Shown here piece after piece: positions 1 to 64,000 of a stretch of DNA of 64,000 nucleotides; position 1 is the stretch's first letter; each line of letters opens with the position of its first letter. Both the position numbers and the translations under genes were made by a program. Source of the stretch: Polyangiales bacterium (GTDB lineage: Bacteria > Myxococcota_A > Polyangia > Polyangiales > Ga0077539); assembly GCA_046351535.1 (NCBI GenBank), contig JAXLYG010000005.1, positions 293,334 to 357,333 of the forward strand. Reading direction: 5' to 3'. The notes under the pieces are model-generated. The model ran no database searches. It was given only the letters and a program-made list of their open reading frames with translations, and had not been told where the DNA came from.

Positions 1-2
1 AG

Positions 3-1937
3 AAGCAGAAGGGCATCACGATCACCTCGGCGGCCACCACCGCGCCGTGGACCGTGCGCGACGGCCTCTTCGCGGGGGTCGAGCATCAGCTCACGCTCAT
101 CGACACGCCCGGCCACGTCGACTTCACCATCGAGGTCGAGCGGTCGCTGCGCGTGCTCGACGGCGCCGTGGCCGTGTTCGACGCCTCGCAGGGCGTCGAG
201 CCGCAGAGCGAGACCGTGTGGCGACAGGCCGATCGGTACGGCGTCCCTCGCGTGGCGTTCATCAACAAGATGGACAAGCTGGGCGCGGACTTCGCCATGT
301 CGGTGCGCTCCATCGTGGAGCGCCTCGGCGCCGACGCGCTGCCCGTTCAGCTCCCGCTCGGCGAAGGCAACGAGCACCGCGGCGTCGTGGATCTCATCCG
401 TCGCGTGGCCTACGTGTTCGAAGGCGACCCCACGGGCAGGACCTTCGAAACCGTGGCCGTGCCCGAGGCGATGATCCCCGAGGTCGAGGCCGCGCGCGCG
501 AGGCTCGTCGAGCGCTGCGCCGAGCTCGACGCGACGCTCACTGACAAGTACCTGTCAGAGGGCGCCGCGGCGATCACGGAGCCCGAGCTCGAACGCGCCC
601 TCCGCGTCGGAACGCTCCGCCGCGAGGTGGTGCCCGTGCTCTGCGGCTCTGCGTACAAGAAGCGCGGGGTGCAGATGCTCCTCGACGCGGTGGTGAAGTA
701 CCTCCCGTCGCCCGCCGACGTGCGGCCGGTGGAAGGGCTCACCCCCGCGGGCGAGACCGTCACGCGCGCGCCCGACGATGATGAATCGCTGTGCGCGCTG
801 GCCTTCAAGCTCGTGACGGGACAGAGCGCCGGCGCGCTCACCTTCGTGCGCGTGTACGCCGGTCGCCTCGCGCCGGGCATGCAGGTCTGGAACGCCTCCC
901 GCGGTCGCAGAGAGCGCGTGGGGCGTCTGGTTCGCATGCACGCCGCGGCGATGACCGAGGTGCCGTGCGCGTACGCGGGCGACATCGTGGCGGCCGTGGG
1001 TCTGAGGGACGTTCGCACCGGCGACACGCTCTCGGACCCCGACCGCCCCGTGAGCCTCGGATCGATCACGGTGCCCGAGGCCGTGGTGACGCTGGCCATC
1101 GAGGCGAAGGCCGCGGGCGAGACCGACCGTCTCTCTGCGGCGCTCGCGAAGATGTCCGTCGAAGACCCGTCGTTGCGCGTCGGCGTCGACGACGAGACCG
1201 GGCAGACCCTGCTCCGCGGCGTGGGTGAGCTGCACCTCGAGATCGTGGTCGAGCGGCTTCGAAGCGAGCACCGCGTCGAGGCCCGCACGGGTCGTCCTCG
1301 CGTGGCCTTTCGCGAGGCCCTCGTGGGAACGGCGCGCGTCGAGCACACGCTGTCGCGTCAGAACGGCGGCGTCGGGCTCTATGCGCGCGTGGTGATCGAG
1401 GTCTCGCCCGCGCCGCGCGACGCGGGGCTGGTGTTCGAAGACCTGACCCGCGGCGGCGTCGTCACCGCGGAGTACGCGCAGGCCGTCCGTCGCGGCGTCG
1501 CGGGCGCCATGTCGAAGGGCCTCCGCGGCGGTCGCCCCGTGGTCGACGCGCAGGTGAAGCTCGTCGACGGCGCGATGCACGCCGTGGATTCGAGCGCGAT
1601 GGCCTTCGAGCTCGCGGGCTCGATGGCGTTTCAGGAGGCCGCGCTCGAAGCGGGCCTCGCGGTGCTCGAGCCCGTGATGTCCGTCGAGGTCGTCACGCCC
1701 GAGGTCCATCTCGGTGAGGCGCTCGGGTCCATTCAGTCACGTCGCGGCACGGTGCGCGACGTGAGCGCGCGCGGCAACGCGTCGGTGGTCGACGCCGACG
1801 TCCCGCTGGCGGCGCTGTTCGGTTACGTGGGCGACCTGCGCGGTCGCACCCACGGCCGCGCGTCTGCGTCGATGCGCTTCTCGCGCTACGAGCTCGTCCC
1901 CGCGGCGATCGAGCGCGAGGTGCTCGCGTCGGCGTAG
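3..1937 (+). CDS. fusA: Elongation factor G paralog (translational GTPase), 5' end outside window
   Basis: Frame 3 reads KQKGITITSAATT...LIDTPGHVDFTIEVERSLRVLDGAV from the first base, giving the G1-G3 GTPase motifs and EF-G domains II-V. The ORF track shows only the part after an internal Met at 54. Stop TAG at 1935-1937. Divergent from canonical EF-G, so probably an EF-G2 paralog. Confidence 0.85.
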   Translation, partial: KQKGITITSAATTAPWTVRDGLFAGVEHQLTLIDTPGHVDFTIEVERSLRVLDGAVAVFDASQGVEPQSETVWRQADRYGVPRVAFINKMDKLGADFAMSVRSIVERLGADALPVQLPLGEGNEHRGVVDLIRRVAYVFEGDPTGRTFETVAVPEAMIPEVEAARARLVERCAELDATLTDKYLSEGAAAITEPELERALRVGTLRREVVPVLCGSAYKKRGVQMLLDAVVKYLPSPADVRPVEGLTPAGETVTRAPDDDESLCALAFKLVTGQSAGALTFVRVYAGRLAPGMQVWNASRGRRERVGRLVRMHAAAMTEVPCAYAGDIVAAVGLRDVRTGDTLSDPDRPVSLGSITVPEAVVTLAIEAKAAGETDRLSAALAKMSVEDPSLRVGVDDETGQTLLRGVGELHLEIVVERLRSEHRVEARTGRPRVAFREALVGTARVEHTLSRQNGGVGLYARVVIEVSPAPRDAGLVFEDLTRGGVVTAEYAQAVRRGVAGAMSKGLRGGRPVVDAQVKLVDGAMHAVDSSAMAFELAGSMAFQEAALEAGLAVLEPVMSVEVVTPEVHLGEALGSIQSRRGTVRDVSARGNASVVDADVPLAALFGYVGDLRGRTHGRASASMRFSRYELVPAAIEREVLASA

Positions 1938-1980
1938 CGCCTCCCCTTCCCCATCCTGCCCACAAGCAGTCCCCCAGCGC

Positions 1981-2848
1981 CTCCGCTCACGCGTCGCCCG
2001 CGTGGGCCTTGTAGCGCTGCGCGATCTCCGCGGCCGTGCGCAGGGTGGTACCCCTCACCGCCCGCTTCCGCGCGCCCTTTCCCCGCCAGCGCCCGCAAGG
2101 GCTGCGTCGCGGTGATCGTCGGCCGACCGCGTGGCGGACGCGCGGCGCCACCGCTTCCGTCGCGCGCGCCCTTGCCCCGCGTGAGTCTGACCGCCATTGG
2201 GGAGTTGACAGCGCCAGACGCTTCCCGTCGCGCCTGGGGTTCGGCCCGCGTGAGAGGGACGCGCGTGACGCGCCCAGGGCGATACGCGCGTGACGCGCCC
2301 GGGCGATACGCGCGTGACGCGCCCAGGGCGATACGCGCGTGAGGCGCCCAGGGCGATACGCGCGTGACGCGCCCAGGGTTCGCCCCCAAGGGATGTACAC
2401 GATCGGGGGCTCAGCCTGGGCTATGACGAGGCACGGATCACCCTCTTCGAGGGTTCAGCAGAGAGAGCCTCGCCATGCCTTCTGAACCGGTCGAAGACCG
2501 GTGATCCGTGCCTTGATGAAGCCCAGGCCGAGCCCCCGATCGCGTACATCCCTTGGGGGGCGAGCCCTGGGCGCGTCACGCGCGTATCGCCCTGGGCGCG
2601 TCACGCGCGTCCCTCTCACGCGGGCCGAACCCCAGGCGCGACGGGAAGCGTCTGGCGCTGTCAACTCCCCAATGGCGGTCAGACTCGACTGGCGGGGAAA
2701 GGGCGCGCGGAAGCGGGGTGAGGGGTACCACCCTGCGCGCCGCCGCAACCTCGCGCGCCGAACCCCAGGCGATCCCCGTCGAGCACCACCGCCTCCGCTC
2801 ACGCGTCGCCCGCGTGGGCCTTGTAGCGCTGCGCGATCTCCGCGGCCG
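1981..2848. repeat. Complex palindromic repeat region made of segments A, B, C, D, a centre, D', B', E and A
   Basis: A direct repeat of a 63-bp gene 3' end lies at 1981-2043 and 2783-2848. Inverted arms at 2044-2090 vs 2690-2735 and at 2184-2395 vs 2560-2690 are near-exact reverse complements. The centre (2396-2560) is itself an extended palindrome. Arm copy number of an internal 25-bp repeat differs (about 4.5 vs 2). Confidence 0.8.
2266..2395. repeat. Tandem 25-bp repeat (gcgcgtgacgcgcccagggcgatac), about 4.5 copies; two inverted copies at 2566-2615
   Basis: Read directly from the sequence. Each unit contains the near-palindrome gcgcgtgacgcgc. Confidence 0.85.
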
Positions 2849-3275
2849 TGCGCAGCACGAACTCCGACGCGTCGGCGTGCACCATGAGCTGCAACCCCGG
2901 CATCAGCGTCACGTGCACCCAGCGCTCGCCTGTCACGCCCTCGGCGCGCGCCACCGCCGCCACGGGAGCCTCCGCGGGCTTCGTCGTCGGCGGGAGCAGC
3001 GCCTTCAGCGCGGCGTCGCTCGCGCCTCGCACCTTCGGAACGATCACGTCGAAGCGCATCCCGGCGGCGCGCATCTGCGCGATCGCACGCACCTGAAGCA
3101 CCGCGCGCGGGGAGTAGAAGGTGTTCACCCCGTGGTCCTCGGCGCGCTCGACGAGGCCCGCCTCGATCCACTTGCGCAGCGTGCGGTCCTTGATGTTGCC
3201 CAGGCGGCAGAGCGGACGCGTGCGCATCCATCCTTCGGGCGGCGCGGGGAGCTTCGGAGGCGGTCGTCTCGTCAT
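2799..3275 (-). CDS. MerR-family HTH transcriptional regulator (small, about 158 aa)
   Basis: The N-terminal segment LCRLGNIKDRTLRKWIEAGLV followed by YSPRAVLQVRAIAQMRAAGMRFDVI fits the MerR HTH plus wing pattern. The last 19 codons are duplicated as a fragment at 1981-2043. Confidence 0.6.
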   Translation of the reverse strand: MTRRPPPKLPAPPEGWMRTRPLCRLGNIKDRTLRKWIEAGLVERAEDHGVNTFYSPRAVLQVRAIAQMRAAGMRFDVIVPKVRGASDAALKALLPPTTKPAEAPVAAVARAEGVTGERWVHVTLMPGLQLMVHADASEFVLRTAAEIAQRYKAHAGDA

Positions 3276-3330
3276 CGGGTGCGCCGAAGCGTCTCAAGAC
3301 CCCGGCACCGAATCAACAAGACCACGGTAA

Positions 3331-3520
3331 TGATCGCCCTCCGTACGGCCCCGAATGACACACATTGCGGCATCGGAGGCCCTCCATACGGCCCCGAGTC
3401 ACGTACCAGGGCCGGATGGAGGGCTTCGGTCCGGCCCCGTTGGCTGCGCGTACGGCAATGGAGACCCTCCGTACGGCCCCGAAACCGTTTCGGTGCTGGA
3501 CCGAAAGGCTCCCCACGGCC
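3331..3520. repeat. Degenerate tandem repeat array, about 5 copies of a roughly 44-bp unit with conserved core ccctccgtacggccccga
   Basis: Core copies at about 3335, 3378 and 3467, with diverged copies between. The array is intergenic, between the asparaginase stop and the MerR-like gene start. Confidence 0.6.
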
Positions 3521-3536
3521 CCGCTTCGCGTTGCGG

Positions 3537-4526
3537 TCAGGCTTCTCCGGCCCACGGGGCCGTGAAGGCGTCTCTCGCGGCGTCGACGCGGGCTCCCGTG
3601 GCGCGTCCGAGGGCCACCATGAGCTTCGCGAGGGCCGCTTCGGAGGTCATCGTGCCCGCGCCGATCGCGCCCGCGTGGGCCGCAGCGGAGCCTCCCTGAT
3701 AGCGCGAGAGGTCGACGGCGCCGCGCGCGCACTGGCTCGCGATCACCACGGGGATGTCTCGCTCCGTGGCCTCTTCGATCACGGGGACCAGCGAGTTCTC
3801 GAGGTGCGGGACGTTGCCTGCGCCGAAGGCTTCGAGCACCACACCACGGACGCCCGTTCGAAGCGCGCCCGCGAGGAGCCTCGGGTCGAGGCCGGGGAAG
3901 ACGCGCGCCGCCAGCACGCGCGGCTCGATGCGTCGGTCGAAGGGAACGCGCGTGCGCGGAGGGAGCACGTGGGCGGCGATCTCGACGGTGACCCCGAGCT
4001 CGACGAGGGGCGCGCACGAGGGCGTGCCGAAGGCGTTCATGCCCCACGCGTCGAGCTTGGTCGCGCGGCAGCCGCGGAGGAGCTTCGAACCGAAGGCGAT
4101 CCCCACTTCGGGGACGGGCATCGTCGCGAGCATGCACGCGTCGACGAGGTTGGCGCGCGCGTCGGTGCGCACCTCGACGAGCGGACGCTGCGCGCCCGTG
4201 AGCACCACCGGGCGGTCGAGGCCCGGGAGCAGGAACGCCAGGGCGCTCGCGGTGTAGGCCATCGTGTCGGTGCCGTGCACCACCACCACGCCGTCGTAGC
4301 TCGGGAGCGCGTCGTGGACGACGGCCGCGAGCTCGACCCAGTGGTGCGGCTGCATGTCCGACGAGTCGAGGTTGAAGAGGATCCGACTCTCGATCTCGGC
4401 GACCTTGCGGAGCACGGGGAGCTCGGCGAGGAGGTCCGAGGTGTACACGTCGGGGGCGAGGGGAGACGGGTCTCCGCCTCGCATCATGAGCGTCCCTCCG
4501 GTGTGGAGGATGAGCACGTTCTTCAC
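3537..4526 (-). CDS. ansA: L-asparaginase, type I family
   Basis: N-terminal ILHTGGTLMM (the TGGT active-site motif), DGVVVVHGTDTMAYTASAL and 329 aa length are typical of cytoplasmic asparaginase. Confidence 0.85.
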   Translation of the reverse strand: MKNVLILHTGGTLMMRGGDPSPLAPDVYTSDLLAELPVLRKVAEIESRILFNLDSSDMQPHHWVELAAVVHDALPSYDGVVVVHGTDTMAYTASALAFLLPGLDRPVVLTGAQRPLVEVRTDARANLVDACMLATMPVPEVGIAFGSKLLRGCRATKLDAWGMNAFGTPSCAPLVELGVTVEIAAHVLPPRTRVPFDRRIEPRVLAARVFPGLDPRLLAGALRTGVRGVVLEAFGAGNVPHLENSLVPVIEEATERDIPVVIASQCARGAVDLSRYQGGSAAAHAGAIGAGTMTSEAALAKLMVALGRATGARVDAARDAFTAPWAGEA

Positions 4527-4542
4527 GGCGCGTTCTGTGGGG

Positions 4543-5520
4543 CTATGCCGGGTCTTCGACGGCGCGCACGGTCTCTCGCAGCGAGCGCAGCGGGCGGTAG
4601 CCCATGAGCGTGCGCGCGCGCTTGTCGTCGACCATGCACACGTACCGGATGTGATCGAGCTCCGGCGCGGGGAAGCTCGAGGGGCGGTACCTGAAGAGGT
4701 CCGTGAGGAGCTTGCGGCCGAAGGTGTGCGGCACGGGGAGGATGGGCCGCCCGAGCATCTTGATGATGCGCGTGAGGGGCGCGGGCTCGGGGCCCGCGAT
4801 GTTGAAGATCCCTCGCACGCCGGGCTGGAGCGCGAGCTCGATGGCGCGCGTCACGTCGGACTGGTGCACCACCTGGATCATCGGGTCGAAGCCCATGAGC
4901 GTGGGCACCACCGGGAGGCGCAGGTAGTTGCTCGGCGCGTTGCGCACGCTCCCGAGGATGTGCGTCGGCCGGAGGATCACGGTCTCGGTCTTCGTCGCGC
5001 GCCAGAAGAAGCTCTGCGCGAGCATGTCGATCTCGATGAGGTCGCGGATCTCGCTGAACTCCTGGCTCCCGAGGAGCGGCGCCTCCTCCGTGATGAACTG
5101 CGGGTTGTCGGGGCGCGGGCCGTAGATGTTGGCGCTCGACAGCACGACGAGCTTCTCGACGCCGTACTGGGCCATGAACTCCAGCATCTTGCCGAAGCCG
5201 ACGACGTTCCACGTGTGGTGGTCGTGGGCGCTGGCGCGGGGGTCGTGCATGACGCCGAGGTGCACGACGGCGCGCACGTTGCCGTGGCGAAACACGTCGC
5301 GGAGCTTCTTTCGCCGCACGTCGAACTGGTGGTGCACCACGTCGCGGGGCTTGTCCGCGAAGTCTCGCCGGTCGACGCCGATCACCGTCGCGCGGCGGTG
5401 GAGCACGCGACACACCTGCTTGCCCAGGCGCCCGACGATGCCCGTGATGACGATGGAGCCCTCATCGCTCGCGGGTCGCGCGCTGCGCGGTGCGGTCTCG
5501 TCGTGGACGCTCTCGCTCAT
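4543..5520 (-). CDS. NAD-dependent epimerase/dehydratase (extended SDR family)
   Basis: Rossmann motif ITGIVGRLG near the N-terminus, with the length and architecture of an SDR epimerase. Confidence 0.7.
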   Translation of the reverse strand: MSESVHDETAPRSARPASDEGSIVITGIVGRLGKQVCRVLHRRATVIGVDRRDFADKPRDVVHHQFDVRRKKLRDVFRHGNVRAVVHLGVMHDPRASAHDHHTWNVVGFGKMLEFMAQYGVEKLVVLSSANIYGPRPDNPQFITEEAPLLGSQEFSEIRDLIEIDMLAQSFFWRATKTETVILRPTHILGSVRNAPSNYLRLPVVPTLMGFDPMIQVVHQSDVTRAIELALQPGVRGIFNIAGPEPAPLTRIIKMLGRPILPVPHTFGRKLLTDLFRYRPSSFPAPELDHIRYVCMVDDKRARTLMGYRPLRSLRETVRAVEDPA

Positions 5521-5560
5521 CGCGGCGGATCGTCGTCGCCGTGGGGTGTCGGTGTCAATC

Positions 5561-6982
5561 TCAGCGCGGCGCGAACGCGACGCTGCGGTACGTGGTGTTG
5601 AGCGGCGCCGTGGCGACGGCCGTGAGCGACGCGGTGGCCGACGTGACCGAGACGTCGAGGCGGAGCAGCCGCGCGCGCGACTCCGTGGTGGTGGCGTAGA
5701 GCACGTAGTCCGAGCCGTTGGTGCGCCCCGTGAGGCCGCGGAGGCCGTTCGTGAGGCCCGTCACGGTGAGGGGCTGCATGGTCCAGGTGCCGCCCACGAG
5801 GCGCCAGTAGAGCAGTCCGCCGCCCGAGGCGGGGGTGCGGTCGTCGGCGACGAAGAGCACGTCGGCGGCGCCGTTTCCGTCGCGGTCGAAGGCCGCCACG
5901 CCGTAGGGCGAGAGGGTCATCGTGGTGGGGAAGCCCGGCGCCACCGAGAGCGTCGCGCCCGCCGCGCGAGGCAGCGGCGAGGTGGTGAACACGCCCGAGC
6001 CCGCGGGCGTGGAGCCCGTGACGAAGAGCTGCGTGCCGAAGGCCGAGACCCAGCGGTACACGTTGGTCGTGAGCAGGGGGATGCCCGCCGTCGCGCCGCC
6101 GTAGGGCGTGTAGAAGAGGTTCCCGTCGCTCACGAGCGCGTGGATCGACCAGAACTCGCTGCCGTCGACGGTGGCGACGGAGCGCATCGCGAGGCGGTCG
6201 GCCATGGCGCCGACGGTGGTGCGCGTGTCGACCACGCCCGCGGCGTTGATGCGCGCGATCACGCGCGGTCCGCTCGTGGAGTTGGGCGTCGTCGTGCCGA
6301 CGGGGATGCCGTAGCCGCCGAGCACCACGTAGGCGCCGTTGACCGAGCGGAAGAGCGCCCCCTCGGCCGTCGCGTTGCCCGTGATCGTGAGGATGTTGTT
6401 GGCCCCCGAAGGCGCCGTGGGGAGCGCGATGGGCGTGCCCACGGGCGTCGCCGTCGCGCCGTTGTAGATCTCGATGTTCACGGGCGCCGCCGTGGCCGCG
6501 AGCGAGGCGACGCCGTCTCCGACGCGGAGCACCCAGATCGTGTCGTTCCCCGTGACGGGCACGTCGGGGGTGACGGGCACGTCGGGCGTGACGGGCACAT
6601 CGGGCGTGACCGGAACGTCGGGCCTCACGGGCACATCGGGCGCCACGGGGATGTCGGGCGTCACGGGGATGTCCATCGTGACGGGCACATCGGGCGTGAC
6701 CGGAACGTCGGGCACGACGGGCACATCCATCGTGACGGGAACGTCCATCGCGACGGGCGCATCGGGGGTGACGGGCGCGTCGGGGGTGACGGGCGCGTCG
6801 GGCGTGACGGGGGTGTCGGTGGCGACGGGGACGTCGTCGGTGACGGGCGTGTCGGGCGTCGAGGGCGTGTCGTTGACCGCGGCGTCGTCGGTGGGCGTCG
6901 AGCCTCCACCCGTGTTGCCGCGCGCGGAGCACGCCATCGAGAGAAGCATCGCGAGAAGGAGGGGCTGCGGTCGGAAGCTCAT
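5561..6982 (-). CDS. Secreted lipoprotein with a Pro/Thr/Asp-rich tandem linker (PVTPDV x about 20) and an unknown C-terminal domain
   Basis: Signal peptide and lipobox (LLSMACSARG). An 18-nt tandem coding repeat at about 6500-6850 encodes the repeated D(T/V/A)PVTPD units. Confidence 0.6.
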   Translation of the reverse strand: MSFRPQPLLLAMLLSMACSARGNTGGGSTPTDDAAVNDTPSTPDTPVTDDVPVATDTPVTPDAPVTPDAPVTPDAPVAMDVPVTMDVPVVPDVPVTPDVPVTMDIPVTPDIPVAPDVPVRPDVPVTPDVPVTPDVPVTPDVPVTGNDTIWVLRVGDGVASLAATAAPVNIEIYNGATATPVGTPIALPTAPSGANNILTITGNATAEGALFRSVNGAYVVLGGYGIPVGTTTPNSTSGPRVIARINAAGVVDTRTTVGAMADRLAMRSVATVDGSEFWSIHALVSDGNLFYTPYGGATAGIPLLTTNVYRWVSAFGTQLFVTGSTPAGSGVFTTSPLPRAAGATLSVAPGFPTTMTLSPYGVAAFDRDGNGAADVLFVADDRTPASGGGLLYWRLVGGTWTMQPLTVTGLTNGLRGLTGRTNGSDYVLYATTTESRARLLRLDVSVTSATASLTAVATAPLNTTYRSVAFAPR

Positions 6983-7090
6983 GGGGGTGGTTTCCTACAA
7001 CACCCCGGGCGAGGACGAAACTCCGCGACGGACCGCCTCGACGGCGCGGTGGACATTCTCTCGCCGGTAGCCGACAACCGCGGACCCCCG

Positions 7091-7639
7091 ATGGCACTCA
7101 CCGCGACCGTGTACCGCATTCTCATCGACCTCTCCGACGTCGACCGCGGCGTCTACGAGGCGCTCGATCTGCGCGTCGCGCGGCACCCCTCCGAGACGCT
7201 GCGGTACATGCTCCTCCGCACGCTCGCGTACTGCCTCTGCCACGCCGAGGGGATCGCGTTTTCGAAGGGCCTCTTCTCCACCGACGAGCCCGCGGTGTGG
7301 ATCCGTCAGCCCGACGGGCGCGTGGATCTCTGGGTCGACATCGGGCGCCCCGCCATCGAGCGGCTCCACAAAGCCAGCAAGCTCTCGGGGCGCGTCGAGG
7401 TCTTCACCCACGACGACCCCGAGCTCCTCCGCCGCGAGGCGCGCGGCGCGAAGCTCCATCGCGGGAGCGAGATCATGGTGAGCTCCGTCGACGCGGCCCT
7501 CCTCGACGCGCTCGAAGCGAAGATCGACCGCAACACCAGCCTCACGCTGGTGCGCAACGACGGGCACCTCTACGTCACGCTCGGCGCCGTGAGCCTCGAA
7601 GGCGCGATCACGCGGCGCCCCCTCGTCGACGCGGAGTGA
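7091..7639 (+). CDS. yaeQ: YaeQ family protein
   Basis: MALTATVYRILIDLSDVDRGVYEALDLRVARHPSETLRYMLLRTLAYCL is collinear with E. coli YaeQ. ATG at 7091 within the long antisense-artefact ORF 5126..7639. Confidence 0.8.
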   Translation: MALTATVYRILIDLSDVDRGVYEALDLRVARHPSETLRYMLLRTLAYCLCHAEGIAFSKGLFSTDEPAVWIRQPDGRVDLWVDIGRPAIERLHKASKLSGRVEVFTHDDPELLRREARGAKLHRGSEIMVSSVDAALLDALEAKIDRNTSLTLVRNDGHLYVTLGAVSLEGAITRRPLVDAE

Positions 7640-7640
7640 C

Positions 7641-8534
7641 TCACCGCGCGACGCGGTTTCGGCCCCCGTGCTTGGCGGCGTAGAGCGCGCGATCGGCCCT
7701 CGCAACGAGCGCCTCGGCGGAGACTCCCTCGTCACCTGGGACGAGCTCCGCCGCGGAGGCGATGCCGAGGCTGACGGTGACGCTCACGGGGCTGCCCTTG
7801 GGGCGCAACTCGATGGTCGAGATCGCGCGGCGGATGCGCTCCGCGACGATCTCGGCCTGATCGGCCGTGGTGTCTGGGAGCACGAGGGCGAGCTCCTCGC
7901 CGCCGTACCGGCACGCCGCGTCGGAGCCGCGCGAGTTCGCCGCGAGGGTCTCTCCGATGCGCTGGAGCACGAGGTCGCCGAAGGGGTGACCGTAGTCGTC
8001 GTTCACGCGCTTGAAGTGGTCGACGTCGATGAGCACGAGCGACAGGTCGCGGCCGTGCCGTCGGTACCCGCTGATCTCGTCGGCGAGGCGCTGGTTGAAG
8101 TACCCGCGGTTCCAGAGGCCCGTGAGCCCGTCGACGCGGGCGCAGGCCGAGAGCATGTCTTGAAAGCGCTTGGTGCGGAGCGCGGCGCGGACCCTGGCGC
8201 GCAGCTCCGCGGCGTCGAAGGGCTTGGTCACGTAGTCGACGGCGCCGAGGTCGAAGCCTCGCACCTTCACCTCGACGGACTCGGCGCCCGTGAGAAAGAT
8301 CACCGGCACCATCGTGGTGACGGGGTCGGCCTTGAGGTACGAGCACACCTCCATGCCGCTCATCCCCGGCATCTCGACGTCGAGCAGGATGAGGTCTGGC
8401 GGGTTCTCGGTGGCCTGCGAGATGCCCTCGACGGCGCCGAGCGCGTGCTTCACCGTGAGGTTCTCGGGGCGCAGCCGCACGTCGAGGAGCGCGTGGATCT
8501 CTGGCGAATCATCGATGGCGAGTACGGTCTGCAT
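7641..8534 (-). CDS. Response regulator with receiver and GGDEF (diguanylate cyclase) domains
   Basis: REC domain (LDVEMPGMSGMEV...KPF) followed by GGDEF with the RYGGEEL active-site motif and DVDHFKRVND. Confidence 0.85.
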   Translation of the reverse strand: MQTVLAIDDSPEIHALLDVRLRPENLTVKHALGAVEGISQATENPPDLILLDVEMPGMSGMEVCSYLKADPVTTMVPVIFLTGAESVEVKVRGFDLGAVDYVTKPFDAAELRARVRAALRTKRFQDMLSACARVDGLTGLWNRGYFNQRLADEISGYRRHGRDLSLVLIDVDHFKRVNDDYGHPFGDLVLQRIGETLAANSRGSDAACRYGGEELALVLPDTTADQAEIVAERIRRAISTIELRPKGSPVSVTVSLGIASAAELVPGDEGVSAEALVARADRALYAAKHGGRNRVAR

Positions 8535-8568
8535 GGCGGGTGACTCCTCGGGTCTCTGCTTCGCGGGT

Positions 8569-10917
8569 TCACATCGCGGCGGCGAGCGGTTCGATGGCGC
8601 GGGCGCGGGCGCACACCACGACGAGGCGGTCGGCGCTCTCCCGCACGCGCTCCGCGGTGTCGCGGCGGAGGAGGCACAGCTCGAGCTCTCCCGCGGCGAC
8701 GGTGATGGGGGCGAAGCCGTAGCCCCCGGCGGCGCCCTTGAGCTGGTGGGCGAGGCGCTTGAGGTCGTCGTAGCGCCCCTCGGCCATCGCGACGCGCAGC
8801 GACGACGCGCGCTCGGGGAGGCTCGCGACGAAGGTGTTCACGATGTCGACCATGTCGGGGTCGTCGGCGAACTCCGAGTCGATGGGCTCGTCTTGCAGGT
8901 TCGCGGGGCGCATCGAGGGCGGCGCCGGGGCGGGCGACGGCGCGGGGAGGATGGAGATCGGGTGCGACACGGGCGCGGGCTCCGTCGATGGGCGCAGCAC
9001 CACGGGGCCGTTGCTCTGGCGCTTCGTGGCCCAGCGACGGATGGTCTCGATGAGCCGGATCTTGTGGATGGGCTTGGTGAGGTAGTCGTCGCAGCCCGCG
9101 GCGGTGCAGCGCTCGCGGTCGCCGGCCATCGCGTGGGCGGTGAGCGCGACGATGGGGCCCTCGTAGCCGCGCGCGCGGAGCTTCGCGGCGGCGCCGTAGC
9201 CGTCGAGCTCGGGCATCTGCATGTCCATGAGCACCACGTCGAAGGGGGCGCCCGACACGGCCGCGGCGAGGGCGCGCTCGACGGCGACGCGCCCGTTCTC
9301 GGCGATGACCACCGAGGCGCCCGCGCGGCGGAGCATGGTCGAGATGAGGAGCTGGTTGTCGATGCCGTCTTCGGCCAGGAGGATCGCGCAGCGCAGGGGC
9401 TCGTTGCTCGCCTCCTCGCGCACGCTGAGGGAGCCGCCCTCTGGGATGGCCGCTTCGAAGAGCCCGTCGAACATCTTCACGCCGTCGAGGCGGCCGGTCT
9501 CGACGGAGAGGATGAACGAGCTGCCGCGGCCCGCGAGGCTCTCGACCTCGATGTCGCCACCGAGCATGTGGGCGAGGCGGCGGCAGATCACGAGGCCGAG
9601 GCCCGTGCCGCCGTACTTGCGCGTGGTGCTGTTGTCGGCCTGCTCGAAGGGCTTGAAGAGCCGGAGCTGCTGGTCGCGGGTGAGGCCCACGCCGGTGTCG
9701 GCCACTTCGAACACGAGGCGCGGCCACGGGCCCTCGGGGTCTTCGCAGCGGGCGAGGATGCGCACGCTGCCGCGGTGCGTGAACTTGATGGCGTTGCCCA
9801 CGAGGTTGAGCAGCACCTGACGGAGCCGCGTGGGGTCGCTCAAGATGGTCTCGGGCACGGGCGTGACGAACTCGACTTCGAAGTCGAGGGACTTGTCCTT
9901 GGCGCGGGCGCGCATGAGCGAGCACACGTCGGCGATGACCTGGCAGGGCGAGCAGGGGACGCGCTCGACGACCATCTTGCCGGCCTCGATCTTCGAGAGG
10001 TCGAGGATCTCGTTGATGAGCGAGAGGAGGTGCTCGCTGTTGCGACGGATCGTCTGGACGTGCTCGATGCGCTCGCTCGCGGTGATGCCCGGGTCGAGGA
10101 GGAGGTCGGCGTACCCGATGACCGCGGTCATGGGCGTGCGGATCTCGTGCGACATGTTGGCGAGGAAGTCGCTCTTGGCGCGGCTGGCCTCGTTGGCGAT
10201 GGCGAGGAGGTCGGCCTCGCGCTCGCGGGCCTCTTCGAGGCGGGCCTGGCGCTCGCGGTCGTCTTCGGCGCGGGCCTGGCGGAGCGAGACGAGGCGCATC
10301 TCGGCGTCGGCGCGGGCGCACGAGGTCATGAGAAAGAGGTCGGTGAAGAGCAGCCAGCCCGCGTGCTCGAGGGAGCGGGCGAGGGTCGGGGCGGCCACGC
10401 CGTAGACGCTCATGGGGGCGAAGAGTCCGCGGCCGAGGTGGTCGAGCGCGGTGACGATCGAGGCCGTGAGCAGCACGCGCCAGTCGCGGTAGAACGCGAG
10501 GAAGGCCAGCGAGCCGAAGACGTGAAAGTGCGTCTCGATGCGGCCGCCGCTGAGGTGGATGAGCAGCCCCGAGTAGCCGAGCTGTCCGGCGGCGATCATG
10601 TGGCGGGTGATGGGCGCGCCGGGGCGGAGCAGGGCCATCGCGATGGGGGGCGCGGCGAGGAGCGTCCCGACGAGCAGGGCGCCGAGGACGTGGGGGTGGG
10701 CCCCCGGCCAGACGTGGGGAGAGAGCGTGAGGGCGAGCGCGATCGAGGCGGCCCACTCGAGGGCGAGGAGCGCCGCGAACGTGCGGTCGGTGCCCTTCAC
10801 CACGGCCGACGCGTCGGCCTCGTAGAGCTCCCTCGCGCGGGCCTGGAGCGCCGGGTCATCGGGCGCCGTACAGACCGTCGATTCCTGAGATGCCGTGGTG
10901 GGCTCCGCTCGCTGCAT
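8569..10917 (-). CDS. Hybrid sensor histidine kinase (membrane sensor, HisKA, HATPase_c, REC and a C-terminal HPt-like domain)
   Basis: Hydrophobic N-terminal segments. H-box MSHEIRTPM. The G boxes GTGLGL. A receiver domain (VLMDMQMPELDGY). C-terminal LKGAAGGYGF is HPt-like. Confidence 0.85.
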   Translation of the reverse strand: MQRAEPTTASQESTVCTAPDDPALQARARELYEADASAVVKGTDRTFAALLALEWAASIALALTLSPHVWPGAHPHVLGALLVGTLLAAPPIAMALLRPGAPITRHMIAAGQLGYSGLLIHLSGGRIETHFHVFGSLAFLAFYRDWRVLLTASIVTALDHLGRGLFAPMSVYGVAAPTLARSLEHAGWLLFTDLFLMTSCARADAEMRLVSLRQARAEDDRERQARLEEAREREADLLAIANEASRAKSDFLANMSHEIRTPMTAVIGYADLLLDPGITASERIEHVQTIRRNSEHLLSLINEILDLSKIEAGKMVVERVPCSPCQVIADVCSLMRARAKDKSLDFEVEFVTPVPETILSDPTRLRQVLLNLVGNAIKFTHRGSVRILARCEDPEGPWPRLVFEVADTGVGLTRDQQLRLFKPFEQADNSTTRKYGGTGLGLVICRRLAHMLGGDIEVESLAGRGSSFILSVETGRLDGVKMFDGLFEAAIPEGGSLSVREEASNEPLRCAILLAEDGIDNQLLISTMLRRAGASVVIAENGRVAVERALAAAVSGAPFDVVLMDMQMPELDGYGAAAKLRARGYEGPIVALTAHAMAGDRERCTAAGCDDYLTKPIHKIRLIETIRRWATKRQSNGPVVLRPSTEPAPVSHPISILPAPSPAPAPPSMRPANLQDEPIDSEFADDPDMVDIVNTFVASLPERASSLRVAMAEGRYDDLKRLAHQLKGAAGGYGFAPITVAAGELELCLLRRDTAERVRESADRLVVVCARARAIEPLAAAM

Positions 10918-11087
10918 GACGCTCCGGCGAGGTCGCGAGGCGCTCGGATCACCCGTTGAAGGGATGCAGAGCCTCTGATCTCACCCGGTCTAACGGTCGA
11001 GCTACGGCCGAGCTTGAGCGAAGAAATAGGGGTGACGAAGTTTTTCTGTCTGGTTTACCCGAATCCCGGTCTTCGCTGAACGAGTGA

Positions 11088-11696
11088 TCAGAAGTCGCCG
11101 AAGAGGTCTTGGATGCGGGCGTCGAGGGCGACGGCGATCTTGTAGAGCGACGAGATGCTGGCCGACGACTCGGCGCGCTCGATCTGCGAGAGGAGCGAGA
11201 CCGAGAGGCCCGTGCGCTTGGCCATCTGCTTGAGGGTGAGCGAGCGCTCCTTGCGGAGGTTTCGGATGGTCTCGCCGATGACCCGGTGGAGCTGCTCCTC
11301 GGGGGTGCGCGAGAGGCCCTTCTTCTTGAGCACGCGCTCGACGACGGTGCGGAGGTCTTCGACGGTGAAGGGCTTTCGCAGGTAGTCGAGGGCGTCGAGC
11401 TTCATGGCCTGCACGGCCGTGTCGAGCGAGGGGTAGCCCGTGACCATGACCACGGCGAGGTCCTTGTCGACCTTGCGGATCTTGCGGAGGGTCTCAACCC
11501 CGTCCTGGCCGGGCATCATGATGTCGAGCAGGCAGAGGTGGAACTTGCCCGCCCGCACCTCGGCGTCGGCCTTCGTCGGGTCATCGAGGGTGGTGACCTC
11601 GTAGCCGTCCTTTCGGAGCACGGTCTCGAGGAGGTCTCGGATGGCCGCGTCGTCGTCGACGACCAGCACGCGAATGGACTGAACAGCGCTGGACAT
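11088..11696 (-). CDS. Response regulator with receiver and XRE-type HTH domains
   Basis: MSSAVQSIRVLVVDDD...LDIMMPGQDG...KPF (REC), then LTLKQMAKRTGLSVSLLSQIER (HTH). The start was located by counting back from the stop. ATG at 11696 lies within a long artefact ORF. Confidence 0.8.
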   Translation of the reverse strand: MSSAVQSIRVLVVDDDAAIRDLLETVLRKDGYEVTTLDDPTKADAEVRAGKFHLCLLDIMMPGQDGVETLRKIRKVDKDLAVVMVTGYPSLDTAVQAMKLDALDYLRKPFTVEDLRTVVERVLKKKGLSRTPEEQLHRVIGETIRNLRKERSLTLKQMAKRTGLSVSLLSQIERAESSASISSLYKIAVALDARIQDLFGDF

Positions 11697-11879
11697 GGCG
11701 TCCGCGACTCTAACGGACTTCGCGCCGGGGTTGGAAATACCGCGCAGAAGTGCGCGCCCCCGGGCGCCGCGGCCGCCGAGGGACCCCATCGACGCAACCG
11801 GGCGTTCCGCGACTGTGGGGCTTCCGCCCCCGGCCTCGCAGACCGACACTGTGCCCGCAGAAGGGATACGCACCCCACG

Positions 11880-12578
11880 ATGTTGCAGATCCGACTCGCC
11901 TCCGACCGCGGCAGCGCCGACCACGGCTGGCTCGACACGCGCCACACGTTCTCCTTCGCGGACTACTACGACCCGAAGCACATGGGCTTCCGTGCGCTGC
12001 GGGTCATCAATGATGATCGCGTCGCGCCGGGCCGCGGCTTCGGCACGCACCCGCACCGCGACATGGAGATCATCTCGTACGTGCTCTCGGGGGCGCTCGC
12101 GCACCGCGACTCCATGGGCAACGGGTCGGAGATCCGCCCCGGCGACGTGCAGCGCATGACCGCGGGGACGGGCGTCACCCACAGCGAGTTCAACGCCTCG
12201 CGCGACGCGCTCGTGCGCTTCCTTCAGATCTGGATCGTTCCGGAGAAGAAGAACCTCGAGCCGGGCTACGAGCAGGCCCACTTCTCCGACGCCGAGCGCC
12301 GCGCGCGGCTGCGCCTCGTGGCCTCGCGCGACGGCCGCGACGGGTCCGTCACCGTGCACCAGGACGTGTCGCTCTACGCGGGGCTCTTCGAAGCCGGGGA
12401 GCGCGCGCGCCACGAGCTCGCCCTCGGTCGCCACGCGTGGGTCCAGATCGCCCGCGGCCGCGCCCGCATCAACGGCAGGGAGCTCTCCGAGGGAGACGGC
12501 GCCGCGCTCACCGACGAGGCCGGCGTCGACATCGAAGGCATCGAGGGCGCCGAGGTGCTCGTCTTCGACCTCGGGTGA
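11880..12578 (+). CDS. Pirin family protein (bicupin)
   Basis: GFGTHPHRDMEIISYVL and the second cupin half are typical of pirin/YhhW. Confidence 0.8.
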   Translation: MLQIRLASDRGSADHGWLDTRHTFSFADYYDPKHMGFRALRVINDDRVAPGRGFGTHPHRDMEIISYVLSGALAHRDSMGNGSEIRPGDVQRMTAGTGVTHSEFNASRDALVRFLQIWIVPEKKNLEPGYEQAHFSDAERRARLRLVASRDGRDGSVTVHQDVSLYAGLFEAGERARHELALGRHAWVQIARGRARINGRELSEGDGAALTDEAGVDIEGIEGAEVLVFDLG

Positions 12579-12617
12579 TCTGTCACCTCGCGCGGCTCCC
12601 TCTTGCGACCGCGCGCG

Positions 12618-13664
12618 ATGTACCCGCACACTCTGCTGGTGAAGCGCTACGCATGGATCCTCGCGCTGGCCCTTCTCGGGGGGTGCGCCGAGGGCAACGA
12701 GGTCATCGGCAGCTCCGACGCCGCGGATGACCTCGTCACCGACGACACCGTCACCACCGACGACGCCCCCGAAGTCGCGCCCCCCGACGCCGCAGACGAG
12801 AGCCCCATCGACGCGGTGATTCCCGACGCGGTGAGCGACACGGCGATGGACCTCGCGCCCGACGTCGCGCCCGATGTGACCGTCGATGTGACCGTCGACG
12901 CGGTCGAAGACACGGGCCTCGTGTGTGACGCGGGTCGCTCGGTGTGCAGCGGGCGCTGCGTGCTCGTCGCGAGCGATCCGGCCAACTGCGGACGCTGCGG
13001 AAACGCCTGTCCCGCAGGGCTCGCGTGCGTGGGCGGCGCCTGCGCGTGCCCGTCGCCCCTCACGCTCTGCGACGGCGCGTGCGTCGACACCCGCGTCGCG
13101 CCGACCCACTGCGGACGCTGCGGCAACGCGTGCCCCGTGGGCGCCGCGTGCTCGGCGGGCGCGTGCACGTGCGCCGTCGGATCGCTCTGCGGCTCCACCT
13201 GCATCGACACGCGCAGCAGCAACACCAACTGCGGCGCGTGCGGCAACGCGTGCCCCGCGGGCGAGGCCTGCTCCGCGGGCGCGTGCGTGTGCGGCGCCAC
13301 GCAGATGCGCTGCAGCGGCGTCTGCGTCGACACGCGCACGAGCGCCACCAACTGCGGCGCGTGCGGGCGGGCCTGCACCGCGGGCCAGAGCTGCATCTCG
13401 GGCGCGTGCGCGTGTGCGTCGGGGTCCACCATCTGCTCGGGCGCGTGCGTGAACACCTTCGCCGATCGAATGAACTGCGGCGGCTGCGATCGGTATTGCG
13501 GTGGGGACTGTGTGGGCGGCACCTGCCTCCCCGCGTGCAACCCCGGTCAGACGCGTTGCGGGAGCGTGTGCGACAACCTCTCAACCAGCGTCTACAACTG
13601 CGGTCGCTGCGGGAACATGTGCGGCGGGACGCGGCTCTGCGTCGGCGGTACGTGTACGCCGTAA
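12618..13664 (+). CDS. Secreted lipoprotein built of about 7 Cys-rich tandem repeats (myxobacterial Cys-rich repeat type)
   Basis: Signal plus lipobox (LALLGGCAEG). Repeats of C-x-G-x-C...CVDTR...NCG(A/R)CGNACP.G.AC every about 40 aa. Confidence 0.65.
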   Translation: MYPHTLLVKRYAWILALALLGGCAEGNEVIGSSDAADDLVTDDTVTTDDAPEVAPPDAADESPIDAVIPDAVSDTAMDLAPDVAPDVTVDVTVDAVEDTGLVCDAGRSVCSGRCVLVASDPANCGRCGNACPAGLACVGGACACPSPLTLCDGACVDTRVAPTHCGRCGNACPVGAACSAGACTCAVGSLCGSTCIDTRSSNTNCGACGNACPAGEACSAGACVCGATQMRCSGVCVDTRTSATNCGACGRACTAGQSCISGACACASGSTICSGACVNTFADRMNCGGCDRYCGGDCVGGTCLPACNPGQTRCGSVCDNLSTSVYNCGRCGNMCGGTRLCVGGTCTP

Positions 13665-13708
13665 CGGCTTGAAAATAGCCCTCTCGCGCACCACAACCCT
13701 CACACCCC

Positions 13709-14494
13709 ATGTGCACCATCGTCGCGATGCGGAACGTCCACCGGGAGTTTCCGCTGGTGATCGCCGCGAACCGCGACGAGTTCTATCGACGCCCCGCGCT
13801 CGCGCCGCACACGCTCTCCGAGAGCCCGCGCATCATCGCCGGGCAGGACCGCGACCGCGGCGGAACCTGGATGGGCGTGAGCCACGGAGGCTTCTTCGTC
13901 GGCGTCACCAACCAGCGCACGTGGAAGGCCGCCAACAGCGCCCTCCGATCGCGCGGCGAGGTCGTGCTCGCGTGCCTCGCAGACGGATCGCTCGAAGCCG
14001 TCACCGAGCGCCTCTCGCGCCTCGACGCGCGGGCCTACAACCCCTTCAACCTCATGTTCGGCGACGTCACCGCGATGCGCGTGGCCTACGTGCGTCACGA
14101 CGCTCCCCACGTGCGCTTCGAAGACCTCGGCGACGGGGTGCGCGCGCTCGCCAACGATCACCTCGGGTCACCGCACTTCCCCAAGACCGAGCGGGTCGAG
14201 TCGAGGCTCCGCGACCCCGCCCTCGCGACGCTCTCGTGGGACGATCTCCAGCCGCACCTCGCGGCCGCGCTCGGAGACCACAAGCTCCCTGACAAAGACC
14301 TCCTCGAAGACCCGCCCGCGGGGGCGCTCTTCCCGAAGTTCCTCGCGCGACGGCTCCAGGCGCTGTGCGTTCACACCCCCGCGTACGGGACCGTCTCGTC
14401 GACCCTCATGGCCTTCACCGCGCAGGGCGTGGCCCGCTACCTCTACGCCGACGGTCACCCCTGCGAGAGCCCGTTCTCGCCCGTGGTTTTGTGA
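13709..14494 (+). CDS. NRDE family protein (DUF833, TANGO2-like)
   Basis: N-terminal MCTIV..., an IAANRDEF motif and GTWMG. Confidence 0.75.
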   Translation: MCTIVAMRNVHREFPLVIAANRDEFYRRPALAPHTLSESPRIIAGQDRDRGGTWMGVSHGGFFVGVTNQRTWKAANSALRSRGEVVLACLADGSLEAVTERLSRLDARAYNPFNLMFGDVTAMRVAYVRHDAPHVRFEDLGDGVRALANDHLGSPHFPKTERVESRLRDPALATLSWDDLQPHLAAALGDHKLPDKDLLEDPPAGALFPKFLARRLQALCVHTPAYGTVSSTLMAFTAQGVARYLYADGHPCESPFSPVVL

Positions 14495-14551
14495 GCTGAC
14501 CGCGCGACGCGTTGATGACATTCGGCCGCGCTTCTGGCACGCAAACGGGCC

Positions 14552-16480
14552 ATGAGTGACGGCGTCGAGACCCCGCAGACCGAAGACCCCGAGCAGAAGT
14601 GGCTCCGTGAGGTGTACCAGGGCGACGACGCCCGGCAGCTCACCATCCGGGCCGCCGTGCTCGGGATGTTCCTCGGCGGCGTGATGTCGTTCTCGAACCT
14701 CGTCATCGCCCTGAAGACGGGGTGGAGCTTCGGCGTCACCATCACCGCGGGCATCCTCGCGTTCGTCATCTCGAAGGGCCTCCACCGCATCGGGATCTTC
14801 AAGGCCCCCTTCGGGATGCTCGAGAACAACGCGATGCAGTCCGTGGCCTCGGCCGCGGGCTACATGACCGGCGGCGGCACCGCGGCGGCCATCCCCGCGC
14901 TGATGATGGTCAACCACGCGTCGATCCCGGGGCACGTGATGTTCCTCTGGATCACCACCATCGCGATGCTCGGCGTGTTCATGGCCATCCCCATGAAGCG
15001 CCAGATGATCAATCAGGAGGGGCTGAAGTTCCCCTCGGGCATCGCGGCGGCGGAGACTCTCAGAGGCTTGTATCCCGCCGAGGCCGCGGCCCTCGACGCG
15101 CGCAAGCACCAGCACATCAAGGTCGGCGAGGGCGTCCACCGCGAGGCCACCGTCAGCGTGCAGGAGTCGACCGAGGCCGCCGCCGCGGGCCGCTGGCTCA
15201 TCAACGCGATGGGCGTCGGCGCGCTCTGGACGTGGCTCCGCGAGGCGAAGGCGCCGTGGCGCTTCTGGTTCAGCCTCCCCGAATCGCTGGAGTTCCCGGG
15301 GCTCAAGATCCACGGTGTCCTCGCGAAGAAGTGGTCGGTCTACTTCGACACGAGCCTCCTGCTCATGGCCGCGGGCGCCATCATGGGCTGGCGCTCGGCG
15401 TGGACGATGATGATCGGCGCGACGGCGAACTACTTTCTCCTCGCGCCCTACGGCCACTCGCTCGGGGCCTTCACCGAGATCAAGTACAAGAACATCGTCG
15501 CGTGGACCGTGTGGCTCGGCTCGCCGATGCTCCTCACGTCGGGCCTCCTCGCGTTCGCGTTCTCGTGGCGCCAGGTGGCGCGCGCCTTCAGCGACCTCGG
15601 GCGACTCTTCGGCAAGAAGACCGACTCGAGCGACCCGATGACCCGCGTCGAGGTGCCGATGGCGTGGTTCCTCGGCGGCGTCGTGGCGCTCACGCCCTTC
15701 GTCGCCCTCTTCGGCTTTCTCTTCTTCGGCATCGCGTGGTGGATGAGCCTCCTCTGCGTCGCGCTGAGCTTCTTCATCGCCATCGTCGCGAGCCGCGCCA
15801 CGGGCGAGACCGACATCACCCCCACGGGCGCCCTCGCCAAGATCACGCAGATCGTCTCGGGCGTGCTCGCGCCGGGCTCGGTCACCACCAACCTCATGAC
15901 CGCGTCGATGGGCTCGGGCGTCGCCATCCACGCGGCCGACCTGCTCACCGACCTCAAGTCGGGATACCTCCTCGGGGCGAAGCCGCGGCAGCAGTTCCTC
16001 GCGCAGTTCTTCGGGGTGATGGCGGGCTCGGTCTGCGTCGTGTGGGCCTTTCAGCAGATGGTCCCCGACTGGACCGTGCTCGGCACCGACCGCATCCCCG
16101 CGCCCGGCGCCATCTCGTGGAAGGCCGTCTCCGAGGTGCTCTCGCAGGGCATCGGTCGGCTCCCCGAGAGCGCGCGCGTGCTGGCCGTGATCGGCGCCAT
16201 CGCGGGCGTGGTGCTCGTGCTCGTGGAGCGCGCGCTGCCCCCCAAGGCCAAGAAGTACATGCCCTCGGCCACGGGGCTCGGGCTCGCGTTCACGCTGCCC
16301 TTCTCGAACGCGCTCTCGATGTTCCTCGGCGCCCTCATCGCCCTCCTCATCGAGAAGAAATACTCGAAGGATCAGGCCGAGCGCTGGCTCATCCCGATCA
16401 GCTCCGGGATCATCGCGGGCGAGAGCCTCATGGAGATCGTGGTGCGTGTGCTCGTGAACTTCCACGTGCTGGCGGAGTGA
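14552..16480 (+). CDS. OPT-family oligopeptide transporter
   Basis: 642 aa with many TM helices. The N-terminal region ...QLTIRAAVLGMFLGGVMSFSNLVIALKTGWSFGVTITAGILAF is typical of the bacterial OPT family. Confidence 0.75.
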   Translation: MSDGVETPQTEDPEQKWLREVYQGDDARQLTIRAAVLGMFLGGVMSFSNLVIALKTGWSFGVTITAGILAFVISKGLHRIGIFKAPFGMLENNAMQSVASAAGYMTGGGTAAAIPALMMVNHASIPGHVMFLWITTIAMLGVFMAIPMKRQMINQEGLKFPSGIAAAETLRGLYPAEAAALDARKHQHIKVGEGVHREATVSVQESTEAAAAGRWLINAMGVGALWTWLREAKAPWRFWFSLPESLEFPGLKIHGVLAKKWSVYFDTSLLLMAAGAIMGWRSAWTMMIGATANYFLLAPYGHSLGAFTEIKYKNIVAWTVWLGSPMLLTSGLLAFAFSWRQVARAFSDLGRLFGKKTDSSDPMTRVEVPMAWFLGGVVALTPFVALFGFLFFGIAWWMSLLCVALSFFIAIVASRATGETDITPTGALAKITQIVSGVLAPGSVTTNLMTASMGSGVAIHAADLLTDLKSGYLLGAKPRQQFLAQFFGVMAGSVCVVWAFQQMVPDWTVLGTDRIPAPGAISWKAVSEVLSQGIGRLPESARVLAVIGAIAGVVLVLVERALPPKAKKYMPSATGLGLAFTLPFSNALSMFLGALIALLIEKKYSKDQAERWLIPISSGIIAGESLMEIVVRVLVNFHVLAE

Positions 16481-16484
16481 CGCG

Positions 16485-17831
16485 ATGGGCGACGAGCGAC
16501 CGCTGCCTCGGGCGAGCGAGGTGCCCTTCTTCGGCTCGTCGCTCCACTACGTGCGCGACCCGCTGGGCTTTCTGGAGCGCACCGCGCGCAAGGGCGACCT
16601 CGTGGCGATGCGCTTCATGCAGCACCGCGCGTGGCTCGCGAGCGACCCCGACGACATCGAGCAGGTGCTCGTCAAGAACGCCTCGAAGTTCCAGAAAGAC
16701 GTCTTTCTCCGCGACCTGAAGCGCCTCCTCGGCGAAGGCCTCCTCACGGCCGAGGGCGCGAAATGGAAGCGCCAGCGGAGGCTCATCCAGCCCGCGTTTC
16801 ACCGCGAGAAGATCGCGGGCTACGGCCGCACGATGGTCGAGCACACGGCGCGCATGCTCGACGGGTGGCGCGACGGCACCACCCTCGACATGCACCACGC
16901 GATGATGCTCCTCACGGCCGACATCGTGACGGGCGCCCTCTTCGGCACCGACGTGGGCGACGACGCGCGCGCCGTGGCCGACTGCATCGACGTGCTCATG
17001 GAGCGCTTCTCGGACCCGCTGTTCCTCCTCTTTCCGGGCCTCGACAAGCTGCCGCTGCCGGTGAACAAGCGCTTCGAAGCCGTGGCCGTGAAGCTCGACG
17101 CGATCGTGCGGGGCTTCATCGCGAAGCGCAGGGCCTCGGGCGAGCCCGTCGCGGGCGACGACCTCCTCGCGATGCTCCTCAACGCGCGCGACGAGGACGG
17201 CTCGCGCATGGACGACCAGACCGTGCGCGACGAGGTGCTGGTGCTCTTTCTCGCGGGCCACGAGACCACCGCGCTCAACCTCTCGTGGACTTTCGACCTC
17301 CTCTCGCAGAACCCCGACGCGGAGGCGAAGCTCCACGCCGAGCTCGACGCCGTGCTCGGAGGCCGCGCGCCCACGCTCGAAGACATCCCGAAGCTGGTCT
17401 ACACCGAGCGCGTCGTGAAGGAGTCTCTGCGTCTGAGGCCCCCCGCGTGGGCCCTCGGGCGCGAGGCCCTCGAGCCCTTCGAACTCCGCGGGCGGCGCTT
17501 CGAAGTCGGGTCGTGGATGTGGATGATCCCGTGGGTCGTCCACCGCGATCCGCGCTGGTACCCCGAGCCCGAGAGGTTCTCGCCCGAGCGCTGGGAAGAC
17601 GGCCTCGCGAAGCGGCTCCCGAAGTTCGCGTACCTCCCCTTCGGCGGCGGCCCCCGCATCTGCATCGGGAACCAGTTCGCCATGATGGAGGCCGTGCTGC
17701 TCCTCTCGTCGATCGCGCAGCGCTTCTCGCTTCGCAGGGCGCCCGGCCACAAGGTCGTGCCCGTCCCGTCGGTGACGCTGCGCTTCAAGCACGGCCTCCG
17801 CATGACGCTCACCGCGCGACGGAGGGGCTGA
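16485..17831 (+). CDS. Cytochrome P450
   Basis: Heme-binding loop FGGGPRICIGNQFA. The ETT motif (AGHETT). EXXR (ESLRLRPP). The stop overlaps the next start (CTGACGATG). Confidence 0.9.
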   Translation: MGDERPLPRASEVPFFGSSLHYVRDPLGFLERTARKGDLVAMRFMQHRAWLASDPDDIEQVLVKNASKFQKDVFLRDLKRLLGEGLLTAEGAKWKRQRRLIQPAFHREKIAGYGRTMVEHTARMLDGWRDGTTLDMHHAMMLLTADIVTGALFGTDVGDDARAVADCIDVLMERFSDPLFLLFPGLDKLPLPVNKRFEAVAVKLDAIVRGFIAKRRASGEPVAGDDLLAMLLNARDEDGSRMDDQTVRDEVLVLFLAGHETTALNLSWTFDLLSQNPDAEAKLHAELDAVLGGRAPTLEDIPKLVYTERVVKESLRLRPPAWALGREALEPFELRGRRFEVGSWMWMIPWVVHRDPRWYPEPERFSPERWEDGLAKRLPKFAYLPFGGGPRICIGNQFAMMEAVLLLSSIAQRFSLRRAPGHKVVPVPSVTLRFKHGLRMTLTARRRG

Positions 17832-17833
17832 CG

Positions 17834-18799
17834 ATGTCGCGCATCGAGCACCTCCGCCGACGCGCGGGCGCCGCGATCGCCGACGGCTTCTTCCGCGGAA
17901 TCTCTCGCGCGGGGAGGCTCCACCCCCTCGCGCGCCCCGAGGCGCACCGCGTCGAGGTGCTCGCCGACATCGCGTACGACCCGACGCACCCGACGCGACG
18001 GCTCGACGTGTGGCGCCCCGTCGACAGGCCCGTTGATGCGCTGCTCCCCGTGGTGCTCTACGTCCACGGCGGAGGGTTTCGAATCCTCTCGAAGGACACG
18101 CACTGGGTCATGGCGCTCGCCTTCGCGCGCCGCGGCTACGTGGTCTTCAACATCGACTACAGGCTCGCGCCGGAGCACCCCTTTCCCGCGGCGATCGAGG
18201 ACGCGTGCGAGGCCTACGCGTGGGTCTGCTCGCACGCGGCGCTCTACGGCGGAGACTGCCGTCACATGGTGCTCGCGGGCGAGTCCGCGGGCGCGAACCT
18301 CGTGGCCTCGCTCGCGGCCGCGGCGTGCTTCGAACGCGACGAGCCCTACGCGCGCAAGGTGTTCGAGACGGGGGTGATCCCGAGGGCGGTGCTCCCTGCG
18401 TGCGGGCTGCACCAGGTGACCGACCCGGGGCGGTTTCGACGGCGCAAGCCGCACCTCTCGCGCTTCGTGATCGACCGCATCGAGGAGGTCTCGCACGGCT
18501 ACCTCGGCGACCGCGCGCACGGTGAGACCGAAGGCCTCGCCGACCCGCTGTGCATCTTCGAGAGCGGGCATCCCCTCGCGCGCCCGCTGCCGCCCTTCTT
18601 TCTCACCTGCGGGACGGCCGATCCGATCCTCGACGACACGCGGCGGCTGCACGCGGCCCTCGTCGCGCGGGGCGGAGTCTCGGAGGCGCGGTACTACCCG
18701 GGCGAGCCCCACGCCTTTCACGCGCTGGTGTTCCGCGAGAGCGCGCGGCGCTGCTGGCGCGACACGTTCGACTTCCTCGACCGCTACGCCGCTCGGTGA
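17834..18799 (+). CDS. Alpha/beta hydrolase (HSL-family esterase/lipase)
   Basis: Oxyanion-hole HGGGF, nucleophile elbow GESAGAN and a C-terminal conserved His (EPHAFH). Confidence 0.8.
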   Translation: MSRIEHLRRRAGAAIADGFFRGISRAGRLHPLARPEAHRVEVLADIAYDPTHPTRRLDVWRPVDRPVDALLPVVLYVHGGGFRILSKDTHWVMALAFARRGYVVFNIDYRLAPEHPFPAAIEDACEAYAWVCSHAALYGGDCRHMVLAGESAGANLVASLAAAACFERDEPYARKVFETGVIPRAVLPACGLHQVTDPGRFRRRKPHLSRFVIDRIEEVSHGYLGDRAHGETEGLADPLCIFESGHPLARPLPPFFLTCGTADPILDDTRRLHAALVARGGVSEARYYPGEPHAFHALVFRESARRCWRDTFDFLDRYAAR

Positions 18800-18833
18800 T
18801 TCCTGCGCGGCGTGCTACACAACGGACCCCGTC

Positions 18834-19313
18834 ATGGCCGCGCAGAAGCCCGCAGAGGGCATCACGATGATCTCCGAGAACCGCCGCGCGCTCATGCGCT
18901 ACACCATCGATGAGCGCATCGAGGTGGGCGTCGTGCTGGTGGGCTCCGAGGTCAAGAGCCTCCGCGACGGCAAGATGGAGCTCAACGACGCGTACGGCGT
19001 GGTGCAGAACGGCCAGCTCACGCTCCTCAACGCGTACATCCCCCCGTACCCCTTCGCGACGATGATCAAGCACGAGGAGAAGCGCTCGCGGCGCCTCCTC
19101 GCGCACCGCGCGGAGATCGACCGCATCGAGGGGAAGATCACCCAGCGCGGCTACACGCTCGTCGCGCTGAAGGCTTATTTCAAAGACGGTCGCGTGAAGA
19201 TCGAGCTCGGCCTCGCGCGCGGAAAAGAAGACGTCGACCGCCGCCAGGAGATCAAGAAGCGCGAGGGCGAGCGAGAGGCCCGCGCCGCCATGACGAGGCG
19301 CTTCAAGAGCTGA
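18834..19313 (+). CDS. smpB: SsrA-binding protein SmpB
   Basis: ISENRRALMRYTIDERIEVGVVLVGSEVKSLR...GYTLVALKAYFKDGRVKIELGLARGK is collinear with SmpB. Confidence 0.9.
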   Translation: MAAQKPAEGITMISENRRALMRYTIDERIEVGVVLVGSEVKSLRDGKMELNDAYGVVQNGQLTLLNAYIPPYPFATMIKHEEKRSRRLLAHRAEIDRIEGKITQRGYTLVALKAYFKDGRVKIELGLARGKEDVDRRQEIKKREGEREARAAMTRRFKS

Positions 19314-19322
19314 GGGAGTGCG

Positions 19323-19595
19323 ATGACGGCGACGCGCATCACCTGGACGCCCGACGGAGAGGGCGCGCTCGGCGAGGTCGACGACCTCCACGTGACCGTG
19401 CGCGCCTCGACGCGCGCATACCCGCCCGGGGCCACGGCCTCGGGGACGCTCCACGCGGAGACGCCCACGGCGTTCTCGATGAAGATCGCGGGCTCGCGCC
19501 GCGAGGCCGACGGCTTCGTCGTGCGGGGGCGACTCGTGAACGCCACCGTCGCCATTCGAAGCGCCTTCGCCGCCGCGGGAACCGCGAAGTCCTGA
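19323..19595 (+). CDS. Small hypothetical protein (90 aa)
   Basis: ORF with non-artefact composition, sitting between smpB and tatD. No recognisable motif. Confidence 0.35.
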   Translation: MTATRITWTPDGEGALGEVDDLHVTVRASTRAYPPGATASGTLHAETPTAFSMKIAGSRREADGFVVRGRLVNATVAIRSAFAAAGTAKS

Positions 19596-19598
19596 GCG

Positions 19599-20450
19599 GT
19601 GCTCTTCGACTCGCACTGCCACCTCGACGCGCCCGAGTTCGACGACGACCGCGAGGCCGTGTGGGCGCGCGCACTCTCCGCGGGCGTGTGCGGCGCGCTC
19701 GTTCCCGCGGTGGAGCCCGCGTCGTGGGAGAAGACCCTCGCCACCGCGCGAGACGGTGCGCGCACGGTCGCCCTGGGGATTCACCCGCACTACCTCGCGA
19801 ACCTCGACGCGCCTTCGCTCGACGCCGCGATGGCCTCGCTCGCAGACCGCATTCGAAGCGCGGGCGCGTGCGTGGTGGCCGTCGGCGAGTGCGGCCTCGA
19901 CGGGAGCACCGACGCGCTCCGCGCGACGCTCGACCGACAGCGTGCGGTGTTCGCGGCGCACGTCGAGGTGGCGCGCACGCTCGCGCTGCCGCTCGTGGTT
20001 CACGTCTACAAAGCGCACGGAGAGGCCCTCGCGGCGATGCGCGCGGTGAAGCTCCCAGCGAACCCCGGCGTGATCCACAGCTACTCGGGGAGCGCGGAGC
20101 TCGCGCGCGAGTACCTCGCGATGGGGTGGCACCTCGCGATGGGCGGCGCCGTGACGCGCCCCAACGCGCGGCGCCCCGTCGAGGCCACGCGGGCCGTTCC
20201 GAGAGAGCGGCTCCTGATCGAGACCGACGCGCCCGATCAGACGCCGACGGGCGCGCCCGAGGGCGTGCGACGCTGCGAGCCCGCGCACCTCGCGATCATC
20301 GCGAAGAAGATCGCGGAGGTGCGCGGCGAGTCACGCGACGACGTGGGCGCATACACGCGCGAGAACGCGTCGAGGCTCTTCGGCGCTCACATCCTCACGA
20401 GGCACTCGAGCACGGTGCCGCGCACTCTGGCCCGCCGCACGCAGGAGTAG
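19599..20450 (+). CDS. tatD: TatD-family metal-dependent hydrolase/DNase
   Basis: N-terminal LFDSHCHLD with the later conserved His/Glu/Asp residues. GTG start. Confidence 0.8.
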   Translation: MLFDSHCHLDAPEFDDDREAVWARALSAGVCGALVPAVEPASWEKTLATARDGARTVALGIHPHYLANLDAPSLDAAMASLADRIRSAGACVVAVGECGLDGSTDALRATLDRQRAVFAAHVEVARTLALPLVVHVYKAHGEALAAMRAVKLPANPGVIHSYSGSAELAREYLAMGWHLAMGGAVTRPNARRPVEATRAVPRERLLIETDAPDQTPTGAPEGVRRCEPAHLAIIAKKIAEVRGESRDDVGAYTRENASRLFGAHILTRHSSTVPRTLARRTQE

Positions 20451-21001
20451 CCTTCGAGCATTCCGCTGAAGCGGTGCCAGATCGCGACGCGCGTCCCCGC
20501 GGGGGCGCGGAGGAGCTGCGCCTCGACGAAGGCGACGTCGCCGTCGTGTCGGTCGGCGTTGAGCTCGACGTCGTGGTCGATGCGCTCCTCGTCGGGGAGG
20601 TGGTTCTCGCCGAAGGGGTTGAAGAGATAGAACCCGTCGAAGGCGCCCCAGTCGACGGCGCGCACGTCGCCGCAGACGAAGTCCGCGGTGGTCACGCGGA
20701 GCTTCAGAGACGCCTCGCGCGCCGCCTCGACGAGCCACGGCCGCTGCTCGACGCCGGTGAAGTGTCCGGGTGTGGTGAGGGCGCCCGCGAGGCAGAAGCG
20801 TCCCGCGCCGCTGCCCACGTCGAGCACGCGGGCGTCACCATCGGGCGCGAGCCACGCCGCGGCGCGGGCGCTCACCTCGACGGGCGTCGTGTGCTGCACG
20901 CGAAATCGTCGGAACGCGTCGGGGTACAGCGTATCGAGGAGCTCATCGGCGTCGATGGCGTTCTCTCGGAGGGCCGTGCGCACCGTGTCGGCGTCGATCA
21001 C
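20387..21001 (-). CDS. Class I SAM-dependent methyltransferase
   Basis: Motif I VLDVGSGAGRF. A GTG start at 21001 is inferred because no upstream ATG exists. The 3' end overlaps tatD by 64 nt (convergent). Confidence 0.5.
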   Translation of the reverse strand: MIDADTVRTALRENAIDADELLDTLYPDAFRRFRVQHTTPVEVSARAAAWLAPDGDARVLDVGSGAGRFCLAGALTTPGHFTGVEQRPWLVEAAREASLKLRVTTADFVCGDVRAVDWGAFDGFYLFNPFGENHLPDEERIDHDVELNADRHDGDVAFVEAQLLRAPAGTRVAIWHRFSGMLEGYSCVRRARVRGTVLECLVRM

Positions 21002-22662
21002 CGCACCGCCCCCATGCGCGCGGGTCGTAGCGCGCCGTCGAAGCCCTCGCGCGCGGGCTGCCAGGTCGCGCCGCGGTCGTCGGACCAGAGCGCCGCCGTG
21101 GTGGCGCCCGTCGCGAAGAGCGCGAGCCGATCGCCCGCGGAGAAGAGCCAGAGCGAACGCGCGGAGATTCCGCCGTGCGCGGCGTCGTCGTCGATGGCCG
21201 CGGTGGGCGCGGAGGCGAAGCTCATCGGGTCTCCGTGGCGCACGCGCAGCCCGTCGCCGTCGCGCGCGATCGAGACCATCACGAGCTCGCCGCCGATGCG
21301 CGCGAAGCGTCGCGGGACTTCGAAGGTGAGCGCGGGCGCGCAGCCTCCCTCGCGTCGGCAGCTCTGCGCCGACGAGCCTCCGACGAGGGTCACCCCCTGC
21401 GCGTCGCAAAGAAGTTCGAAGGGCAGTCCGCTCTGCGCCACGTCGCCGAGCTCGCGCGGCGCGTGACCGGCCTCGATGGCGAAGAGGTGCGTGCCCGGCG
21501 CGTCGACCGCGGCCACGTAGCTCACGCCCTCCGCGTTGCAGCTCGCGAGCAGCGTCGAGGGGCTGTGGAGCGCGGTGACGTGCTGAACCTCACCCAACGG
21601 CGCGGGCGCCGCGGGGACGCTCCGCGCGTCGAGCGAGAGCGCGTTCGCCTCACCCGACACGCCCACCCACCACGCGTCGCTCCCCGCGCGAACGAGCACG
21701 GACTCGAGCCGCGACGGCGTACCGAGCGGCGCCTCGACACACGCCCCTCCGCGCGCGCAGCGCTGGAGCACCGCGCGCGGACCGTCGGCCGTGACCGCGA
21801 CGAGCGCGCCATTGGAGACCCTCGCGGCGAGGCTCGGCACGATGGGCTTCGCGAGCGAGAAGACGGGCTGCGTGAGCGCATCGAAGGACGCGAACGCGGC
21901 GGTCCCCGCGGGGCTCTCGACGAGGGTGATGGCCTCGGGGGCGTCGCTCGCGACGAGGTACTGCGGCGCGCCTTCGCGGGCGAAGCGGCGGCACGTCCAC
22001 GACCCGCCGCGGTCGCGAGAGCGGCAGAAGACGCGCTCCCGCGTGGGCTCGATGAAGAGGGCCGAGAGCGTGCCCGCGGCGTGGTTCGAGCCCGCCACGA
22101 CGGAGCCCTGCGCGATGGAGACCGGGATGAGGTCACCGCCGATGGGCGCGAGCGCGGTGGGGAGGTTCGTCTCGCGGGGCCTCTCCCTCCCGCGTCCGTA
22201 GGTGCCCGTGAGGATCGTCGCCTCGACGTGGAGCGCGCGTAGCGCGGTCGCGATCGCGTCGAAGGGGAGGCCCGCGCGACCCTCGCGAAACGCCGCGACC
22301 TCCCCGAGGACGGCGTCGCGGTCGAGGGCCGTCGCGAGCGCCGCGGCCTGCGCGGAGAGCTTCGCGAGGTGCGCCTCGCCGTGGGCCATCTCGACGATCG
22401 CGCGGGCCCTCGCCGCGCAGTTCATGGGCCACACGGCGGGCGTCGCGGGGGCGAGCGCGACGCGCCGCAGCCGCGCGTTCATCGCGGCCACATCGCGGGC
22501 CGACGAGGTCTCTCCCACGACGCAGACCGTGAGCCTCGACGCGAGGGCGTCGGCCAGTTGCGCCGTGGCCCGCGCGTGCGCCGCCCGACGGCGCGAGAGA
22601 AAGAACCACCCCGAGCCCGCGAGGGCCGCCAGGGCGACGATCAGGAACACGCGCGATCTCAT
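20998..22662 (-). CDS. Membrane-anchored hypothetical protein (N-terminal TM, large extracytoplasmic domain)
   Basis: MRSRVFLIVALAALAGSGWFFL signal-anchor. No identifiable domain. Confidence 0.45.
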   Translation of the reverse strand: MRSRVFLIVALAALAGSGWFFLSRRRAAHARATAQLADALASRLTVCVVGETSSARDVAAMNARLRRVALAPATPAVWPMNCAARARAIVEMAHGEAHLAKLSAQAAALATALDRDAVLGEVAAFREGRAGLPFDAIATALRALHVEATILTGTYGRGRERPRETNLPTALAPIGGDLIPVSIAQGSVVAGSNHAAGTLSALFIEPTRERVFCRSRDRGGSWTCRRFAREGAPQYLVASDAPEAITLVESPAGTAAFASFDALTQPVFSLAKPIVPSLAARVSNGALVAVTADGPRAVLQRCARGGACVEAPLGTPSRLESVLVRAGSDAWWVGVSGEANALSLDARSVPAAPAPLGEVQHVTALHSPSTLLASCNAEGVSYVAAVDAPGTHLFAIEAGHAPRELGDVAQSGLPFELLCDAQGVTLVGGSSAQSCRREGGCAPALTFEVPRRFARIGGELVMVSIARDGDGLRVRHGDPMSFASAPTAAIDDDAAHGGISARSLWLFSAGDRLALFATGATTAALWSDDRGATWQPAREGFDGALRPARMGAVR

Positions 22663-22720
22663 CGGCGGCACTTATAAACCGAGGTCCGCACGCGGCCCAT
22701 CGTCGAGTAGAGTTCTTGCC

Positions 22721-23020
22721 GTGCTCGCGCGCCACGCCCTCCTCGCCTCGCTCGCCGCGCTCGTCGCGTGCTCGTCCACGCAGCGCGTTCGAAGCGCCGG
22801 GGCGTACCGCTTTCAGTGCGAGCCCGTCGACGCCCACGTCATCGTCGACGAAGACGACCTGGGGCCCTGCGCGATCTGGTCGTCGCGGTGGCTCGGGCTC
22901 CCCGCGGGCCCCCACCGCGTGCGCATCTACCGCGAGGGATGGCTCCCGCAAGAGTCCGACGTCACCCCCAACGGCGCGCGCGTGACCGTCACCGCGCGGC
23001 TCCGACGCGTCCCCGACTGA
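22721..23020 (+). CDS. Small lipoprotein (about 99 aa)
   Basis: GTG start. ALLASLAALVACSS lipobox. Confidence 0.4.
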   Translation: MLARHALLASLAALVACSSTQRVRSAGAYRFQCEPVDAHVIVDEDDLGPCAIWSSRWLGLPAGPHRVRIYREGWLPQESDVTPNGARVTVTARLRRVPD

Positions 23021-23043
23021 AACCGCCACGCAGAGAGAAGCTG

Positions 23044-24588
23044 ATGCGCTCCACGAAGCACCGCCACGTCGCCCTCGCCACGTCGCTCGCCGCCTCGCTC
23101 GCCTCGACGGCGGCCCTCTCGCAAGACCTCCAGTGCCGCACCTGCGAAGACTGCTCGCAGCTCCTCTCGACGCCCAACGCGCGCGTCGAGCTCGGCACCG
23201 ACCTCGCGCTCCACGGCGCGGGGCCGTGCGTGGTGATCCGCGGCGAGGGCGCTCGCTTCAACGGCCACGGACACGTCATCCTCGCGCAGCCCGCGGGCGG
23301 CGTGGCGCTGCGCGTCGAGGCCGCGAACGCCGTCGCGCGACACCTCAGGGTCACGGGCGCCGACGTGGGCGTCGAGCTCGTGGGCGCCCGCGACGCGACC
23401 CTCTACGACATCACCGCGGAGGCTCGCGCGAAGGGCTTTTCCGTCGAGCGATCGCCGAACGCGCGCTTCGAACGCGTGCACGCGTCGGGCGGTCGCGTGG
23501 GCCTCTCGTTCGGCGCCTCGGCCAACGGGAGCTGCGACGCGAACACCACGATGCAGAGCCCCGGCGCAGTGGTGCTGCGCTCGACCTTCGAACGTGCCAC
23601 GACGGGCATCGCAGCGTGTGACGCGCGCCCCGTGCTCACGGGAAACACCGTGTCGCGCAACGCCGTGGGCGTCGTGCTCGGAGACCCCGCGGCGGGGACG
23701 GGCCCTGGCGGCGCGGCGCCCTACGACGCGTGCGCGTGCGCGCCGACGGTCGAGGCGGTGCATCCCGGCACGGTGGCGGTGTACAGCTCGGGCTGCGGGA
23801 GCTGCCAGGTGCACGAGGGCTGGATGCCCGGTCTGCGACGGCGCGGCGCGGACATCGTGGTGCGCGAGAGCGGCCCCGACACGCAGTCCGCGCAGGAGCG
23901 CTTCGACCGCTTCGGCTGGCGCTGCATGCCCGGCGTGATGGACTCGCTCGGAATCCCCGGCTGCGTGCCCAACTACGCGTGCGTGACGAGCGGAGCTTTT
24001 TCGAAGCGCCGCGAAGGCGACGCGCAGCTCATGGTCGACGTGCCGATCAACGGCGCAGACGACGCGTTCCGCTTCGCGAGCGAGTGCGCCGAGGGGGCGC
24101 GCGGACGCTACGCCCGCGGCGCCCGCTGCGTGCTCCAGGGGCTCGCGGACAACCGCATCTGCGGCAACCGCACGCTCGACCTCAGCGCCGTGGGCGGTGC
24201 TTCACGCGCGGGCGGCGCGCGCGACCGCTGCGATCACGCCGAAGGGTGGAGCGAGGGAGGTCACGCAGGCTGCGCGCTCACCTGCGACGAGGCTGTTCCA
24301 TCGACCGAGGCGCCTCCGCCGAGGGAGCCCGCGCTGATCGAGCCGCAGGCAGGTCCGTCACCGAACGCGATCGTGCCCGACACGACGCAGCCTCCGGCGA
24401 CGCCGCTCGTGCTGCCGACCGCCGCGCCTCCGAGCCCCGCGGGGAGCGTCGCGCCTGCGGTGAGAACGCCGACGCGCACAAGCCCCGCTGCGCAGCGCGC
24501 GCCCTCGGCCGACGAGCCGCTCTACATCGTGGGCGGCATCGTGGCGGCGGTGCTCGTCGGCGCGTGGGCGTTTCGAAAGAAGGGGTGA
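23044..24588 (+). CDS. Secreted protein, probably with a right-handed parallel beta-helix, and a C-terminal TM anchor
   Basis: Signal peptide. Repetitive G/V/A-rich segments with regularly spaced Asn/Gly. A C-terminal hydrophobic helix (IVGGIVAAVLVGAWAF) followed by RKKG. Confidence 0.4.
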   Translation: MRSTKHRHVALATSLAASLASTAALSQDLQCRTCEDCSQLLSTPNARVELGTDLALHGAGPCVVIRGEGARFNGHGHVILAQPAGGVALRVEAANAVARHLRVTGADVGVELVGARDATLYDITAEARAKGFSVERSPNARFERVHASGGRVGLSFGASANGSCDANTTMQSPGAVVLRSTFERATTGIAACDARPVLTGNTVSRNAVGVVLGDPAAGTGPGGAAPYDACACAPTVEAVHPGTVAVYSSGCGSCQVHEGWMPGLRRRGADIVVRESGPDTQSAQERFDRFGWRCMPGVMDSLGIPGCVPNYACVTSGAFSKRREGDAQLMVDVPINGADDAFRFASECAEGARGRYARGARCVLQGLADNRICGNRTLDLSAVGGASRAGGARDRCDHAEGWSEGGHAGCALTCDEAVPSTEAPPPREPALIEPQAGPSPNAIVPDTTQPPATPLVLPTAAPPSPAGSVAPAVRTPTRTSPAAQRAPSADEPLYIVGGIVAAVLVGAWAFRKKG

Positions 24589-24998
24589 CCCTCACCCCGT
24601 CCCTCTCCCGCGAAGCGGGAGAGGGTGCCTGTTGGTAGCTGCCATGCCCTCACCCTGCCCTCCCGGCAGAGCCGGGAGAGGGTGTCAGCGCATCGACGAC
24701 GAAGCGCTCGGTGGTGCCGACGAAGCGCTCGGTGGCGGTGCCGACGAAGCGCTCGGTGGCGGTGCCGACGAAGCGCTCGGTGGCGGTGCCGACGAAGCGC
24801 TCGGTGGCGGTGCCGACGAAGCGCTCGGTGACGGTGCTGACGAAGCGCTCGGTAACGGTGCTGACGAGGATCGACGTCACGCTTCGTCGCCTCGACACCC
24901 TCTCCCGGCTCTGCCGGGAGAGGGCCGGGGTGAGGGCATGGCAGCTACCAACAGGCACCCTCTCCCGCTTCGCGGGAGAGGGACGGGGTGAGGGTCAC
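24584..24998. repeat. Composite element: a perfect roughly 105-bp inverted repeat flanking about 7 tandem 24-bp repeats, between convergent stop codons
   Basis: The left arm (24584-24685) is the exact reverse complement of the right arm (24893-24998), and both include the GGTGA of the flanking genes' stops. Each arm holds two internal hairpins (ccctctcccgcgaagcgggagaggg; ccctcccggcagagccgggagaggg). The centre, at 24700-24870, is tandem copies of gacgaagcgctcggtggcggtgcc. Confidence 0.85.
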
Positions 24999-25996
24999 CA
25001 CGCGAGCACGATCTTGCCGAGCGTGGCGTTGCGCTCCATGAGCGCGTGCGCGTCGCGGATCTGCGACATGGGCATCACCGCGTCGACGACGGCCTTGAGC
25101 TTCCCGCGCGCGAAGAGCGGCAGCACGGAGCGCGAGAACTCCCGCGCGACGCGGGCCTTCTCTTCGAGCGGACGCGCGCGCAGCGTCGTGCCGAAGATCC
25201 GCAGGCGCTTCATGAGAATCGGCGCGAGGGGCACCTCGGCGTGCATTCCGCCCATGAACGCGATGAGCACGAGGCGTCCGAGGGGCGCCATCGCCTGGAG
25301 GTTGTCTTCGAGGTACGAAGCTCCGACGGGGTCGAGCACCACGTCGACGCCGTGGCCGTGCGTGAGGCGGTCGACCTCGGCGGCGAAGCGTCCGTCCTTC
25401 ACGACGACGCCGTCGGCGAAGCCGAGCTTGAGGATGCGATCGAGCTTGTCGGCCGTGCGCACCGTGGCGAGCGCGCGCACCGAGGCCGCGCGACAGAGCT
25501 GCGCCGCGGCCGTTCCCACCCCGCTCGCGGCGGCGTGAATGAGGGCCGTCTCGCCCATCACCGCCTGGGCCTGGTTGAAGAGCGCGTCCCACGCCGTGAG
25601 GAACACCTCGGGGATCGCCGCGGCTTCGGAGAAGGGCATGCCCTCGGGCACGGGCATGAGCTCCCGCGCGTGCGCGACGACGCGCGTACACATCGCGCCG
25701 CCGCCCGTGATCGCCATGACCCTGTCGCCGACGGACCAGTCTCGCACGCCCTCGCCGAGCGCCGTGACGGTGCCCGCGAACTCGAGGCCCGGCACGTCGG
25801 CGGGATAGCCCGGCGGCGCGGGGTAGTAGCCCTTTCTCTGCATGATGTCCGCGCGGTTGAGGCCCGCCGTGGCGACCTCGACGAGCACCTCGCCGGGCCC
25901 CGGGGCGCGCACGGGCACCTCTCCGATCTCGAGCACGTCGAGGTCACCAGACTCACGGATGCGTACGGCCGTCGCGGTCTCGCTCATGGTGCGCAA
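24995..25996 (-). CDS. qor: NADPH:quinone oxidoreductase / zeta-crystallin (MDR superfamily)
   Basis: N-terminal GroES-like domain. Cofactor site AAASGVGTAA. About 330 aa. Confidence 0.8.
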   Translation of the reverse strand: MRTMSETATAVRIRESGDLDVLEIGEVPVRAPGPGEVLVEVATAGLNRADIMQRKGYYPAPPGYPADVPGLEFAGTVTALGEGVRDWSVGDRVMAITGGGAMCTRVVAHARELMPVPEGMPFSEAAAIPEVFLTAWDALFNQAQAVMGETALIHAAASGVGTAAAQLCRAASVRALATVRTADKLDRILKLGFADGVVVKDGRFAAEVDRLTHGHGVDVVLDPVGASYLEDNLQAMAPLGRLVLIAFMGGMHAEVPLAPILMKRLRIFGTTLRARPLEEKARVAREFSRSVLPLFARGKLKAVVDAVMPMSQIRDAHALMERNATLGKIVLAW

Positions 25997-26103
25997 TGGG
26001 TATCACGACGACGCGTCGCGCGGGGCGATACGGCGATGCGGCGTGAGGTCGCCGCGCCCGCGTGCGGAGCGCCACGCGGCTGAGGTAGTCTCCGCGCCCT
26101 CGC

Positions 26104-27195
26104 ATGAAGTGCCCCCGATGTAGCGCCGCGCTCGGCCCCTTCAACACCGAAGAGGGGCTCGTCGTCGACACCTGCAGCACCTGCCGCGCCGTGTGGTTCG
26201 ACCGCGGCGAGCTCGCGCGCATGGTCGGCACGCGCGAGGACCTCCCCGCCCTCGACGCCGCGCAGGAGTACTCGCTCGCGTCTGCGCTCCCGTGCCCGCG
26301 GTGCCTCGGCGCGACGCTCGCGGAGATGCCCTACGCCGTGGGCAACGCCGTCACCATCGCGACGTGCCCGATGTGTCAGGGCGTGCTCTCGTCGCTCTCG
26401 GACCTGCGCGCGATGCGCGAGATCGCGGCCTCGTCGCGCGTCGCGCAGACGACCTCGTCGGCCTTCGCGGGCGCGGGCTTCGCCCAGTCGGGCACCGCGC
26501 AGTCGGGCTTCGCGCAGTCGGGCTTCGCGATCTCGAACAGCACCGAGCTCGCGCGCGCGGGAGAGGTCTCGATCGAGCGCGTCGCGCAGCGCTTCAACGA
26601 CCTCAACCGCCTCACGGTGAAGCAGCGACGGAGCTGGCTCGAGGCGCTCACGGGCTTCGAACAGGCCAACCGCTACACCGTGCTCGGCAACGGGATGGGC
26701 GCGGCCTTCGTGGTGCAGGAGCAGTCCGCGGGCTTTCTGGAGCTGCTCTCGCGGCTCTTTCTCGGCCCGTGGCGGCCCTTCGAGTCGTACGTCGAAGACA
26801 CGCGCCGCGGCACGATCGCGATGAAGCTGCGGCGGCCCTTCCGATGGTTCCTGCCGACGCTGGAGGTGTGCGACCCCGACGGGAACCTCCTCGCGCGCAT
26901 CGAGCGGCGGTGGACGTGGTTCGCCACGCGCTACGAGATCTTCGACGCCGCGGACGCGCTCATCGGAGAGATCCACGGCCCGATGTTTCGCCCGTGGACC
27001 TTCGAGGTGATGGCGAACGGAGCCCGCGTCGCGCTCGTGCAGAAGAAGTGGTCGGGGCTCATCAAGGAGGCCTTCACCGACGCCGACAACTTCGAAGTCA
27101 CCTTCGACCCCGGCGCGCCGCCGAAGTGGAAGCCGCTCGCGCTCGCGTGCGCCGTGCTCATCGACGTGGCGCACTTCGAACGCTCGAACAAGTAG
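26104..27195 (+). CDS. Zinc-ribbon (2 x CxxC...CxxC) N-terminus plus a scramblase/LOR-like C-terminal domain
   Basis: Two TFIIB-type Zn-ribbon signatures (CPRCSA...CSTCRA; CPRCLG...CPMCQG). A Q/S/G/F-rich linker (FAQSGxAQSG repeats). A C-terminal domain with scramblase-like features (EIFD..., FEVTFD, trailing helix). Confidence 0.4.
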   Translation: MKCPRCSAALGPFNTEEGLVVDTCSTCRAVWFDRGELARMVGTREDLPALDAAQEYSLASALPCPRCLGATLAEMPYAVGNAVTIATCPMCQGVLSSLSDLRAMREIAASSRVAQTTSSAFAGAGFAQSGTAQSGFAQSGFAISNSTELARAGEVSIERVAQRFNDLNRLTVKQRRSWLEALTGFEQANRYTVLGNGMGAAFVVQEQSAGFLELLSRLFLGPWRPFESYVEDTRRGTIAMKLRRPFRWFLPTLEVCDPDGNLLARIERRWTWFATRYEIFDAADALIGEIHGPMFRPWTFEVMANGARVALVQKKWSGLIKEAFTDADNFEVTFDPGAPPKWKPLALACAVLIDVAHFERSNK

Positions 27196-27198
27196 CGG

Positions 27199-28656
27199 CT
27201 ACGACTTCGAGAAGCGCAGCGCGCCGTCTTCGAGGGCGCCGCGCCGGAGCGCGAAGCGGTCGAGCGCGTAGTTCTGATAGACCCGCCACGGCGGCCGCGA
27301 GCCCTGCCGCGGAAACTTGTCGATGGAGCGCAGCACGTAGCCCGCCGCGAAGTCGAGCAGCGGGATCTCACGCACCGTCGGGTCGTCGTTGTGCGGTCTG
27401 CACTGGGTGTAGCCGCGCGCGTCCATGTGGTTGAGGATGCGGCACACGTACTCGCAGGTGAGGTCGCATTTGAGCGTCCACGAGGAGTTGGTGTACCCGA
27501 TGGCGAGCGCGAGGTTGGGCACGTCGCTCACCATCATCCCCTTGTAGGCCATGGCCTTCGAGGGCTCGACGACCGCGCCGTCGACGGTGAGCCTCACGCC
27601 GCCGAGGAACTTCAGGTTGAGCCCCGTGGCCGTCACGATGATGTCGGCCTCGAGCTCCCTGCCCGAGCGGAGCCTGATGCCCTTCTCGGTGAAGGCGTCG
27701 ATGTGGTCGGTGACCACCGACGCGCGCCCTTCACGGATGACTTCGAAGAGGTCGCCGTCGGGCACGGCGCAGAGGCGCTGATCCCAGGGGTTGTAGGGCG
27801 GCGTGAAGGCCTCGACGAGCGCGTCGTCGCGGAGCTGCTTCTTCACCTCGCCCACGATGAAGCGCTTGGCGCGCTCGGGGAATCGCCGGCAGAAGTTGTA
27901 GAACGCCATGTTGACGAGGACGTTCTTCCACCGCGTGACGTCGTACGCGACGCTGTCCGAGAGGCGCGCGCGGAGCCAGTTGGCGAGGCGGTCCTGCTCG
28001 GGGAGCGAGAACACGTACGTGGGCGTGCGCTGGAGCATCGTGACGTGCCCCGCGGTCTTCGCCATCGCGGGCACGAGCGTGACCGCCGTCGCGCCGCTGC
28101 CGATCACCACCACGCGCTTGCCCGCGTAGTCGAGGTCCTCGGGCCAGTGCTGGGGATGCACCACGCGGCCCTTGAAATCACCGACGTTCTTGAACTCCGG
28201 CGTGTAGCCCTCTTCGTAGTCGTAGTAGCCCGCGCACGCGTAGAGAAAGCCGCACGTGAGCGTTCGCAGTTCGCCCGTCGCGCCGTCGCGCACCTCGACG
28301 GTCCACCGCGCGGCGTCGCTCGACCAGCTCGCCGACTCGACGCGCTGTCGGTACTGAATGTGACGGTCGATGCCGTAGGTCTCGGCCGTCTCGCGGATGT
28401 ACTGGAGGATCGAAGGGCCGTCGGCGATGGCCTTGGGGTTCGTCCACGGGCGGAACGAGTACCCCAGGGTGAACATGTCGGAGTCGCTGCGGATGCCGGG
28501 GTAGCGGAAGAGGTCCCACGTTCCGCCGAGGCGCTCACGGCCCTCGAGGATCGCGTAGCGCTTCGTGGGACAGTTCTTCTGGAGGTGGTAGGCGGCGCCG
28601 ACGCCCGAGAGGCCAGCGCCGATGATCAGCACGTCGAAGTGGTTCTCGTCGCTCAC
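27199..28656 (-). CDS. Flavin-containing monooxygenase (Baeyer-Villiger type)
   Basis: FAD GxGxxG (VLIIGAGLSGVGAA). BVMO fingerprint FxGxxxHxxxW (FKGRVVHPQHW). Second Rossmann GSGATA. Confidence 0.85.
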   Translation of the reverse strand: MSDENHFDVLIIGAGLSGVGAAYHLQKNCPTKRYAILEGRERLGGTWDLFRYPGIRSDSDMFTLGYSFRPWTNPKAIADGPSILQYIRETAETYGIDRHIQYRQRVESASWSSDAARWTVEVRDGATGELRTLTCGFLYACAGYYDYEEGYTPEFKNVGDFKGRVVHPQHWPEDLDYAGKRVVVIGSGATAVTLVPAMAKTAGHVTMLQRTPTYVFSLPEQDRLANWLRARLSDSVAYDVTRWKNVLVNMAFYNFCRRFPERAKRFIVGEVKKQLRDDALVEAFTPPYNPWDQRLCAVPDGDLFEVIREGRASVVTDHIDAFTEKGIRLRSGRELEADIIVTATGLNLKFLGGVRLTVDGAVVEPSKAMAYKGMMVSDVPNLALAIGYTNSSWTLKCDLTCEYVCRILNHMDARGYTQCRPHNDDPTVREIPLLDFAAGYVLRSIDKFPRQGSRPPWRVYQNYALDRFALRRGALEDGALRFSKS

Positions 28657-28699
28657 GGTGGCGCGGGAGGTTACGCCAATGTGAGCGCCGCCGCGACGC

Positions 28700-30316
28700 T
28701 CAGCGCGCGATCCCGCGGTACGCGGTGATGAGCGAGAGGATCTCGTCGAGCGCCGTGTCGGGGCCCGTGCGCGCGGCGCGTACCGTGCGCTCCGTCGCGT
28801 CGAGGATGGCGTCCGACGACGAGGGGTTGTTCGCGATCTGCTTGAGCGCCTCGGCCCACGCGACGATGGCCCTGCCGCGGCGGAGCGCTTCGTCAGAGCC
28901 TTCGAGGAGCTGGCCGAAGGTCGTGTCGACGGTCTCGACGCCGGGGACGCGACCGCGCGTGGCGTAGGTGGCCCGCGCGACGATGTGGTCGCTCATGTCG
29001 ACGGTCGAGCCGAGGCACGACTGGATCACCTGGTGAAACACCATCGCGTCGTTGGGCGCGAGGTGCTGCGGGTCGATCACGCGCGGGTCGGCGGAGATGG
29101 CCTCGCCGTGGAACTCCGCGACGCGCATGTACCAGGGCAGCGTGAGCTCGAGGCGCACGGCGCGGACGGCGAGGTCCATGGTCTCGGTGAAGCGTCCGCC
29201 GAACATGATGTCGGCCTCGGCGTCGCTGTCGACGAAGACGTAGGCGCCGCGGCCCTTGTCGGTGACGGTGTCCATGAGGGTGTCGTTGAAGCCGTCGCCG
29301 ACGCCGACGGCCACGAGGTAGATCTCCTCGCGCTCGGCGAAGTGCGACGCCTCGGCGATGATGGTCTCGTCGGTCACGCCCACGTTGGCGATGCCGTCGG
29401 AGATGAGCACCACGCGGTTGAGCCGACCTTCGCCGTAGTTGCGCTGCGCGAGCGCGTAGCCCGCCGCGAGTCCGCCCGAGAGGTCCGTGCCGCCGCCCGC
29501 CACGAGGCTCGACGCGAGCGAGAGGAGCGTCGGATCGTTGGGTCCCGTGACGGGGTAGTTCGAGAGCGGCGCGCGCTGCTCGGTGTTCCACGTGACGGCG
29601 GAGACGACGTCGCCCGCGCGGAGCGACGACGCGATGGCGCGCACGACGGCGCGCTCGCGCTCGATGCGCTGGCCCTCGCCCATCGAGCCCGAGGTGTCGA
29701 GCACGAAGGTGATGTTCATCGGGCGGAGGTCTGCGGTGCTGCGGCGCTCCGACGCGATGCCCACCTGGAGCTCGTAGCTCCCCTCGGCGGTGCCCGGTCG
29801 CATCTGCGGCACGACGCGCACGTGATCGGGCGCCGCGGCCTCGTAGGGCACGTTGTAGTAGTTGAGGAACTCGTAGGTCCGCACGATCCCCGCGGGCACG
29901 CGCCGCCCGAGTCGGATCATCCGTCGGGCGATGGCCGGCGAGGCCATGGAGTTCGAATCGTCGGCCGAGAGGTAGAGCGTCACCGGCTCACGCGAAGGGA
30001 TCGCCTCGCACGCCACCCTCGCGTCGGCGGCGTCTGCCGCGTCGGGGCGATCCGCGGAGGCGTCGTACGGTGCGGGCACATCGGGGGATGAGGTCGCGTC
30101 GGTCCTCGCGGCGTCGGAGGGAGCCGCCGCGTCGAGGGGCGTGGGAGAGGGGCGATCGGAGGTCCCTGCGTCGTAGGGGGCGAAGCTCGTCGCGGACGCG
30201 TCGTAGACGCCTGCGTCGTACTCCTCCGACGAGACGTAGTCGCCCTCGGAGTCGCTGCACGCGTCGAGTCCGAGCCCGAATGCGACGAAGAGTGCGAGGT
30301 ACGAAAGCTTGCGCAT
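28700..30316 (-). CDS. VWA (von Willebrand factor A) domain lipoprotein
   Basis: Lipobox LGLDACSDS. MIDAS motif DTSGSM. A D/A/S/P-rich linker. ATG at 30316 preceded by GGAGG. Confidence 0.8.
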   Translation of the reverse strand: MRKLSYLALFVAFGLGLDACSDSEGDYVSSEEYDAGVYDASATSFAPYDAGTSDRPSPTPLDAAAPSDAARTDATSSPDVPAPYDASADRPDAADAADARVACEAIPSREPVTLYLSADDSNSMASPAIARRMIRLGRRVPAGIVRTYEFLNYYNVPYEAAAPDHVRVVPQMRPGTAEGSYELQVGIASERRSTADLRPMNITFVLDTSGSMGEGQRIERERAVVRAIASSLRAGDVVSAVTWNTEQRAPLSNYPVTGPNDPTLLSLASSLVAGGGTDLSGGLAAGYALAQRNYGEGRLNRVVLISDGIANVGVTDETIIAEASHFAEREEIYLVAVGVGDGFNDTLMDTVTDKGRGAYVFVDSDAEADIMFGGRFTETMDLAVRAVRLELTLPWYMRVAEFHGEAISADPRVIDPQHLAPNDAMVFHQVIQSCLGSTVDMSDHIVARATYATRGRVPGVETVDTTFGQLLEGSDEALRRGRAIVAWAEALKQIANNPSSSDAILDATERTVRAARTGPDTALDEILSLITAYRGIAR

Positions 30317-30752
30317 GGTGAAGTCTCCCCTCCGTGACGGCGTTGATTCACCGGAGCACAAAGCAGCGCGCGTGCCGCGGCTAAAACTCACAAAATGCCT
30401 ATATTTAAGCTGTTTTAGCGAGTCGAGCCCGTGTGGCTCGGTCGGCACACCGGGCCGCGAGGGCACAGCGCGAGGTCCGCGGCGCGCTTCGGCGACCTGA
30501 CACGGCGGCCACGCGCGCTCGCGCTGCGGGTCGGTGACGAGCAAGACGAACGACGGACGCGGCGTCGTGCTCGCGGTCGCACGGGCGATGGGAGCGTCGC
30601 GCGAGCGTCAAGATCATGGCGCCAGAGGGACGCTTCGGAGGGGGTGTCGCCAGGGACCGGGTGGGGCGTCCGGGGGGCTGGTGCGCATCGTGCCTTGCTC
30701 CGGGCTTTCAACCCCATGACGTTCGTCATGGTGGGGCCACGAGGAGAGGGCA
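30317..30752. promoter_or_regulatory. Divergent intergenic region with a locally AT-rich segment (30380-30430: aaactcacaaaatgcctatatttaagctgtttt)
   Basis: Only conspicuously AT-rich 50 bp in the window, lying between divergently transcribed VWA and cytochrome genes. Contains a tatattta -10-like hexamer. Confidence 0.35.
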
Positions 30753-33677
30753 ATGGAACGCGGAACTACGAGAAGGATGCTCTACGGAGCAGCGCTGGTC
30801 GCGGCGATCGCGGCATGCGCCGGTGACCCCGGCGCCAACGGAACGAGCTGTACGGTCTCGGCGAATAGCGACGGAACCAGCACGATCCGATGCGGCGACG
30901 GGACGACGGCGACCATCCGCAACGGCGCGGACGGAGGCAACGGCACCAACGGCACCAACGGCACCAACGGCACCAACGGGACCAACGGGACCTCGTGCAC
31001 CGTGTCCGCGGACGATGCCGGGACGCGCACCATTTCGTGCACCGATGGCACGAGCGTCCAGGTGAGCAACGGGACCAACGGGACCTCGTGCACCATCACC
31101 ACGGATGCCGACTCGGGGGTTCGCACGATCCGCTGCGCCGACGGGACTAGCACCCGGATCAACGACGGCGCGCCCGGACTCTCGGCTCGCGTTCTCGACC
31201 ATCACGGCTCGCAGTACCTCGCGACGCACGGCGAGTACGCCAACGGCGCGAAGGTGCTCGGACGCGCGACGATCACGGCCGCCACGGCGGACGCCTCGGG
31301 CCGCGTGACGGTGAACTTCCGCGTGACCGACCAGGCCGGAAGGCCCCTCTCCGACGTCGGCGCCATCGCGGCGAACATCGTGAAGCTCGTCCCGGCGCGC
31401 ACCGGCGAGGCTTCGAACCACTGGGTCGCGTACATCTACCGCACGCAGACCGTGTCGGGCACGGGCTCGTGGCCGGCCCCCTCGGGCACCTCGGCGGTGC
31501 AGGCATACCGTGAGAACAACGGCATGCTCACGAACAACCGCGACGGCACGTACCAGTACGTCTTCGCGACGAACCTCTCGACGGCGATGATGGGCACCAC
31601 GCCCATCACGTACGAGCGCAACCGCACGCACCGCGTCTACATCTCGATGGGCGGTCATAGCGGCACGACGGCCGACGCGTACTTCGACTTCGTGCCCGAC
31701 GGCTCGGCGATCACCGAGCGCAGGGACATCGTGCAGACGGCGACCTGCCAGGGCTGCCACAACACGAACGAGTTCCACGGCCACGGCGGCGACCGCCTGA
31801 CCGTCGAGGGCTGCGGGACGTGTCACCTCCCCGGCAACGTCGACCCGCACAGCGGCCGCAGCCTCGACCTCCCCGAGATGATCCACAAGATCCATGCGGG
31901 CGGCGAGCTCCCCTCGGTGCGCGGCGCCGACGGCATCCTCTATGACGACCCCGCGACCACGGTGAACGAGGCGGCCGACAACGGCACCTACGCGATCTGG
32001 GGCAACGCCAACGCGCGCCAGTCGTGGGAGCACGTGGAGTTCCCCGCCGTTCTCGCGAACTGCACCACCTGCCACCGCGGAACCGGCGCGCAGGTCGACA
32101 ACTGGAACTCTCGTCCTTCGCGCGCCGCCTGCGGCTCGTGCCACGACAACCTCAACTTCGCGACGGGCACCAACCACGGCAACGCGACCCTGATGCCCGG
32201 ACCGCAGCCCGATGACGGCTCGTGCACCACCTGCCACCGCGCCACCGCGGGCATCGCCCCCATCGTCGCAGGCCACGACTTCGTGCGCTCGAACCCGCGG
32301 AACATCGCCGAGTTCAACGCGACGCTCTCGATGACGCCGCCGGCCAACGGTCGCTTCTACGTGGCCGGTGAGGCCCCCGTGGTGAGCATCGTGCTCCGCG
32401 ACGCCGTCACCGGCGCGCTCGTCGATCACACCACGCTCAACGAAGACCCCACGGCCGAAGGCTGCCCGACCACGTCGGCGACCTGCCCGCCCCGCGACGG
32501 CCTGCTCCGCACGGCGTCGCTCTTCGTTCAGGGCCCGCGCGCTCACCGCATGCCGGTGCTCACGACGGCCGCGCGCTCGCAGGTCATCGCCCCCGCGGCG
32601 GGCCCCTACAACCTCTCGGGCACCGGCGTCTCGCTCGTCGTGAAGTTCGACGGCGGCGACGACGTGCACACGGTGAACTCCACCGGCGGCGACGTGCTCC
32701 GCATGGGCCTCGTGACCGTTCCGATGACCACCACGGGCTTCGTGAGCGCGGCCGCCGCGACCACCGCCGAAGTGGTGGCGTGGCTCAATCGCGACGCGGC
32801 CTTCGCGGCGCGCGGCATCGCCTGGGATGAGGGCGGCAGGGTCGCCATCCGCAGCCGCAGCCTCGGCAACATCCACTCGGTGCAGCTCCTCGCGAGCGCC
32901 GCGACGACCGCGGTCTTCGGCGGCGACGTGACCGTGCACATGCCCGCGGGCTTCACGTCGGGCAACACCGTGAGCCGCCGCACGGTGGCCGCGAACAACG
33001 ACCCCAAGGCGTCGTGGAGCGCGGGCTCGATCAACTACCAGCTCGACGCCGTCGACGACCTCGAGCCGGGCACCTACGTGGTCTCCATCGAGTTCGCGGA
33101 CCGCGGCCGCGTCGACGCGGTCAACTACGTCACGCCGACCGTGGCGCGCCTGACCTTCCAGGTGAAGACCGCGACGGAGCAGCTCCTCGTCGCGGGCAAC
33201 TGCAACAGCTGCCACCAGAACGCGACGGGCACGGGCTTCGTGCTCGACTACTCGCGTCACAACAAGCAGTTCGACACGGCCGCGCTCGACCAGTGCGGCG
33301 CCTGCCACGACTACCAGCCCCAGGCCGCCACGGGCCTCGCATGGTCGGGCGCGCGCCCCATCTCTCGCCGCGTCCACGCGATCCACTACGGATCGTCGCT
33401 GACCTATCCGCTCGCGGACGTCGACTACTCGAACGGCGACCCGGTGCCCGGGCGCAACTGGAACATCACGTTCCCCCAGGACGTGCGCAACTGCCAGACC
33501 TGCCACCCGTCGAACACGACGAGCGGGACGTGGGCGACGCGTCCGGCGAGGCTGCCCTGCTCGGGCTGCCACGACGCCGACGCTGCGATGGCGCACATGC
33601 GCATCCAGACCTTCGACCCGACCCCTGCCGATCCGTGGAGCGGTGACGAGCAGGAGTCCTGTCAGACCTGCCACTGA
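30753..33677 (+). CDS. Decaheme c-type cytochrome lipoprotein (974 aa) with N-terminal Gly-X-Y (GTN)8 repeat and 3 Cys-pair modules
   Basis: Lipobox IAACAG. Ten CxxCH motifs (CQGCH, CGTCH, CTTCH, CGSCH, CTTCH, CNSCH, CGACH, CQTCH, CSGCH, CQTCH). RBS aggaga upstream of the ATG. Confidence 0.85.
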   Translation: MERGTTRRMLYGAALVAAIAACAGDPGANGTSCTVSANSDGTSTIRCGDGTTATIRNGADGGNGTNGTNGTNGTNGTNGTSCTVSADDAGTRTISCTDGTSVQVSNGTNGTSCTITTDADSGVRTIRCADGTSTRINDGAPGLSARVLDHHGSQYLATHGEYANGAKVLGRATITAATADASGRVTVNFRVTDQAGRPLSDVGAIAANIVKLVPARTGEASNHWVAYIYRTQTVSGTGSWPAPSGTSAVQAYRENNGMLTNNRDGTYQYVFATNLSTAMMGTTPITYERNRTHRVYISMGGHSGTTADAYFDFVPDGSAITERRDIVQTATCQGCHNTNEFHGHGGDRLTVEGCGTCHLPGNVDPHSGRSLDLPEMIHKIHAGGELPSVRGADGILYDDPATTVNEAADNGTYAIWGNANARQSWEHVEFPAVLANCTTCHRGTGAQVDNWNSRPSRAACGSCHDNLNFATGTNHGNATLMPGPQPDDGSCTTCHRATAGIAPIVAGHDFVRSNPRNIAEFNATLSMTPPANGRFYVAGEAPVVSIVLRDAVTGALVDHTTLNEDPTAEGCPTTSATCPPRDGLLRTASLFVQGPRAHRMPVLTTAARSQVIAPAAGPYNLSGTGVSLVVKFDGGDDVHTVNSTGGDVLRMGLVTVPMTTTGFVSAAAATTAEVVAWLNRDAAFAARGIAWDEGGRVAIRSRSLGNIHSVQLLASAATTAVFGGDVTVHMPAGFTSGNTVSRRTVAANNDPKASWSAGSINYQLDAVDDLEPGTYVVSIEFADRGRVDAVNYVTPTVARLTFQVKTATEQLLVAGNCNSCHQNATGTGFVLDYSRHNKQFDTAALDQCGACHDYQPQAATGLAWSGARPISRRVHAIHYGSSLTYPLADVDYSNGDPVPGRNWNITFPQDVRNCQTCHPSNTTSGTWATRPARLPCSGCHDADAAMAHMRIQTFDPTPADPWSGDEQESCQTCH

Positions 33678-33680
33678 GCC

Positions 33681-34562
33681 ATGAAGCACCTCGCCCTCGC
33701 TCCCCTCTTCGTCTGCGCGGCCTTGTCGCTCTCGTGCAAGGTCGCGCAGCCTCCTCCCGCCACGCCTCATCAACGCGTCGAGGGCGAGGTGATCGCCACG
33801 GTCAACGGGGTCCCGCTCACGCGCCAGGAGCTCCCTCCGAGCGCGCACGGGCAGGGGCCTCGCAGCGCGACGGGACCCGTCGACGCCGACCTCCTCTCAC
33901 GCCTCGTCGAGGACGAGGTGCTCGCGCAGTACGCCACCTCCACGGGTCTCGATCGCGACCCGACGTACCGCGCCGAGCTCGCCCGCGCCGAGGCCGGGTT
34001 CCGCGCGTGGCGGCGCGCGCAGCTCGTCGCCCTCGCCGATCGCGCGCAGTCAAACGGGCTCAACGTCACCGAGGCCGAGGCGCGGAGCTGGTACGAGACC
34101 CACACCGCGCGGGCGCGTGCCGAGGTTCGCGTCGCGCAGATCCTCGTTCGCGACGAGGCCACGGCCAACCAGCTCCTCGCGGAGCTCCGCGCGGGCGCGG
34201 CCTTCGATGACGTCGCCCGCAGGCTCGCGCCCCCGAGCGACGATCCCGCTGCGAAGCCCTGGGAGATGGGCCCGCTGCGCTGGCACCAGCTCCCCGACGC
34301 GTGGCGTGGCCCCGTCGACGCGCTCCAGGTCGGCCAGGTCTCCGCCGTGATCCGCGGACCCAACCGACGCTTCTGGATCGTGAAGCTCCTCGACCGTCGC
34401 GAGAACGCCTCGCTCACGTTCGAGACGACGCGTGACACGATCGTGCAGGTGCTCCGCGACGAGCGCGCCATCGAAGCGCGCGCGCGCCTCCGAGAGACGC
34501 TCCGCCGTGCGGCCCGCGTCGACGTCACCCCGCAGCGCCCCGCCCCCACCGAAACCCGCTGA
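33681..34562 (+). CDS. Parvulin-type peptidyl-prolyl cis-trans isomerase lipoprotein (SurA/PrsA-like)
   Basis: Lipobox LSLSCK. SurA-like N-terminal chaperone region. PpiC domain (EVRVAQILV...WEMGPLRWHQLPDAW...RFWIVK). Confidence 0.7.
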   Translation: MKHLALAPLFVCAALSLSCKVAQPPPATPHQRVEGEVIATVNGVPLTRQELPPSAHGQGPRSATGPVDADLLSRLVEDEVLAQYATSTGLDRDPTYRAELARAEAGFRAWRRAQLVALADRAQSNGLNVTEAEARSWYETHTARARAEVRVAQILVRDEATANQLLAELRAGAAFDDVARRLAPPSDDPAAKPWEMGPLRWHQLPDAWRGPVDALQVGQVSAVIRGPNRRFWIVKLLDRRENASLTFETTRDTIVQVLRDERAIEARARLRETLRRAARVDVTPQRPAPTETR

Positions 34563-34837
34563 TCTCGTCGCCTCGCGCCGCGCGCGGGTCGTCTCGTGCG
34601 CTGTGCCCACGCGACGACGCGCAGTCCGCGCGGCCCCTACGCCCGACGTCGCCCATCTGACGCCCCATGGCGCACGCCATCCACGCACTGCGCGCGTGTA
34701 TGCACCGGGTTCGTTCGCGCTCGCGGTGCCTGCGCGATGTCATATCGCCATGAATCGGGCGTCTCGCGTGCGCAGCGGCGGGCGCGCTCGGCGCGCGGAG
34801 GTGTGGCGCGGGGAATGCTCAATGGGCCTCTTCGAGG

Positions 34838-36949
34838 ATGCAGATGACGGACGCACGACGTTGGGCGCTTGGGGTGATGCTCGTCGCGATGGTGGGATGC
34901 GGCGCGGACGGCGCTCCTGGCGAGCGCGGCCCTGCCGGTCCGGCCGGTGACGCTGGCGCGCAGGGGCCTCAGGGCGAGCGGGGCCCGCAGGGCGATCGCG
35001 GTCCGCAGGGCGAGCCCGGCGACGCGGCGGTGACCGTGGTGTCGGGGAGCTTCCCCGCCGCGGGGCTCACGCTGAACGTCCTCGACGCGACGGTGAGCGC
35101 CTCGGGCGCGGTGTCGGTGCACTTCAACCTCCGCGACGGGCGCTCGCAGGCCCTCACGCCGCGCGACACCGACCTCCTCGGCTTCATGGTGAGCGAGGTG
35201 GTGCTCGACGCGATGGGTCAGCCGCTGCGCTACCGCGCGCTCACGACCTGCCCCGCCGACGCGCCCCACGCCGACGTCCGTCAGTCGTGCATGGAGTGGG
35301 CGATGCGGAGCGGCGCGCTCGCGAGCGACCGCCTCACGCAGCGCGCGGACCTCTCGTGGGACTTCCGTCTCGCGACGGTGGTGCCCGCGTCGACGACGCC
35401 CACGCGCACGCTCTCGATCACCGCGCAGGGTCTCCGCCCCGGTCTGTATGCGTCGGACCCCGCCTCGGTCTCGACGGCGGTCTTCGACTTCGTGCCCGGC
35501 GGCGGCACGCCCGTCTCCGTTCGCGTGGTCGACCCCGCGGGCTGCGAGGGCTGCCACCAGACCGTGCGCGCGCACGGCGGCACCCGCGTCAACGCGACGA
35601 TGTGCGTCCGCTGCCACACCGACGAGCTCTCCGACCCCGACACCGGGAACAGCCTCAGCTTCGGCGTGATGGTTCACAAGATCCACCGCGGCGAGCACCT
35701 GCCGAGCGTCGTGGGCGGCGCGCCCTATCGCATCGTGGGGTACCGCGGCGCGGTCTCGGACTTCAGCGACGTCGCGTACCCGCAGGACCTCCGCAACTGC
35801 GAGTCGTGTCACCGCCCCACCACCGCGGCGCCGGACTCCGTTCGCTTCGCGCAGCGCCCCGCGGAGCGCATCTGCACGAGCTGCCACGACCGCACGTACT
35901 TCAGCGACGGCGCCTTGCCCACGGGCTACACGCGCCACCCGCCGGGGATGGTCGACCCGACGCAGTGCACGACCTGCCACCGCGAGACGGGCGGGCTCAG
36001 CGGCATCCGCGACAAGCACATGCTCCCGTGGCGTCGCCCCGGCGCGCCCACGATCGCGGCCACCATCGAGTCGGTGACGGGGCTCATCCCGAACACCGCG
36101 CCCACGGTGGAGTTCACCCTCCGCTCGCGTGAGGGCACGGCGATCACCGACCTCTCGGCGCTCTCTCGCCTGGGTTTTCTCATCAACGGCCCGACGGCGC
36201 CCGCGTACTCGCTGCCCGGCGTGGTGCTCCAGGCCACGGGGACCGCGGCGGTGGGCGTGACGACGAACCTCGGCGGCGGACGCTACCGCTGGGTGGCGCC
36301 CATGTCGGCCGCGCTGCCTGCGACCGCCTCGGGGACCTGGGCCATCGGCATCGAGGCGCAGCGCACCGAGACCCTCGCGGACATGACCACGTTCCGTCAC
36401 GGCGCGACCAACCCCGTCGCGTACTCGTCGGTGGCGGGCGGGCCCGTCGTGCGACGCCGTCAGGTCGTCGAGATCGCGCGCTGCAACAACTGCCACGGCC
36501 GCCTCGCGCTGCACGGGAACAATCGCATCGACAACCCCGAGTACTGCGTGATGTGCCACACGCCCACGGCGACCGACGTCTCGCAGCGTCCGTCGACGGC
36601 GGGCGCGCCGCAGAGCATCGACTTCGCGAACATGGTCCACCGGATCCACACGGGCGCGAACCTCCCGAGCGTGGCCGAGGGGCGGCCGTACGTGATCTAT
36701 GGCTTCGGCGGGTCGCGCAACGACTTCTCGAACGTGCGCTTCCCGCAGTCGCTCCTGAACTGCTCGGCGTGCCACGCCGACGGGACCACGACGACGCCCT
36801 CGGCGCGCGCCTGCACGGGCTGCCACGACAGCACCGCGACGATCGCGCACGCGCAGATCAACACCACCTCCGCGGGCGTCGAGTCCTGCGCGGCGTGCCA
36901 CGGCGCGGGGCGGACCTTCTCCGTCGCGACGTCGCACCCGGCGCCGTGA
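34838..36949 (+). CDS. Decaheme c-type cytochrome lipoprotein (703 aa) with N-terminal collagen-like Gly-X-Y repeat; paralog of 30753..33677
   Basis: Lipobox VGCGADG. (GPAGPAGDAGAQGPQGERGPQGDRGPQGEPGD) is 11 consecutive Gly-X-Y triplets. Ten CxxCH motifs. Shares the ...CxxCH...HKIH...LPSV... blocks with the upstream cytochrome. Confidence 0.85.
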   Translation: MQMTDARRWALGVMLVAMVGCGADGAPGERGPAGPAGDAGAQGPQGERGPQGDRGPQGEPGDAAVTVVSGSFPAAGLTLNVLDATVSASGAVSVHFNLRDGRSQALTPRDTDLLGFMVSEVVLDAMGQPLRYRALTTCPADAPHADVRQSCMEWAMRSGALASDRLTQRADLSWDFRLATVVPASTTPTRTLSITAQGLRPGLYASDPASVSTAVFDFVPGGGTPVSVRVVDPAGCEGCHQTVRAHGGTRVNATMCVRCHTDELSDPDTGNSLSFGVMVHKIHRGEHLPSVVGGAPYRIVGYRGAVSDFSDVAYPQDLRNCESCHRPTTAAPDSVRFAQRPAERICTSCHDRTYFSDGALPTGYTRHPPGMVDPTQCTTCHRETGGLSGIRDKHMLPWRRPGAPTIAATIESVTGLIPNTAPTVEFTLRSREGTAITDLSALSRLGFLINGPTAPAYSLPGVVLQATGTAAVGVTTNLGGGRYRWVAPMSAALPATASGTWAIGIEAQRTETLADMTTFRHGATNPVAYSSVAGGPVVRRRQVVEIARCNNCHGRLALHGNNRIDNPEYCVMCHTPTATDVSQRPSTAGAPQSIDFANMVHRIHTGANLPSVAEGRPYVIYGFGGSRNDFSNVRFPQSLLNCSACHADGTTTTPSARACTGCHDSTATIAHAQINTTSAGVESCAACHGAGRTFSVATSHPAP

Positions 36950-36960
36950 AGGGGGATGCC

Positions 36961-37503
36961 GTGACGGTCTTCACCACCCACGCGCGCGTCGCAGCGGTCC
37001 TCGCGCTCTCCCTCACGGGCTGCGCCGATCGGCCTCGCGAGATGCGTCCCCCGCCCGACGGGGGCGCGGTGACGGTGATGCCGCGCGTGCCTCACCTCGC
37101 GACGTACCCGTGCATGCAGCGCTGCCACAACGACCGCGCGCCGAACCCCACGCCGCGGGAGATGCGCGAGTTCCACACGGGCCGCGTGCTCCGTCACGGT
37201 CCGACGATTCGCAACTGCGACTTCTGCCACCCCTCGGGCGAGCTCGATCACCTGAGGCTCATCAACGGCGACGCGGTCTCGTTCAACGAGTCGTATCGCC
37301 TCTGCGGCCAGTGCCACGGCGAGAAGCTCCGCGACTGGGAGCACGGCGTCCACGGCTCGCAGTCGGGCTCGTGGGCGGGCGCGAGGCTCCGCCGCGCGTG
37401 CACGGTCTGCCACGACCCGCACGCGCCGCAGCGCCCGCAGTTCGACCCCATCCCGCCGCCGCAACGAGACCGCGCATTCCCCGCTGGAGGACATCACCCG
37501 TGA
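36961..37503 (+). CDS. Small tetraheme cytochrome c lipoprotein (NrfB/c3-like)
   Basis: Lipobox LSLTGCAD. Heme motifs CMQRCH (CX3CH), CDFCH, CGQCH, CTVCH. The GTG start was chosen after a GGGGGA RBS; 36946 is an alternative. Confidence 0.7.
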   Translation: MTVFTTHARVAAVLALSLTGCADRPREMRPPPDGGAVTVMPRVPHLATYPCMQRCHNDRAPNPTPREMREFHTGRVLRHGPTIRNCDFCHPSGELDHLRLINGDAVSFNESYRLCGQCHGEKLRDWEHGVHGSQSGSWAGARLRRACTVCHDPHAPQRPQFDPIPPPQRDRAFPAGGHHP

Positions 37504-38435
37504 GCGAGCACGACGACCCCGAGATCGTAGAGGCGCTCGAGCGAGCGAAGGTCACCCGGCGACGCTTTCTCGCCACCGTGGGCGCCGCCTCGGCCGCCGC
37601 CTGCGCGTCGGGATGCAGCGGCGGCGGCAGCGCCCGCTCCGCGGCCTGGGAGGAGTTCTTTCAGCAGCACTACAAGCGCCTCTCCGACGAGGACAAGCGC
37701 GCCATCTTCGCGCGCCTCGAGGAGAAGGTGCGGCGCAGCCACGGCGTGCGGGTGCACATCTCCGACCCCGCGCCGATGCAGGGCGTCGAGTACGGCTACG
37801 CGCTCAACCTCTCGGCCTGCGTGGGCTGCCGCCGCTGCGAGTACGCGTGCGTGGCGGAGAACAACCAGTCGCGCGATCCCGAGATCCACTACATCAAGAT
37901 CCTTCAGATGGAGAAGGGCTCGATGGACGTCGAGCGCTCGGAGACCCAGTACGAGGGGCCCGTGCCGAGCGAGGGGCACTTCTACATGCCCGTGCAGTGC
38001 CACCAGTGCCGCGAGGCGCCCTGCGTGAAGGCCTGCCCGGTGAACGCCACGTGGACCGAGCCCGACGGGATCACCGTCGTCGACTACAACTGGTGCATCG
38101 GGTGCCGCTACTGCGAGGCCGCGTGCCCGTACTTCGCGCGGCGCTTCAACTTCGCCGAGGGCGACATCAGGCCCTCGGAGATCAACCCCGACCAGGGCTA
38201 CCTCTCGAACCGGCTGAGGCCCGCGGGCGTGGTCGAGAAGTGCACCTTCTGTCTCCACCGCGTGCGGCGGGGAGAGTATCCGGCGTGCCTCGAGGCCTGT
38301 CCGACGGGGGCGCGCAAGTTCGGCAACCTCCTCGATCCGACGAGCGAGGTCCGCCAGGTCATCGACACGAAGCGCGTCTACGTGCTCCACGAAGAGGCCG
38401 GCACGCTGCCGCGCTTCTATTACTTCTTCGACTGA
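37500..38435 (+). CDS. Tat-exported 4x[4Fe-4S] ferredoxin-type subunit (NrfC/PsrB/HybA-like)
   Basis: Twin-arginine signal (TRRRFLATVGAA). Four Cys clusters (CVGCRRCEYAC...CP; CHQCREAPCVKACP; CIGCRYCEAACP; CTFC...CLEACP). GTG start overlaps the upstream stop. Confidence 0.8.
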   Translation: MSEHDDPEIVEALERAKVTRRRFLATVGAASAAACASGCSGGGSARSAAWEEFFQQHYKRLSDEDKRAIFARLEEKVRRSHGVRVHISDPAPMQGVEYGYALNLSACVGCRRCEYACVAENNQSRDPEIHYIKILQMEKGSMDVERSETQYEGPVPSEGHFYMPVQCHQCREAPCVKACPVNATWTEPDGITVVDYNWCIGCRYCEAACPYFARRFNFAEGDIRPSEINPDQGYLSNRLRPAGVVEKCTFCLHRVRRGEYPACLEACPTGARKFGNLLDPTSEVRQVIDTKRVYVLHEEAGTLPRFYYFFD

Positions 38436-38448
38436 GGGGAATGGCGCG

Positions 38449-39699
38449 ATGGGCTCGGTGGCGATGCACGTGCGTGAGCTGTTCGCGTTTGTGAAGGCCT
38501 CGGCGGTCGAGGTCGCGCGCGGCAGCCGCGGGTACTACCGCTGGCTGGCGTTCCTGACGGCGCTGGTGGTCCTCGGCGGCCTCGCGTGGGCGCAGCAGCT
38601 CATGCGCGGGATGACCGTCACGGCGATGACCGACCAGGTCCCGTGGGGGGCCTACATCGCGAACTTCTCGTTCACCGTGGGCCTCGCGTCCGCGGCGCTC
38701 GTGATGGTCGCGCTGGCGTACATCCGTCACGACGAGCGGGCCGCCGAGCTCGTCATCGTGGGGCAGGTGATGGCCATCGCCGCGCTCACGATGGGGATGC
38801 TCTTCGTCGTCGTCGACATCGGCCGCCCCGACCGCGCGTGGCACCTCATGCCGGGCCTCGGGCGCTTCAACTTCCCCATCTCGATGCTGTCGTGGGACGT
38901 GGTCGTCCTCAACGGCTACCTGCTGCTGAACTTCTACCTCGCGACGTACACCCTCCTCGCGCGCTTCCGCGGTAGGCCCATCGACAAGAAGAAGTATCGC
39001 CCCGTGCTCGGCGCCGCGATGGTGTGGGCCGTGTCGATCCACGTGGTCGCCGCGTTCCTCTACTGCGGCCTCGCGGGCAGGCCCCACTGGCACGCCGCGG
39101 TGCTCGCGCCTCGCGTCGTCGCCTCGGCCTTCGGCAGCGGCCCCGCGATGCTCATCATCGTGCTCACGGTCATCCGCGACCGCATGAACGCCCCCGTGCG
39201 CGACGAGACCATCGGGCTCCTCCGCGGGATCGTCACGGCGGCCGTGTACGCCAACCTCTTCCTCCTCGGCGCCGAGCTCTTCACCGAGCTCTACGGCGGC
39301 TCGGTGCACTCGGCGCCGCTGCGCTACCTGCTCTTCGGGCTCCACGGTCACCACCTGCTCGTGCCGTACATGTGGCTCTCGATCGTGCTCGATCTCTTCT
39401 CGGCGACGGTGTTCTCGCTGCCGGGCCTCTTCAACCGCAAGCGCGTGCTCCTCACCGCGTGCGGCACGACCATCGTCGGCATGTGGATCGAGAAGGGCAT
39501 GGGCCACGTCATCCCGGGCTTCATTCCGAGCTCCCTCGGCGAGATCGTCGAGTACAGCCCGTCGCTCACCGAGACGCTCGTCTGCGCGGGCGTGTGGGCC
39601 GCGGGCGGGCTCGTGCTCACCCTGATGCTCAAGGTCGCGATCCCCGTCGAGTTCCACGGGCTCCGCATCGATCGCCCCGAGGCGGGAGGTGCGTCGTGA
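38449..39699 (+). CDS. NrfD/PsrC-family integral membrane quinol-interacting subunit
   Basis: 416 aa with about 10 TM helices. Its size and position after an NrfC-like gene are typical of NrfD/PsrC/ActC. Confidence 0.75.
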   Translation: MGSVAMHVRELFAFVKASAVEVARGSRGYYRWLAFLTALVVLGGLAWAQQLMRGMTVTAMTDQVPWGAYIANFSFTVGLASAALVMVALAYIRHDERAAELVIVGQVMAIAALTMGMLFVVVDIGRPDRAWHLMPGLGRFNFPISMLSWDVVVLNGYLLLNFYLATYTLLARFRGRPIDKKKYRPVLGAAMVWAVSIHVVAAFLYCGLAGRPHWHAAVLAPRVVASAFGSGPAMLIIVLTVIRDRMNAPVRDETIGLLRGIVTAAVYANLFLLGAELFTELYGGSVHSAPLRYLLFGLHGHHLLVPYMWLSIVLDLFSATVFSLPGLFNRKRVLLTACGTTIVGMWIEKGMGHVIPGFIPSSLGEIVEYSPSLTETLVCAGVWAAGGLVLTLMLKVAIPVEFHGLRIDRPEAGGAS

Positions 39700-40346
39700 G
39701 GCGCTTCTTCTTCGGGCTCGCGCTCGCGGTCACCGCGTCGTGCCAGAGCCCCACGCCCACGACGAACGTCGGCGCCGACACGCTCGACCTCGGGCTCACG
39801 CCCGCGGGCGCGGTCTCGGGCGAGCTCGACGGCGCGCGCTTCACGCTGCGTGAGGCGTGGTTCCGCGTCGATCGCAGGGAGCCGCGCGCGCGCGTCGACC
39901 TCATCCTCTCGGAGGGGCGCGCCACACGGCTCTGCGCCACGTCCGATCCGCCGCACGCGCGGCACATCCTCGTGCGCGTCCCGCGCGCGCAGTCGCTCGC
40001 CGTGGGGACCCTGCGTGGCGCGCCGGGCGCCGAGACGCCGGTCTCCGCGAACTTCGAGACCCACGCGTCGGACCACTGGGTCGGGCGACCCGGGAGCGTC
40101 GCCATCGCGATCGACACCTCGACGCCGACGCTCGTCACCGGGCGCATCCGCGCGTGCTTCGGCCCCGGCGCAGAGGGCTGCGTGGCGGGCGCCTTTCAGG
40201 CTCGTCAGTGCGTGACCGAGCTCGACCTCGACGGCCCGCTCACCGGGAACGTGCGCCCCTCGACGGACGACGCGGGCGCGCCCGCCGCCGCCCCCGCCGC
40301 AGGACACGCAGTGCCGCCGACCGAGCACGGAGGCGCGTCGCCGTGA
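39696..40346 (+). CDS. Lipoprotein of unknown function, within the cytochrome operon
   Basis: GTG start after a GGGAGG RBS, overlapping the upstream stop. Lipobox VTASCQS. Confidence 0.5.
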   Translation: MRRFFFGLALAVTASCQSPTPTTNVGADTLDLGLTPAGAVSGELDGARFTLREAWFRVDRREPRARVDLILSEGRATRLCATSDPPHARHILVRVPRAQSLAVGTLRGAPGAETPVSANFETHASDHWVGRPGSVAIAIDTSTPTLVTGRIRACFGPGAEGCVAGAFQARQCVTELDLDGPLTGNVRPSTDDAGAPAAAPAAGHAVPPTEHGGASP

Positions 40347-41926
40347 AGTCTCCAAGGCGTGAGAGAGGGGCTTCGAAGGGCGCTGCCGCGGCGCGCGTCG
40401 CGGGCGTCCTCGCGCTCACGTTGCAGGGCTGCGCCGACGTGCGCGAGACCCCCACGGTCGCCACGCCCGACTGGGAGCTCGACCTGCGCCCCGCGCTCAC
40501 CGCCGCCTGCGCCCGCTGCCACGACGGCGACACCCCCGCGGGTGACTGGGCCGTCAGCCGCTACACCGACGCCGTCTCGTGCTTCGAATCGCTCGACGGC
40601 GGCGTGGGCGTGAGCGTCGCCAATCGACTACGTCGCGCGCTCGGTCGCGACGACCACGCGTCGTACTTCAACGCCGCGCTCCGACGCAGCATCGACGCGT
40701 GGATCACTGGAGGCGCGAGGCCCCGCCGCGGATCGATGCACGAGGGCGGCTTCGTCGACCCGCGCTCCCCGTACTTTCACGGCCGACTGCTCCGCGCGTC
40801 TCGCTGGGCGCAGATGCTCGACGGCACCCGTCAGGACGCCTGCGGACGCTGTCACGACGGCACGCCCTCGCGTCCGAGCACCGTGCGAGAGGGCGCTCCC
40901 GCGGCGGGCGCGACGCCCTGCACCGCGTGTCACACCGCGACCGCGGGCGTGCTCGACTGCTCGACCTGCCACGGCGAGGGCGGACGCGTCTGGCCCGGAC
41001 CGACCTGCCGCATGCTCCCCGCCACGCACGGCGACGCGCACGCGCGACACGTGCTCCCGGGCGCGGCGCTGCTTCAGCCCCTCGCGTGCGCGACCTGTCA
41101 CCCCGCGCGCGACACCAACCTCGCGACGGGCTCGCACGGCGACGGCACCATCGACGTCCGCTTCGACACCGCGATCGTCGGCGCCACGGCGCGCTACGAC
41201 GCGGCCAGCGGGTCGTGCACCGTCTCGTGCCACAGCGCCGACGCGATGAGCCCCACGCCGCACTGGCGCACGCCGTCGTCGGGCCCCACCTGCGCGGGCT
41301 GTCACGGCGCCCCCCCGGCGGGCCACTGGACGCAGCCCTGCACCACCTGTCACTTCGAAGCCAACGCGACGGGTACCGCGCTCGCGCGCGCCGCGCTGCA
41401 CCTCAACGGCCGCGTCGACTTCGGCGACGGCACCAACAACTGCGGCTCGTGCCACGGCAGCAACGGCGACCCGTGGCCGCGCGACGCGACCCACCAGGCC
41501 CACCGCAACGCCAGCGTCACCACGCCGGTGACCTGCGACGAGTGCCACGAGGTCCCCGCCACGATCACCGCCGCGGGGCACCTCGACGATCGCGGCGCGG
41601 GCGACCTGCGCTTCGGCGCGAGGGCGACCGCGCGCGGCGCGAGGCCGTCGTACGTGAGCGGCTCGTGCGTCTCGGTCGCGTGTCACGGCGAGAACCTCAT
41701 CGGGCGCTCCGGCGTGCGCATCGCGTGGCGCGGCGGCTCCGTTGCGGGCAACTGCGTCGGATGTCACGGCGCGCCGCCCGCGCTGCCCCACTCGAACAAC
41801 GGCTCGTGTGAGCTCGTGCTGTGTCACGGCTCCGAGGTCGAGCGCGTCGACGGCGCGCTGCGGATCATCGCGTCTCAGCGCGCCTCGCACATCAACGGCG
41901 TCGTGACCGCGGGGGGTGCGCGATGA
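40343..41926 (+). CDS. 13-heme c-type cytochrome lipoprotein of the Geobacter CX(3-4)CH...CXXCH type
   Basis: Lipobox LTLQGCAD. Ten CxxCH motifs plus CTVSCH (CX3CH), CVSVACH and CELVLCH (CX4CH). GTGA overlap with the upstream gene. Confidence 0.8.
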   Translation: MKSPRRERGASKGAAAARVAGVLALTLQGCADVRETPTVATPDWELDLRPALTAACARCHDGDTPAGDWAVSRYTDAVSCFESLDGGVGVSVANRLRRALGRDDHASYFNAALRRSIDAWITGGARPRRGSMHEGGFVDPRSPYFHGRLLRASRWAQMLDGTRQDACGRCHDGTPSRPSTVREGAPAAGATPCTACHTATAGVLDCSTCHGEGGRVWPGPTCRMLPATHGDAHARHVLPGAALLQPLACATCHPARDTNLATGSHGDGTIDVRFDTAIVGATARYDAASGSCTVSCHSADAMSPTPHWRTPSSGPTCAGCHGAPPAGHWTQPCTTCHFEANATGTALARAALHLNGRVDFGDGTNNCGSCHGSNGDPWPRDATHQAHRNASVTTPVTCDECHEVPATITAAGHLDDRGAGDLRFGARATARGARPSYVSGSCVSVACHGENLIGRSGVRIAWRGGSVAGNCVGCHGAPPALPHSNNGSCELVLCHGSEVERVDGALRIIASQRASHINGVVTAGGAR

Positions 41927-43260
41927 GGCCCGCCGTCGTCATCGTGGCGCTCGTGCTCGTCGTCGAGCGCGGCGACGCCCTCGCGCAGTCGCACGCCGAG
42001 TCGCGCGACGAGTCGCACGTCAGCGTGCGCATCGACAGCGTGTTCCGCGGCGTCCCGCGCTACGTGCTCACCGCGGCCGACGGGCAGGCGAGCGCCGCCG
42101 ACCGATACTGGCGCACCGTCACGCTCGCGCCGATCATGGCGCGCGCAACGCTCGACGCGCGCGGGCTCTCGAACGGTCACCTCGAGGCGCACCTCAACGC
42201 CTGGGGCGCCGTCGACCTCGCCGCGGCGGACCCGCAGGCGTACGCGGCGGGCGACCTCGCCGTCGCGTGGGCGCGCTACGCGGCGGGGCCGTGGGGCGTG
42301 TGGGCCGGGCGACGCTTTCTCCCCTGGGGCTCGCCCGGCGGCGTGCACATCGACGGGATCGGCGGAGAGGTCATCGCGGGCGGCTTCAACGCCGAGGTGA
42401 TGGTCGGACGCCCCGTGACCCCCGCGTACGGCGCGCTGGTCGGCGCGCAGCCCTCGTTCGACGGCGTGACCGTGGCCTACGGCGCGCGCGTCGGGTGGAT
42501 GCAGGCTGGCACCTTCGCGGCCTCGGCGTCGTACCTCGAGCGCTGGGCCTACGGCGTCGCGGGCGTGCGCGCCCTCTCGCTCGACGCGTCGTTCACGCCG
42601 ACGGAGCGCCTCGACCTCCGCGCGGGGATCGCCTTCGACGCGGCCGGCGGCGGCGTCACGCAGGCGAGCGCCGACGTCGACTGGACGCCGGCGTCGTGGG
42701 GGCTCGTCGGCGCGGGCTACGCGCACGTCGACCCGTCGAGGCTCATCCCGAAATGGTCGATCTTGAGCGTGTTCGCGACGCAGGTCTTCGATGAGATGAG
42801 GGCGTCGTTCACGTGGCGTCCCTCGCGCGTGGTGTCGCTGCGCCTCGAGGGCGCCGGGCAGCGCTATGACATCCCCGGTTCGAACGAGGACGCGCGCTGG
42901 GGCTCCCGCGTCGAGGCGATGCTGCGGGTGACCTCTCGCGATCGCTCGCGGCAGGGGACGCTCTCGGCGAGCCGCCGCGATGACGGCGTGCGACCGCTCA
43001 CGCTCGTGCGCATCGCGGGCATGTGGACGCTGCCTCGCAACATCGGGGTCGCGCTCGAAGGCGCCGCGGCGCTCGACGACGACGACCCGAGCTCGCCGCG
43101 CACGTCGCTCTACGCGCGCGCCGCGGTCGACGTCCCCCTCGGACACGGCTGGCGCGTCGGCGCCGCCATCGACGGCGTGCGGTCGCCCATCGCGCTCAGC
43201 GAGCTGCGCGGGCTCGCCCACGGGACCTGGACCTTCGAGAGCCGCGGAGGCGCGCGATGA
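41923..43260 (+). CDS. Putative outer-membrane beta-barrel (porin-like) protein embedded between cytochrome genes
   Basis: Signal peptide (VALVLVVERGDALAQS). Gly/Ala/aromatic-rich with an alternating amphipathic pattern. No heme motif. ATGA overlaps on both sides. Its position matches Pcc-type porin genes. Confidence 0.45.
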   Translation: MRPAVVIVALVLVVERGDALAQSHAESRDESHVSVRIDSVFRGVPRYVLTAADGQASAADRYWRTVTLAPIMARATLDARGLSNGHLEAHLNAWGAVDLAAADPQAYAAGDLAVAWARYAAGPWGVWAGRRFLPWGSPGGVHIDGIGGEVIAGGFNAEVMVGRPVTPAYGALVGAQPSFDGVTVAYGARVGWMQAGTFAASASYLERWAYGVAGVRALSLDASFTPTERLDLRAGIAFDAAGGGVTQASADVDWTPASWGLVGAGYAHVDPSRLIPKWSILSVFATQVFDEMRASFTWRPSRVVSLRLEGAGQRYDIPGSNEDARWGSRVEAMLRVTSRDRSRQGTLSASRRDDGVRPLTLVRIAGMWTLPRNIGVALEGAAALDDDDPSSPRTSLYARAAVDVPLGHGWRVGAAIDGVRSPIALSELRGLAHGTWTFESRGGAR

Positions 43261-44321
43261 GCCGCCTCTTCGTCGTCCTCGCCGCGCTCCTCTTCGCCGT
43301 GAGCTGTCAGCGCGGAGACACCGAGCGGGTGCGCCCCGACGCGATCCGCTTCTCGCACGGCAAGCACCTGCGCGCGGGCGCGACGTGCCCGCAGTGCCAC
43401 GCGCGCGTCGTCGACCCCGCCGCGGACACCGCCCGCACGCGCAACCTCGCGCTCCCCGCGGAGGCGGTATGCACGGGCTGCCACACGCGCCCCGAGGAGC
43501 GCGCGTGCGCCTACTGCCACGCCGAGCCGCGCAACCCTCGCACGTACCTCCGCACCGACCGCGAGCTCAACTTCTCGCACGCGACGCACGTCGCCCGCGA
43601 GCGCGGCGGCTGCGTGTCGTGCCACGGCCTGCGCGCCGACACGTCGACGGTGCGGCCCTTCGAGCCCGAGATCCCGACGATGGCCGGGTGCGCCACGCGC
43701 TGCCACGACGCGGACATGCGCGCGATGAACTGCACCAAGTGTCACCGCAGCCTCGACCGCTACAGCATGGAGGACCTCGCCTTCGTGCGGCACCCCGCGG
43801 GCTTCGCGCGGCGACACGGGACGCAGGCGCGCGCCGAGAGCAACCTCTGCTCGCAGTGTCACGAGCCCAACTTCTGCGCGCGGTGCCACAACCCGAGCGC
43901 GGGCGCGCCGCTGGCCGACCTGGAGCTCATGTCGGTCGCGCGAGATTTCGTGCACCGCGGTGACTTCCAGGCGAGGCACGCCGACGAGGCGCGGCTCACG
44001 CAGAACACCTGCACGCGCTGCCACGCCGTCGAGACCTGCGACGGGTGCCACCGCACGAGCGGCATCGGCGGAGGCGTCGGCCCGAGGGCCACGCACCCCG
44101 TCGGCTGGCTCGACCCCAACTCGCCGCGCAGCCACGCGCGTGAGGCGCGGCGGAACATCCTCGCGTGCGCGTCGTGTCACGAGACCGACGCCGCGCAGGT
44201 CTGCACGCCCTGCCACCGCGAGGGCGGCGGCGCGGGCAACCCCCACCCGCCCGGATTCGCGGCGGGCTTCGATCGAACGCAGCACTCGGTCTGCCTCGTG
44301 TGCCATACACACGCGCCTTGA
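43257..44321 (+). CDS. 13-heme c-type cytochrome lipoprotein
   Basis: Lipobox LFAVSCQR. Twelve CxxCH motifs plus CATRCH (CX3CH). ATGA overlap with the upstream gene. Confidence 0.85.
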   Translation: MSRLFVVLAALLFAVSCQRGDTERVRPDAIRFSHGKHLRAGATCPQCHARVVDPAADTARTRNLALPAEAVCTGCHTRPEERACAYCHAEPRNPRTYLRTDRELNFSHATHVARERGGCVSCHGLRADTSTVRPFEPEIPTMAGCATRCHDADMRAMNCTKCHRSLDRYSMEDLAFVRHPAGFARRHGTQARAESNLCSQCHEPNFCARCHNPSAGAPLADLELMSVARDFVHRGDFQARHADEARLTQNTCTRCHAVETCDGCHRTSGIGGGVGPRATHPVGWLDPNSPRSHAREARRNILACASCHETDAAQVCTPCHREGGGAGNPHPPGFAAGFDRTQHSVCLVCHTHAP

Positions 44322-44346
44322 GACTCCGACGGAGACGTGACTTCCG

Positions 44347-44802
44347 ATGAGCGATCAACAGCGACCCCCGGACCCGAAGCGTCGAAGGCTCCTCGACGGC
44401 GCGCTCGTGGTCGCCTCCTGCGCGGCGGGCGTGTCGGCGGCGTTGCCCGCCGTGCGCTTCGCCACACCCCCGTCGGATGGGGCGACGGGAGCCTCCGCGT
44501 CGGTGCGCCGCACTGAGGTGCTCGCCGCGGGGTCGAAGCTCGTCGAGGTCGCGGGCGACGTGGTGCTCGTGGTCGCGGTGGGCGGCGAGCTCCGCGCCTT
44601 CTCCGCGCGCTGCACGCACCTCGGGTGCACGGTGCGCTACGCCCGCGCCACGGGCGAGATCGAGTGTCCGTGTCACGGCGGCCGCTTCGCCGTCGACGGG
44701 CGGGTGATCGCGGGGCCGCCTCCCGCGCCGCTCCACGAGTACGAGGTGACCGTCGCGGGCGACGACGTCGTGATCGAACGGAGGCGCGCATGGACCGGGT
44801 GA
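44347..44802 (+). CDS. Rieske [2Fe-2S] protein with Tat signal
   Basis: RRRLLDGALVVA twin-arginine signal. CTHLGC ... CPCHGG Rieske boxes. Confidence 0.9.
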   Translation: MSDQQRPPDPKRRRLLDGALVVASCAAGVSAALPAVRFATPPSDGATGASASVRRTEVLAAGSKLVEVAGDVVLVVAVGGELRAFSARCTHLGCTVRYARATGEIECPCHGGRFAVDGRVIAGPPPAPLHEYEVTVAGDDVVIERRRAWTG

Positions 44803-45815
44803 ACCCCACCGACTCGCTCGCGTCGCGCTACCCCACCGACGCCCTGCGGCTCCGCCTCACGGAGGCCCGCGTCGACGGCTCGCGCATGGCGCTGACGCTC
44901 CTGGCCGCGCTCTCCGCGGCGCTCGTCGCCGTCGAGTTCGCGACGGGCGCGCTGCTCGCGCTCTACTACCGCCCCGAGCGCGAGGGCGCCCGCGCGTCGG
45001 TGCAGTTCATCATCTCGCGCGTGGAGTTCGGCGAGCTCGTCCGATCGATCCACGTGTGGGGCTCGCACGCGCTGCTCGCGTCGCTCTTCGCGCTCGTGGG
45101 CGTGGCGCTCTTCGCGGGCGTCCACCGCCGACCGGGCGAGGTCGCCTGGTGCGCGCTGGTCACGGCGTGGTTCCTCGGGCTCGCGTCGGCCTTCACGGGC
45201 GCGATGCTCCCGTGGACGGCGCGCAGCGCGCTCGACGCGACGCTCGCCTCGGAGGCCACGTCGCGGCTGCCGATCCTCGGACCGGGCCTCCGCGCGATCG
45301 TGTTCGGCGCGCCGTCGCAGGGCGTCGACCTCGTGCGCGCGCAGGGGATCCACCTCGGCGCGCTCCCGTCGCTCTGGGGCATCGTGCTGCTCGTGGCGGT
45401 GTTCCACGCGCTCGGTCGCCTCGTGCAGGAGCCGCCGCGCGAGGGGACGCGGGTCTTCCCCGACGTCATGTTCCGCGCCGCGGCCCTCAGCGTCACGGCC
45501 TTCGGCGCCCTCCTCGCGCTCGCCTCGTGGAGGCCCGCGGGCCTCGCCGAGGCGCCGTCGCCCACGCACGCGCTCACGGGCGACCTCCGCCCGACCTGGT
45601 ACCTCGCGCCCATCGACGGTCTGCTCCGCGCCGCGCCGCCTACGATCGTAGGCATCCCCGGCGTGACCGTGCTGGTCTCGCTCGCCGCGGTGGGGGCGCT
45701 CGCCGCGCTCTCGCTGCCCCTCGTCGACCGTGGAGGCGGACGCCTCGGTCAGCGGATCGGACTCGCGCTGTATGCGCTCCTGCTGGGGGTGATGACCTTT
45801 GCGCTCCTTCGCTGA
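44790..45815 (+). CDS. Cytochrome b (bc/b6f-type, fused N- and C-terminal domains)
   Basis: ALYYRPERE...IHVWGSHALLASLF matches the His-ligand helix pattern. About 8 TM helices. Start overlaps the Rieske stop by 13 nt. Confidence 0.75.
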   Translation: MDRVNPTDSLASRYPTDALRLRLTEARVDGSRMALTLLAALSAALVAVEFATGALLALYYRPEREGARASVQFIISRVEFGELVRSIHVWGSHALLASLFALVGVALFAGVHRRPGEVAWCALVTAWFLGLASAFTGAMLPWTARSALDATLASEATSRLPILGPGLRAIVFGAPSQGVDLVRAQGIHLGALPSLWGIVLLVAVFHALGRLVQEPPREGTRVFPDVMFRAAALSVTAFGALLALASWRPAGLAEAPSPTHALTGDLRPTWYLAPIDGLLRAAPPTIVGIPGVTVLVSLAAVGALAALSLPLVDRGGGRLGQRIGLALYALLLGVMTFALLR

Positions 45816-47031
45816 CATCGCCCTCGCGCTCGCGGTCGCGCTCGCATCGACGGCCGTCGCCGCCGAGGAGCACTGCGGCCAGTGCCACGCCACCCTCCGC
45901 GAGGCGCGCCTGCGCACGCCCGCCGAGGCCCTTCGAGAGAGCGTCCACGACGCGCCTCGCGTGGGCTGCTCGGGCTGCCACGGCGGTCGCGCCTCGGAGG
46001 CCACCACGGCCGCCCACGACGCCGCCGCGGGCTTCGTCGCGCGCCCCGACCTCGCCGTCACCTCCGAGCGCTGCGGCGCCTGCCACGCCGACGCGCGCTT
46101 CATCCGCCGCGCGAGCGCGACGCTCCAGGTCGATCAGCTCGCGCTCTTTCGCGCCGACGCGCACGGCCACGCCGTCGCCGACGGCCGCGTGCGCGCGCCC
46201 TCGTGCGCCTCGTGTCACGGCGCCCACGACATCCGTCACGTCGCCGACCCCTCGTCGCCCGTAAACCCGCTGCACGTCGCAGAGACCTGCGGACGCTGCC
46301 ACGAAGGACCCACCGCGATCCGCGGCGCGCGCCCCGCGAACGAGCCTCCCTCCGCGTGGAGGGCGAGCGTCCACGGCCGGGCGCGCGTCGAGCGCGGCGA
46401 CGAGAACGCCCCCACCTGCGCGAGCTGCCACGGCGCGCACGGCGAGTTCCGCGAAGCGGGCGGACCCGACGCGCGCTGCGGGAGCTGTCACCGCGACGAG
46501 GCCGAGGCCTTCACGCGCAGCCCCCACGCGGCGCCCTTCGCGCGCCTCGGCTTCTCGGGGTGCGTGCAGTGCCACGGGTCGCACGGCGTCGGCGAGGCCG
46601 GCGGCGCGCTCCTCGGGAGCGGCTCGAGCAACGTCTGCGGTCGTTGCCACGACGGCGCGCAGAAGGCCCTCGAGACGGCCTCACGCCTCGACGCCGCCCG
46701 CGCCGGCGCGCTCCGCGCCGTCGACGAAGCGGCGGACCTCATGCGCCGCGCCGATCGCGCGGGGCTCTCGATTCCAGAAGGCGCTTCGAAGCTCGAAGAG
46801 GCCCGCGCGGCGCAGCAGCGCCTCGACGTGGCCCTCCACACGCTCGACGAGCGCGTGGTCGCGGGCGCGGTGCGCGAGGTGACGAGCGCCGCGACGGCCT
46901 CGCAGCGCGCGGCGCGCCGGACCCTCGGCCTCCGTGACCGTCAGCGTCGGGCGTGGCTCCCCGTGGTGGGCCTGCTCTTCGCGCTCGGAGCCCTGCTGGC
47001 GCTCCGCTCTCGCAACGGGGGCGACCGGTGA
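45799..47031 (+). CDS. Nonaheme c-type cytochrome with signal peptide and C-terminal TM anchor
   Basis: Nine CxxCH motifs. C-terminal WLPVVGLLFALGALLAL. A TTG start is inferred because there is no in-frame ATG; it overlaps cytochrome b by 17 nt. Confidence 0.75.
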   Translation: MRSFADIALALAVALASTAVAAEEHCGQCHATLREARLRTPAEALRESVHDAPRVGCSGCHGGRASEATTAAHDAAAGFVARPDLAVTSERCGACHADARFIRRASATLQVDQLALFRADAHGHAVADGRVRAPSCASCHGAHDIRHVADPSSPVNPLHVAETCGRCHEGPTAIRGARPANEPPSAWRASVHGRARVERGDENAPTCASCHGAHGEFREAGGPDARCGSCHRDEAEAFTRSPHAAPFARLGFSGCVQCHGSHGVGEAGGALLGSGSSNVCGRCHDGAQKALETASRLDAARAGALRAVDEAADLMRRADRAGLSIPEGASKLEEARAAQQRLDVALHTLDERVVAGAVREVTSAATASQRAARRTLGLRDRQRRAWLPVVGLLFALGALLALRSRNGGDR

Positions 47032-49301
47032 ACGAGGAGCCGTCGACCGCGCGCGCACGCCCGAGGCTGCGTCCGTCATGGGGCGTCCTCGCGGCCGTGG
47101 CGCTCGCGCTCGTGGCGCTCTTCGCGGGCGCCGAGCGCGCCACCCGCTCGGATGACTTCTGCGCGTCGTGCCACGCGAGCTCGCGCGCGCACCTCCGCGG
47201 TCATCAGGGCACCCGCTGCGACGCGTGCCACGCCGCGAAGACCGCGGAGCGCCTCGGGCTCCTCGCGCGCTCGATCACGCACACCGCCGCGAGCCGCCAC
47301 CACGCCGCCGTCGACCCGACGACCTGCGTCTCGTGCCACCAGGACCGCGCGGGCTCGTGGCGCAGGCTGATGTCGACCGAGGGGCACGCGTCGCACACGA
47401 CGGGCGCGCGCAAGACCGACTGCGTGCGCTGCCACGGGCCCTCGCTCCACGACAAGCCCGACCCCGGCGCGCGCTGCGTCGCGTGTCACGCGAGCACGCC
47501 CATGCGCTCCGAGCCGCGCGACGAGGGCTCGTGCGTGCGCTGCCACGCCTTCGGCGCGCGCCCCGCGGCGCTCGCCCGCCAGGTGCCCTCGGCCCACGGG
47601 CCCCGCGTCGACGGATCGCGCATCCACGGCGCCGTCGACTGCCGGAGCTGCCACGACCCGCACCGCGACACCAACGACCGCGGCACGCACGACGGCAACG
47701 ACTGCGTGCGCTGCCACCGCGGGAGCATCGCGTCCGAGGTGGCCGCCGGGCCGCGCGGTCACCGCGAGTGCCTCGGGTGTCACTCCGCGCACGCCGAGAG
47801 AGGCCGCGCGGGCATCGACTGCGGACGCTGCCACGAGCCGCCTCCGCCGCGCTCGACGCACCAGGCGGAGCCGTCGCGCAGGCAGCCCGCGGCCCGGGTG
47901 ACGCCGTGGGTGACCTTCGCGTCTGGAACGACCACCGCGGTCCCCGACGCGCGCACCCCCAACGCCCCCACCGCGCGCCCCGCGCACACCGACTGGACGC
48001 TCACGGGCGTCTGCTCGACCTGCCACCGCCCGCACACGTGGACGGCGCACACCGACGACTGCCGCACGTGCCACGCCGGCCCCTCGACGTCGCTCCCGCG
48101 CGACGGTCGAGGCCACAACGAGTGCGTCGGCTGCCACGACCCGCACGCGCCCGTCCCCAACGCAGACACCTGCGCGACGTGCCACCAGAACATCGCGGCC
48201 GCGACCCATCAGGCGCCGCCCACGCCGCACCAGGACTGCCTCTCGTGTCACGCGCAGCACGACCCGCGGCGCCCCACGGCGTCGACGTGCGAGCACTGCC
48301 ACGCAGCGCCCACGGCGGGCGTCGCGCACGGCCCCGACGAGCACCGCAACTGCCTGTCGTGCCACGAGCAGCACGGTCCGCCCGCGGCCAACGCCGAGCG
48401 CTGCGCGCGCTGCCACGCGGCCGAGGTGTCGTCGACCGCGACGCGCGCGACGTCGCTCTCGGGCGTGCACCAGCGCTGCGAGAGCTGCCACACGCCGCAC
48501 GAGTTCGAACGCGCCAACGCGCGGACCGCGTGCGTCCACTGCCACGAGCGCGCCGCCGCGCCCACGTCGAACCACCGCGGGACGTGTACGCAGTGCCACG
48601 CGCCCCACGCGAACATCAACGCCCGCGGGACCGACTGCGCGACGTGCCACGCGGGCGTCCGCGCGGTGGGCTCGGAGCGTCCCGGCTCGGCGCACGCGCG
48701 CTGTCAGTCGTGTCACACGCCGCACACGGCCGCGCGCGGCGCCCTCCAGCGGTGCCCGACGTGTCACGCGCGGCAGGTCTCCGTCGCGCGCACGTGGCCC
48801 GCGGAGTCTCCGCACGCGGGCCGCTGCGAGTCGTGCCACGACATGCACGGACCGACGCCGCGGGTGGCCTGCGCGAGCTGCCACGCGCCGCAGAACAACG
48901 CGTCGCACATGGGACGCCACACCGACTGCGTGGGCTGCCACGCGCCGCACCAGGACCGCCCCTCCGGCGGCGCCTCGGCGTGGTGGAACCGCTGCGCCAC
49001 CTGCCACACGCAGCAGGCGACCGCGGCGCAGACCGGCGCCGTCGCGCACCGGGCGTGTTCGAACTGCCACCAGCGCCCGGGCTTGCGGGCGCCGACCTGC
49101 GCGACCTGCCACGCCCAGGCCGCGGGCACGCTGCTCCACGGTCACCCCGCGCACGCCAACTGCGCCGGGTGCCACCCCCCGCACGGCACTGGAATCCCCG
49201 AGCGGGCGCAGTGCGTCGCGTGTCACCAGAACCGGGCGCAGCACTTCCCCGATGCGCCGCGTTGCCAGTCGTGCCATCCCTTCGGCACGCAGGGACGATG
49301 A
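47028..49301 (+). CDS. Giant (~33-heme) c-type cytochrome with N-terminal signal-anchor
   Basis: 33 CxxCH motifs counted across 757 aa, almost all in a C-x2-CH-x(8-20)-H periodicity. N-terminal VLAAVALALVALFAGA. GTGA overlap with the upstream gene. Confidence 0.85.
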   Translation: MNEEPSTARARPRLRPSWGVLAAVALALVALFAGAERATRSDDFCASCHASSRAHLRGHQGTRCDACHAAKTAERLGLLARSITHTAASRHHAAVDPTTCVSCHQDRAGSWRRLMSTEGHASHTTGARKTDCVRCHGPSLHDKPDPGARCVACHASTPMRSEPRDEGSCVRCHAFGARPAALARQVPSAHGPRVDGSRIHGAVDCRSCHDPHRDTNDRGTHDGNDCVRCHRGSIASEVAAGPRGHRECLGCHSAHAERGRAGIDCGRCHEPPPPRSTHQAEPSRRQPAARVTPWVTFASGTTTAVPDARTPNAPTARPAHTDWTLTGVCSTCHRPHTWTAHTDDCRTCHAGPSTSLPRDGRGHNECVGCHDPHAPVPNADTCATCHQNIAAATHQAPPTPHQDCLSCHAQHDPRRPTASTCEHCHAAPTAGVAHGPDEHRNCLSCHEQHGPPAANAERCARCHAAEVSSTATRATSLSGVHQRCESCHTPHEFERANARTACVHCHERAAAPTSNHRGTCTQCHAPHANINARGTDCATCHAGVRAVGSERPGSAHARCQSCHTPHTAARGALQRCPTCHARQVSVARTWPAESPHAGRCESCHDMHGPTPRVACASCHAPQNNASHMGRHTDCVGCHAPHQDRPSGGASAWWNRCATCHTQQATAAQTGAVAHRACSNCHQRPGLRAPTCATCHAQAAGTLLHGHPAHANCAGCHPPHGTGIPERAQCVACHQNRAQHFPDAPRCQSCHPFGTQGR

Positions 49302-49579
49302 AACTCGACGCGGACACTCGCTCGTTACAGTTCTCCTCCGAAGAAGAGCTTCAGCGCTTTCACGACGACCTCACGGAGCTCATCCGCGTGGCCACCGTGA
49401 GCGTCACGAAGAACGTCGAGGTCGAGGTCGCCACCGAGCGCGCGCGGGAGCTCATGCGCCGCCACGCCACGGTGCTGCGCTGCCTCAACCAGCTCCGGCG
49501 CGTGCTCCCGCGCCACGCCTCGGGCGTCGACGACCACAAGGTCGCCCCCGAGCGAGGCGACCCCCCCGACGAGACCTGA
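49298..49579 (+). CDS. Small acidic hypothetical protein (93 aa), last gene of the cytochrome operon
   Basis: ATGA overlap with the cytochrome stop. Coherent, non-Arg-rich composition. Confidence 0.4.
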   Translation: MKLDADTRSLQFSSEEELQRFHDDLTELIRVATVSVTKNVEVEVATERARELMRRHATVLRCLNQLRRVLPRHASGVDDHKVAPERGDPPDET

Positions 49580-49588
49580 TCGCCTCGC

Positions 49589-51328
49589 TCAGGTGATGAC
49601 GTCGCGGCGCAGGTCGCGCCAGAGCACCGCCGCGCACGCGGCGGCGCCCGCGAGGAGCGCGAGGCCCTTCGGAGCCTCGTGGAGCAGCACCTTCCCGACG
49701 CCGAAGAGCGTGAGGTAGATCATCGCGCAGCCGAGCACCCAGTCGCGCAGGCGCACGCCCACCGTGGGCCCCGCGCTCCCCACGTCGGGGAGCTCCCTCG
49801 CGATGGGCGCCCAGCCCGAGCCCGCGGGGCGCACGCGCGCGTAGAAGCTCATGAGCGTCTCGACGGGCTCGGGCTTCGTGGCGTACGTGGCCGCGACCCA
49901 CGACACCGTGGTGATCGCGAGCGTGCCGAGCATCAGGTGGGCGAAGCCCCGCGGCGTCGACGGGTCGAGGCCGACGACGTGCTGGAGCACCAGCGACGCG
50001 ATGAGCGACGCGGCCATCGCGACGATCTCGCTCCACGCGTTGATGCGCCACCAGTACCAGCGGAGAATGAGCACGAGCCCCGTGCCCGCGCCCATCGAGA
50101 GGAGGATCTTCCACGCGCCCTCGACGGAGCCGAGCATGAGGGTCACGGCGCCCGCGAGGAGCATCGTGAGCACCGTGGCCGCGCGCGACGCGTTGACGTA
50201 GTGCGCCTCGCTCTGACCGGGCTTGAGAAAGCGCGCGTAGAGGTCGCGCACCAGATACGACGCGCCCCAGTTGAGGTGCGTCGCGACGGTCGACATGTAC
50301 GCCGCGATGAAGCCCGCCATCATCAGCCCGCGGAGGCTCGGCGGGAGGTGGTCGATCATCACGCGCACGTAGGCCCCCTCGGGGTCGCGGTCGGTGCCGT
50401 CGCGCAGGCCGGGATAGAGCGCGTACGCGGCGAGCGCCGTGAGCACCCAGGGCCAGCTTCGAACGCAGTAGTGCGCGACGTTGAACCACAGCGTCGCGAG
50501 CACGCCGTCGCGCTCGGTGCGGGCCGCGAAGATGCGCTGCGCCACGTAGCCGCCGCCGCCGGGCTCGGCGCCCGGATACCACGCGGCCCACCACTGCACG
50601 CCGAGGTACACCGCGAGGGCCTCATAGGGCATCCACTCGGCGCCCGCCGGCGGGAGCACCGCGAGTCGCTCCGCGGGGATGGCCGCGCGGATGCCGTCGA
50701 TGCCGCCCGCCGCGTCGACGGCGTAGAACGCGAGCGCGATGGTGCACCCGAGCTTCACGACGAACTGGAGCACGTCGGCCCAGAGCACGCCCCAGAGCCC
50801 CGAGACCGACACGTAGAGCCCCGTCACGAGGAGGCACACGGCCACCGCGGGCCCCTTCGGGAGCCCCAGCGTGAGCCCGAGGATCTTCGCCATCGCGAGG
50901 TTCACCCACCCCAGGATCACGCAGTTGATCGGCAGCGCGAGGTAGGCCGCGCGAAAGGCTCGCAGGGCCGCGGCGGGGCGTCCGGCGTAGCGCAGCTCGA
51001 TGAGCTCGACGTCGGTCATCACGCCCGCGCGACGCCACAGCGAGGCGAAGAAGAAGACCGTGAGCATCCCGCTGGCGACGGCGTTCCACCACAGCCAGTT
51101 GCCCGCGACGCCGTGCGAGACCACGAGGCCCGTCACCACGAGCGGCGTGTCGGCCGAGAAGGTCGTCGCCACCATCGACGTGCCCGCGAGCCACCACGGC
51201 ACGTCGCGGCCCGAGACGAAGAACTCGCTGAGGCTCGATTTCGCGCGCCGCCCGAACGCGAGCCCGAGGCCGACGTTCAGCGCGAAGAAGGCCACCATCA
51301 CCGCCCAGTCGAGCCCCGTGAGTCGCAT
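49589..51328 (-). CDS. Sodium:solute symporter family transporter
   Basis: 579 aa, about 13 TM helices. The N-terminal region (AVMVAFFALNVGLGLAFGRRAKSSLSEFFVSGRDVPWWLAGTSMVATTFSADTPL) is typical of the SSS family. Confidence 0.75.
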   Translation of the reverse strand: MRLTGLDWAVMVAFFALNVGLGLAFGRRAKSSLSEFFVSGRDVPWWLAGTSMVATTFSADTPLVVTGLVVSHGVAGNWLWWNAVASGMLTVFFFASLWRRAGVMTDVELIELRYAGRPAAALRAFRAAYLALPINCVILGWVNLAMAKILGLTLGLPKGPAVAVCLLVTGLYVSVSGLWGVLWADVLQFVVKLGCTIALAFYAVDAAGGIDGIRAAIPAERLAVLPPAGAEWMPYEALAVYLGVQWWAAWYPGAEPGGGGYVAQRIFAARTERDGVLATLWFNVAHYCVRSWPWVLTALAAYALYPGLRDGTDRDPEGAYVRVMIDHLPPSLRGLMMAGFIAAYMSTVATHLNWGASYLVRDLYARFLKPGQSEAHYVNASRAATVLTMLLAGAVTLMLGSVEGAWKILLSMGAGTGLVLILRWYWWRINAWSEIVAMAASLIASLVLQHVVGLDPSTPRGFAHLMLGTLAITTVSWVAATYATKPEPVETLMSFYARVRPAGSGWAPIARELPDVGSAGPTVGVRLRDWVLGCAMIYLTLFGVGKVLLHEAPKGLALLAGAAACAAVLWRDLRRDVIT

Positions 51329-51382
51329 CGCGCGACTCTAGATCACAGCGCCCGAACGAAGAACGCCGTTGCGCGCGGCGAC

Positions 51383-52693
51383 CTACGGGAGCTGGATGCG
51401 CCGCATGCGGTGAAAGGGCTCGCCGGTCCCGCGGTTGCCGTCGGGGAGGTAGAGGATCCCGTCGTCGGGCGAGATCGCGATGCCCTCGAGGCCGTAGAAC
51501 TCGGCCTCTTCGAGGGGGCCGTCGACGCAGCCCGCGTTGCCGTTGCCCGCGAGCGTCGCGACGACGCCCTCGGCGTCGATGGTGCGCACGTGGTGGCCGT
51601 CGGCCTCGCTCACGTACACGAGCCCGCGCGAGTCGATGGTGATGCCCTGCGGGCCGCTGAACTGGGCCATCGCGCCGGGGCCGTCGAGGGAGCCCGCGGT
51701 GCCGCTCCCGGCGAGGGTGCTCACCTCGCCCTCGGGGGTCACGAGGCGGATGCGCTGGTTGCCCTGGTCGGCGATGAGGAGGTTCCCGTCGGCGCGGAGC
51801 ACCACGCCGTAGGGGCGCATGAAGCGGGCGGCGGTGCCGGGGCCGTCGACGAAGCCCGAGCGGCTGCGCGCGCCCGCGAGCACGGTGACCGTGCCGTCGG
51901 TGAGGTCGAGCGTCTCGACGACGTGGAGCACGTAGTCGGTCATCGCGAGGCGCCCGTCGGGGAGCACGACGAGGCCGCGGGGGCGCCCGATGTCGCGCGC
52001 GACGACGGTGGCGGTGTGCTCTCCCGGCGCGACGCGCCAGATGGTCCCCGTGGTGTTGGTGCGGCCGCCGCGGTCGTTGGCGTCGGTCTCGATGTAGAGC
52101 GTCCCGTCGGGGGTGAACGCGAGGCCGAAGGGCGCTTCGAAGTTCGCCTGTCGAATGAGCGTGGTGACCCACCCGTCGGGCTCGATCCTGCGGACGGCGT
52201 TGTTGTTGAAGTCGGCGACGTAGACGTTGCCGTCGGGGCTCACGACCACGTTCACGGGGTTGTTGAAGCGCGCGTCGGTGCGCAGCCCGTCGGCGAAGCC
52301 CGGGTCGCCCGCGCCCGCGAAGGTCACCACGCCCTCTTCGAAGGGAGGCACGTCGTCGGGGTGCACGAGGTCGATGGCGATGTCGCTGAGCGCCGACTCG
52401 TCGTCGACGTCGGTCGTCGGAGCGATGTCTCCCTGCGCGACGTCGGCGATGATGTCGCTCGTCGCGTCGCGCACGTCGACGCGCGCGTCGGCCACGTCGC
52501 TTCGAACGTCGACGCGCGCGTCGGCGACGTCGCTCCGAACGTCGCTTCGAACGTCGACGCGCGCGTCAGCGCGGGCGTCGAGGCCCGCGTCTGAAGGCGC
52601 TCCCGAGTCGCCGCAACCCGCCGCGATCACCGCGACGAGCGCCGCGCATGGCGCGGAGCAGCGCCAGCGACGAGCGACAATCCAAGTGCTCAT
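51383..52693 (-). CDS. NHL-repeat beta-propeller lipoprotein
   Basis: Lipobox VIAAGCGD. N-terminal (DARVDVRSDV)n repeats. NHL blocks (YVADFNNNAVRRIEPDG; LLIADQGNQRIRLV; VYVSEADGHHVRTID). Start found by counting back from the stop. Confidence 0.7.
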   Translation of the reverse strand: MSTWIVARRWRCSAPCAALVAVIAAGCGDSGAPSDAGLDARADARVDVRSDVRSDVADARVDVRSDVADARVDVRDATSDIIADVAQGDIAPTTDVDDESALSDIAIDLVHPDDVPPFEEGVVTFAGAGDPGFADGLRTDARFNNPVNVVVSPDGNVYVADFNNNAVRRIEPDGWVTTLIRQANFEAPFGLAFTPDGTLYIETDANDRGGRTNTTGTIWRVAPGEHTATVVARDIGRPRGLVVLPDGRLAMTDYVLHVVETLDLTDGTVTVLAGARSRSGFVDGPGTAARFMRPYGVVLRADGNLLIADQGNQRIRLVTPEGEVSTLAGSGTAGSLDGPGAMAQFSGPQGITIDSRGLVYVSEADGHHVRTIDAEGVVATLAGNGNAGCVDGPLEEAEFYGLEGIAISPDDGILYLPDGNRGTGEPFHRMRRIQLP

Positions 52694-52859
52694 GCCGCGA
52701 CCGTAGAGCGTCTCAGCGAACAAGTGAATTGTGGCGAAACCACCACAAGGAGAGGCGTTTGGTGCACACGACGTGAGGCGCGAAAGACGCTCTCCACGCC
52801 GCTGTGCAATTGTCGTTTGCCGACGTGCACGCGGCCGCACATCGCGCGTGAGCGAGCGC

Positions 52860-53363
52860 TCAATCACCCAGATCGAGTTCCCAGAATCCCACGTCGTGCC
52901 ACGCGGCGAACTTGTATCCGACGGCGTGAAAGGTCCCGACGTGACGGAAGCCGAGCGCCTCGTGGAGCCGCACGGAAGGCTCATTGGGCATGGTGATTCC
53001 CGCGACGACGACCCTGAATCCACCGAGCTTCAAGCGACCGAGGAGCACCCCGTAGAGCGCGCTCGCGACGCCCGTCCTCCGCGCCTCGGGTGCGACGTAG
53101 ATGCCCGTCTCGACGGTGCGCGCATACGCGTCTCGCTCTCGCCAACGACCCGCCTTGCAGTACCCCGCGAAGCGACCGTCGATGTCAGCCGCGACCCAGG
53201 GAAAACGCCGATCGCGTCGCTCCCAGGCCGCGGCGAAGTCCTCCTCGGAGGCTGGCGTCTCACCGAAGTGCACGGTGGTGTGCACGATGAAGTGGTTGGT
53301 GAGCGCGCACGCGGGCGCGATGTCGCGCGCTTCGAAGTCCCTCACGATCAGCTCGGAGCTCAT
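52860..53363 (-). CDS. GNAT N-acetyltransferase (phosphinothricin acetyltransferase-like)
   Basis: ETGIYVAPEARRTGVASALYGVLLGRLKLGGF is the GNAT A motif. 167 aa. Confidence 0.75.
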   Translation of the reverse strand: MSSELIVRDFEARDIAPACALTNHFIVHTTVHFGETPASEEDFAAAWERRDRRFPWVAADIDGRFAGYCKAGRWRERDAYARTVETGIYVAPEARRTGVASALYGVLLGRLKLGGFRVVVAGITMPNEPSVRLHEALGFRHVGTFHAVGYKFAAWHDVGFWELDLGD

Positions 53364-53395
53364 GCGCCGAGACGATCAGCGCGCGGCACCGACTG

Positions 53396-54017
53396 TCAAC
53401 GTCCCCGCGGAGCTCCGCCGTCGTAGAGGAGCGAGACGTTGGGCGTCGCGACCGTCGGCGCGATCGCGTGCGTGGGCGTCGATCGGCGCGTGAACGCCAG
53501 CGCGACGCCGAGCGTGACGACCACCAGCGCGAGCGCGAGCAGCGACCCGAGCACCACGCCGCTCGACGTGCCGCGACGCGAGGCCGAGCGGTCGCGCGCG
53601 GGCGCCTCCTCCGTCGTGCGATGACGCGGCGGCGGCAGCGGAGGCAGCGCGTACGTGGGCTGCGCGTACGCGGGCGGCGCGTACGCACGGCGAAGCGTAC
53701 GCGGGCGACGCGGGACACTCGGGCGGAGGGAGCGTGACGGGCTCCTCGACGTCGTCGGCGACGACCACCGACGGAGGCTGCGAGGGCGCGCGAGACGGCT
53801 TCGTCACGGGGGGACGCGTCGAGGGCGCGCTTCCGCGGATCGTCCGTCGCGCGCCGCTCGGCGGTCGCGAGCGCGTCGCCTCGGGCGCGGGCGTCGCCAT
53901 CGATCGCGCGGGATACGAGGCGGGTTCACGACGGATCGTGGGCGCGTCGTCGTGGCCGGGCCCCTCGGGCGACCCGTGGACCAGCGTCGGAACGCTGCGC
54001 TTCGGCGCTTCATCCAT
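53396..54017 (-). pseudogene. Pro-rich single-pass membrane protein gene with an apparent +1 frameshift
   Basis: Frame A (53376..54017) gives a coherent Pro-rich N-terminus ending ...PASPAYASP. Frame B then continues with AYAPPAYAQPTYALPPLPPP, a TM helix (VVLGSLLALALVVVTLGVALAF) and a stop at 53396. The frame switch lies in a gcgtacgc-repeat tract near 53660-53690. Confidence 0.5.
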
Positions 54018-54074
54018 CGCGACGCGATCGTCCCCCGGCGCGCACGTCGGCGCAAGGCGCGGGGCGCGGTGACG

Positions 54075-54539
54075 TCACCCGAGGCGCTTCTCGTAGAGGT
54101 TGTCCTCCCAGTCGTTGTCGACGCGCTCGAGGAGCGTGAAGCCGTTGCGCTCATAGAGCCTGTGGGCCTTGCCGAAGCGCCGCGACGAGTCGAGCCAGAT
54201 CGCCTCGTAGCCCGCGCGCCGCGCGAAAGCCTCGGCGTGATCGTAGAGCCGCTGACCGAGGCCCGAACCCCTCCGTTGGGGGTGGAGGTAGAGCCGCTTG
54301 AACTCGCAGGTGCGGCCCTCCTTCGGTCTGATCGCGACGGTGCCGACGACGACGCCGTCCTCCGCGACCGCGACCCAGAAGCCCGCGCCCTCGGCGCCGT
54401 AGCGCGTCGCGATCTCCGCGAGGTCGCGCTCCACGCCGCCGACGGCGTGGCCGAAGCCGAACTCCGTGAGCACGGCCGCGACGAGCGCGCGCACGGCGTC
54501 GCGGTCTTCATCCCGATAGGGCCTGATGGAGACGCTCAC
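54075..54539 (-). CDS. GNAT family N-acetyltransferase
   Basis: VGTVAIRP...RLYLHPQRRGSGLGQRLYDHAEAFARRAGYE is a GNAT acetyl-CoA binding motif. Confidence 0.8.
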   Translation of the reverse strand: MSVSIRPYRDEDRDAVRALVAAVLTEFGFGHAVGGVERDLAEIATRYGAEGAGFWVAVAEDGVVVGTVAIRPKEGRTCEFKRLYLHPQRRGSGLGQRLYDHAEAFARRAGYEAIWLDSSRRFGKAHRLYERNGFTLLERVDNDWEDNLYEKRLG

Positions 54540-54546
54540 GGTCGGA

Positions 54547-57500
54547 TCAGCTCCCCGAGGCGGCGGTCCACACGTAGCCCGCGAGGCCCTCGTTGGCGTA
54601 GCCGCTGCGAAGGGCCGAGTCTCGCTCGGCCACGCTCGTGGTGTAGAGGTGGTCGTTCGAACCGCCCTGATAGAGCCGATAGAGCGGGACGGCGCCGCAC
54701 ACGGGCGACGACGCGATGTAGCCCATGACGCCCTCGTTGGTGCCCGGCACGAGCCCCTCGCAGTTGCTCGCCGTCGTGTAGAAGTGCTTTCCGTACGACA
54801 TGTAGCAGCGGTAGAAGGGCACCAGGCCCGGGGCCGGGGCCGCGTAGAGGTAGTAGTAGGGCGAGAACTCCACGCGGAAGCCGCAGCACGACGCCTCCGC
54901 GGCGCTGGCCGTGTAGAAGTGCTCGCCGCTCGCGTGATACGAGCGCGAGATGGCGACGCGGCAGCCGCCGCGGTCGTCGCAGACGCCGTTGCAGTTGTCG
55001 TCGGCGAGGTTGCACGCCTCCGCAGGAACCGACCCGCACGCGCCGCAGTTCGAGGGGTCCGTGCGGAGGTTCGACTCGCAGCCGTCGGCCGCGGCGCCGT
55101 TGCAGTTCCCGTAGCCCGACACGCACGAGACGACGGTGCAGCCGCCGCTCGCGCAGCCCGTCGCGGCGGTGTTGGCGAGGGCGCACGCGCGGCCGCACGC
55201 GCCGCAGTTCGACGGGTCGCTCGCGGTGCTCACCTCGCAGCCGTCGGCGGGGTTGCCGTTGCAGTTCGCGAAGCCCGCGTTGCAAGACGCCACGGCGCAG
55301 CGCCCGGAGGCGCACGCCGCCGTGGCGTTCGAGAGCGCGCAGCGCATCCCGCAGCCGCCGCAGTTCGAAGCGTCGGTGCCGAGCGACGCCTCGCAGCCGT
55401 CGGAGGCCGCGCCGTTGCAGTCGCCGAAGCCCGTGTTGCACGCCACGACGGTGCAGCGGCCCGACGCGCACACGCCCGCCCCGTTCGACGGCGCGCAGCG
55501 CACGCCGCAGCCGCCGCAGTTCGACTCGTCGCTCGACGTGAAGACCTCGCAGCCGTTGGCGGGGTTGCCGTCGCAGTCGGCGAAGCCCGCGTTGCAAGAC
55601 GCCACGGCGCAGCGCCCGCCGACGCAGGTCGCCGTGGCGCTCGGGAGCGAGCAGGCCGTGCCGCACGCGCCGCAGTTGCGCGCGTCGGAGGCGAGCGTGA
55701 CCTCGCAGCCGTTGGTGGGGTTGCCGTCGCAGTCGGCGCGCCCCGCGTCGCACGCGGCGATGTCGCAGCGCGCGCCCGTGCACGCGGGCGTTCCGCCGGG
55801 CGTGGCGCAGCGCACGCCGCAGCCGTTGCAGTTCGAAGGATCGCTGCGGGTGTTGACCTCGCAGCCGTTGGCGGGGTTGCCGTCGCAGTCGGCGAAGCCC
55901 GCGTTGCAAGACGCCACGGCGCAGCGCCCGCCCGCGCACGACGCGGTGCCGTTGGTGATCGCGCAGCCCATGCCGCAGGCGCCGCAGTTGCGCACGTCGG
56001 TGGCGAAGGTGGCCTCGCAGCCGTTGGAGGAGTCGCCGTCGCAGTCGCCGAGGCCCGCGGCGCACGAGGCGATGCGGCAGCTCCCGCGCTCACACGCCGC
56101 CGACGAGCCGGGGAAGGAGCACGCGTTGCCGCAGCGTCCGCAGTGCGAGGTGCTCGTCGCGAGGTTCACCTCGCAGCCGTTGGAGGCGACCATGTCGCAG
56201 TCGGCGAAGCCCGCATCGCAGGTCGCAATGGCGCAGCGTCCCGTCGCGCACGCCGCCGTGGCGTTGGGGAGCGAGCAGGCCGTGCCGCACGCGCCGCAGT
56301 TGCGCGCGTCGGAGGCGAGGTCGACCTCGCAGCCGTTCGAGGCCGTGGCGTCGCAGTCGGCGCGGCCCGTCATGCACGCGGCGATGTCGCAGCGGCCCGC
56401 CATGCACGCGGGCGTTCCGCCGGGCGTGGCGCAGCGCATGCCGCAGCCGTTGCAGTTCGCGGCGTCGCTGAGGGTGTTCACCTCGCAGCCGTTCGAAGGG
56501 TCCATGTCGCAGTCGGCGAAGTTCGCCTCGCACGCGGTGATCGCGCAGCGGCCCAACGCGCAGGCGCCCGTGGCGTGGGCCGGCGCGCAGGCGCGGTCGC
56601 AGGCGCCGCAGTTGCGCGCGTCGGCGCGCACGTCGACCTCGCAGCCGTTGTCGGCGTTGCCGTCGCAGTCTTGAAAGCCCATCACGCACGACGTCACGCA
56701 GCGCCCGCCGAGGCAGCCGGGGAAGGCGTTGGGCCGCGACGGGCACGCCGTTCCGCAGCGTCCGCAGTGCGAGACGGCGGTGTTGGTGTCGACCTCGCAG
56801 CCGTTGGTGGGGTTGCCGTCGCAGTCGCCGAAGCCCGTCGCGCACGAGGCCACGGCGCACCGCCCCATCGCGCACGAAGGCACCGCGTTGGGCGGATTGC
56901 ACGCCGCCCTGCACGCGCCGCAGCTCGTCTCGTCGGCGTTGAGGTCGACCTCGCAGCCGTTGTCGGCGTTGCCGTCGCAGTCGGCGAAGCCCGCCTCGCA
57001 CGCGAACTCGCAGCGGCCCGACGAGCACGACGAGCGCGCGTGGGGCCGCGCGGGGCAGGCGCTCCCGCAGGCGCCGCAGTTCGAGGCGTCAGTGAGCGTG
57101 TTGGTCTCGCAGCCGCTGGCCGCGGCGCGGTCGCAGTCGGCGAAGGGCGCCGTGCACGCGCCCACGGCGCACATGCCGTTCATGCACGCGGCGGTGGCGT
57201 TGGGCGCGGCGCAGCGGTTGTCGCAGCGGCCGCAGTGGGCGAGGTTCGACACGTTGTCGACGCACGCGCCGCCGCAGCACGAGAGCGTGCCGGGGCAGGG
57301 GCGCGACGCGGTGCAGCCCATCACGCAGGTGCTCCCGACGCAGAGCATCCCCGCGGGGCAGTGGTCGTCGGTGACGCACTCCACGCAGGCGCGGGTCGTA
57401 CGGTCGCAGCGCCTCGCCAGCGGGATCGCGCTCCCCGCGTCGACGCCCGCGTCGCCGAGCAGCGCCGCGCAGCCCTCGTCGTCGCGGCAGCCGGGGAGGC

Positions 57501-57894
57501 AGGTGTTGCCCGTGGGGTCGCAGAAGCGTCCCGCGGGGCAGGTGTCGCGCGTCGCGAGGCAGCCCACGCAGCGCCCGGTGGTCGTGTCGCACACGGGGCC
57601 CGCGGGGTCGCTCGCGCAGTCGCCGTCGCTGGCGCAGCGCGTCGGTCCGTCGGGGGTGTCGGTGGCGTCGGTGACGTCGGCCGCGTCGGAGGCGTCGTCG
57701 GCGTCGGTGACGTCCGCGGCGTCGCGCGCGTCGGCGTCGAGGTCCGGCGCGTCGGTGACGTCCGGGGCGTCGGTGACCTCCGACGCGTCTTCTGGCGATC
57801 CGTCGGCGAGGCCGCCGACGACGGGGCGACCGGAGCACGCGGCGAGCGCGAAGAGCGCGAACAGCGCAGCGAGGCGGGCGATGTGACGCTTCAC
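54547..57894 (-). CDS. Giant secreted Cys-rich repeat lipoprotein (about 1115 aa; about 14 tandem 46-aa Cys repeats and a C-terminal triple HFYT repeat domain)
   Basis: GTG start after a GGGGAG RBS. Lipobox LFALAACSG. Repeats of ...C..G.C...C..GFADCDGN..NGCEV....D..NCG.CG..C.... A C-terminal domain carrying EHFYT / KHFYTT / DHLYTT. Confidence 0.7.
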   Translation of the reverse strand: MKRHIARLAALFALFALAACSGRPVVGGLADGSPEDASEVTDAPDVTDAPDLDADARDAADVTDADDASDAADVTDATDTPDGPTRCASDGDCASDPAGPVCDTTTGRCVGCLATRDTCPAGRFCDPTGNTCLPGCRDDEGCAALLGDAGVDAGSAIPLARRCDRTTRACVECVTDDHCPAGMLCVGSTCVMGCTASRPCPGTLSCCGGACVDNVSNLAHCGRCDNRCAAPNATAACMNGMCAVGACTAPFADCDRAAASGCETNTLTDASNCGACGSACPARPHARSSCSSGRCEFACEAGFADCDGNADNGCEVDLNADETSCGACRAACNPPNAVPSCAMGRCAVASCATGFGDCDGNPTNGCEVDTNTAVSHCGRCGTACPSRPNAFPGCLGGRCVTSCVMGFQDCDGNADNGCEVDVRADARNCGACDRACAPAHATGACALGRCAITACEANFADCDMDPSNGCEVNTLSDAANCNGCGMRCATPGGTPACMAGRCDIAACMTGRADCDATASNGCEVDLASDARNCGACGTACSLPNATAACATGRCAIATCDAGFADCDMVASNGCEVNLATSTSHCGRCGNACSFPGSSAACERGSCRIASCAAGLGDCDGDSSNGCEATFATDVRNCGACGMGCAITNGTASCAGGRCAVASCNAGFADCDGNPANGCEVNTRSDPSNCNGCGVRCATPGGTPACTGARCDIAACDAGRADCDGNPTNGCEVTLASDARNCGACGTACSLPSATATCVGGRCAVASCNAGFADCDGNPANGCEVFTSSDESNCGGCGVRCAPSNGAGVCASGRCTVVACNTGFGDCNGAASDGCEASLGTDASNCGGCGMRCALSNATAACASGRCAVASCNAGFANCNGNPADGCEVSTASDPSNCGACGRACALANTAATGCASGGCTVVSCVSGYGNCNGAAADGCESNLRTDPSNCGACGSVPAEACNLADDNCNGVCDDRGGCRVAISRSYHASGEHFYTASAAEASCCGFRVEFSPYYYLYAAPAPGLVPFYRCYMSYGKHFYTTASNCEGLVPGTNEGVMGYIASSPVCGAVPLYRLYQGGSNDHLYTTSVAERDSALRSGYANEGLAGYVWTAASGS

Positions 57895-58102
57895 GAAGAG
57901 ACTCCCCGGGCGGTGCGGTGGTGGAACGGCGCGACGGCGACGACGATACACGCGCCGCGGCCCGCCGCGACGGGCGCCGCATGGGCCGTTTGTCTCACGC
58001 CCATTTCTCTCGCGAAGCGCGCGGCGGGCGCGGCGCGCAAAGCACGACGCGCGATGCGGCTGCGCGGGGCGCACGAAACGTAGTAACGTCGCGTCCCTTT
58101 CG

Positions 58103-59143
58103 ATGGCTTCCCGCTTCCCCGACGCTGCGCTGATGATGCCGAGCCTTGGCGCGAAGCTCGACGAGGCCGCCGAGCGAAACCTCACGCCCGCGCTCATCAC
58201 CGTGGCGCGCGGCGCCGACGCGCGTGCCCCGCTCCCCGCGCGGACCGTGCGCCTCTGCGCCGCCCTCGGCGAGCTCGCCGGCGCCGTCTACGACGCCCTC
58301 GCGCCGCAGCCCGACGAAGACCTCCGCGCGCGCGTCACCGAGGCCGCCGCGGCGCTCGCGCTGCTCACCCGCGTCGACGACCAGGTGATCGACGGGCGTC
58401 ACTTTCACGGCGGCGCGAAGGCCCCGCGCGACGGGCTCCGGCGCACGGTCACGGCGTACCTCGCGCCCACGCTCGACTCGCTCCGCGCGGCGCGTCCGCG
58501 CTACGACGAGGCCCGCTGCGCGCTCGCGGCCTTCACGGGGCAGCGCCTCCGCGCGCTCGCCGTCGACGAGGCGCGCATCGCCTCGCAGCACGCCATCATC
58601 GCCCGCGGCTGGGACACGCAGGTCGACACCGTCGCGACGCTCTCGGCGCACCCCTCGACGGTCACCGCGCACCGCGTGGCGAGCGTGTCGACGCGAAGCT
58701 CCGCGCTGTGGCTCGGCATGGTCGCGTCGGTGGGCGCGCTCCCGTTCCGCGAGCCCGTCGCGGCGCGCCCGCGGTGGCGTCGGGGGATGCTCCTCTGGGG
58801 CCGCTGGATCCAGCGCGCCGACGCGCTCGCCGACCTCGCGCGCGACCTCGACGACGGGCTCCTCTCGACGGTCGTCGCGCGGGCCCTGTGGGAGCGCGCG
58901 CCGCACGCCGTCGACGAGGCCATGCGCCGACGCGACGCGCCCGCGCTCTTTCGCCTCATTGCCGCGTACGGCGTCGACACGATGATGCTCCCGCCGCCGG
59001 GCGCGCTCGCGCGGGCGACGCGCGACCTCGCGGGCCTCGGAGACCTCGCCGCGCACCTCGCGTGGATCCACGCGTATCACCTCGGTCGCTACGAGTCGAA
59101 CCCGCTGCGCGCCGCTGCGGGAGAGCGCAACCCGACGCCGTGA
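58103..59143 (+). CDS. Hypothetical protein with a DDxxD motif (possible isoprenoid-synthase fold)
   Basis: Helical, Ala/Leu-rich. DDQVID at about residue 93 and a later acidic cluster DLARDLDDG. Family assignment is uncertain. Confidence 0.35.
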   Translation: MASRFPDAALMMPSLGAKLDEAAERNLTPALITVARGADARAPLPARTVRLCAALGELAGAVYDALAPQPDEDLRARVTEAAAALALLTRVDDQVIDGRHFHGGAKAPRDGLRRTVTAYLAPTLDSLRAARPRYDEARCALAAFTGQRLRALAVDEARIASQHAIIARGWDTQVDTVATLSAHPSTVTAHRVASVSTRSSALWLGMVASVGALPFREPVAARPRWRRGMLLWGRWIQRADALADLARDLDDGLLSTVVARALWERAPHAVDEAMRRRDAPALFRLIAAYGVDTMMLPPPGALARATRDLAGLGDLAAHLAWIHAYHLGRYESNPLRAAAGERNPTP

Positions 59144-59313
59144 TTCCGCGCCGCGCGCGCGCTCGTCCGCGCCGTCGCCGCTGATTCCGCCTGCCGCTCG
59201 GGGGCGGAGGGTGTATGGTGCGCGCCCTGCGAAACACGAGTGCCTTCTCACCTCTTCGATGGTCGACGACGCGAGGACGCAGATCTCGTTCAACGCATCG
59301 AAAGAGGCTCCGA

Positions 59314-59504
59314 TGAGCAGTCAGGGAAGACCGTCGTTCGCGAAGCGACAAAAAGAACAGGCCCGCGCCGAGAAGCAGCGCGAGAAGGCCGCCGAGCGCG
59401 CCCGCCGCGCCGTGGACCGCAAGAACAAGCCCGAGGGCGAGCCCGGCGTCGACCCCGACATCGCGGGCGTGATCCCCGGGCCCCAGCCCGTCGTCGAGGA
59501 TTGA
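59314..59504 (+). CDS. Small basic protein (63 aa; KRQKEQARAEKQREKAAERARRA)
   Basis: ATG preceded by aaagaggct. Lys/Arg/Glu-rich helix. Confidence 0.4.
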
Positions 59505-59528
59505 CCGCCGCGCCGTTGAGAGGACGCG

Positions 59529-60755
59529 GTGACACGCCGCCCGCCGCCCGCTGAGGGCGTACGCTCCCCCGCCGTGAACCGCGCGCTCCGTTTCGTCTCC
59601 GCGCTCGCTCTGTCGCTCCCCGCGTGCCGCGCCCGACCGCCGCGCGCACCGACCGCGACCGCCGCGCCCGTGAGCTCCGACTGCCGCCGCGCGATCGCGT
59701 CGGAGCTCGCGTCGACGCCGCTCGACGACACGGTCACCTGGACCTGCGGCGACGCGTCGACGTGCTGCCCCGCGCGCGCGTCCGACGGGCGGATCGCCCT
59801 CGCGCTCGTGGCCGTGAGCGATCCCCCCGGCGAGTGGTCGCACATGCTCTCGGGCGCGTGGTTCGACCGCGCGCGCGACGCGTATCTGGCCGTGCGCGAC
59901 AACGACCCCGGCGTCGTGTGGATGCGCCCCGATCCGACCTTCTCCCATTGGACGGGCGGCTTCACGGGGATCGCGGTGTGGCCCCACGGCTCGCTCGAAG
60001 CGATCTCGGGCCTCGGCGACGGCCTCGTCATCGCCGACGAGGAGGAGGGCAACGTCACCCCCGCGGGGCCTCACCTCTTCACCACGACCCTCGCAGACGC
60101 GGGGCTCGACGCGTCGGCGAGGCCCCTCCTGCGCGTCCCCGAGAGGCTCGCGCGAGCCTGTGAAAACAGCGGTCTGGAGTCGGTCTCGGTCACGCCCGAC
60201 GGTCGCACGCTCGTCGCCTCGATGGAGCGCGCGCTCTCGGGCGACGCGCCCGGCGTCGCGCGCGTGCTCGTCTCGGACCTCGCCTCGGGGACGCAGCGGC
60301 AGCGCGCGTGGCGCCTCGGCCCCGACTGCTGGAACGACGACCGTCCGAGCGACCTCGGCGTCTCGGAGCTCGTGGCGCTCTCGGCCGACCGCGCGCTCGT
60401 GCTCGAGCGCTCGTGGCGTCGCGCGGGCGGTAGCTGCGCCCGCATCTACCTCGCGGACCTCGCGCGCGGCGACGACGTGACCGACGTGACGGCCCTCACG
60501 CGCGAGACGCGCGCGATCCCCAAGCGGCTCGTGCTCGACCTCTCGACGCTGCCGCGCGACGCGGGCCTCGAACCCGCCGCGGGGCAGACCCACCCCGTGC
60601 TCGGCAACTACGAGGGAATGGCCCTCGGGCCGTGCATGGCCGACGGACGGCGCGCGGTGCTGCTGGTCACCGACGACAACGACGACTCGGTGCGGGCGCG
60701 CGGCGGACCTCCGCAGGCGAGGCGCGCGCTGGTGCTCGCCGCGACGGGTCTCTGA
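59529..60755 (+). CDS. Secreted hypothetical protein, possibly phytase-like/esterase-like
   Basis: Signal peptide (VSALALSLPACRA), GTG start, and a C-terminal NYEGMALG block. No firm family. Confidence 0.35.
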   Translation: MTRRPPPAEGVRSPAVNRALRFVSALALSLPACRARPPRAPTATAAPVSSDCRRAIASELASTPLDDTVTWTCGDASTCCPARASDGRIALALVAVSDPPGEWSHMLSGAWFDRARDAYLAVRDNDPGVVWMRPDPTFSHWTGGFTGIAVWPHGSLEAISGLGDGLVIADEEEGNVTPAGPHLFTTTLADAGLDASARPLLRVPERLARACENSGLESVSVTPDGRTLVASMERALSGDAPGVARVLVSDLASGTQRQRAWRLGPDCWNDDRPSDLGVSELVALSADRALVLERSWRRAGGSCARIYLADLARGDDVTDVTALTRETRAIPKRLVLDLSTLPRDAGLEPAAGQTHPVLGNYEGMALGPCMADGRRAVLLVTDDNDDSVRARGGPPQARRALVLAATGL

Positions 60756-60826
60756 TCGCGCCGCGGCGCGCTTCACCGCTTCCCACGGGGCGTGTGTGTG
60801 GTGATACTCCGCGCCCCCGAAACGCC

Positions 60827-61381
60827 ATGAGCACCGCACGACGCAGAGGCCCCGCCGTCACCGACGCCACCTGGCGCCTCCTCGCGCGCGCCGCCGAGAA
60901 GGCCCGCCGCCGCGCCCACGCGCCCTACTCGGGCTACCACGTCGGCGCCGCGCTGCTCACCACGCGGGGGCTCATCACGGGCTGCAACGTCGAGAACGCG
61001 TCGTACCCGCTCTGCATCTGCGCCGAAGCCGCCGCCGTCGTCGGCGCCGTCAGCAAGGGGTGGAAGCGCTGGAAGGCCATCGCCGTCGCCACCGAGGGCC
61101 CCGTCGCAGGCACCCCCTGCGGCGCGTGCCGACAGATCCTCGCGGAGTTCGGAAAGGACCTCCCCGTCGGGCTCGTCGTCGGTGGAAAGGTGCTGCGCGT
61201 GGTGACGGTGGCCGAGCTCCTCCCCTTCGCCTTCGACGCCGACGTGCTGGCCGAGAGCACCGCGCCCGCAAGAGCAGGGGCTCATAAAACAGCGACCGTG
61301 AAGACGTCGGGGACCACGAAGCCCGCGCGCAAACCGGCACGCGCGAAGACGCCCGGCACGGAGCCCGCGCGCGACGGGTGA
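60827..61381 (+). CDS. cdd: Cytidine deaminase with a Lys/Ala/Pro-rich C-terminal tail
   Basis: HAPYSGYHVGAAL, the CAE zinc motif (ICAEAAAV) and PCGACRQ. Confidence 0.85.
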   Translation: MSTARRRGPAVTDATWRLLARAAEKARRRAHAPYSGYHVGAALLTTRGLITGCNVENASYPLCICAEAAAVVGAVSKGWKRWKAIAVATEGPVAGTPCGACRQILAEFGKDLPVGLVVGGKVLRVVTVAELLPFAFDADVLAESTAPARAGAHKTATVKTSGTTKPARKPARAKTPGTEPARDG

Positions 61382-61402
61382 TATAACCCTCGGCCGACCA
61401 CC

Positions 61403-64000
61403 ATGACCGCCTGCGTCGGACGGGAGCGCGAGCTCGCCTGGATCACATCGCGACTCGAGTCGACGGGCGCGAGCGGCACCGCGATGGTCGTCGTCACGGG
61501 CACCGCGGGCGTGGGCAAGTCGCGCCTCTGCGACGAGCTCCGCGAGCAGTGCCGCACGGCGGGGTTCACCGTGCTCGAAGGCTGGTGCGTGCGCAACGCC
61601 GCCTACGCGCCCTTCGTCTCCATCGCGGCGCAGGCCCTCGCGTGGCTGCGCGCCCGCTCCGAGCAGGACCAGCTCTCGCCCTCGGACCTCGACGCCCTCG
61701 CGCCCCTCGTGAGCGGACGCTCGATGCGCGGCGCCGACGCGCTCCCGCACGACGACGACGACGAGGCCGCCATCGGCTTCATCGAGGCCGTCTCGCGCAT
61801 GCTCGCCGCCGTCGGACGGCTGCGCCCCGTGCTCGTGCTCCTGCGCGGATGGTCGCGCGCCGACGACGCCTCGCGCTCGCTCGTGCGCTCGCTCCTCGAC
61901 GCCGCGGGACCCCTCGGCGAGCCCACGCCCGGCGCCCCCGCGTCGCTCTTCGTCGCGGGCGTTCGGAGCACCGAGCTCGGCGACCAGCTCGACCATCCGC
62001 GCACCGAGAAGCTCGAGCTCGAAGGGCTCTCCGTCGACGGCGTGCGGCGCATCCTCGCCGACGAGACCGTGGTCGGGCGCCTCCACGCCGCCACGTCGGG
62101 CAACCCCGAGGCGCTCCTCGCGACGCTCGCGAGGCTCCCGCCGCCGCGCGAGGCCGACATCGCGGAGCGCCTCGACGAGCTCGGCGACCTCCCGAGGCGG
62201 CTCGTGGCCGTGCTCGCGGCGGCCGACCGACCGCTCCCCACGCACGTGCTCGGCGCGGCGCTCGACCTCGACGCGCAGTCGGTCACGCGCGCGATCCCTT
62301 CGCTCACGGGGCCCGGCGTCGCGTGGCGCGCGCTCGACGCGACCGTGGGCGACGTGGTGATCGGCCTCGCCCGTCACGACGACGGCGTCACGGCCCTCGC
62401 GCGGCTCTCGCCCGAGGAGCGAAGGAGCCTCCACGCGGCGCTCGGCGCGGCCCTCGACGCGTGGGGCAGGGCCTCGCCCGAAGAGGTGCTGCGCCATCGG
62501 CTCGAAGGCCATCCCACGCCCGAGGCCGCCGACGACACCGCGAAGGTCGCCCGCGCGCTGCTTCGTCGACACGCGCCCGCGTCGGCGCTCGCGCTCGCCC
62601 GCGAGGCCGCGCCCCACGCCGCGCCCGCGACGTTGCGCGCGCTGGCCCGCATCGCGTCGAGCGCCGCGCGCGCGATCGGAGCGCCCGCGGAGGCCCGTCA
62701 GGTCGTCGCCACGGCGAGCCTCGCGCTGCCCGACGACCCCGAGCTCGCGCGCCTCGACGCGACGCTGTGCCTCGCGCTCGGTGACTGGAGCGAGACGGCG
62801 TCTGCGCTCGACCGCGCCGACGGGCTCACGCGCGACGAAGATCATCCCCAGCGCGCGGCCAACGCGGCGACGCGCGCCGAGCTCTCGTATCAGCGCGGGA
62901 TGCTCGACGAGACCGAGCGCCTCGCGCGCCTCGCGATCGAGCTCGCGGTCGACGACAGCCCCGTGGTGACGCAGGCGCGCAACACGCTCACGAAGGTCTT
63001 TCTCGCGCGTCGCGACCTCGACCGCGGCTGGGAGTGGTCGCGCGAGAGCCTCGAGCGCGCGCGGGCGAGGGGGGCGAGCACCGAGATCCTGCGCGGGCTC
63101 ATCAACCTCGGCGTGGTGGCGATCTGGCGTGGTGATCTCGACGAGGCGGTGCGTCAGCTCGGCGCGGCGCGCGCGGTGGCCGAGCACGGCGGGTCGATGA
63201 TGCTCCGCGGCGTGCTGCGCGAGAACGAGGCCGTGGTGGCGCACCTCCAGGGCCGCTTCGGCGACGCGCTCCAGTGCTACCAGGAGGCCCTCGGGATCCT
63301 CACGCGCGTCGGCAATCGGCGCTTCCTCGCGCGCGTGGCGAACAACCTCGGCGAGCTCTACGTGCACGTGGGCGAGGTGGCGCGCGCGCGTCGTCTCTGC
63401 GAGTACGCGGTGCAGGTCGCGCGAGGGCTCACGGGGCAGCTCGCGGCCGAGGGGTTGATGCTCCGCGCGCAGGTCGAGGTGGCCGACGCGCGCACCGAGG
63501 CGGCCCGCGCCGCGCTCACGCAGGCCCTCGCGATCTACGTCGCCACGGGAGACACCGAGCGTCAGTCGAACGCGCGGCTCCTCCTGGCGCGCGCGGCGCT
63601 GGTCGACGGAGACCTCCCGCGCGCGGCGACGGAGCTCGCGCAGGTGCTCGACGACGAGTCGGTGTCCGCGAGGCTCCGCGCCGAGCGCGCGCTGGCCGAG
63701 GCCGAGCTCGCGCGCAGCCGCGGCGTCGACGCGTTCTCGCACGCGCGCAAGGCCCTCGAACTCGCCGAGCAGATGAACGACCTCGACCTGCGCTTTCACG
63801 CGCACGTCGCCGTCGCACTCAGCCTCGCGGAGCGCGGCGACGCGCCCGCCGCGAAGCGCCACGCGGAGCTCGCCGAGGCGCTTCGAACGGAGCTCCTCTC
63901 GCGCGTGCCCGAGGGGCTGCGCGTGTCGTACGGCGCGCAGCTCGCGCGCTCAGGCATCAGCCAGCTCGGCGCGCGCCTCGAGGTGCTGGTCACGGGAGCC
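61403..64000 (+). CDS. STAND/AAA-type NTPase with C-terminal TPR-like repeats (3' end outside window)
   Basis: Absent from the ORF track because no stop falls in the window. Frame 2 reads MTACVGRERELAWITSRLESTGASGTAMVVVTGTAGVGKSRL (Walker A) and continues coherently to the end of the window with TPR-like helices. Confidence 0.6.
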   Translation, partial: MTACVGRERELAWITSRLESTGASGTAMVVVTGTAGVGKSRLCDELREQCRTAGFTVLEGWCVRNAAYAPFVSIAAQALAWLRARSEQDQLSPSDLDALAPLVSGRSMRGADALPHDDDDEAAIGFIEAVSRMLAAVGRLRPVLVLLRGWSRADDASRSLVRSLLDAAGPLGEPTPGAPASLFVAGVRSTELGDQLDHPRTEKLELEGLSVDGVRRILADETVVGRLHAATSGNPEALLATLARLPPPREADIAERLDELGDLPRRLVAVLAAADRPLPTHVLGAALDLDAQSVTRAIPSLTGPGVAWRALDATVGDVVIGLARHDDGVTALARLSPEERRSLHAALGAALDAWGRASPEEVLRHRLEGHPTPEAADDTAKVARALLRRHAPASALALAREAAPHAAPATLRALARIASSAARAIGAPAEARQVVATASLALPDDPELARLDATLCLALGDWSETASALDRADGLTRDEDHPQRAANAATRAELSYQRGMLDETERLARLAIELAVDDSPVVTQARNTLTKVFLARRDLDRGWEWSRESLERARARGASTEILRGLINLGVVAIWRGDLDEAVRQLGAARAVAEHGGSMMLRGVLRENEAVVAHLQGRFGDALQCYQEALGILTRVGNRRFLARVANNLGELYVHVGEVARARRLCEYAVQVARGLTGQLAAEGLMLRAQVEVADARTEAARAALTQALAIYVATGDTERQSNARLLLARAALVDGDLPRAATELAQVLDDESVSARLRAERALAEAELARSRGVDAFSHARKALELAEQMNDLDLRFHAHVAVALSLAERGDAPAAKRHAELAEALRTELLSRVPEGLRVSYGAQLARSGISQLGARLEVLVTGA

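What the first reader, a model, noticed from the sequence alone, without database searches (positions are those of the whole stretch)
1981..2848. An 870-bp complex palindrome with expanding 25-bp repeats and a duplicated gene tail next to the EF-G stop
The layout is A(1981-2043) B C D(2184-2395) centre D'(2560-2690) B'(2690-2735) E A(2783-2848). A is a direct repeat of the last 63 bp of the MerR-like gene. B/B' and D/D' are inverted. C and E are unique. The D arms carry 4.5 versus 2 copies of a 25-bp sub-palindromic repeat. The centre (2396-2560) folds into a long hairpin. Because the arms are unequal it is not a simple fold-back chimera, but it could still be a misassembly. If real, it is a large cruciform-capable element (a REP/MITE-like or replication-slippage hotspot, or a structured ncRNA) lying between fusA and a regulator.
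Basis: seen in the sequence. Interest (0 to 1): 0.5.

Follow-up and report, generated by a model that had tools for sequence, protein, structure and literature searches.

The report
Strain-specific giant DNA hairpin insertion
Between two convergent genes of an uncultured Polyangiales (myxobacterial) genome lies a real, non-coding 812-bp insertion that closely related strains lack; it is a roughly 700-bp nested DNA palindrome plus a duplicated 66-bp gene tail, most likely built up stepwise by replication errors, and it is a curiosity rather than a new kind of genetic system.

Summary
Window 1978-2855 holds a 66-bp perfect direct repeat (70 bp with one mismatch). The repeat is the last 57 nt of the MerR-like ORF plus 9-13 nt of 3' flank. 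It brackets a ~700-bp imperfect palindrome whose arms match at 257 of 267 aligned positions. The palindrome carries 4.8 versus 2 copies of a 25-bp unit and folds as a rod (-435 kcal/mol, z = -34).

Four independent contigs from strains with 99% identical flanks show a clean empty site with 50 bp between the two stop codons. The 812 bp is therefore a real indel. A fifth lineage (L096) carries a homologue of only the inner core at the same junction. A sixth (L001/L002) carries an unrelated palindrome there. A second palindrome with a 24-bp array (E2, 24589-24994) sits exactly between two other convergent stop codons and is absent from relatives.

E1 is non-coding, matches no Rfam family, has no other copy in any collection I could search, and no transposase or integrase gene lies in the window. 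Inside it, an "insert flanked by a direct duplication" occurs three times with different repeat lengths, and the palindrome runs 12/14 nt into the gene tail.

Best reading: a hypervariable quasi-palindrome grown by replication template switching, probably acting as a bidirectional hairpin terminator. It is not a MITE/REP family member and not an RNA gene. Read-level confirmation of the outer arms and the duplication is still needed.

The parts
1938..1977 (.). Native 40-nt spacer after the EF-G paralogue's stop codon (TAG 1935-1937)
   Evidence: Colinear with the empty-site contigs L092-L095 apart from T->A at 1976 and a 1-nt C-run length difference in three of them.
1978..2043 (-). A*L: orphan copy of the MerR-like gene tail (9 nt of 3' flank, stop codon, last 18 codons); left direct repeat
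   Evidence: 66/66 identical to 2790-2855 (69/70 over 1974-2043). Contiguous with the spacer exactly as in the empty haplotype.
2044..2182 (.). Outer left arm: B1 (2044-2089), 59-nt unique block C (2090-2148), and B2 (2149-2182), a diverged direct copy of B1
   Evidence: B1 pairs with 2687-2732. B1/B2 match at 28/34, score 34 against shuffles 16.4 +/- 3.
2183..2258 (.). Left arm segment D
   Evidence: Part of the 121-nt, 99% complementary pair 2183-2303 / 2566-2686.
2259..2378 (.). Left 25-bp tandem array, 4.8 copies of ACGCGCGTGACGCGCCCAGGGCGAT
   Evidence: TRF score 226, 95% matches. The unit is confined to E1.
2379..2560 (.). Inner core of the palindrome (arms 2383-2442 / 2500-2559 at 88%; tip 2443-2499); the oldest layer
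   Evidence: Folds as a single rod, z about -17 on either strand. Positions 2540-2580 and their mirror image are homologous to L096 at the same locus.
2561..2610 (.). Right 25-bp array, 2 copies
2611..2686 (.). Right arm segment D', including TR (2619-2638)
   Evidence: In L096 the homology to E1 ends at TR.
2687..2746 (.). Outer right arm B' (2687-2732) plus g' (2733-2746), which is complementary at 12/14 positions to the end of the gene tail (2030-2043)
   Evidence: The 12/14 match has P about 7e-5 for random 14-mers from the window.
2747..2789 (.). 'E': TR' (2752-2771), a direct copy of TR, plus an 18-nt joint to the gene
   Evidence: TR/TR' match at 19/20, score 35 against 15 +/- 2.6. It sits where the right end of the L096 element sits.
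2790..2855 (-). A*R: functional tail of the MerR-like gene; right direct repeat
   Evidence: Contiguous with ORF 2799-3275. Identical to A*L.
24589..24994 (.). E2: a second element with the same architecture (arms about 103 nt at 97-100%; centre is a 24-bp unit x 7.2 at 24697-24867), lying exactly between the stop codons of convergent genes
   Evidence: -216.6 kcal/mol, z = -26. The site is empty in L085 and L087-L091.

Best explanation
E1 is a real, non-coding, strain-variable compound quasi-palindrome. It occupies an indel hotspot at the stop-to-stop junction of two convergent genes (an EF-G paralogue and a MerR-like regulator) in a Polyangiales genome.

It was probably built in layers, from the inside out:
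- An older inner palindrome, also present at this junction in a lineage about 3% diverged.
- Expansion of a 25-bp unit, from 1 copy in that lineage to 2 and 4.8 copies in the two arms here.
- Symmetric outer arms.
- Three 'insert flanked by a direct duplication' events with duplications of about 31, 20 and 66 nt.

The last and youngest event duplicated the 66-nt gene tail, so the regulator's ORF stayed intact while 746 bp was placed between the two copies.

The inferred mechanism is replication template switching (copy choice or slippage) provoked by hairpin formation. The joint between tail and palindrome lies at a 12/14-nt quasi-homology. That fits either a switch from an 'empty' template into a palindrome-bearing allele, or outward 'perfecting' of the palindrome.

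Because the element reads the same from both sides, its likely effect is a bidirectional hairpin barrier (terminator or insulator) between two genes that otherwise end 50 bp apart. Recombination between the 66-bp repeats would regenerate the empty allele exactly.

What is shown: the structure, the presence/absence polymorphism, the non-coding nature, the lack of other copies, and the nested duplications. What is inferred: the order of events, the template-switch mechanism and the terminator role.
For: Empty site: L092 (ENA activated-sludge assembly) and L093-L095 (three Logan runs), with a MerR-like gene 99.1-99.3% identical in nt, have 50 bp between the stops. They are colinear with window 1900-2043 and 2790-2887. 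The window therefore equals the empty haplotype plus 812 bp.

Independent corroboration of the core: the 102 nt after the stop in L096 align to E1 2540-2580 and to its mirror image (score 56-61 against shuffles 19.5 +/- 3). L096 has one 25-bp unit and no outer arm.

Hotspot: L001/L002 carry an unrelated 58-nt-arm palindrome whose right end abuts the same |CGCCTCCGC.

Same phenomenon elsewhere: E2 was inserted between TGA and TCA of another convergent pair. The site is empty in six relatives' contigs, and a third, different insert sits there in L086.

Template-switch signatures:
- Three nested direct duplications of different length (69/70, 19/20, 28/34), plus a 16-nt tail duplication in L096.
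- The palindrome extends 12/14 nt into the gene tail, P about 7e-5.
- In E2 the host flank changed from TCAGT to TCACC, extending the palindrome into both genes at the cost of a D->G change in the last residue. Quasi-palindrome 'perfecting' by template switching is an established mutational mechanism (PMC7202029).

Identity gradient consistent with layering: centre 88%; B1/B2 82%; TR/TR' 95%; D arms 99%; A* 100%.

Non-coding: GC is 0.72-0.73 at all codon positions, against 0.50/0.78/0.91 in the flanking genes.

Not RNA-selected: wobble-type mismatches split 3 to 2 between the strands, and there is no Rfam hit.

Native composition: E1 GC is 0.727 and the window's is 0.724.
Against: About 200 nt of arm sequence has no detectable source, so pure in-situ growth does not explain where the sequence came from.

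The window's nearest relatives are all empty, while a more distant lineage has the core. This needs either repeated precise loss or transfer of the allele between strains.

The SNPs to the right of the element are not L096-like, so there is no donor tract.

A clean insertion with a perfect flanking repeat that restores the ORF is also what integrase-type integration gives.

The left half of the L096 allele is unseen, so the polarity (growth here or deletion there) is not settled.

No terminator-like U-tract was found, and there are no expression data.

The outer arms and the duplication are seen in only one assembly.
Confidence: 0.5

Rival explanations
1. E1 is a non-autonomous mobile or integrative element mobilised in trans. 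Either it is a foldback/MITE-like transposon, or it is an 812-bp mini-circle that integrates by site-specific (or RecA-mediated Campbell-type) recombination at a 66-bp att identity block covering the 3' end of the MerR-like gene. In the second case the element supplies a replacement tail, as phage 21 and e14 do at icd in E. coli (own knowledge).
For: There is a clean presence/absence polymorphism with an intact empty site. A perfect direct repeat flanks the insert and restores the ORF. The arm sequence is foreign and has no local source. Different elements occupy the same junction in different lineages. E1 and E2 share a terminal motif, CCCTCACC(C)CG.
Against: No second copy was found anywhere: the window, 0.9 Mb of loci, 185,579 representative genomes, JGI metagenomes, IMG/VR exact 21-mers, plasmids and phages, and spurious ORFs among 5.8 billion and 1.84 billion proteins.

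No transposase, integrase or RAYT domain was found in the 33 GC3-called genes plus ORF 22768-24588.

A 66-70-bp repeat is far outside the range of transposase target duplications.

The other occupants of the hotspot (L001, E2) have no flanking repeat, so no common att or target-site-duplication rule holds.

The shared motif is only 11 nt; 2 of 100 shuffles gave as many matches.

The right end (2747-2789) lies outside the inverted repeat.
Confidence: 0.25
2. All or part of E1 is an assembly artefact of the MAG. Candidates are the number of 25-bp units, the outer arms, or the A*L-to-arm joint, for example from fold-back or chimeric long reads or from mixing strain haplotypes.
For: The full structure is seen in only one assembly. 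The source is a metagenome-assembled 712-kb contig. Empty and filled haplotypes co-exist in nature. Short-read assemblies break inside these palindromes (L002, L086 and L096 all end within them). Fold-back artefacts in long reads are documented (PMC12870357, title and abstract only).
Against: The arms are not copies of adjacent genome sequence, and they differ by a 94-bp indel, a ~74-bp indel and 10 substitutions. A fold-back artefact gives near-identical arms.

The inner core is confirmed at the same locus by an unrelated short-read assembly.

No path through a graph of the empty allele plus a spacer-inserted allele creates the 2043|2044 joint.

E2 and the L001 element show that the phenomenon recurs in separate assemblies.
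Confidence: 0.1
3. E1 encodes a large structured non-coding RNA (a rod-like hairpin RNA) or a protein-binding repeat array with a regulatory role for the adjacent regulator.
For: The predicted fold is extreme on either strand. The 25-bp units contain a short dyad, GCGCG-TGA-CGCGC (read directly from the sequence).
Against: There is no Rfam match at E <= 1 apart from a chance lncRNA hit, and none at gathering threshold. No promoter-like site was found. Arm mismatches show no G-U strand bias. The element is absent from strains with 99% identical flanks, so it is dispensable. The fold is explained fully by DNA-level symmetry.
Confidence: 0.04

Closest known systems
Quasi-palindrome / long-palindrome instability and template-switch mutagenesis (Ripley model; E. 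coli studies, PMC7202029, PMC3315005, PMC4245961)
   Same: E1 is an imperfect inverted repeat that forms hairpins. Flanking sequence has been converted towards complementarity (12/14 nt in E1; TCAGT->TCACC in E2). Direct duplications and indels cluster at the hairpin, and copy number in the internal arrays varies.
   Different: The experimental cases involve tens to a few hundred bp and single events. Here a ~700-bp multilayer palindrome persists in a wild chromosome, and part of its sequence has no known template. The source genome's SbcCD status was not examined.
Eukaryotic foldback-type transposons (FB, Galileo; PMC4168063)
   Same: The architecture matches: very long inverted arms containing tandem repeats, unequal arms, and arm extension by repeat expansion and by recruitment of extra sequence.
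   Different: Those are multi-copy elements with 7-9-bp target duplications, and some copies encode a transposase. E1 is single-copy in everything searched, has a 66-70-bp flanking repeat, has no transposase nearby, and is bacterial.
Bacterial REP/REPIN, ERIC and MITE intergenic palindromic repeats (PMC3116915, PMC3733652, PMC3184786)
   Same: They are non-coding, hairpin-forming, located in 3' intergenic regions often between convergent genes, and show presence/absence polymorphism among strains.
   Different: Those families are short (20-300 bp), have tens to hundreds of near-identical copies, carry conserved heads (GTAG/CGTC) or TIRs, and are linked to RAYT or IS transposases. E1, E2 and the L001 and L086 elements are unrelated to one another in sequence, and no further copy of E1 was found (E2 and the other two were compared only with the window and the fetched loci).
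Integrative elements that duplicate the 3' end of their target gene (tRNA- or icd-type att sites; CIME-like integrase-less remnants). Own knowledge.
   Same: A direct repeat covers the stop codon and the last codons, so the gene stays intact. Recombination between the repeats would excise the element precisely.
   Different: E1 has no integrase and no cargo, and its interior is one palindrome. Other occupants of the same junction lack the repeat.

Membership tests
MITE (miniature inverted-repeat transposable element) | Terminal inverted repeats | tested here: met
   Arms pair from 2030/2044 to 2746. However, 43 nt at the right end (2747-2789) lie outside the inverted repeat.
MITE (miniature inverted-repeat transposable element) | Short target-site duplication of fixed length (2-10 bp) | tested here: not met
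   The flanking repeat is 66-70 bp. E2 and the L001 element have none.
MITE (miniature inverted-repeat transposable element) | Multiple related copies in the genome or in relatives | tested here: not met
   No copy was found in the 64-kb window, the 0.9 Mb of loci, the GTDB representatives, JGI metagenomes, IMG/VR, plasmids, phages or the protein collections. The rest of the source MAG could not be searched.
MITE (miniature inverted-repeat transposable element) | A parent IS/transposase sharing the same ends | tested here: inconclusive
   No transposase domain was found in the 33 GC3-called genes plus ORF 22768-24588. The whole genome was not available.
REP / REPIN-RAYT system | Short (20-40 bp) palindromic units with a conserved head, in high copy number, with a RAYT gene | tested here: not met
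   The 25-bp unit occurs only inside E1. No Y1-transposase or RAYT hit was found in the window.
Foldback transposons (FB/Galileo-like) | Long inverted arms containing tandem repeats, with arms of unequal length | tested here: met
   4.8 versus 2 units of 25 bp, and a 94-bp extra block in the left arm.
Foldback transposons (FB/Galileo-like) | 7-9-bp target duplication, multi-copy family, transposase in autonomous copies | tested here: not met
   As for MITE.
Site-specific integrative element (att duplication of a gene's 3' end) | A direct repeat spanning the 3' end of the target gene, with the ORF restored | tested here: met
   A*L and A*R match at 66/66, and the ORF at 2799-3275 is intact.
Site-specific integrative element (att duplication of a gene's 3' end) | An integrase or recombinase in the element or an identifiable cognate; the same att rule for other occupants of the site | tested here: not met
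   E1 has no coding signal. There is no integrase in the window. The L001 element at the same junction has no tail duplication.
Intrinsic (Rho-independent) terminator | A G+C-rich hairpin followed by a U-tract | tested here: not met
   The hairpin is present, but the scan found 0 terminator-like sites in 1800-3600. A hairpin-only barrier function cannot be tested here.
Any described RNA family (Rfam 15) | Covariance-model match at gathering score | tested here: not met
Fold-back / chimeric assembly artefact | Arms nearly identical and derived from adjacent genomic sequence | tested here: not met
   There are 10 mismatches and two large indels, and the arms match nothing nearby.
Fold-back / chimeric assembly artefact | Lack of spanning reads | not testable with these tools
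   No read data were available.

The most novel reading that the evidence does not exclude
Polyangiales genomes may undergo a so far undescribed process that places sequence-unrelated, several-hundred-bp hairpin DNAs, often with internal 24-25-bp tandem arrays, precisely at the stop-to-stop junction of convergent genes. This would be recognition of structure or position rather than of sequence, for example capture of hairpin ssDNA at stalled or converging transcription-replication sites, or a trans-acting recombinase that targets such junctions. E1, E2 and the L001 and L086 inserts would be four independent products. E1's 66-bp duplication would be a by-product.
Probability: 0.12. Interest if true: 0.75.

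Novelty: new variant of a known kind. Interest (0 to 1): 0.4.

Why it matters
Long palindromes are regarded as hazardous for bacterial chromosomes because they form hairpins that are cleaved and provoke rearrangements (PMC3315005, PMC4245961). A ~700-bp nested palindrome that persists in a wild genome is therefore a useful natural case. It shows a layered history, has a population-level empty allele, and has a sister element 22 kb away. It could help in studying how palindromes arise, grow and are tolerated in high-G+C bacteria, and whether they are recruited as two-way transcription barriers where convergent genes nearly abut.

There is also a practical point. Such elements break short-read assemblies: three of the relatives' contigs end inside them. 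They also create spurious ORFs, such as the 137-aa and 684-aa ORFs here, so annotators should recognise them. If E1 is only a one-off slippage product, its wider importance is small.

Tried and rejected
1. Other copies of E1. I tried a blastn of 1901-2900 against the window; a 25-mer search with 3 mismatches; a pseudo-translated left arm as a fuzzy probe on genome contigs and metagenome contigs; exact 21-mers on viral contigs; distant-mode blastn on plasmids and phages; and pseudo-ORF searches in the protein collections. All were negative. The one hit, P0132, is a translated REP array from an unrelated genome.

2. A common family for E1, E2, the L001 element and the L086 insert. A word-7 blastn found nothing beyond the shared flanks. 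The shared CCCTCACCCCG motif is marginal. The CCCTCTCCC...GGGAGAGGG and CCCTCACC...GGTGAGGG hairpin motifs are absent from all 96 fetched loci.

3. RNA gene. Rfam gave nothing at E <= 1 or at gathering score, the promoter/terminator scan was empty, and there is no wobble strand bias. A cloverleaf-like tip that I suspected by eye was not supported; the centre folds as a single rod.

4. Donor-tract test for inter-strain transfer. The SNPs to the right of E1 are not L096-like, so this was uninformative.

5. Orthologous site in the nearest GTDB genome (L005, Polyangiales STL-MYX9). It is not syntenic downstream of EF-G.

6. Metagenome scan for the MerR-like tail with degenerate third codon positions: 0 hits.

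7. Exact look-ups of the window's own proteins failed. The source was identified only through cluster membership.

8. A third candidate repeat region at 52456-52590 turned out to be a repeat inside a coding region.

9. Literature searches for MITEs or comparable palindromes in myxobacteria found nothing relevant.
Full report
**Observation**

The window has 72.4% G+C. Pfam identifies 54-1937 (+) as the C-terminal 627 residues of an EF-G paralogue and 2799-3275 (-) as a MerR_1-type regulator. The two genes converge.

- A 70-nt direct repeat, 1974-2043 = 2786-2855, with one mismatch. The perfect core is 66 nt, 1978-2043 = 2790-2855.
- Inverted pairs 2183-2303/2566-2686 (121 nt, 99%), 2061-2089/2689-2717 (100%), 2030-2059/2717-2746 (93%) and 2383-2442/2500-2559 (88%).

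A global arm-to-arm alignment gives 257 matches and 10 mismatches. The right arm lacks a 94-bp block and about three 25-bp units.

TRF finds 4.8 copies of ACGCGCGTGACGCGCCCAGGGCGAT at 2259-2378, and the right arm has two. The unit occurs nowhere else in the window, where 0 matches are expected by chance.

As single-stranded DNA, 2030-2790 folds at -435 kcal/mol against -211 +/- 6.5 for shuffles. The centre folds as one continuous rod on either strand.

One further correction: the 'unique' blocks C and E each contain a diverged copy of another part of the element.

**Is it an insertion?**

The window's MerR-like protein is identical to NCBI MFO0644860.1, from a Polyangiales MAG with a 712-kb contig. 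Its 90% identity cluster has eight other members.

Contigs for three of them show the state of the locus in other strains:
- L092 (ENA activated-sludge assembly) and L093-L095 (three Logan runs) have a MerR-like gene 99.1-99.3% identical in nt to the window's. They have only 50 bp between the two stop codons.
- Base by base, they are colinear with window 1900-2043 and with window 2790-2887. In the spacer they differ only by T->A at 1976 and, in three of them, by one C in a C-run.

The window is therefore the empty haplotype plus 812 bp (2044-2855, or equivalently 1978-2789). Recombination between the two 66-nt repeats would regenerate the empty allele.

**The junction is a hotspot**

L001/L002 (GCA_052035985.1; gene 96.7% identical) carry an unrelated element at the same place. 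It has 58-nt arms at 93% and no tail duplication.

L096 (gene 96.7% identical) ends 102 nt after the stop, and those 102 nt are homologous to E1's inner core. Its sequence GCGCGTACATCCCTTGGGGGCGAACCCTGGACGCGCGTCGCG aligns to 2540-2580 and to the mirror-image left arm, with scores of 56 and 61 against 19.5 +/- 3 for shuffles.

L096 has a single 25-bp unit. Its homology to E1 ends at CCGAACC...GGCG, which corresponds to window TR at 2619-2638. It is then joined to |CGCCTCCGC, the same nucleotide at which the L001 element and the window's E block end.

The inner palindrome is therefore older than the window's full structure, and it is confirmed by an independent short-read assembly.

**A second element of the same kind**

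An inverted-repeat scan of the whole window found just one other large palindrome, E2 at 24589-24994. It has arms of about 103 nt at 97-100% and a centre made of a 24-bp unit x 7.2. It folds at -216.6 kcal/mol with z = -26.

E2 lies exactly between the TGA of ORF 22768-24588 and the TCA (the minus-strand stop) of a quinone oxidoreductase gene. In relatives with 83-95% identical oxidoreductase, the stops are 1-7 bp apart (...GCGTGGTGA|G|TCAGTCC...). This holds for six contigs. One contig with the same protein as L085 (L086) has a third, different insert starting right after the TGA.

In the window the host flank reads TCACC instead of TCAGT. That extends the palindrome (GGTGA...TCACC) into both genes and changes the neighbour's last residue from D to G.

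**What E1 is not**

*Not coding.* GC is 0.72-0.73 at all three codon positions, against 0.50/0.78/0.91 in the flanking genes. The pseudo-ORFs have no Pfam hits.

*Not a known RNA.* Rfam gave nothing meaningful at E <= 1 in 1500-4000 and nothing at gathering score in the whole window. No promoter-like or terminator-like consensus was found. The five wobble-type arm mismatches split 3 to 2 between the strands. The symmetry is therefore at the DNA level.

*Not a detectable repeat family.* No other copy was found in:
- the window
- 0.9 Mb of fetched loci
- 185,579 species-representative genomes and the JGI metagenomes, probed with a pseudo-translated arm
- IMG/VR, by exact 21-mers
- plasmids and phages
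- spurious ORFs in the protein collections

E1, E2 and the L001 and L086 elements share no significant similarity. They share only an 11-nt terminal motif of marginal significance.

No transposase, integrase or RAYT domain occurs in the 33 GC3-called genes plus ORF 22768-24588.

**Internal anatomy and history**

The pattern 'insert flanked by a direct duplication' occurs three times, with different repeat lengths:
- A* (69/70) around 746 nt
- TR 2619-2638 / TR' 2752-2771 (19/20) around the outer right arm
- B1 2056-2086 / B2 2149-2180 (28/34) around the 59-nt block C

L096 adds a fourth case: a 16-nt copy of its own gene tail lies 15 nt upstream of the original.

A transposase with a fixed stagger, or an att site, would not give repeat lengths of 16, 20, about 31 and 66 nt. 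Slippage or copy-choice events do.

The palindrome also continues 14 nt into the gene tail. Positions 2030-2043 match the complement of 2733-2746 at 12 of 14 positions, with P about 7e-5 for random 14-mers of this window at one pre-specified position. There are two possible readings:
- This quasi-homology guided the switch that created the 2043|2044 joint.
- The flank was 'perfected' afterwards, as in E2.

Both are template-switch reactions of the type established for quasi-palindromes (PMC7202029).

Pairwise identities suggest growth from the inside out: centre 88%, B1/B2 82%, TR/TR' 95%, D arms 99%, A* 100%. Gene conversion between the arms could blur this gradient.

The roughly 10-12% divergence between the window and L096 cores is about what neutral sites would show given 3.3% divergence in the adjacent gene. 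That is compatible with vertical descent of the core and later precise loss in the empty strains. It rests on about 40 nt, so it is weak evidence.

**Mechanism and function**

My best account is that hairpin formation at a palindromic spacer repeatedly stalls replication. The resulting template switches expand the 25-bp array, extend the arms, and duplicate flanking segments. One of these was the 66-nt gene tail, which left the regulator's ORF intact.

A copy-choice event between an empty template and a palindrome-bearing allele would give the observed structure with only one illegitimate joint, at the 12/14 quasi-homology, and one homologous joint. I found no donor SNP tract to confirm this.

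Because the element is symmetric and sits where two genes end 50 bp apart (1-7 bp for E2), a two-way hairpin barrier to read-through transcription is the most plausible effect. This is inference only.

About 200 nt of arm sequence remains of unknown origin. This is the main weakness of a purely local model, and it is why a trans-mobilised or integrated element stays a serious rival (0.25). An artefact is unlikely for the core, but it is not excluded for the outer arms, the unit counts and the duplication (0.1).

**Comparison with known systems**

In how it behaves, E1 is closest to quasi-palindrome and long-palindrome instability. In architecture, it is closest to eukaryotic foldback elements, whose long arms also grow by tandem-repeat expansion and by recruiting extra sequence (PMC4168063).

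It fails the defining tests for MITE, REP/REPIN and foldback membership (copy number, short target duplication, transposase). It also fails those for an integrative element (recombinase, a common att rule).

I rate it a new variant of a known kind, with interest 0.4. The point worth following up is the recurrence of unrelated giant hairpins at convergent stop-to-stop junctions in this lineage.

Noticed in passing
window 24584-24999: E2: a second giant palindrome (arms about 103 nt, centre a 24-bp unit x 7.2) inserted exactly between the stop codons of ORF 22768-24588 (+) and the quinone oxidoreductase gene 24995-25996 (-). It is absent from six relatives' contigs. The host flank is changed from TCAGT to TCACC, which extends the palindrome and alters the neighbour's last residue (D->G).
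   Followed up: yes
L001 10442-10700 (also L002 732-903): An unrelated element with 58-nt arms occupies the same EF-G/MerR-like junction in GCA_052035985.1. A 65-aa ORF was called inside it. The L002 contig breaks in the middle of it.
   Followed up: partly
L086 1956-2183: A third, different insert begins with CCCTCTCCGGGAGC immediately after the oxidoreductase TGA, in a strain whose oxidoreductase is identical to that of the empty-site strains. It contains a 42-nt tandem duplication, and the contig ends inside it.
   Followed up: partly
L096 3787-3888: Besides the E1-core homologue, this allele has a 16-nt direct copy (CTCCGCCCGCGTGGGC) of its own MerR-like tail, 15 nt upstream of the original. 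It is a smaller version of the window's 66-nt tail duplication.
   Followed up: partly
window 3324-3531: Five copies, spaced about 43 bp apart, of a motif around CCCTCCGTACGGCCCCG lie in the intergenic region upstream of the MerR-like gene. The region is 84-94% conserved in L092, L093 and L096 and 74% in L001. It may be an operator or promoter array and is unrelated to E1.
   Followed up: partly
window 30753-47031: A cluster of MtrC/MtrF-like multihaem cytochromes (three ORFs), NrfD and a cytochrome b. It looks like an extracellular-electron-transfer gene set in a Polyangiales MAG.
   Followed up: no
window 55034-57236 and 6551-6893: Long in-frame tandem repeats inside ORFs: 156/312-bp units in a Cys-rich ORF, and 18-bp units encoding a Pro/Val/Thr/Asp-rich repeat (approx. 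PDVPVT) in ORF 5561-6982. Neither ORF has a Pfam hit.
   Followed up: no
window 1987-2400 (-), 2553-4607 (+), 2455-3297 (-): Long spurious ORFs (137, 684 and 280 aa) run through E1 because of the high G+C. The 137-aa ORF ends with the duplicated 17-residue regulator tail and could be mis-annotated as a gene.
   Followed up: yes

What the first reader, a model, noticed from the sequence alone, without database searches (positions are those of the whole stretch)
24584..24998. Perfect 105-bp inverted repeat sharing both convergent stop codons, enclosing 7 tandem 24-bp repeats
The left arm ggtgaccctcaccccgtccctctcccgcgaagcgggagaggg... and the right arm are exact reverse complements. Each ends in the stop codons of the flanking genes (GGGTGA and, on the other strand, TGGTGA). 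Each arm carries two GC-rich stem-loops, and the core is (gacgaagcgctcggtggcggtgcc)7. It is architecturally similar to the element at 1981-2848, since both are inverted arms plus tandem repeats. It looks like a bidirectional terminator cassette or a MITE that inserted at, or created, both gene ends.
Basis: seen in the sequence. Interest (0 to 1): 0.5.

Follow-up and report, generated by a model that had tools for sequence, protein, structure and literature searches.

The report
Inserted palindrome built from BoxC/PIT repeats
A 406-bp non-coding palindrome, made of four copies of a widespread bacterial "triplex-motif" repeat (BoxC/PIT) around a 24-bp minisatellite, was recently inserted between two abutting gene ends in a myxobacterial genome; it is a new arrangement of a known repeat, not a new kind of element.

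Summary
The feature is real, but the inverted repeat is not perfect. The arms are 103 and 106 nt and differ by one mismatch and a 3-nt indel. The core holds 7.2 copies of a 24-bp unit.

Each "GC-rich stem-loop" is a copy of a described repeat, the BoxC / PIT / "TMECO" intrastrand-triplex motif (Holder et al. 2015, PMC4666352). Three of the four copies satisfy all 9 purine-motif triads; the fourth is degenerate.

The 406-bp block (24589-24994) is an insertion:
- It is present in the closest relative (98% nt identity).
- It is absent from every relative at 78-96% nt identity, where the same two stop codons lie 1-7 nt apart.

So both gene ends existed before the element arrived.

I found no target-site duplication. 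No second copy of the composite arm turned up in three public DNA collections, and the core unit gave only chance single hits in metagenomes. There is no Rfam match, no protein homologue and no U-tract terminator.

MITE status and a terminator role therefore remain unproven. The most likely reading is a selfish or neutral, structure-prone repeat cluster. I rate it a new variant of a known kind, of modest interest.

The parts
24589..24994 (.). The whole inserted element, 406 bp: two inverted arms plus the core.
   Evidence: It is absent from L164, L165, L175, L176, L001 and L003, where TGA-C-TCA stands in its place. It is also absent from L004 and L005-7. It is present in L163.
24584..24686 (+). 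Left arm of the inverted repeat, 103 nt. Its first 5 nt (GGTGA) belong to the + gene.
   Evidence: It is about 96% complementary to the right arm, with 1 mismatch and a 3-nt indel.
24894..24999 (+). Right arm of the inverted repeat, 106 nt. Its last 5 nt (TCACC) belong to the QOR gene.
24589..24625 (-). Outer left BoxC/PIT unit. The G-rich triplex strand is the - strand: CCCTCTCCC-GCTTCGC-GGGAGAGGG-ACG-GGGTGAGGG.
   Evidence: One search found 9 of 9 purine-motif triads. One search found an 11-bp hairpin at -22.7 kcal/mol.
24626..24646 (+). Arm spacer TG-CCTGTTGGTAGCTGCCATG, the only relatively T-rich stretch of the element.
   Evidence: A 27-mer spanning it has no match in the genome or metagenome collections, and its 19-mer has none in the viral collection.
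24647..24682 (-). Inner left BoxC/PIT unit, degenerate. It has lost 2 nt of the middle block and 1 nt of loop 2.
24687..24893 (.). Core between the arms, 207 bp. GACGAAGCG lies 5-11 nt inside both arm ends in inverted orientation, which looks like a remnant of a longer palindrome.
   Evidence: and pair I15.
24697..24867 (+). Minisatellite: 7.2 copies of CGACGAAGCGCTCGGTGGCGGTGC.
   Evidence: No other array was found elsewhere.
24898..24936 (+). Inner right BoxC/PIT unit: CCCTCTCCC-GGCTCTGCC-GGGAGAGGG-CCG-GGGTGAGGG.
   Evidence: One search found 9 of 9 triads.
24937..24957 (+). Arm spacer, the reverse complement of 24626-24646.
24958..24994 (+). Outer right BoxC/PIT unit: CCCTCTCCC-GCTTCGC-GGGAGAGGG-ACG-GGGTGAGGG.
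   Evidence: One search found 9 of 9 triads. The first 25 nt beyond the QOR stop of L163 match it at 24 of 25 positions.
23044..24588 (+). Left flanking gene, 514 aa. It has a signal-peptide-like N-terminus, a weak NosD/beta-helix match and a C-terminal membrane anchor. Its stop codon is TGA at 24586-24588.
   Evidence: Orthologues of 514-517 aa occur in L165, L175 and L005.
24995..25987 (-). Right flanking gene, an NAD(P)H:quinone oxidoreductase of 330 aa. Its stop codon is TCA on the + strand at 24995-24997.
   Evidence: It is identical to P0121, NCBI MFO0644882.1, from a Polyangiales bacterium MAG.

Best explanation
The element is a 406-bp non-coding palindromic repeat cluster. It was recently inserted exactly between the stop codons of two convergent genes that previously abutted with a 1-nt spacer.

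**Composition**
- Each arm is a head-to-tail pair of BoxC / PIT / TMECO units, separated by a 21-nt spacer.
- One unit is a C-block, a G-block and a second G-block, which can fold into a hairpin plus a purine-motif third strand.
- The two arms are inverted, with the third-strand blocks pointing outward.
- The core is a 24-bp minisatellite that probably expanded by replication slippage inside an originally more complete palindrome.

**Shown**
- The identity of the units.
- That the block is an insertion, and its boundaries.
- That the element is non-coding.
- That both gene ends are preserved.

**Inferred**
- The block arrived as one piece, because no such unit occurs elsewhere in the 64-kb window or in about 60 kb of relatives' DNA.
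- It arrived by the still unknown process that spreads BoxC/PIT repeats, either mobilisation in trans or structure- or microhomology-driven illegitimate recombination. No target-site duplication was made.
- It persists as selfish or neutral DNA.
- Its likely consequences are by-products. It separates two formerly overlapping convergent transcription units by 406 bp. It gives both mRNAs the same strong 3' hairpin. It creates a locus prone to cruciform, triplex and slippage events.
For: **Identity of the units**
- The pattern CCCTCNCCC-loop-GGGNGAGGG-N3-GGGNGAGGG is described in PMC4666352.
- Three of the four units give 9 of 9 allowed triads.
- The same 37-nt unit occurs in 30 stretches of viral contigs.
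- It occurs on 28 plasmids of alpha-, beta- and gamma-proteobacteria, always unannotated.
- It occurs in 3671 of 5426 E. coli genomes.
- Pairs of it occur in more than 118 GTDB genome stretches, including Archangium and a Sandaracinaceae MAG.

**Insertion**
- With the element removed, the window aligns without disturbance to relatives. L164 is collinear at 94-95% nt identity and lacks window 24600-24994.
- The empty site reads AAGGACTGA-C-TCACCACG.
- L163, at 98.0% nt identity, continues from the QOR stop into the element.

**Non-coding**
- The internal 102-aa ORF has no homologue among 5.8 billion proteins.
- Rfam gives nothing near any gathering score.

**Imported as a block**
- There is no other PIT unit in the window or in the relatives' loci.

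**Fits the family's behaviour**
- TMECO loci are hypervariable and the motif is often present or absent between strains.
- My own E. coli araD-araA comparison shows a discrete 57-nt indel containing a PIT unit, with no duplication.
- Inverted pairs and larger clusters of the unit are common.
Against: - No second copy of the composite arm or of the core was found, so mobility of this particular composite is not demonstrated. The source genome beyond the 64-kb window could not be searched.
- Loop 1 is 7 or 9 nt, longer than the 3-6 nt of the published search pattern.
- Precise loss in several relatives, rather than one gain, is not strictly excluded. The direct repeats GGTGA and TCACC lie at the flanks and inside the termini, and L004's spacer ACCC resembles a possible deletion scar.
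- A functional role such as termination or mRNA stabilisation was not tested.
Confidence: 0.65

Rival explanations
1. It is a functional bidirectional terminator or insulator cassette. Each convergent transcript runs into the same 11-bp GC hairpin right after its stop codon. Read-through RNA would fold into a roughly 100-bp stem. The element would end transcription or protect the 3' ends of both mRNAs, and it would stop convergent transcription from colliding.
For: - Both transcripts read the identical sequence after the stop: UGA, then a hairpin of -22.7 kcal/mol, then UGCCUGUUGGU.
- The whole element folds at -342 to -368 kcal/mol.
- In relatives the genes abut with no room for any terminator, so an insertion here could be advantageous.
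- From general knowledge, REP hairpins are known to stabilise upstream mRNA.
Against: - No U-tract is present. The terminator scan finds none inside the element, and only a junction hairpin that lies in coding sequence.
- PIT elements showed no promoter or terminator activity in E. coli, as summarised in PMC4666352.
- Relatives manage without the element.
- A minisatellite and a decayed fourth unit are not what a selected cassette would need.
Confidence: 0.15
2. It is a classical MITE: a deletion derivative of an insertion sequence with about 105-bp terminal inverted repeats, moved by a transposase supplied in trans.
For: - It has long terminal inverted repeats, is small (406 bp), is non-coding, and shows a clean presence/absence polymorphism.
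Against: - No target-site duplication is present. The flanks are TGA and TCA.
- No further copy exists in the window or in the genome, metagenome and viral collections.
- The termini are copies of a pan-bacterial repeat rather than IS ends.
- No transposase was found between distant inverted PIT copies in other genomes.
Confidence: 0.1
3. It arose in place. A pre-existing single PIT unit was duplicated and inverted by template switching at a stalled fork, giving palindrome amplification. Slippage then produced the minisatellite.
For: - Triplex and hairpin motifs stall polymerases and are linked to local rearrangement.
- The near-identical arms and the expanded repeat are typical products of replication errors.
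Against: - No PIT unit or any remnant of one exists at the empty sites of the relatives, where only 1-7 nt separate the stops.
- The spacer and core sequences have no local source in the window.
Confidence: 0.07
4. It is an assembly artefact: a foldback chimera in a metagenome-assembled genome.
For: - The source appears to be a MAG, and long palindromes are a known kind of assembly artefact.
Against: - An independent short-read contig, seen in 3 samples, shows the same junction between the QOR stop and the unit.
- The arms differ by a mismatch and an indel, which a simple foldback would not produce.
Confidence: 0.03

Closest known systems
BoxC / PIT (potential intrastrand triplex) / TMECO motif of E. 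coli and other Proteobacteria (Bachellier et al.; Hoyne & Maher; Holder et al. 2015, PMC4666352)
   Same: - It has the same three 9-nt blocks in the same order: CCCTCTCCC, GGGAGAGGG, GGGTGAGGG.
- It has the same 3-nt second loop, including the CCG 'type B' form.
- It is intergenic.
- It occurs in inverted pairs.
- It is present or absent between close strains.
   Different: - Loop 1 is 7 or 9 nt because the Watson-Crick stem carries 2-3 extra pairs. The Sandaracinaceae MAG L093 shares this form.
- There are four units arranged 2+2 with the third strands pointing outward. The usual pair has them pointing inward (86 of 155 loci).
- The arms are about 96% identical over about 105 nt, spacers included.
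- The core is a 24-bp x 7 minisatellite.
- The host is a Polyangiales myxobacterium.
REPINs and BIMEs (REP doublets and clusters mobilised by RAYT transposases)
   Same: - Short GC-rich extragenic hairpins are combined into inverted doublets and mosaics.
- They are non-autonomous and make no target-site duplication.
- They are often found at gene 3' ends.
   Different: - There is no GTAG-type 5' tetranucleotide.
- No RAYT is known for BoxC/PIT, and none was seen here.
- The unit carries a third block that REPs lack.
Bacterial MITEs (Correia/NEMIS, ERIC, RUP, Chunjie and others)
   Same: - Size and non-coding nature.
- Terminal inverted repeats.
- Ability to fold into one long hairpin.
- Insertion next to genes without destroying them.
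   Different: - There is no target-site duplication.
- No multi-copy family has been demonstrated.
- The ends are copies of a cross-phylum repeat rather than IS termini.
Rho-independent (intrinsic) terminators
   Same: A GC-rich hairpin directly downstream of a stop codon, on both strands.
   Different: - There is no U-tract: 4-5 U in the first 11 nt.
- Four hairpins plus a minisatellite is far more than a terminator needs.

Membership tests
BoxC/PIT/TMECO triplex motif | Three 9-nt blocks in the order CCCTCNCCC, GGGNGAGGG, GGGNGAGGG, with at most one mismatch | tested here: met
   Three of the four units are exact. The fourth (24647-24682) has a 2-nt deletion in one block.
BoxC/PIT/TMECO triplex motif | The third block can form reverse-Hoogsteen triads (G*G-C, A*A-T, T*A-T) with the hairpin's purine block | tested here: met
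   9 of 9 triads are allowed in the three intact units. This is a sequence rule only.
BoxC/PIT/TMECO triplex motif | First loop of 3-6 nt between the 9-nt blocks, as in the published search pattern | tested here: not met
   The loops are 7 nt (GCTTCGC) and 9 nt (GGCTCTGCC). The extra bases pair, which leaves 3-nt hairpin loops. I therefore treat this as a variant form of the family.
BoxC/PIT/TMECO triplex motif | Second loop of 3 nt | tested here: met
   The loops are ACG and CCG.
BoxC/PIT/TMECO triplex motif | Intergenic and multi-copy within a genome | tested here: inconclusive
   It is intergenic. All four units in the 64-kb window sit in this one locus, and the rest of the genome could not be searched.
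BoxC/PIT/TMECO triplex motif | Forms an intrastrand triplex in vitro | not testable with these tools
   This needs CD or NMR on oligonucleotides, as in PMC4666352.
REPIN / BIME (RAYT-mobilised REP) | REP hairpin preceded by a conserved GTAG-like tetranucleotide | tested here: not met
   The units begin CCCTCACCCC, and no GTAG lies next to the stems.
REPIN / BIME (RAYT-mobilised REP) | A cognate RAYT gene in the genome, typically flanked by the repeats | not tested
   The window's proteins were not screened. Genes lying between distant inverted PIT copies in four other genomes were ordinary genes.
MITE | Terminal inverted repeats | tested here: met
   The arms are 103 and 106 nt and about 96% complementary.
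MITE | Target-site duplication flanking the element | tested here: not met
   The filled site is ...GGGGTGA[element]TCACCACG and the empty site is ...GGACTGA-C-TCACCACG. No direct duplication is present.
MITE | Multiple dispersed copies | tested here: inconclusive
   None in the window, in GTDB species genomes, in JGI metagenomes or in IMG/VR. The source genome itself is not in those collections.
Intrinsic terminator | GC-rich hairpin followed immediately by a U-tract | tested here: not met
   The hairpin is present and the tail is UGCCUGUUGGU. The scan finds no terminator-like site inside the element.

The most novel reading that the evidence does not exclude
BoxC/PIT units may be the terminal recognition structures of a still unknown mobilisation system that makes no target-site duplication. 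Candidates are single-strand HUH-like transposition or structure-guided recombination.

On this reading, the 406-bp element is a non-autonomous 'PIT-ended' mobile element caught in a clean pair of filled and empty sites. Its insertion boundaries coincide to the base with the outer ends of the third-strand blocks. That would explain how one 37-nt non-coding motif came to be shared by Proteobacteria, Myxococcota, Planctomycetota and Chloroflexota.
Probability: 0.15. Interest if true: 0.6.

Novelty: new variant of a known kind. Interest (0 to 1): 0.3.

Why it matters
How BoxC/PIT triplex motifs spread, and why they are nearly identical across distant bacteria, has been unexplained since the 1990s.

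This locus offers a dated, base-precise pair of filled and empty sites:
- The insertion arose between about 5% and 2% nucleotide divergence.
- A block bounded by these motifs was inserted without any duplication and without damaging two abutting genes.
- The site therefore defines boundaries that a mechanistic model must reproduce.

The scans also show the motif in Myxococcota and, in MAGs, in Planctomycetota, Chloroflexota and Armatimonadota. That is beyond the proteobacterial range reported.

In practice, such elements break short-read assemblies, as seen where L163 ends inside the hairpin. They could also mislead terminator or sRNA prediction in high-GC genomes.

Tried and rejected
- **Rfam at a permissive E-value:** only chance microRNA-like hits far below the gathering scores.
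- **Exact look-up of the QOR protein:** not on record. The source was later identified through cluster members instead.
- **27-mer of the arm spacer in genome and metagenome contigs, and the 19-mer in viral contigs:** no hit.
- **23-mer of the minisatellite unit in metagenomes:** four single matches inside unrelated coding sequences. None was an array and none had a PIT unit nearby.
- **Protein search with the internal 102-aa ORF, as a way to find other copies through spurious gene calls:** nothing. The ORF's 100% third-position GC in the repeat suggests the 24-bp unit may derive from a coding fragment (...TERFV...), but this was not resolved.
- **Literature search by raw sequence strings:** irrelevant hits. 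The family was found through a 'boxC' search.
- **A transposase between distant inverted PIT copies in L120, L032, L034 and L063:** only ordinary genes, including an amidase and a UvrA-like gene.
- **The allele in L002 and L169-L174 as a second insertion at the same site:** rejected. It is a different downstream gene with an unrelated 419-nt repeat-rich spacer, which means a rearrangement whose breakpoint is at the QOR stop.
- **An alternative reading with a 5-nt duplication of TCACC:** rejected as less parsimonious. It requires the target to supply by chance 8 nt that complete the left unit.
- **Similarity between this element and the palindrome at 2044-2785:** only the general architecture and a short CCCTCACC string at the ends are shared.
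Full report
**1. Observation**

The window has 72.4% G+C. Between 24584 and 24999 lie two inverted arms.
- The left arm is 24584-24686 (103 nt) and the right arm is 24894-24999 (106 nt).
- The arms are exact complements over the outer 72 nt and the inner 27 nt.
- In between, the left arm has one substitution and lacks 3 nt. The repeat is therefore about 96% complementary, not perfect.

Tandem Repeats Finder reports 7.2 copies of a 24-bp unit at 24697-24867 with 96% matches. The sequence shows four identical central units, a 21-nt first unit and two diverged last units.

The outermost 5 nt of the arms (GGTGA and TCACC) contain the stop codons of two convergent genes.
- One is a 514-aa secreted, membrane-anchored protein at 23044-24588 on the + strand.
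- The other is a 330-aa NAD(P)H:quinone oxidoreductase (QOR) at 24995-25987 on the - strand.

The region folds far better than shuffled sequence, with z = -24.7 on the + strand and -21.1 on the - strand.

**2. What the arms are made of**

Each arm holds two units of the form CCCTCACCCC-NN-CCCTCTCCCG-loop-CGGGAGAGGG, separated by the spacer TG-CCTGTTGGTAGCTGCCATG.

The unit is not specific to this genome.
- The exact pattern occurs in 30 stretches of IMG/VR contigs with 62-77% G+C.
- It occurs on plasmids of Azospirillum, Methylobacterium, Cupriavidus, Variovorax, Enterobacter, Pantoea and Sphingomonas, always in unannotated DNA.
- It occurs in 3671 of 5426 complete E. coli genomes, for example between araD and araA.

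A literature search led to Holder et al. 2015 (PMC4666352). This is the BoxC repeat of E. coli. It was rediscovered as the PIT (potential intrastrand triplex) element and then named TMECO. The paper reports the following:
- The pattern is 5'-CCCTCNCCC N3-6 GGGNGAGGG N3 GGGNGAGGG-3'.
- It was found 3610 times in 262 proteobacterial genomes.
- It is always intergenic and is sometimes found in inverted pairs.
- It forms a purine-motif triplex in vitro but not detectably in vivo.
- It has no promoter or terminator activity.
- It is associated with hypervariable loci.

Read on the G-rich strand, three of the four units here give 9 of 9 permitted triads. Their second loops are ACG or CCG. The inner left unit is degenerate.

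The one departure from the published pattern is the first loop, 7 or 9 nt instead of 3-6. The Watson-Crick stem is longer here, 11 bp with a GAA loop. A Sandaracinaceae MAG (L093) has the same 7-nt form.

**3. It is an insertion**

The QOR protein is identical to NCBI MFO0644882.1 from a 'Polyangiales bacterium' MAG.

Contigs of relatives were recovered through QOR orthologues.

| Loci | nt identity to the window | State of the site |
|---|---|---|
| L163 | 98.0% | Runs from the QOR stop into CCCTCTCCCCGTCCCTCTCCCGCGA, then the contig ends. This matches the element at 24 of 25 nt. |
| L164 (1.36-Mb contig of GCA_964268295.1), L165, L175, L176, L001, L003 | 94-96% | The two genes are present and the stops are separated by one base: ...AAGGACTGA-C-TCACCACG... 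|
| L004 | about 85-88% | The spacer is 4 nt. |
| L005-7 | about 78% | The spacer is 7 nt. |

A BLAST of L164 against the window is collinear on both sides and lacks window 24600-24994.

One gain on the branch leading to the window and L163 is more parsimonious than three or more precise losses.

The QOR end (TGGTGA) is the same with and without the element. The other gene stops at the same position, and only its last codon differs. The element therefore did not create the gene ends.

The inserted block runs from the first base of the left third-strand block to the last base of the right one (24589-24994). I see no target-site duplication.

GGTGA and TCACC each recur just inside the opposite terminus. 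Microhomology-mediated insertion or deletion is therefore conceivable.

**4. Is the composite a family?**

- No other arm, spacer or core copy occurs in the 64-kb window.
- A 27-mer of the arm spacer is absent from 185,579 species-representative genomes and from the JGI metagenomes. The 19-mer is absent from IMG/VR.
- The minisatellite unit matches only four single sites inside unrelated genes.
- The internal ORF has no protein homologue.
- No PIT unit occurs in the rest of the window or in about 60 kb of relatives' loci. The four units must therefore have arrived together.

- The hits cover alpha-, beta- and gamma-Proteobacteria, Myxococcota (Archangium, Sandaracinaceae) and Geomonas.
- In MAGs they also cover Planctomycetota, Chloroflexota and Armatimonadota.

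Across 155 fetched loci the usual architecture is an inverted pair with the third strands facing inward, a palindrome of about 96 nt (86 cases). Direct pairs are rare, with 9 cases.

The window's arrangement, two units plus core plus two inverted units, is the largest PIT palindrome in the sample at 416 nt. The next largest are 274 nt (L102) and 246 nt (L093). The L093 pair sits with a 94-nt core between two long convergent ORFs.

**5. Function**

Both convergent transcripts read the same sequence after the stop. It is a hairpin of -22.7 kcal/mol followed by UGCCUGUUGGU, which is not a U-tract.

Together with the reported lack of terminator activity of PIT elements, this leaves the terminator idea possible but unsupported.

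The decayed fourth unit, the minisatellite and the absence of the element from relatives point instead to selfish or neutral DNA. Its effects would be by-products:
- It spaces two formerly overlapping transcription units.
- It gives both mRNAs a 3' hairpin.
- It makes the locus prone to structure-driven instability.

In E. coli the araD-araA PIT unit is likewise a discrete 57-nt indel without duplication. This fits the family's behaviour.

**6. Verdict**

The element is a new architectural variant of the known BoxC/PIT/TMECO repeat family in a Polyangiales myxobacterium. Interest is modest.

Its main value is a base-precise pair of filled and empty sites for a repeat whose mode of spread is unknown.

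Noticed in passing
window 1974-2855: A second, unrelated long palindrome lies at about 2044-2785. Its arms are 121 nt at 99% complementarity, and it has 25-bp tandem repeats at 2259-2378. It is flanked by 70-nt direct repeats (1974-2043 and 2786-2855, 99% identical) that duplicate the 3' end of a - strand gene (...AQRYKAHAGDA*). Its ends contain GGTACCCCTCACC / GGTGAGGGGTACC. Unlike the element studied here, it has a long flanking duplication.
   Followed up: partly
L169-L174 and L002, directly after the QOR stop: A third allele occurs in relatives whose QOR differs from the window's at 15-16 residues. The QOR stop is followed by an unrelated 419-nt spacer full of 30-70-nt direct and inverted repeats (units of the type CGTTTCGCCGTCCGTCAAG...TTCGAGGTCTCGAA). 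A different 254-aa gene follows. The rearrangement breakpoint lies exactly at the QOR stop codon.
   Followed up: partly
window 26015-26047 and about 30511-30523, compared with L164: The 95% relative L164 carries about 2.9 kb, including a 624-aa gene, directly upstream of QOR. It carries another 1.2 kb or so near window 30520. The window lacks both. L163 shares the window's arrangement upstream of QOR.
   Followed up: no
loci L057, L062, L074, L078, L081, L085-L087, L092, L095, L103, L106, L115, L120: Exact BoxC/PIT unit pairs occur in MAGs labelled Planctomycetota, Chloroflexota and Armatimonadota. This is outside the proteobacterial range reported in PMC4666352. Contamination of the MAGs was not checked.
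   Followed up: no
L093 1106-1273 and 3790-3925 (Sandaracinaceae MAG): One inverted PIT pair encloses a 94-nt core between two long convergent ORFs. A second cluster lies 2.5 kb away. The units have the same 7-nt first loop (C-GAA-G) as in the window.
   Followed up: partly
L040, L166, L167, L168 (E. coli araD-araA intergenic region): A 57-nt block containing a PIT unit replaces TCG in some strains. In the aligned strains that lack it, an 85-nt REP-containing unit is present in 1, 2 or 3 tandem copies.
   Followed up: partly
L069 1116-1997 ([Erwinia] mediterraneensis) and L153 1871-2181: PIT units are embedded in tandem arrays of longer repeats, spaced roughly 140-215 nt and 75 nt apart, with 5-7 units in a row.
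   Followed up: no
window 55034-57236; 13104-13366; 6551-6859: Three large tandem repeats lie elsewhere in the window. One has a period of 156/312/468 nt with up to 14 copies. One has a period of 120 nt with 2.2 copies. One has a period of 18 nt with 17 copies. Whether they are coding was not examined.
   Followed up: no
window 24582-24598, - strand: The left junction forms a small hairpin, GGGGTGAGGGTCACCCC, followed by TTCTTTCGAA. This was the only terminator-like hit near the element. Half of it is coding sequence of the + gene, and it exists only because of the insertion.
   Followed up: no

What the first reader, a model, noticed from the sequence alone, without database searches (positions are those of the whole stretch)
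34838..49579. 14.7 kb, 13-gene translationally coupled operon combining an NrfBCD-like module, a Rieske/cytochrome b module, a porin-like beta-barrel and six multiheme cytochromes (about 82 hemes)
From 36946 to 49579 every junction is an overlap or a gap of 25 nt or less (GTGA at 37500, 39696, 40343 and 47028; ATGA at 41923, 43257 and 49298; 13 nt and 17 nt overlaps at 44790 and 45799). This implies one polycistronic unit. The gene order is: lipoprotein decaheme cytochrome, tetraheme, 4x[4Fe-4S] Tat protein, NrfD-like, lipoprotein, 13-heme lipoprotein cytochrome, beta-barrel, 13-heme lipoprotein cytochrome, Rieske, cytochrome b, 9-heme, 33-heme. That order joins two alternative quinol-oxidising membrane modules to a cytochrome/beta-barrel/cytochrome trio shaped like a porin-cytochrome (Pcc) conduit. 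From established knowledge, Geobacter and Anaeromyxobacter use such parts separately (Cbc complexes, Pcc clusters, NrfCD-type quinol dehydrogenases). I am not aware of a described single operon containing all of them. That novelty claim cannot be verified here.
Basis: partly seen in the sequence, partly recalled or inferred. Interest (0 to 1): 0.88.

Follow-up and report, generated by a model that had tools for sequence, protein, structure and literature searches.

The report
Myxobacterial 92-haem extracellular electron-transfer gene cluster

Summary
All 13 genes are real (GC3 0.89-0.97).

The unit is larger than reported. A second OmcA/MtrC decahaem gene and a PPIase gene (30753-34562) belong to it, giving 15 genes and 92 haems.

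Gene order, haem counts (10/4/13/13/9/33) and the 4-nt overlaps recur in about 10 species-level Myxococcota MAGs at 40-97% identity. No cultured genome carries the cluster.

The central gene folds as a plug-less 22-strand outer-membrane barrel of a tiny family with no Pfam match. Distant relatives keep a cytochrome-barrel-cytochrome core with other quinol modules: one clade adds an MtrC and a NapC/NirT cytochrome, and one Polyangiaceae MAG has the trio alone. A third variant lacks NrfD, Rieske and cytochrome b. So the core is a porin-cytochrome conduit and the quinol modules are swappable.

Closest analogues are Geobacter Cbc4 (CbcSTU), Geobacter extHIJKLMNOPQS (porin, Rieske, cytochrome b) and PCC3.

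Two features stand out. The cytochrome b lacks one haem bH ligand, and the decahaem cytochrome carries a collagen-like stalk.

Verdict: a new variant of a known kind. Function and direction of electron flow are inferred.

The parts
30753..33677 (+). g01: OmcA/MtrC-family decahaem lipoprotein cytochrome, 974 aa.
   Evidence: TIGR03507 scores 298.7 bits against a cut-off of 209.3. Pfam Mtrc-MtrF_II-IV_dom matches twice. There are 10 CxxCH motifs. The gene is conserved in L003 and in L006-L008, where it sits upstream of the tetrahaem gene in place of g03: directly in L007 and L008, after the PPIase in L006.
33681..34562 (+). g02: PpiC-type peptidyl-prolyl isomerase lipoprotein, a probable folding helper.
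   Evidence: Pfam Rotamase_2, E = 2e-13. It starts 3 nt after g01 and is conserved in L003 and L006. A PPIase is also part of the Uet conduit cluster (PMC10734462).
34563..34837 (.). 275-nt intergenic gap, the only long gap in the unit. It may hold an internal promoter or a regulatory site.
   Evidence: It is 89% identical to L003, with a near-invariant core at about 34670-34760. No sigma-70 consensus was found. Function is untested.
34838..36949 (+). g03: OmcA/MtrC-family decahaem lipoprotein with a collagen-like (G-X-Y)14 stalk after the lipobox. This is the inferred surface terminal reductase.
   Evidence: TIGR03507 scores 349.9 bits against a cut-off of 209.3. The Pfam Collagen match scores 31.3 bits. 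The PDB sequence search finds OmcA 4lmh at 3e-24 and MtrF 3pmq at 4e-17. Orthologues carry 14-21 G-X-Y triplets.
36946..37503 (+). g04: tetrahaem lipoprotein cytochrome (three CxxCH and one CX3CH), the CbcS-like partner of the FeS/NrfD pair.
   Evidence: Motifs. The haem count is invariant in 12 loci. There is a GTGA overlap on each side.
37500..38435 (+). g05: Tat-exported ferredoxin with four [4Fe-4S] clusters (NrfC/DsrO/QrcC/CbcT type).
   Evidence: Pfam Fer4_11, E = 9e-19. The best NCBIfam match is DsrO at 160 bits, below its cut-off. The sequence shows an RRRFL twin-arginine motif and four Cys groups.
38449..39699 (+). g06: NrfD-family integral membrane quinone-interacting subunit of the DsrP type.
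   Evidence: Pfam NrfD scores 120.6 bits. NCBIfam DsrP scores 350.7 against a cut-off of 350. At least 8 hydrophobic helices are detected. The PDB search finds the ACIII ActC and PsrC-type NrfD weakly.
39696..40346 (+). g07: conserved 216-aa lipoprotein with no haem and no family match. Its role is unknown, and it always precedes the outer cytochrome.
   Evidence: No Pfam or NCBIfam hit. Orthologues occur in all 11 full loci at 28-88% identity.
40343..41926 (+). g08: 13-haem lipoprotein cytochrome with OmcB-type CxxxxCH/CxxCH domains. It is the inferred extracellular member of the porin-cytochrome trio.
   Evidence: TIGR01904 GSu_C4xC__C2xCH scores 75.6 bits against a cut-off of 27. It has 10 CxxCH and 3 CX3-4CH motifs, invariant across loci. 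Homologues flank the barrel in L016, L017 and L019.
41923..43260 (+). g09: 22-strand outer-membrane beta-barrel with no plug domain, from a new family.
43257..44321 (+). g10: 13-haem lipoprotein cytochrome, the inferred periplasmic member of the trio.
   Evidence: 12 CxxCH and 1 CX3CH motifs. Of the 39 Cys/His residues in these motifs, 36 are invariant in 60 homologues, and a second Cys is more than 90% conserved. The homologue in L016/L017 is 34% identical and sits right after the barrel. The family has 146 clusters; every hit that carries an organism name is from a Myxococcota MAG.
44347..44802 (+). g11: Tat-exported Rieske [2Fe-2S] protein of the bc/b6f type.
   Evidence: Pfam Rieske, E = 4e-15. 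The best NCBIfam match is PetC. The boxes CTHLGC and CPCHGGRF are invariant.
44790..45815 (+). g12: cytochrome b, a fusion of b6 and subunit IV. The haem bL ligands are present. The helix-B ligand of haem bH is missing.
   Evidence: Pfam Cytochrome_B scores 67.9 bits. NCBIfam ExtP scores 93 bits, below its cut-off. The ungapped alignment to b6 puts a Leu at the b6 His100 position. No orthologue has a His there. Many of the nearest relatives share the loss.
45799..47031 (+). g13: nonahaem cytochrome with a signal peptide, a helical C-terminal region and a C-terminal membrane anchor. This is the topology of cytochrome c1 or f.
   Evidence: 9 CxxCH motifs. Hydrophobic segments at 4-22 and 384-402. 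The haem count is invariant.
47028..49301 (+). g14: 33-haem cytochrome with one N-terminal membrane helix. It is the inferred inner-membrane-anchored periplasmic haem wire.
   Evidence: 33 CxxCH motifs, 78 His and 4 Met. The C-terminal two thirds are dihaem repeats with spacings of 17 and 21 residues. The TM helix is at 17-35. All window-clade orthologues have 33 CxxCH motifs; L015 has 32 CxxCH plus one CX3-4CH.
49298..49579 (+). g15: conserved 93-aa protein with no signal peptide and no family match. Its role is unknown.
   Evidence: An ATGA overlap couples it to g14. Orthologues occur in 10 loci at 33-97% identity. No family hit.

Best explanation
This is a self-contained extracellular electron-transfer (EET) locus of an uncultured Polyangiales (Myxococcota) bacterium.

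Shown here: 15 co-oriented, mostly overlapping genes, conserved as a block.

Inferred pathway:
1. Menaquinol is oxidised at the inner membrane by two modules. One is a Cbc4/NrfCD-type complex (tetrahaem g04, 4x[4Fe-4S] g05, NrfD g06). The other is a Rieske/cytochrome b complex (g11, g12) whose c1-like partner is the C-terminally anchored nonahaem g13.
2. Electrons enter the periplasmic haem network. This is dominated by g14, a 33-haem cytochrome held in the inner membrane by one helix and probably long enough to bridge much of the periplasm.
3. They cross the outer membrane through a porin-cytochrome conduit: the 13-haem g10 on the periplasmic side, the plug-less 22-strand barrel g09, and the OmcB-like 13-haem lipoprotein g08 on the outside.
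4. They end on the surface decahaem OmcA/MtrC lipoproteins g01 and g03, which reduce insoluble or macromolecular acceptors such as Fe(III) or Mn(IV) oxides, humic substances, electrodes or partner cells. g03 sits on a collagen-like stalk.

The PPIase g02 probably helps folding or assembly. The roles of g07 and g15 are unknown. The two quinol modules most likely work in parallel at different acceptor potentials, as ImcH, CbcL and CbcBA do in Geobacter.
For: **Family assignments.** OmcA/MtrC for g01 and g03; NrfD, Fer4_11, Rieske and Cytochrome_B; and the OmcB-type TIGR01904 domain in g08.

**Conservation.** The whole order recurs in L003 and L006-L014, with invariant haem counts and conserved 4-nt overlaps.

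**Modularity.**
- L016/L017 carry MtrC(collagen), OmcB-like cytochrome, barrel, 13-haem cytochrome and a NapC/NirT quinol dehydrogenase.
- L019 has barrel, cytochrome and cytochrome alone.
- L015 keeps the conduit, the 9-haem and 33-haem cytochromes and an MtrC, but has no NrfD, Rieske or cytochrome b.

**Topology.** Lipoboxes, Tat motifs and single anchors in g13 and g14.

**Rieske type.** Box II reads CPCHGGRF, with Gly and Phe in place of Ser and Tyr. From established knowledge of Rieske redox tuning, this fits a low-potential, menaquinol-type centre.

**Precedents in the literature.**
- Cbc4 is CbcS, CbcT and CbcU (10.1101/2025.04.14.648717).
- ext is a cluster of porin, Rieske and cytochrome b that responds to Fe(III) (PMC5877670).
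- PCC3 has periplasm-spanning cytochromes with 21-27 haems, and Uet includes a PPIase (PMC10734462).
- An NrfD, FeS and multihaem cluster is upregulated on electrodes in Methanoperedens (PMC10874420).
Against: - There are no expression, localisation or phenotype data. The organism is uncultured.
- The direction of electron flow cannot be read from sequence. MtrC and porin-cytochrome systems also occur in Fe(II) oxidisers (PMC10734462).
- Rieske/cytochrome b complexes usually serve high-potential acceptors. That is an odd fit for Fe(III)-oxide reduction.
- The cytochrome b lacks a haem bH ligand, so a normal Q cycle is unlikely and its electron path is unclear.
- Which cytochrome sits inside the barrel, and on which side g08 and g10 lie, is inferred only from lipoboxes and analogy. 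The g10 model was mediocre (pLDDT 71) and matched nothing in the PDB.
- Single-transcript status is unproven because of the 275-nt gap before g03.
- L015 keeps g04 and g05 without NrfD. So those two proteins do not strictly need the NrfD encoded here.
Confidence: 0.6

Rival explanations
1. The hardware is the same but electrons flow inward. The cluster takes up electrons from Fe(II), Mn(II), reduced humics, cathodes or partner cells. The surface cytochromes and the conduit deliver electrons to the periplasm. From there they go down to a terminal oxidase or reductase, and up into the menaquinone pool through the NrfD and/or Rieske/cytochrome b modules running in reverse.
For: OmcA/MtrC and porin-cytochrome complexes (MtoAB with MtrC, PCC3, Uet) occur in iron oxidisers and cathode oxidisers, and a PPIase accompanies Uet (PMC10734462). 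Rieske/cytochrome b complexes with altered Qo motifs have been proposed to run in reverse (PMC4122944); here the motif is P-[T/S]-W-[Y/F] rather than PEWY. The source habitats are oxic-anoxic interfaces: activated sludge, groundwater and a lake.
Against: No Cyc2, MtoA or other oxidiser marker is present in the cluster, and there is no carbon-fixation context in the window. The simpler relatives pair the conduit with a NapC/NirT-type protein, which is classically a quinol dehydrogenase. The Geobacter analogues Cbc4 and ext are linked to Fe(III) reduction (PMC5877670; 10.1101/2025.04.14.648717). None of these points is decisive.
Confidence: 0.2
2. This is a periplasmic reductase system for a soluble substrate. 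The barrel is a substrate channel rather than a cytochrome sheath, as was proposed for ExtI in selenite and tellurite reduction. The cytochromes would reduce an imported oxyanion or sulfur compound in the periplasm.
For: The cytochrome b is nearest to ExtP among named families. ExtI was discussed as a possible selenite/tellurite channel (PMC5877670). No catalytic subunit can be excluded for g07 and g15, which have no family match.
Against: A plug-less 22-strand barrel is far wider than a substrate-specific porin needs to be. It is always flanked by two lipoprotein multihaem cytochromes, one with OmcB-type domains, and nearly always by OmcA/MtrC surface cytochromes. No molybdopterin, rhodanese or sirohaem subunit and no other catalytic subunit is present.
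Confidence: 0.07
3. The two inner-membrane modules work in series as a split Q loop, not in parallel. Quinol is oxidised at the Qo site of the bH-less cytochrome b. One electron goes through the Rieske centre to the outward haem chain. The low-potential electron on haem bL cannot reach a Qi site. It passes on the periplasmic side through c haems to g04 and g05, and then re-reduces menaquinone at NrfD or drives a low-potential acceptor.
For: The helix-B bH ligand is absent in every orthologue, while both bL ligands are invariant. NrfD, Rieske and cytochrome b are present together in 10 loci and absent together in L015.
Against: This is entirely inferential. L015 retains g04 and g05 without either membrane partner. 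The conserved helix-D His206 may still help bind a second haem with an unconventional ligand. Co-absence in a single MAG is weak evidence. No known system works this way.
Confidence: 0.08
4. This is not one functional unit. Several independent respiratory operons happen to lie side by side in this genome.
For: A 275-nt gap precedes g03. The modules occur separately elsewhere, in L015, L016 and L019.
Against: The identical 13-gene order, with overlapping stop and start codons at most junctions, holds across about 10 species down to 40-50% identity. The flanking genes differ: SSF and NHL were found only in L003. There are no internal terminator-like sites above the number expected by chance.
Confidence: 0.05

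Closest known systems
Geobacter sulfurreducens extHIJKLMNOPQS cluster (ExtI porin, ExtKL/M/N/S cytochromes, ExtO Rieske, ExtP cytochrome b, ExtQ); its inner-membrane part is, from memory, also called Cbc6
   Same: One conserved cluster joins an outer-membrane porin-like barrel, lipoprotein and periplasmic multihaem cytochromes (5, 12, 10 and 4 haems), a Rieske protein and a b6-like cytochrome b (PMC5877670). The layout is parallel: barrel, multihaem cytochromes, Rieske, cytochrome b, cytochrome. ExtP is the best named match for g12 (93 bits).
   Different: g12 scores far below the ExtP cut-off of 290. g09 matches no named family. The Geobacter cluster has a rhodanese and a selenocysteine cytochrome, and its cytochrome b and subunit IV are separate genes. 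It has no NrfCD module, no OmcA/MtrC and no 33-haem cytochrome. Here cytochrome b and subunit IV are fused and the bH ligand is lost.
Geobacter sulfurreducens Cbc4 (CbcS-CbcT-CbcU)
   Same: It has the same three parts in the same order as g04-g05-g06: a tetrahaem cytochrome, a 4x[4Fe-4S] protein and an integral membrane subunit. It is proposed to be a menaquinol:cytochrome c oxidoreductase feeding EET (10.1101/2025.04.14.648717).
   Different: CbcS is held by a transmembrane helix and has a NapC/NirT-like haem core. g04 is a lipoprotein with one CX3CH site and no Cytochrom_NNT match. Direct sequence comparison with Cbc4 was not possible with the tools. Cbc4 is not linked to an outer-membrane conduit.
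Porin-cytochrome (Pcc) conduits: Geobacter OmaB/OmbB/OmcB and the PCC3 complexes of Gallionellaceae
   Same: These are trios of periplasmic multihaem cytochrome, outer-membrane barrel and extracellular lipoprotein multihaem cytochrome, encoded side by side. g08 carries the CxxxxCH/CxxCH domain typical of OmcB-type cytochromes. Like PCC3, this locus has very haem-rich cytochromes that could span the periplasm (PMC10734462).
   Different: The barrel and the 13-haem g10 belong to families found here only in Myxococcota MAGs. The haem counts are 13 and 13. In this locus the very long cytochrome (33 haems) is a separate protein anchored in the inner membrane, not the barrel partner.
Shewanella MtrCAB/OmcA
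   Same: g01 and g03 are true OmcA/MtrC-family decahaem lipoproteins. The overall logic is the same: quinol dehydrogenase, periplasmic cytochromes, a barrel-sheathed cytochrome and a surface decahaem cytochrome.
   Different: There is no MtrA. The DmsE model scores only 29 bits on the N-terminus of g14, against a cut-off of 192. There is no MtrB family match. The barrel has 22 strands, against 26 in MtrB (strand count from my own knowledge of the Mtr structure). g03 carries a collagen-like stalk that I am not aware of in Shewanella cytochromes, and no paper in the searched library paired 'collagen-like' with 'multiheme cytochrome'.
DsrMKJOP, Qrc and ACIII (respiratory complexes containing NrfD)
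   Same: They share the periplasmic FeS subunit and NrfD-type quinone subunit architecture with a c-type cytochrome partner. g06 reaches the DsrP cut-off and g05 is closest to DsrO.
   Different: There is no DsrM or DsrK and no trihaem DsrJ. There is no molybdopterin-like subunit (QrcB or ActB). The genomic context is EET, not sulfate reduction.

Membership tests
OmcA/MtrC decahaem cytochromes (g01, g03) | Score above the curated cut-off of TIGR03507, and two MtrC/MtrF domain II/IV pentahaem modules | tested here: met
   g03 scores 349.9 and g01 scores 298.7 against a cut-off of 209.3. PF22113 matches two stretches in each.
OmcA/MtrC decahaem cytochromes (g01, g03) | Ten CxxCH motifs and an N-terminal lipoprotein signal | tested here: met
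   Each has 10 CxxCH motifs. The lipoboxes are AACAG and VGCGA. Surface exposure itself cannot be tested with these tools.
NrfD/PsrC membrane quinone subunits (g06) | Pfam PF03916 above the gathering score, and a polytopic membrane protein next to a 4-cluster ferredoxin | tested here: met
   120.6 bits against 25.8. At least 8 hydrophobic helices. g05 lies 13 nt upstream.
DsrMKJOP complex | DsrP and DsrO together with DsrM, DsrK and the trihaem DsrJ | tested here: not met
   DsrP scores 350.7 against 350, which is borderline. DsrO scores 160 against 200, below the cut-off. No DsrM or DsrK homologue was found among the cluster and flanking products scanned, and no further candidate ORF lies inside the cluster. 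The cytochrome has four haems, not three.
Geobacter Cbc4 (CbcSTU) | The order tetrahaem cytochrome, 4x[4Fe-4S] protein, NrfD-like subunit | tested here: met
   The composition and order of g04-g05-g06 match the description in 10.1101/2025.04.14.648717.
Geobacter Cbc4 (CbcSTU) | Sequence orthology to GSU0068-0070 | not tested
g04 lacks the TM anchor and the NapC/NirT signature reported for CbcS.
Rieske/cytochrome b (bc1/b6f-type) complexes | A Rieske protein with both cluster-binding boxes, including the disulfide cysteines | tested here: met
   CTHLGC and CPCHGG are invariant in 11 orthologues. PF00355 scores 55.9 bits.
Rieske/cytochrome b (bc1/b6f-type) complexes | Four conserved His ligands for haems bL and bH in helices B and D | tested here: not met
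   The bL pair (His88, His188) is present. The helix-B bH ligand is Leu102 in the window, and no orthologue has a His at or near this position. The helix-D His206 lies 18 residues after His188, not 14-15.
Rieske/cytochrome b (bc1/b6f-type) complexes | A PEWY-type Qo motif | tested here: inconclusive
   The motif is P-[T/S]-W-[Y/F] (PTWY in the window). PTWY and PSWY do not occur in the text of the Qo-motif survey PMC4122944.
Porin-cytochrome (Pcc) conduit | A large outer-membrane beta-barrel encoded between or next to two multihaem cytochromes | tested here: met
   The 22-strand barrel model. g08 and g10 overlap its ends by 4 nt. The trio recurs in L016, L017 and L019.
Porin-cytochrome (Pcc) conduit | One cytochrome periplasmic, one extracellular, and a physical complex that conducts electrons across the membrane | not testable with these tools
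   This rests only on lipoboxes and on the OmcB-type domain in g08.
MtrAB / PioAB / MtoAB | An MtrB_PioB-family barrel and a DmsE/MtrA-family decahaem cytochrome | tested here: not met

The most novel reading that the evidence does not exclude
The locus encodes a hard-wired respiratory assembly that spans the whole cell envelope, and its energy-coupling core is new. In this reading a Rieske/cytochrome b complex has lost haem bH and its Qi site. It works with the co-encoded NrfD/FeS/tetrahaem module as a split Q loop, or as a Qo-site electron bifurcation. The high-potential electron goes into the 33-haem periplasmic wire, the porin-cytochrome conduit and the collagen-stalked, possibly trimeric OmcA/MtrC cytochromes. 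The low-potential electron goes back to the quinone pool or onto low-potential minerals. This would be a new way to conserve energy during extracellular respiration, in a lineage (Polyangia) that, from my own knowledge, has been regarded as aerobic predators and polymer degraders.
Probability: 0.1. Interest if true: 0.85.

Novelty: new variant of a known kind. Interest (0 to 1): 0.62.

Why it matters
It would add the Polyangia to the organisms with dedicated extracellular electron-transfer machinery. These bacteria are common in soil, groundwater and wastewater. All the cluster-bearing genomes found are uncultured MAGs.

The family shows how such pathways are assembled. A conserved core of cytochrome, barrel and cytochrome, usually with an OmcA/MtrC cytochrome, is combined with different quinol dehydrogenases: NapC/NirT, a Cbc4-like module with Rieske/cytochrome b, or none in cis.

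It offers three testable molecular oddities:
- a new 22-strand conduit barrel family;
- a clade of cytochrome b proteins that keep haem bL but have lost canonical haem bH ligation, which challenges the universality of the Q cycle in Rieske/cytochrome b complexes;
- decahaem surface cytochromes on collagen-like stalks.

Gene order is conserved over about 10 species, so the locus is a good target for heterologous expression and for marker-based surveys such as FeGenie-type HMM sets.

Tried and rejected
1. The alternative ORF 37613-38494 as the FeS gene. Rejected because its GC3 is 0.48, against 0.95 for 37500-38435, which carries the Tat motif and the Cys clusters.
2. Promoter and terminator scan of 30300-50000. 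It found no promoter-like sites and 5 terminator-like sites against 3.1 expected. This is uninformative for a 72% GC myxobacterium.
3. AlphaFold2 model of g10, to test a rod-like, MtrA-like shape. The mean pLDDT was 71, the C-terminal half was poor, and Foldseek against the PDB gave no hits. No conclusion can be drawn.
5. The NHL-repeat gene (51383-53023, minus strand) as a cluster member, by analogy with UetHI. Rejected as a core part: it is conserved only in the near-identical L003, although another NHL gene lies near the L016 cluster.
6. Assignment to the DsrMKJOP, MtrAB or NrfBCD families. Rejected; see the membership tests.
7. Literature searches for a prior description gave nothing that describes this cluster. 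The terms combined Myxococcota or Polyangiales or Polyangia with porin-cytochrome, EET, MtrC or multihaem. Others were NrfD + Rieske + porin-cytochrome, and collagen-like + multihaem cytochrome.
8. Alignment of the region upstream of g01 across L006-L008 showed no conserved motif.

Full report

The window is 69-78% GC in 2-kb bins (72-78% across the cluster), so the raw ORF list is crowded with spurious frames. The one competing frame (37613-38494) has GC3 of 0.48.

The junctions are exactly as described:
- GTGA overlaps at 36946, 37500, 39696, 40343 and 47028.
- ATGA overlaps at 41923, 43257 and 49298.
- Overlaps of 13 nt at 44790 and 17 nt at 45799.
- Gaps of 13 nt and 25 nt.

Haem-binding motifs, counting the conserved CX3CH and CX4CH sites, number 10, 4, 13, 13, 9 and 33. 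The total is 82.

**2. What are the parts?**

| Gene | Assignment | Evidence |
|---|---|---|
| g03 (34838) | OmcA/MtrC-family decahaem lipoprotein | TIGR03507 350 bits against cut-off 209; sequence matches to OmcA, MtrF and UndA structures |
| g04-g06 | Tetrahaem lipoprotein, Tat-exported 4x[4Fe-4S] ferredoxin, DsrP-type NrfD membrane protein | |
| g07 | Lipoprotein with no family match | |
| g08 | 13-haem lipoprotein with the CxxxxCH/CxxCH domains of Geobacter OmcB-type cytochromes | TIGR01904, 75.6 bits |
| g09 | Outer-membrane barrel; no Pfam or NCBIfam match | see below |
| g10 | 13-haem lipoprotein; 36 of the 39 motif Cys/His residues are invariant in 60 homologues | |
| g11 | Tat-exported Rieske protein (CTHLGC / CPCHGGRF) | |
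| g12 | Fused cytochrome b6 and subunit IV | |
| g13 | Nonahaem cytochrome with a signal peptide and a C-terminal anchor, the topology of cytochrome c1 or f | |
| g14 | 33 CxxCH motifs, 78 His, 4 Met, one N-terminal helix; the C-terminal two thirds are dihaem repeats spaced 17 and 21 residues | |
| g15 | 93-aa protein with no signal peptide and no family | |

**3. The unit is larger than reported.**

A second OmcA/MtrC decahaem lipoprotein lies immediately upstream (g01, 30753-33677; TIGR03507 299 bits). It is followed 3 nt later by a PpiC-type PPIase lipoprotein (g02, 33681-34562). Both are conserved with the cluster in L003 and L006. In L006-L008, g01 takes the place of g03 upstream of the tetrahaem gene.

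The locus is bounded by divergently oriented, unrelated genes: a VWA protein ending at 30607 and an SSF symporter starting at 49589. The real unit is therefore 30753-49579, with 15 genes and 92 haem sites. Its only sizeable gap is 275 nt (34563-34837). That gap is 89% identical to L003 and could hold an internal promoter.

**4. Conservation and origin.**

The exact barrel protein occurs on activated-sludge contigs. The barrel family is tiny, with 37-42 clusters among 5.8 billion proteins.

A scan of 185,579 species-representative genomes found 13 loci, all Myxococcota MAGs. They are labelled Polyangiales, Sandaracinaceae or 'Myxococcaceae/Deltaproteobacteria', and come from sludge, groundwater and a lake.

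In L003 and L006-L014 the whole order from g03 or g01 to g15 is kept at 40-97% identity. The haem counts are identical and most of the 4-nt overlaps are kept. The flanking genes are not conserved beyond L003. This is strong evidence that selection acts on the block as a unit. Co-transcription remains an inference.

**5. Natural variants give the best functional evidence.**

- Distant barrel homologues (about 26% identity; L016-L018, GC 64%) sit in a shorter cluster. Its order is a collagen-tagged MtrC-like decahaem, an OmcB-like 12-haem cytochrome, the barrel, a 13-haem cytochrome (34% identical to g10), a NapC/NirT tetrahaem quinol dehydrogenase, a small membrane protein and a monohaem cytochrome c.
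- A Polyangiaceae MAG (L019) has only the barrel, a g10-like cytochrome and a g08-like cytochrome.
- A Sandaracinaceae MAG (L015) keeps g04, g05, g07-g10, g13, g14 and an MtrC. It has no NrfD, Rieske or cytochrome b anywhere in 21 kb.

So the invariant core is cytochrome, barrel, cytochrome, usually with an OmcA/MtrC. The inner-membrane quinol modules are interchangeable. That is what one expects of a porin-cytochrome conduit fed by whichever quinol dehydrogenase is at hand.

**6. Mechanism.**

The most likely pathway is as follows. Every step is inferred from family assignments and topology.

1. Menaquinol is oxidised by the Cbc4-like g04-g06 complex and by the Rieske/cytochrome b/nonahaem complex g11-g13.
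2. Electrons pass to the membrane-anchored 33-haem g14. Gallionellaceae PCC3 cytochromes with 21-27 haems are already thought long enough to span the periplasm (PMC10734462), so g14 could hard-wire the two membranes.
3. Electrons then pass through g10, g09 and g08, and finally to g01 and g03 on the surface.

The Gly and Phe after Rieske box II fit a low-potential, menaquinol-type centre. This reading rests on established knowledge of Rieske redox tuning and is not a test.

Direction cannot be read from sequence. Inward electron uptake is the main rival (about 0.2).

**7. Comparison with known systems.**

- The first module matches Geobacter Cbc4 in composition and order (CbcS, CbcT, CbcU; 10.1101/2025.04.14.648717).
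- The second half is laid out like Geobacter extHIJKLMNOPQS, which already unites a porin, multihaem cytochromes, a Rieske protein and a cytochrome b in one conserved, Fe(III)-responsive cluster (PMC5877670).
- NrfD, FeS and multihaem clusters have been linked to EET in Methanoperedens (PMC10874420).
- PPIase and NHL proteins accompany the Uet conduit (PMC10734462).

Membership of DsrMKJOP, MtrAB and NrfBCD was tested and not met. OmcA/MtrC, NrfD and Rieske membership is met.

No paper in the searchable library describes this cluster or any EET system in Polyangiales.

**8. Unusual details.**

(a) Cytochrome b. An ungapped alignment to cytochrome b6 places a Leu where the helix-B ligand of haem bn/bH (b6 His100) should be. 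No orthologue has a His there, while both bL ligands are invariant.
- Both bL ligands are His in every aligned sequence among the 150 nearest representatives from 1.84 billion proteins. The helix-B bH position is His in only 114 of them.
- In most of the closest 30 or so relatives it is Tyr, Gln, Leu, Thr or Trp, often with the helix-D bH His lost as well.
- The large Qo-motif survey excluded such sequences. It noted only Pyrobaculum as lacking a bH ligand (PMC4122944).
- A normal Q cycle is therefore doubtful. This motivates the low-probability split-Q-loop or bifurcation reading.

(b) Collagen-like stalk. g03 and its orthologues, including the distant L016 protein, carry 14-21 uninterrupted G-X-Y triplets right after the lipobox cysteine. 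No paper in the library pairs 'collagen-like' with 'multiheme cytochrome'.

**9. Verdict.**

The system is a new variant, a new combination with new protein families, of a known kind: a porin-cytochrome EET pathway with Cbc-type quinol oxidoreductases.

Interest is moderate to high for EET and bioenergetics specialists, for these reasons:
- the lineage it occurs in;
- the clear modular evolution of the pathway;
- the cytochrome b without bH;
- the stalked decahaem cytochromes.

Function and direction of electron flow remain untested.

Noticed in passing
window 34898-34963 (g03 residues 22-63); also L003, L010-L014 and L016 6268-8808: The OmcA/MtrC decahaem cytochrome has 14-21 uninterrupted collagen-type G-X-Y triplets directly after the lipoprotein cysteine (Pfam Collagen 31 bits). 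This suggests a trimeric stalk that holds the cytochrome away from the membrane. No paper in the searched library pairs 'collagen-like' with 'multiheme cytochrome'.
   Followed up: partly
window 44790-45815 (g12; Leu102, His88, His188, His206): The cytochrome b lacks the helix-B ligand of haem bH. A sizeable set of its nearest relatives (about 340 aa, fused b6 and subunit IV) lack one or both bH ligands, while the bL ligands are invariant. The Qo motif is P-[T/S]-W-[Y/F] instead of PEWY.
   Followed up: partly
L015 6334-19853 (Sandaracinaceae MAG JACKEC010000034.1): A variant cluster with no NrfD, Rieske or cytochrome b. It still has the tetrahaem and FeS proteins, with the MtrC-like gene moved to the 3' end. 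That gene is followed by an extra cytochrome of about 690 aa with weak GSU2203/DmsE-like matches.
   Followed up: partly
L016 6268-13493; L017 6271-13440; L018: A different lineage (GC 64%) carries a minimal version: collagen-tagged MtrC-like cytochrome, OmcB-like cytochrome, barrel, 13-haem cytochrome, NapC/NirT tetrahaem, a 64-68-aa membrane protein and a monohaem cytochrome c. The taxon was not determined.
   Followed up: partly
L019 8652-12710 (Polyangiaceae MAG GCA_019637295.1): A stand-alone trio in the order barrel, 12-haem g10-like cytochrome, 15-haem g08-like cytochrome. From my own knowledge this is the ombB-omaB-omcB order of Geobacter. A Ser/Thr-kinase-like gene lies upstream.
   Followed up: no
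window 51383-53023 (minus strand): An NHL-repeat protein lies two genes downstream of the cluster, in the window and in L003. Another NHL gene lies near the L016 cluster. NHL proteins (UetHI) belong to the Uet conduit cluster, but here the gene is not conserved across the other loci.
   Followed up: partly
window 30924-30995 (g01 residues 58-81): g01 has a (G-T-N)-rich run of 8 G-X-X triplets and Cys-containing N-terminal repeats (weak matches to DUF4988 and TIGR04203). L006-L008 have G-S-P or G-X-N variants at the same place. This may be a second kind of stalk or spacer.
   Followed up: no
window 34670-34760: A near-invariant core lies within the 275-nt gap between g02 and g03 when compared with L003, including the relatively AT-rich GATGTCATATCGCCATGAATC. 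It is a candidate promoter or operator.
   Followed up: no
window 49298-49579 (g15) and 39696-40346 (g07): Two conserved proteins match no known family. One is a 93-aa protein without a signal peptide, translationally coupled to the 33-haem gene. The other is a 216-aa haem-free lipoprotein that always precedes the outer cytochrome.
   Followed up: no
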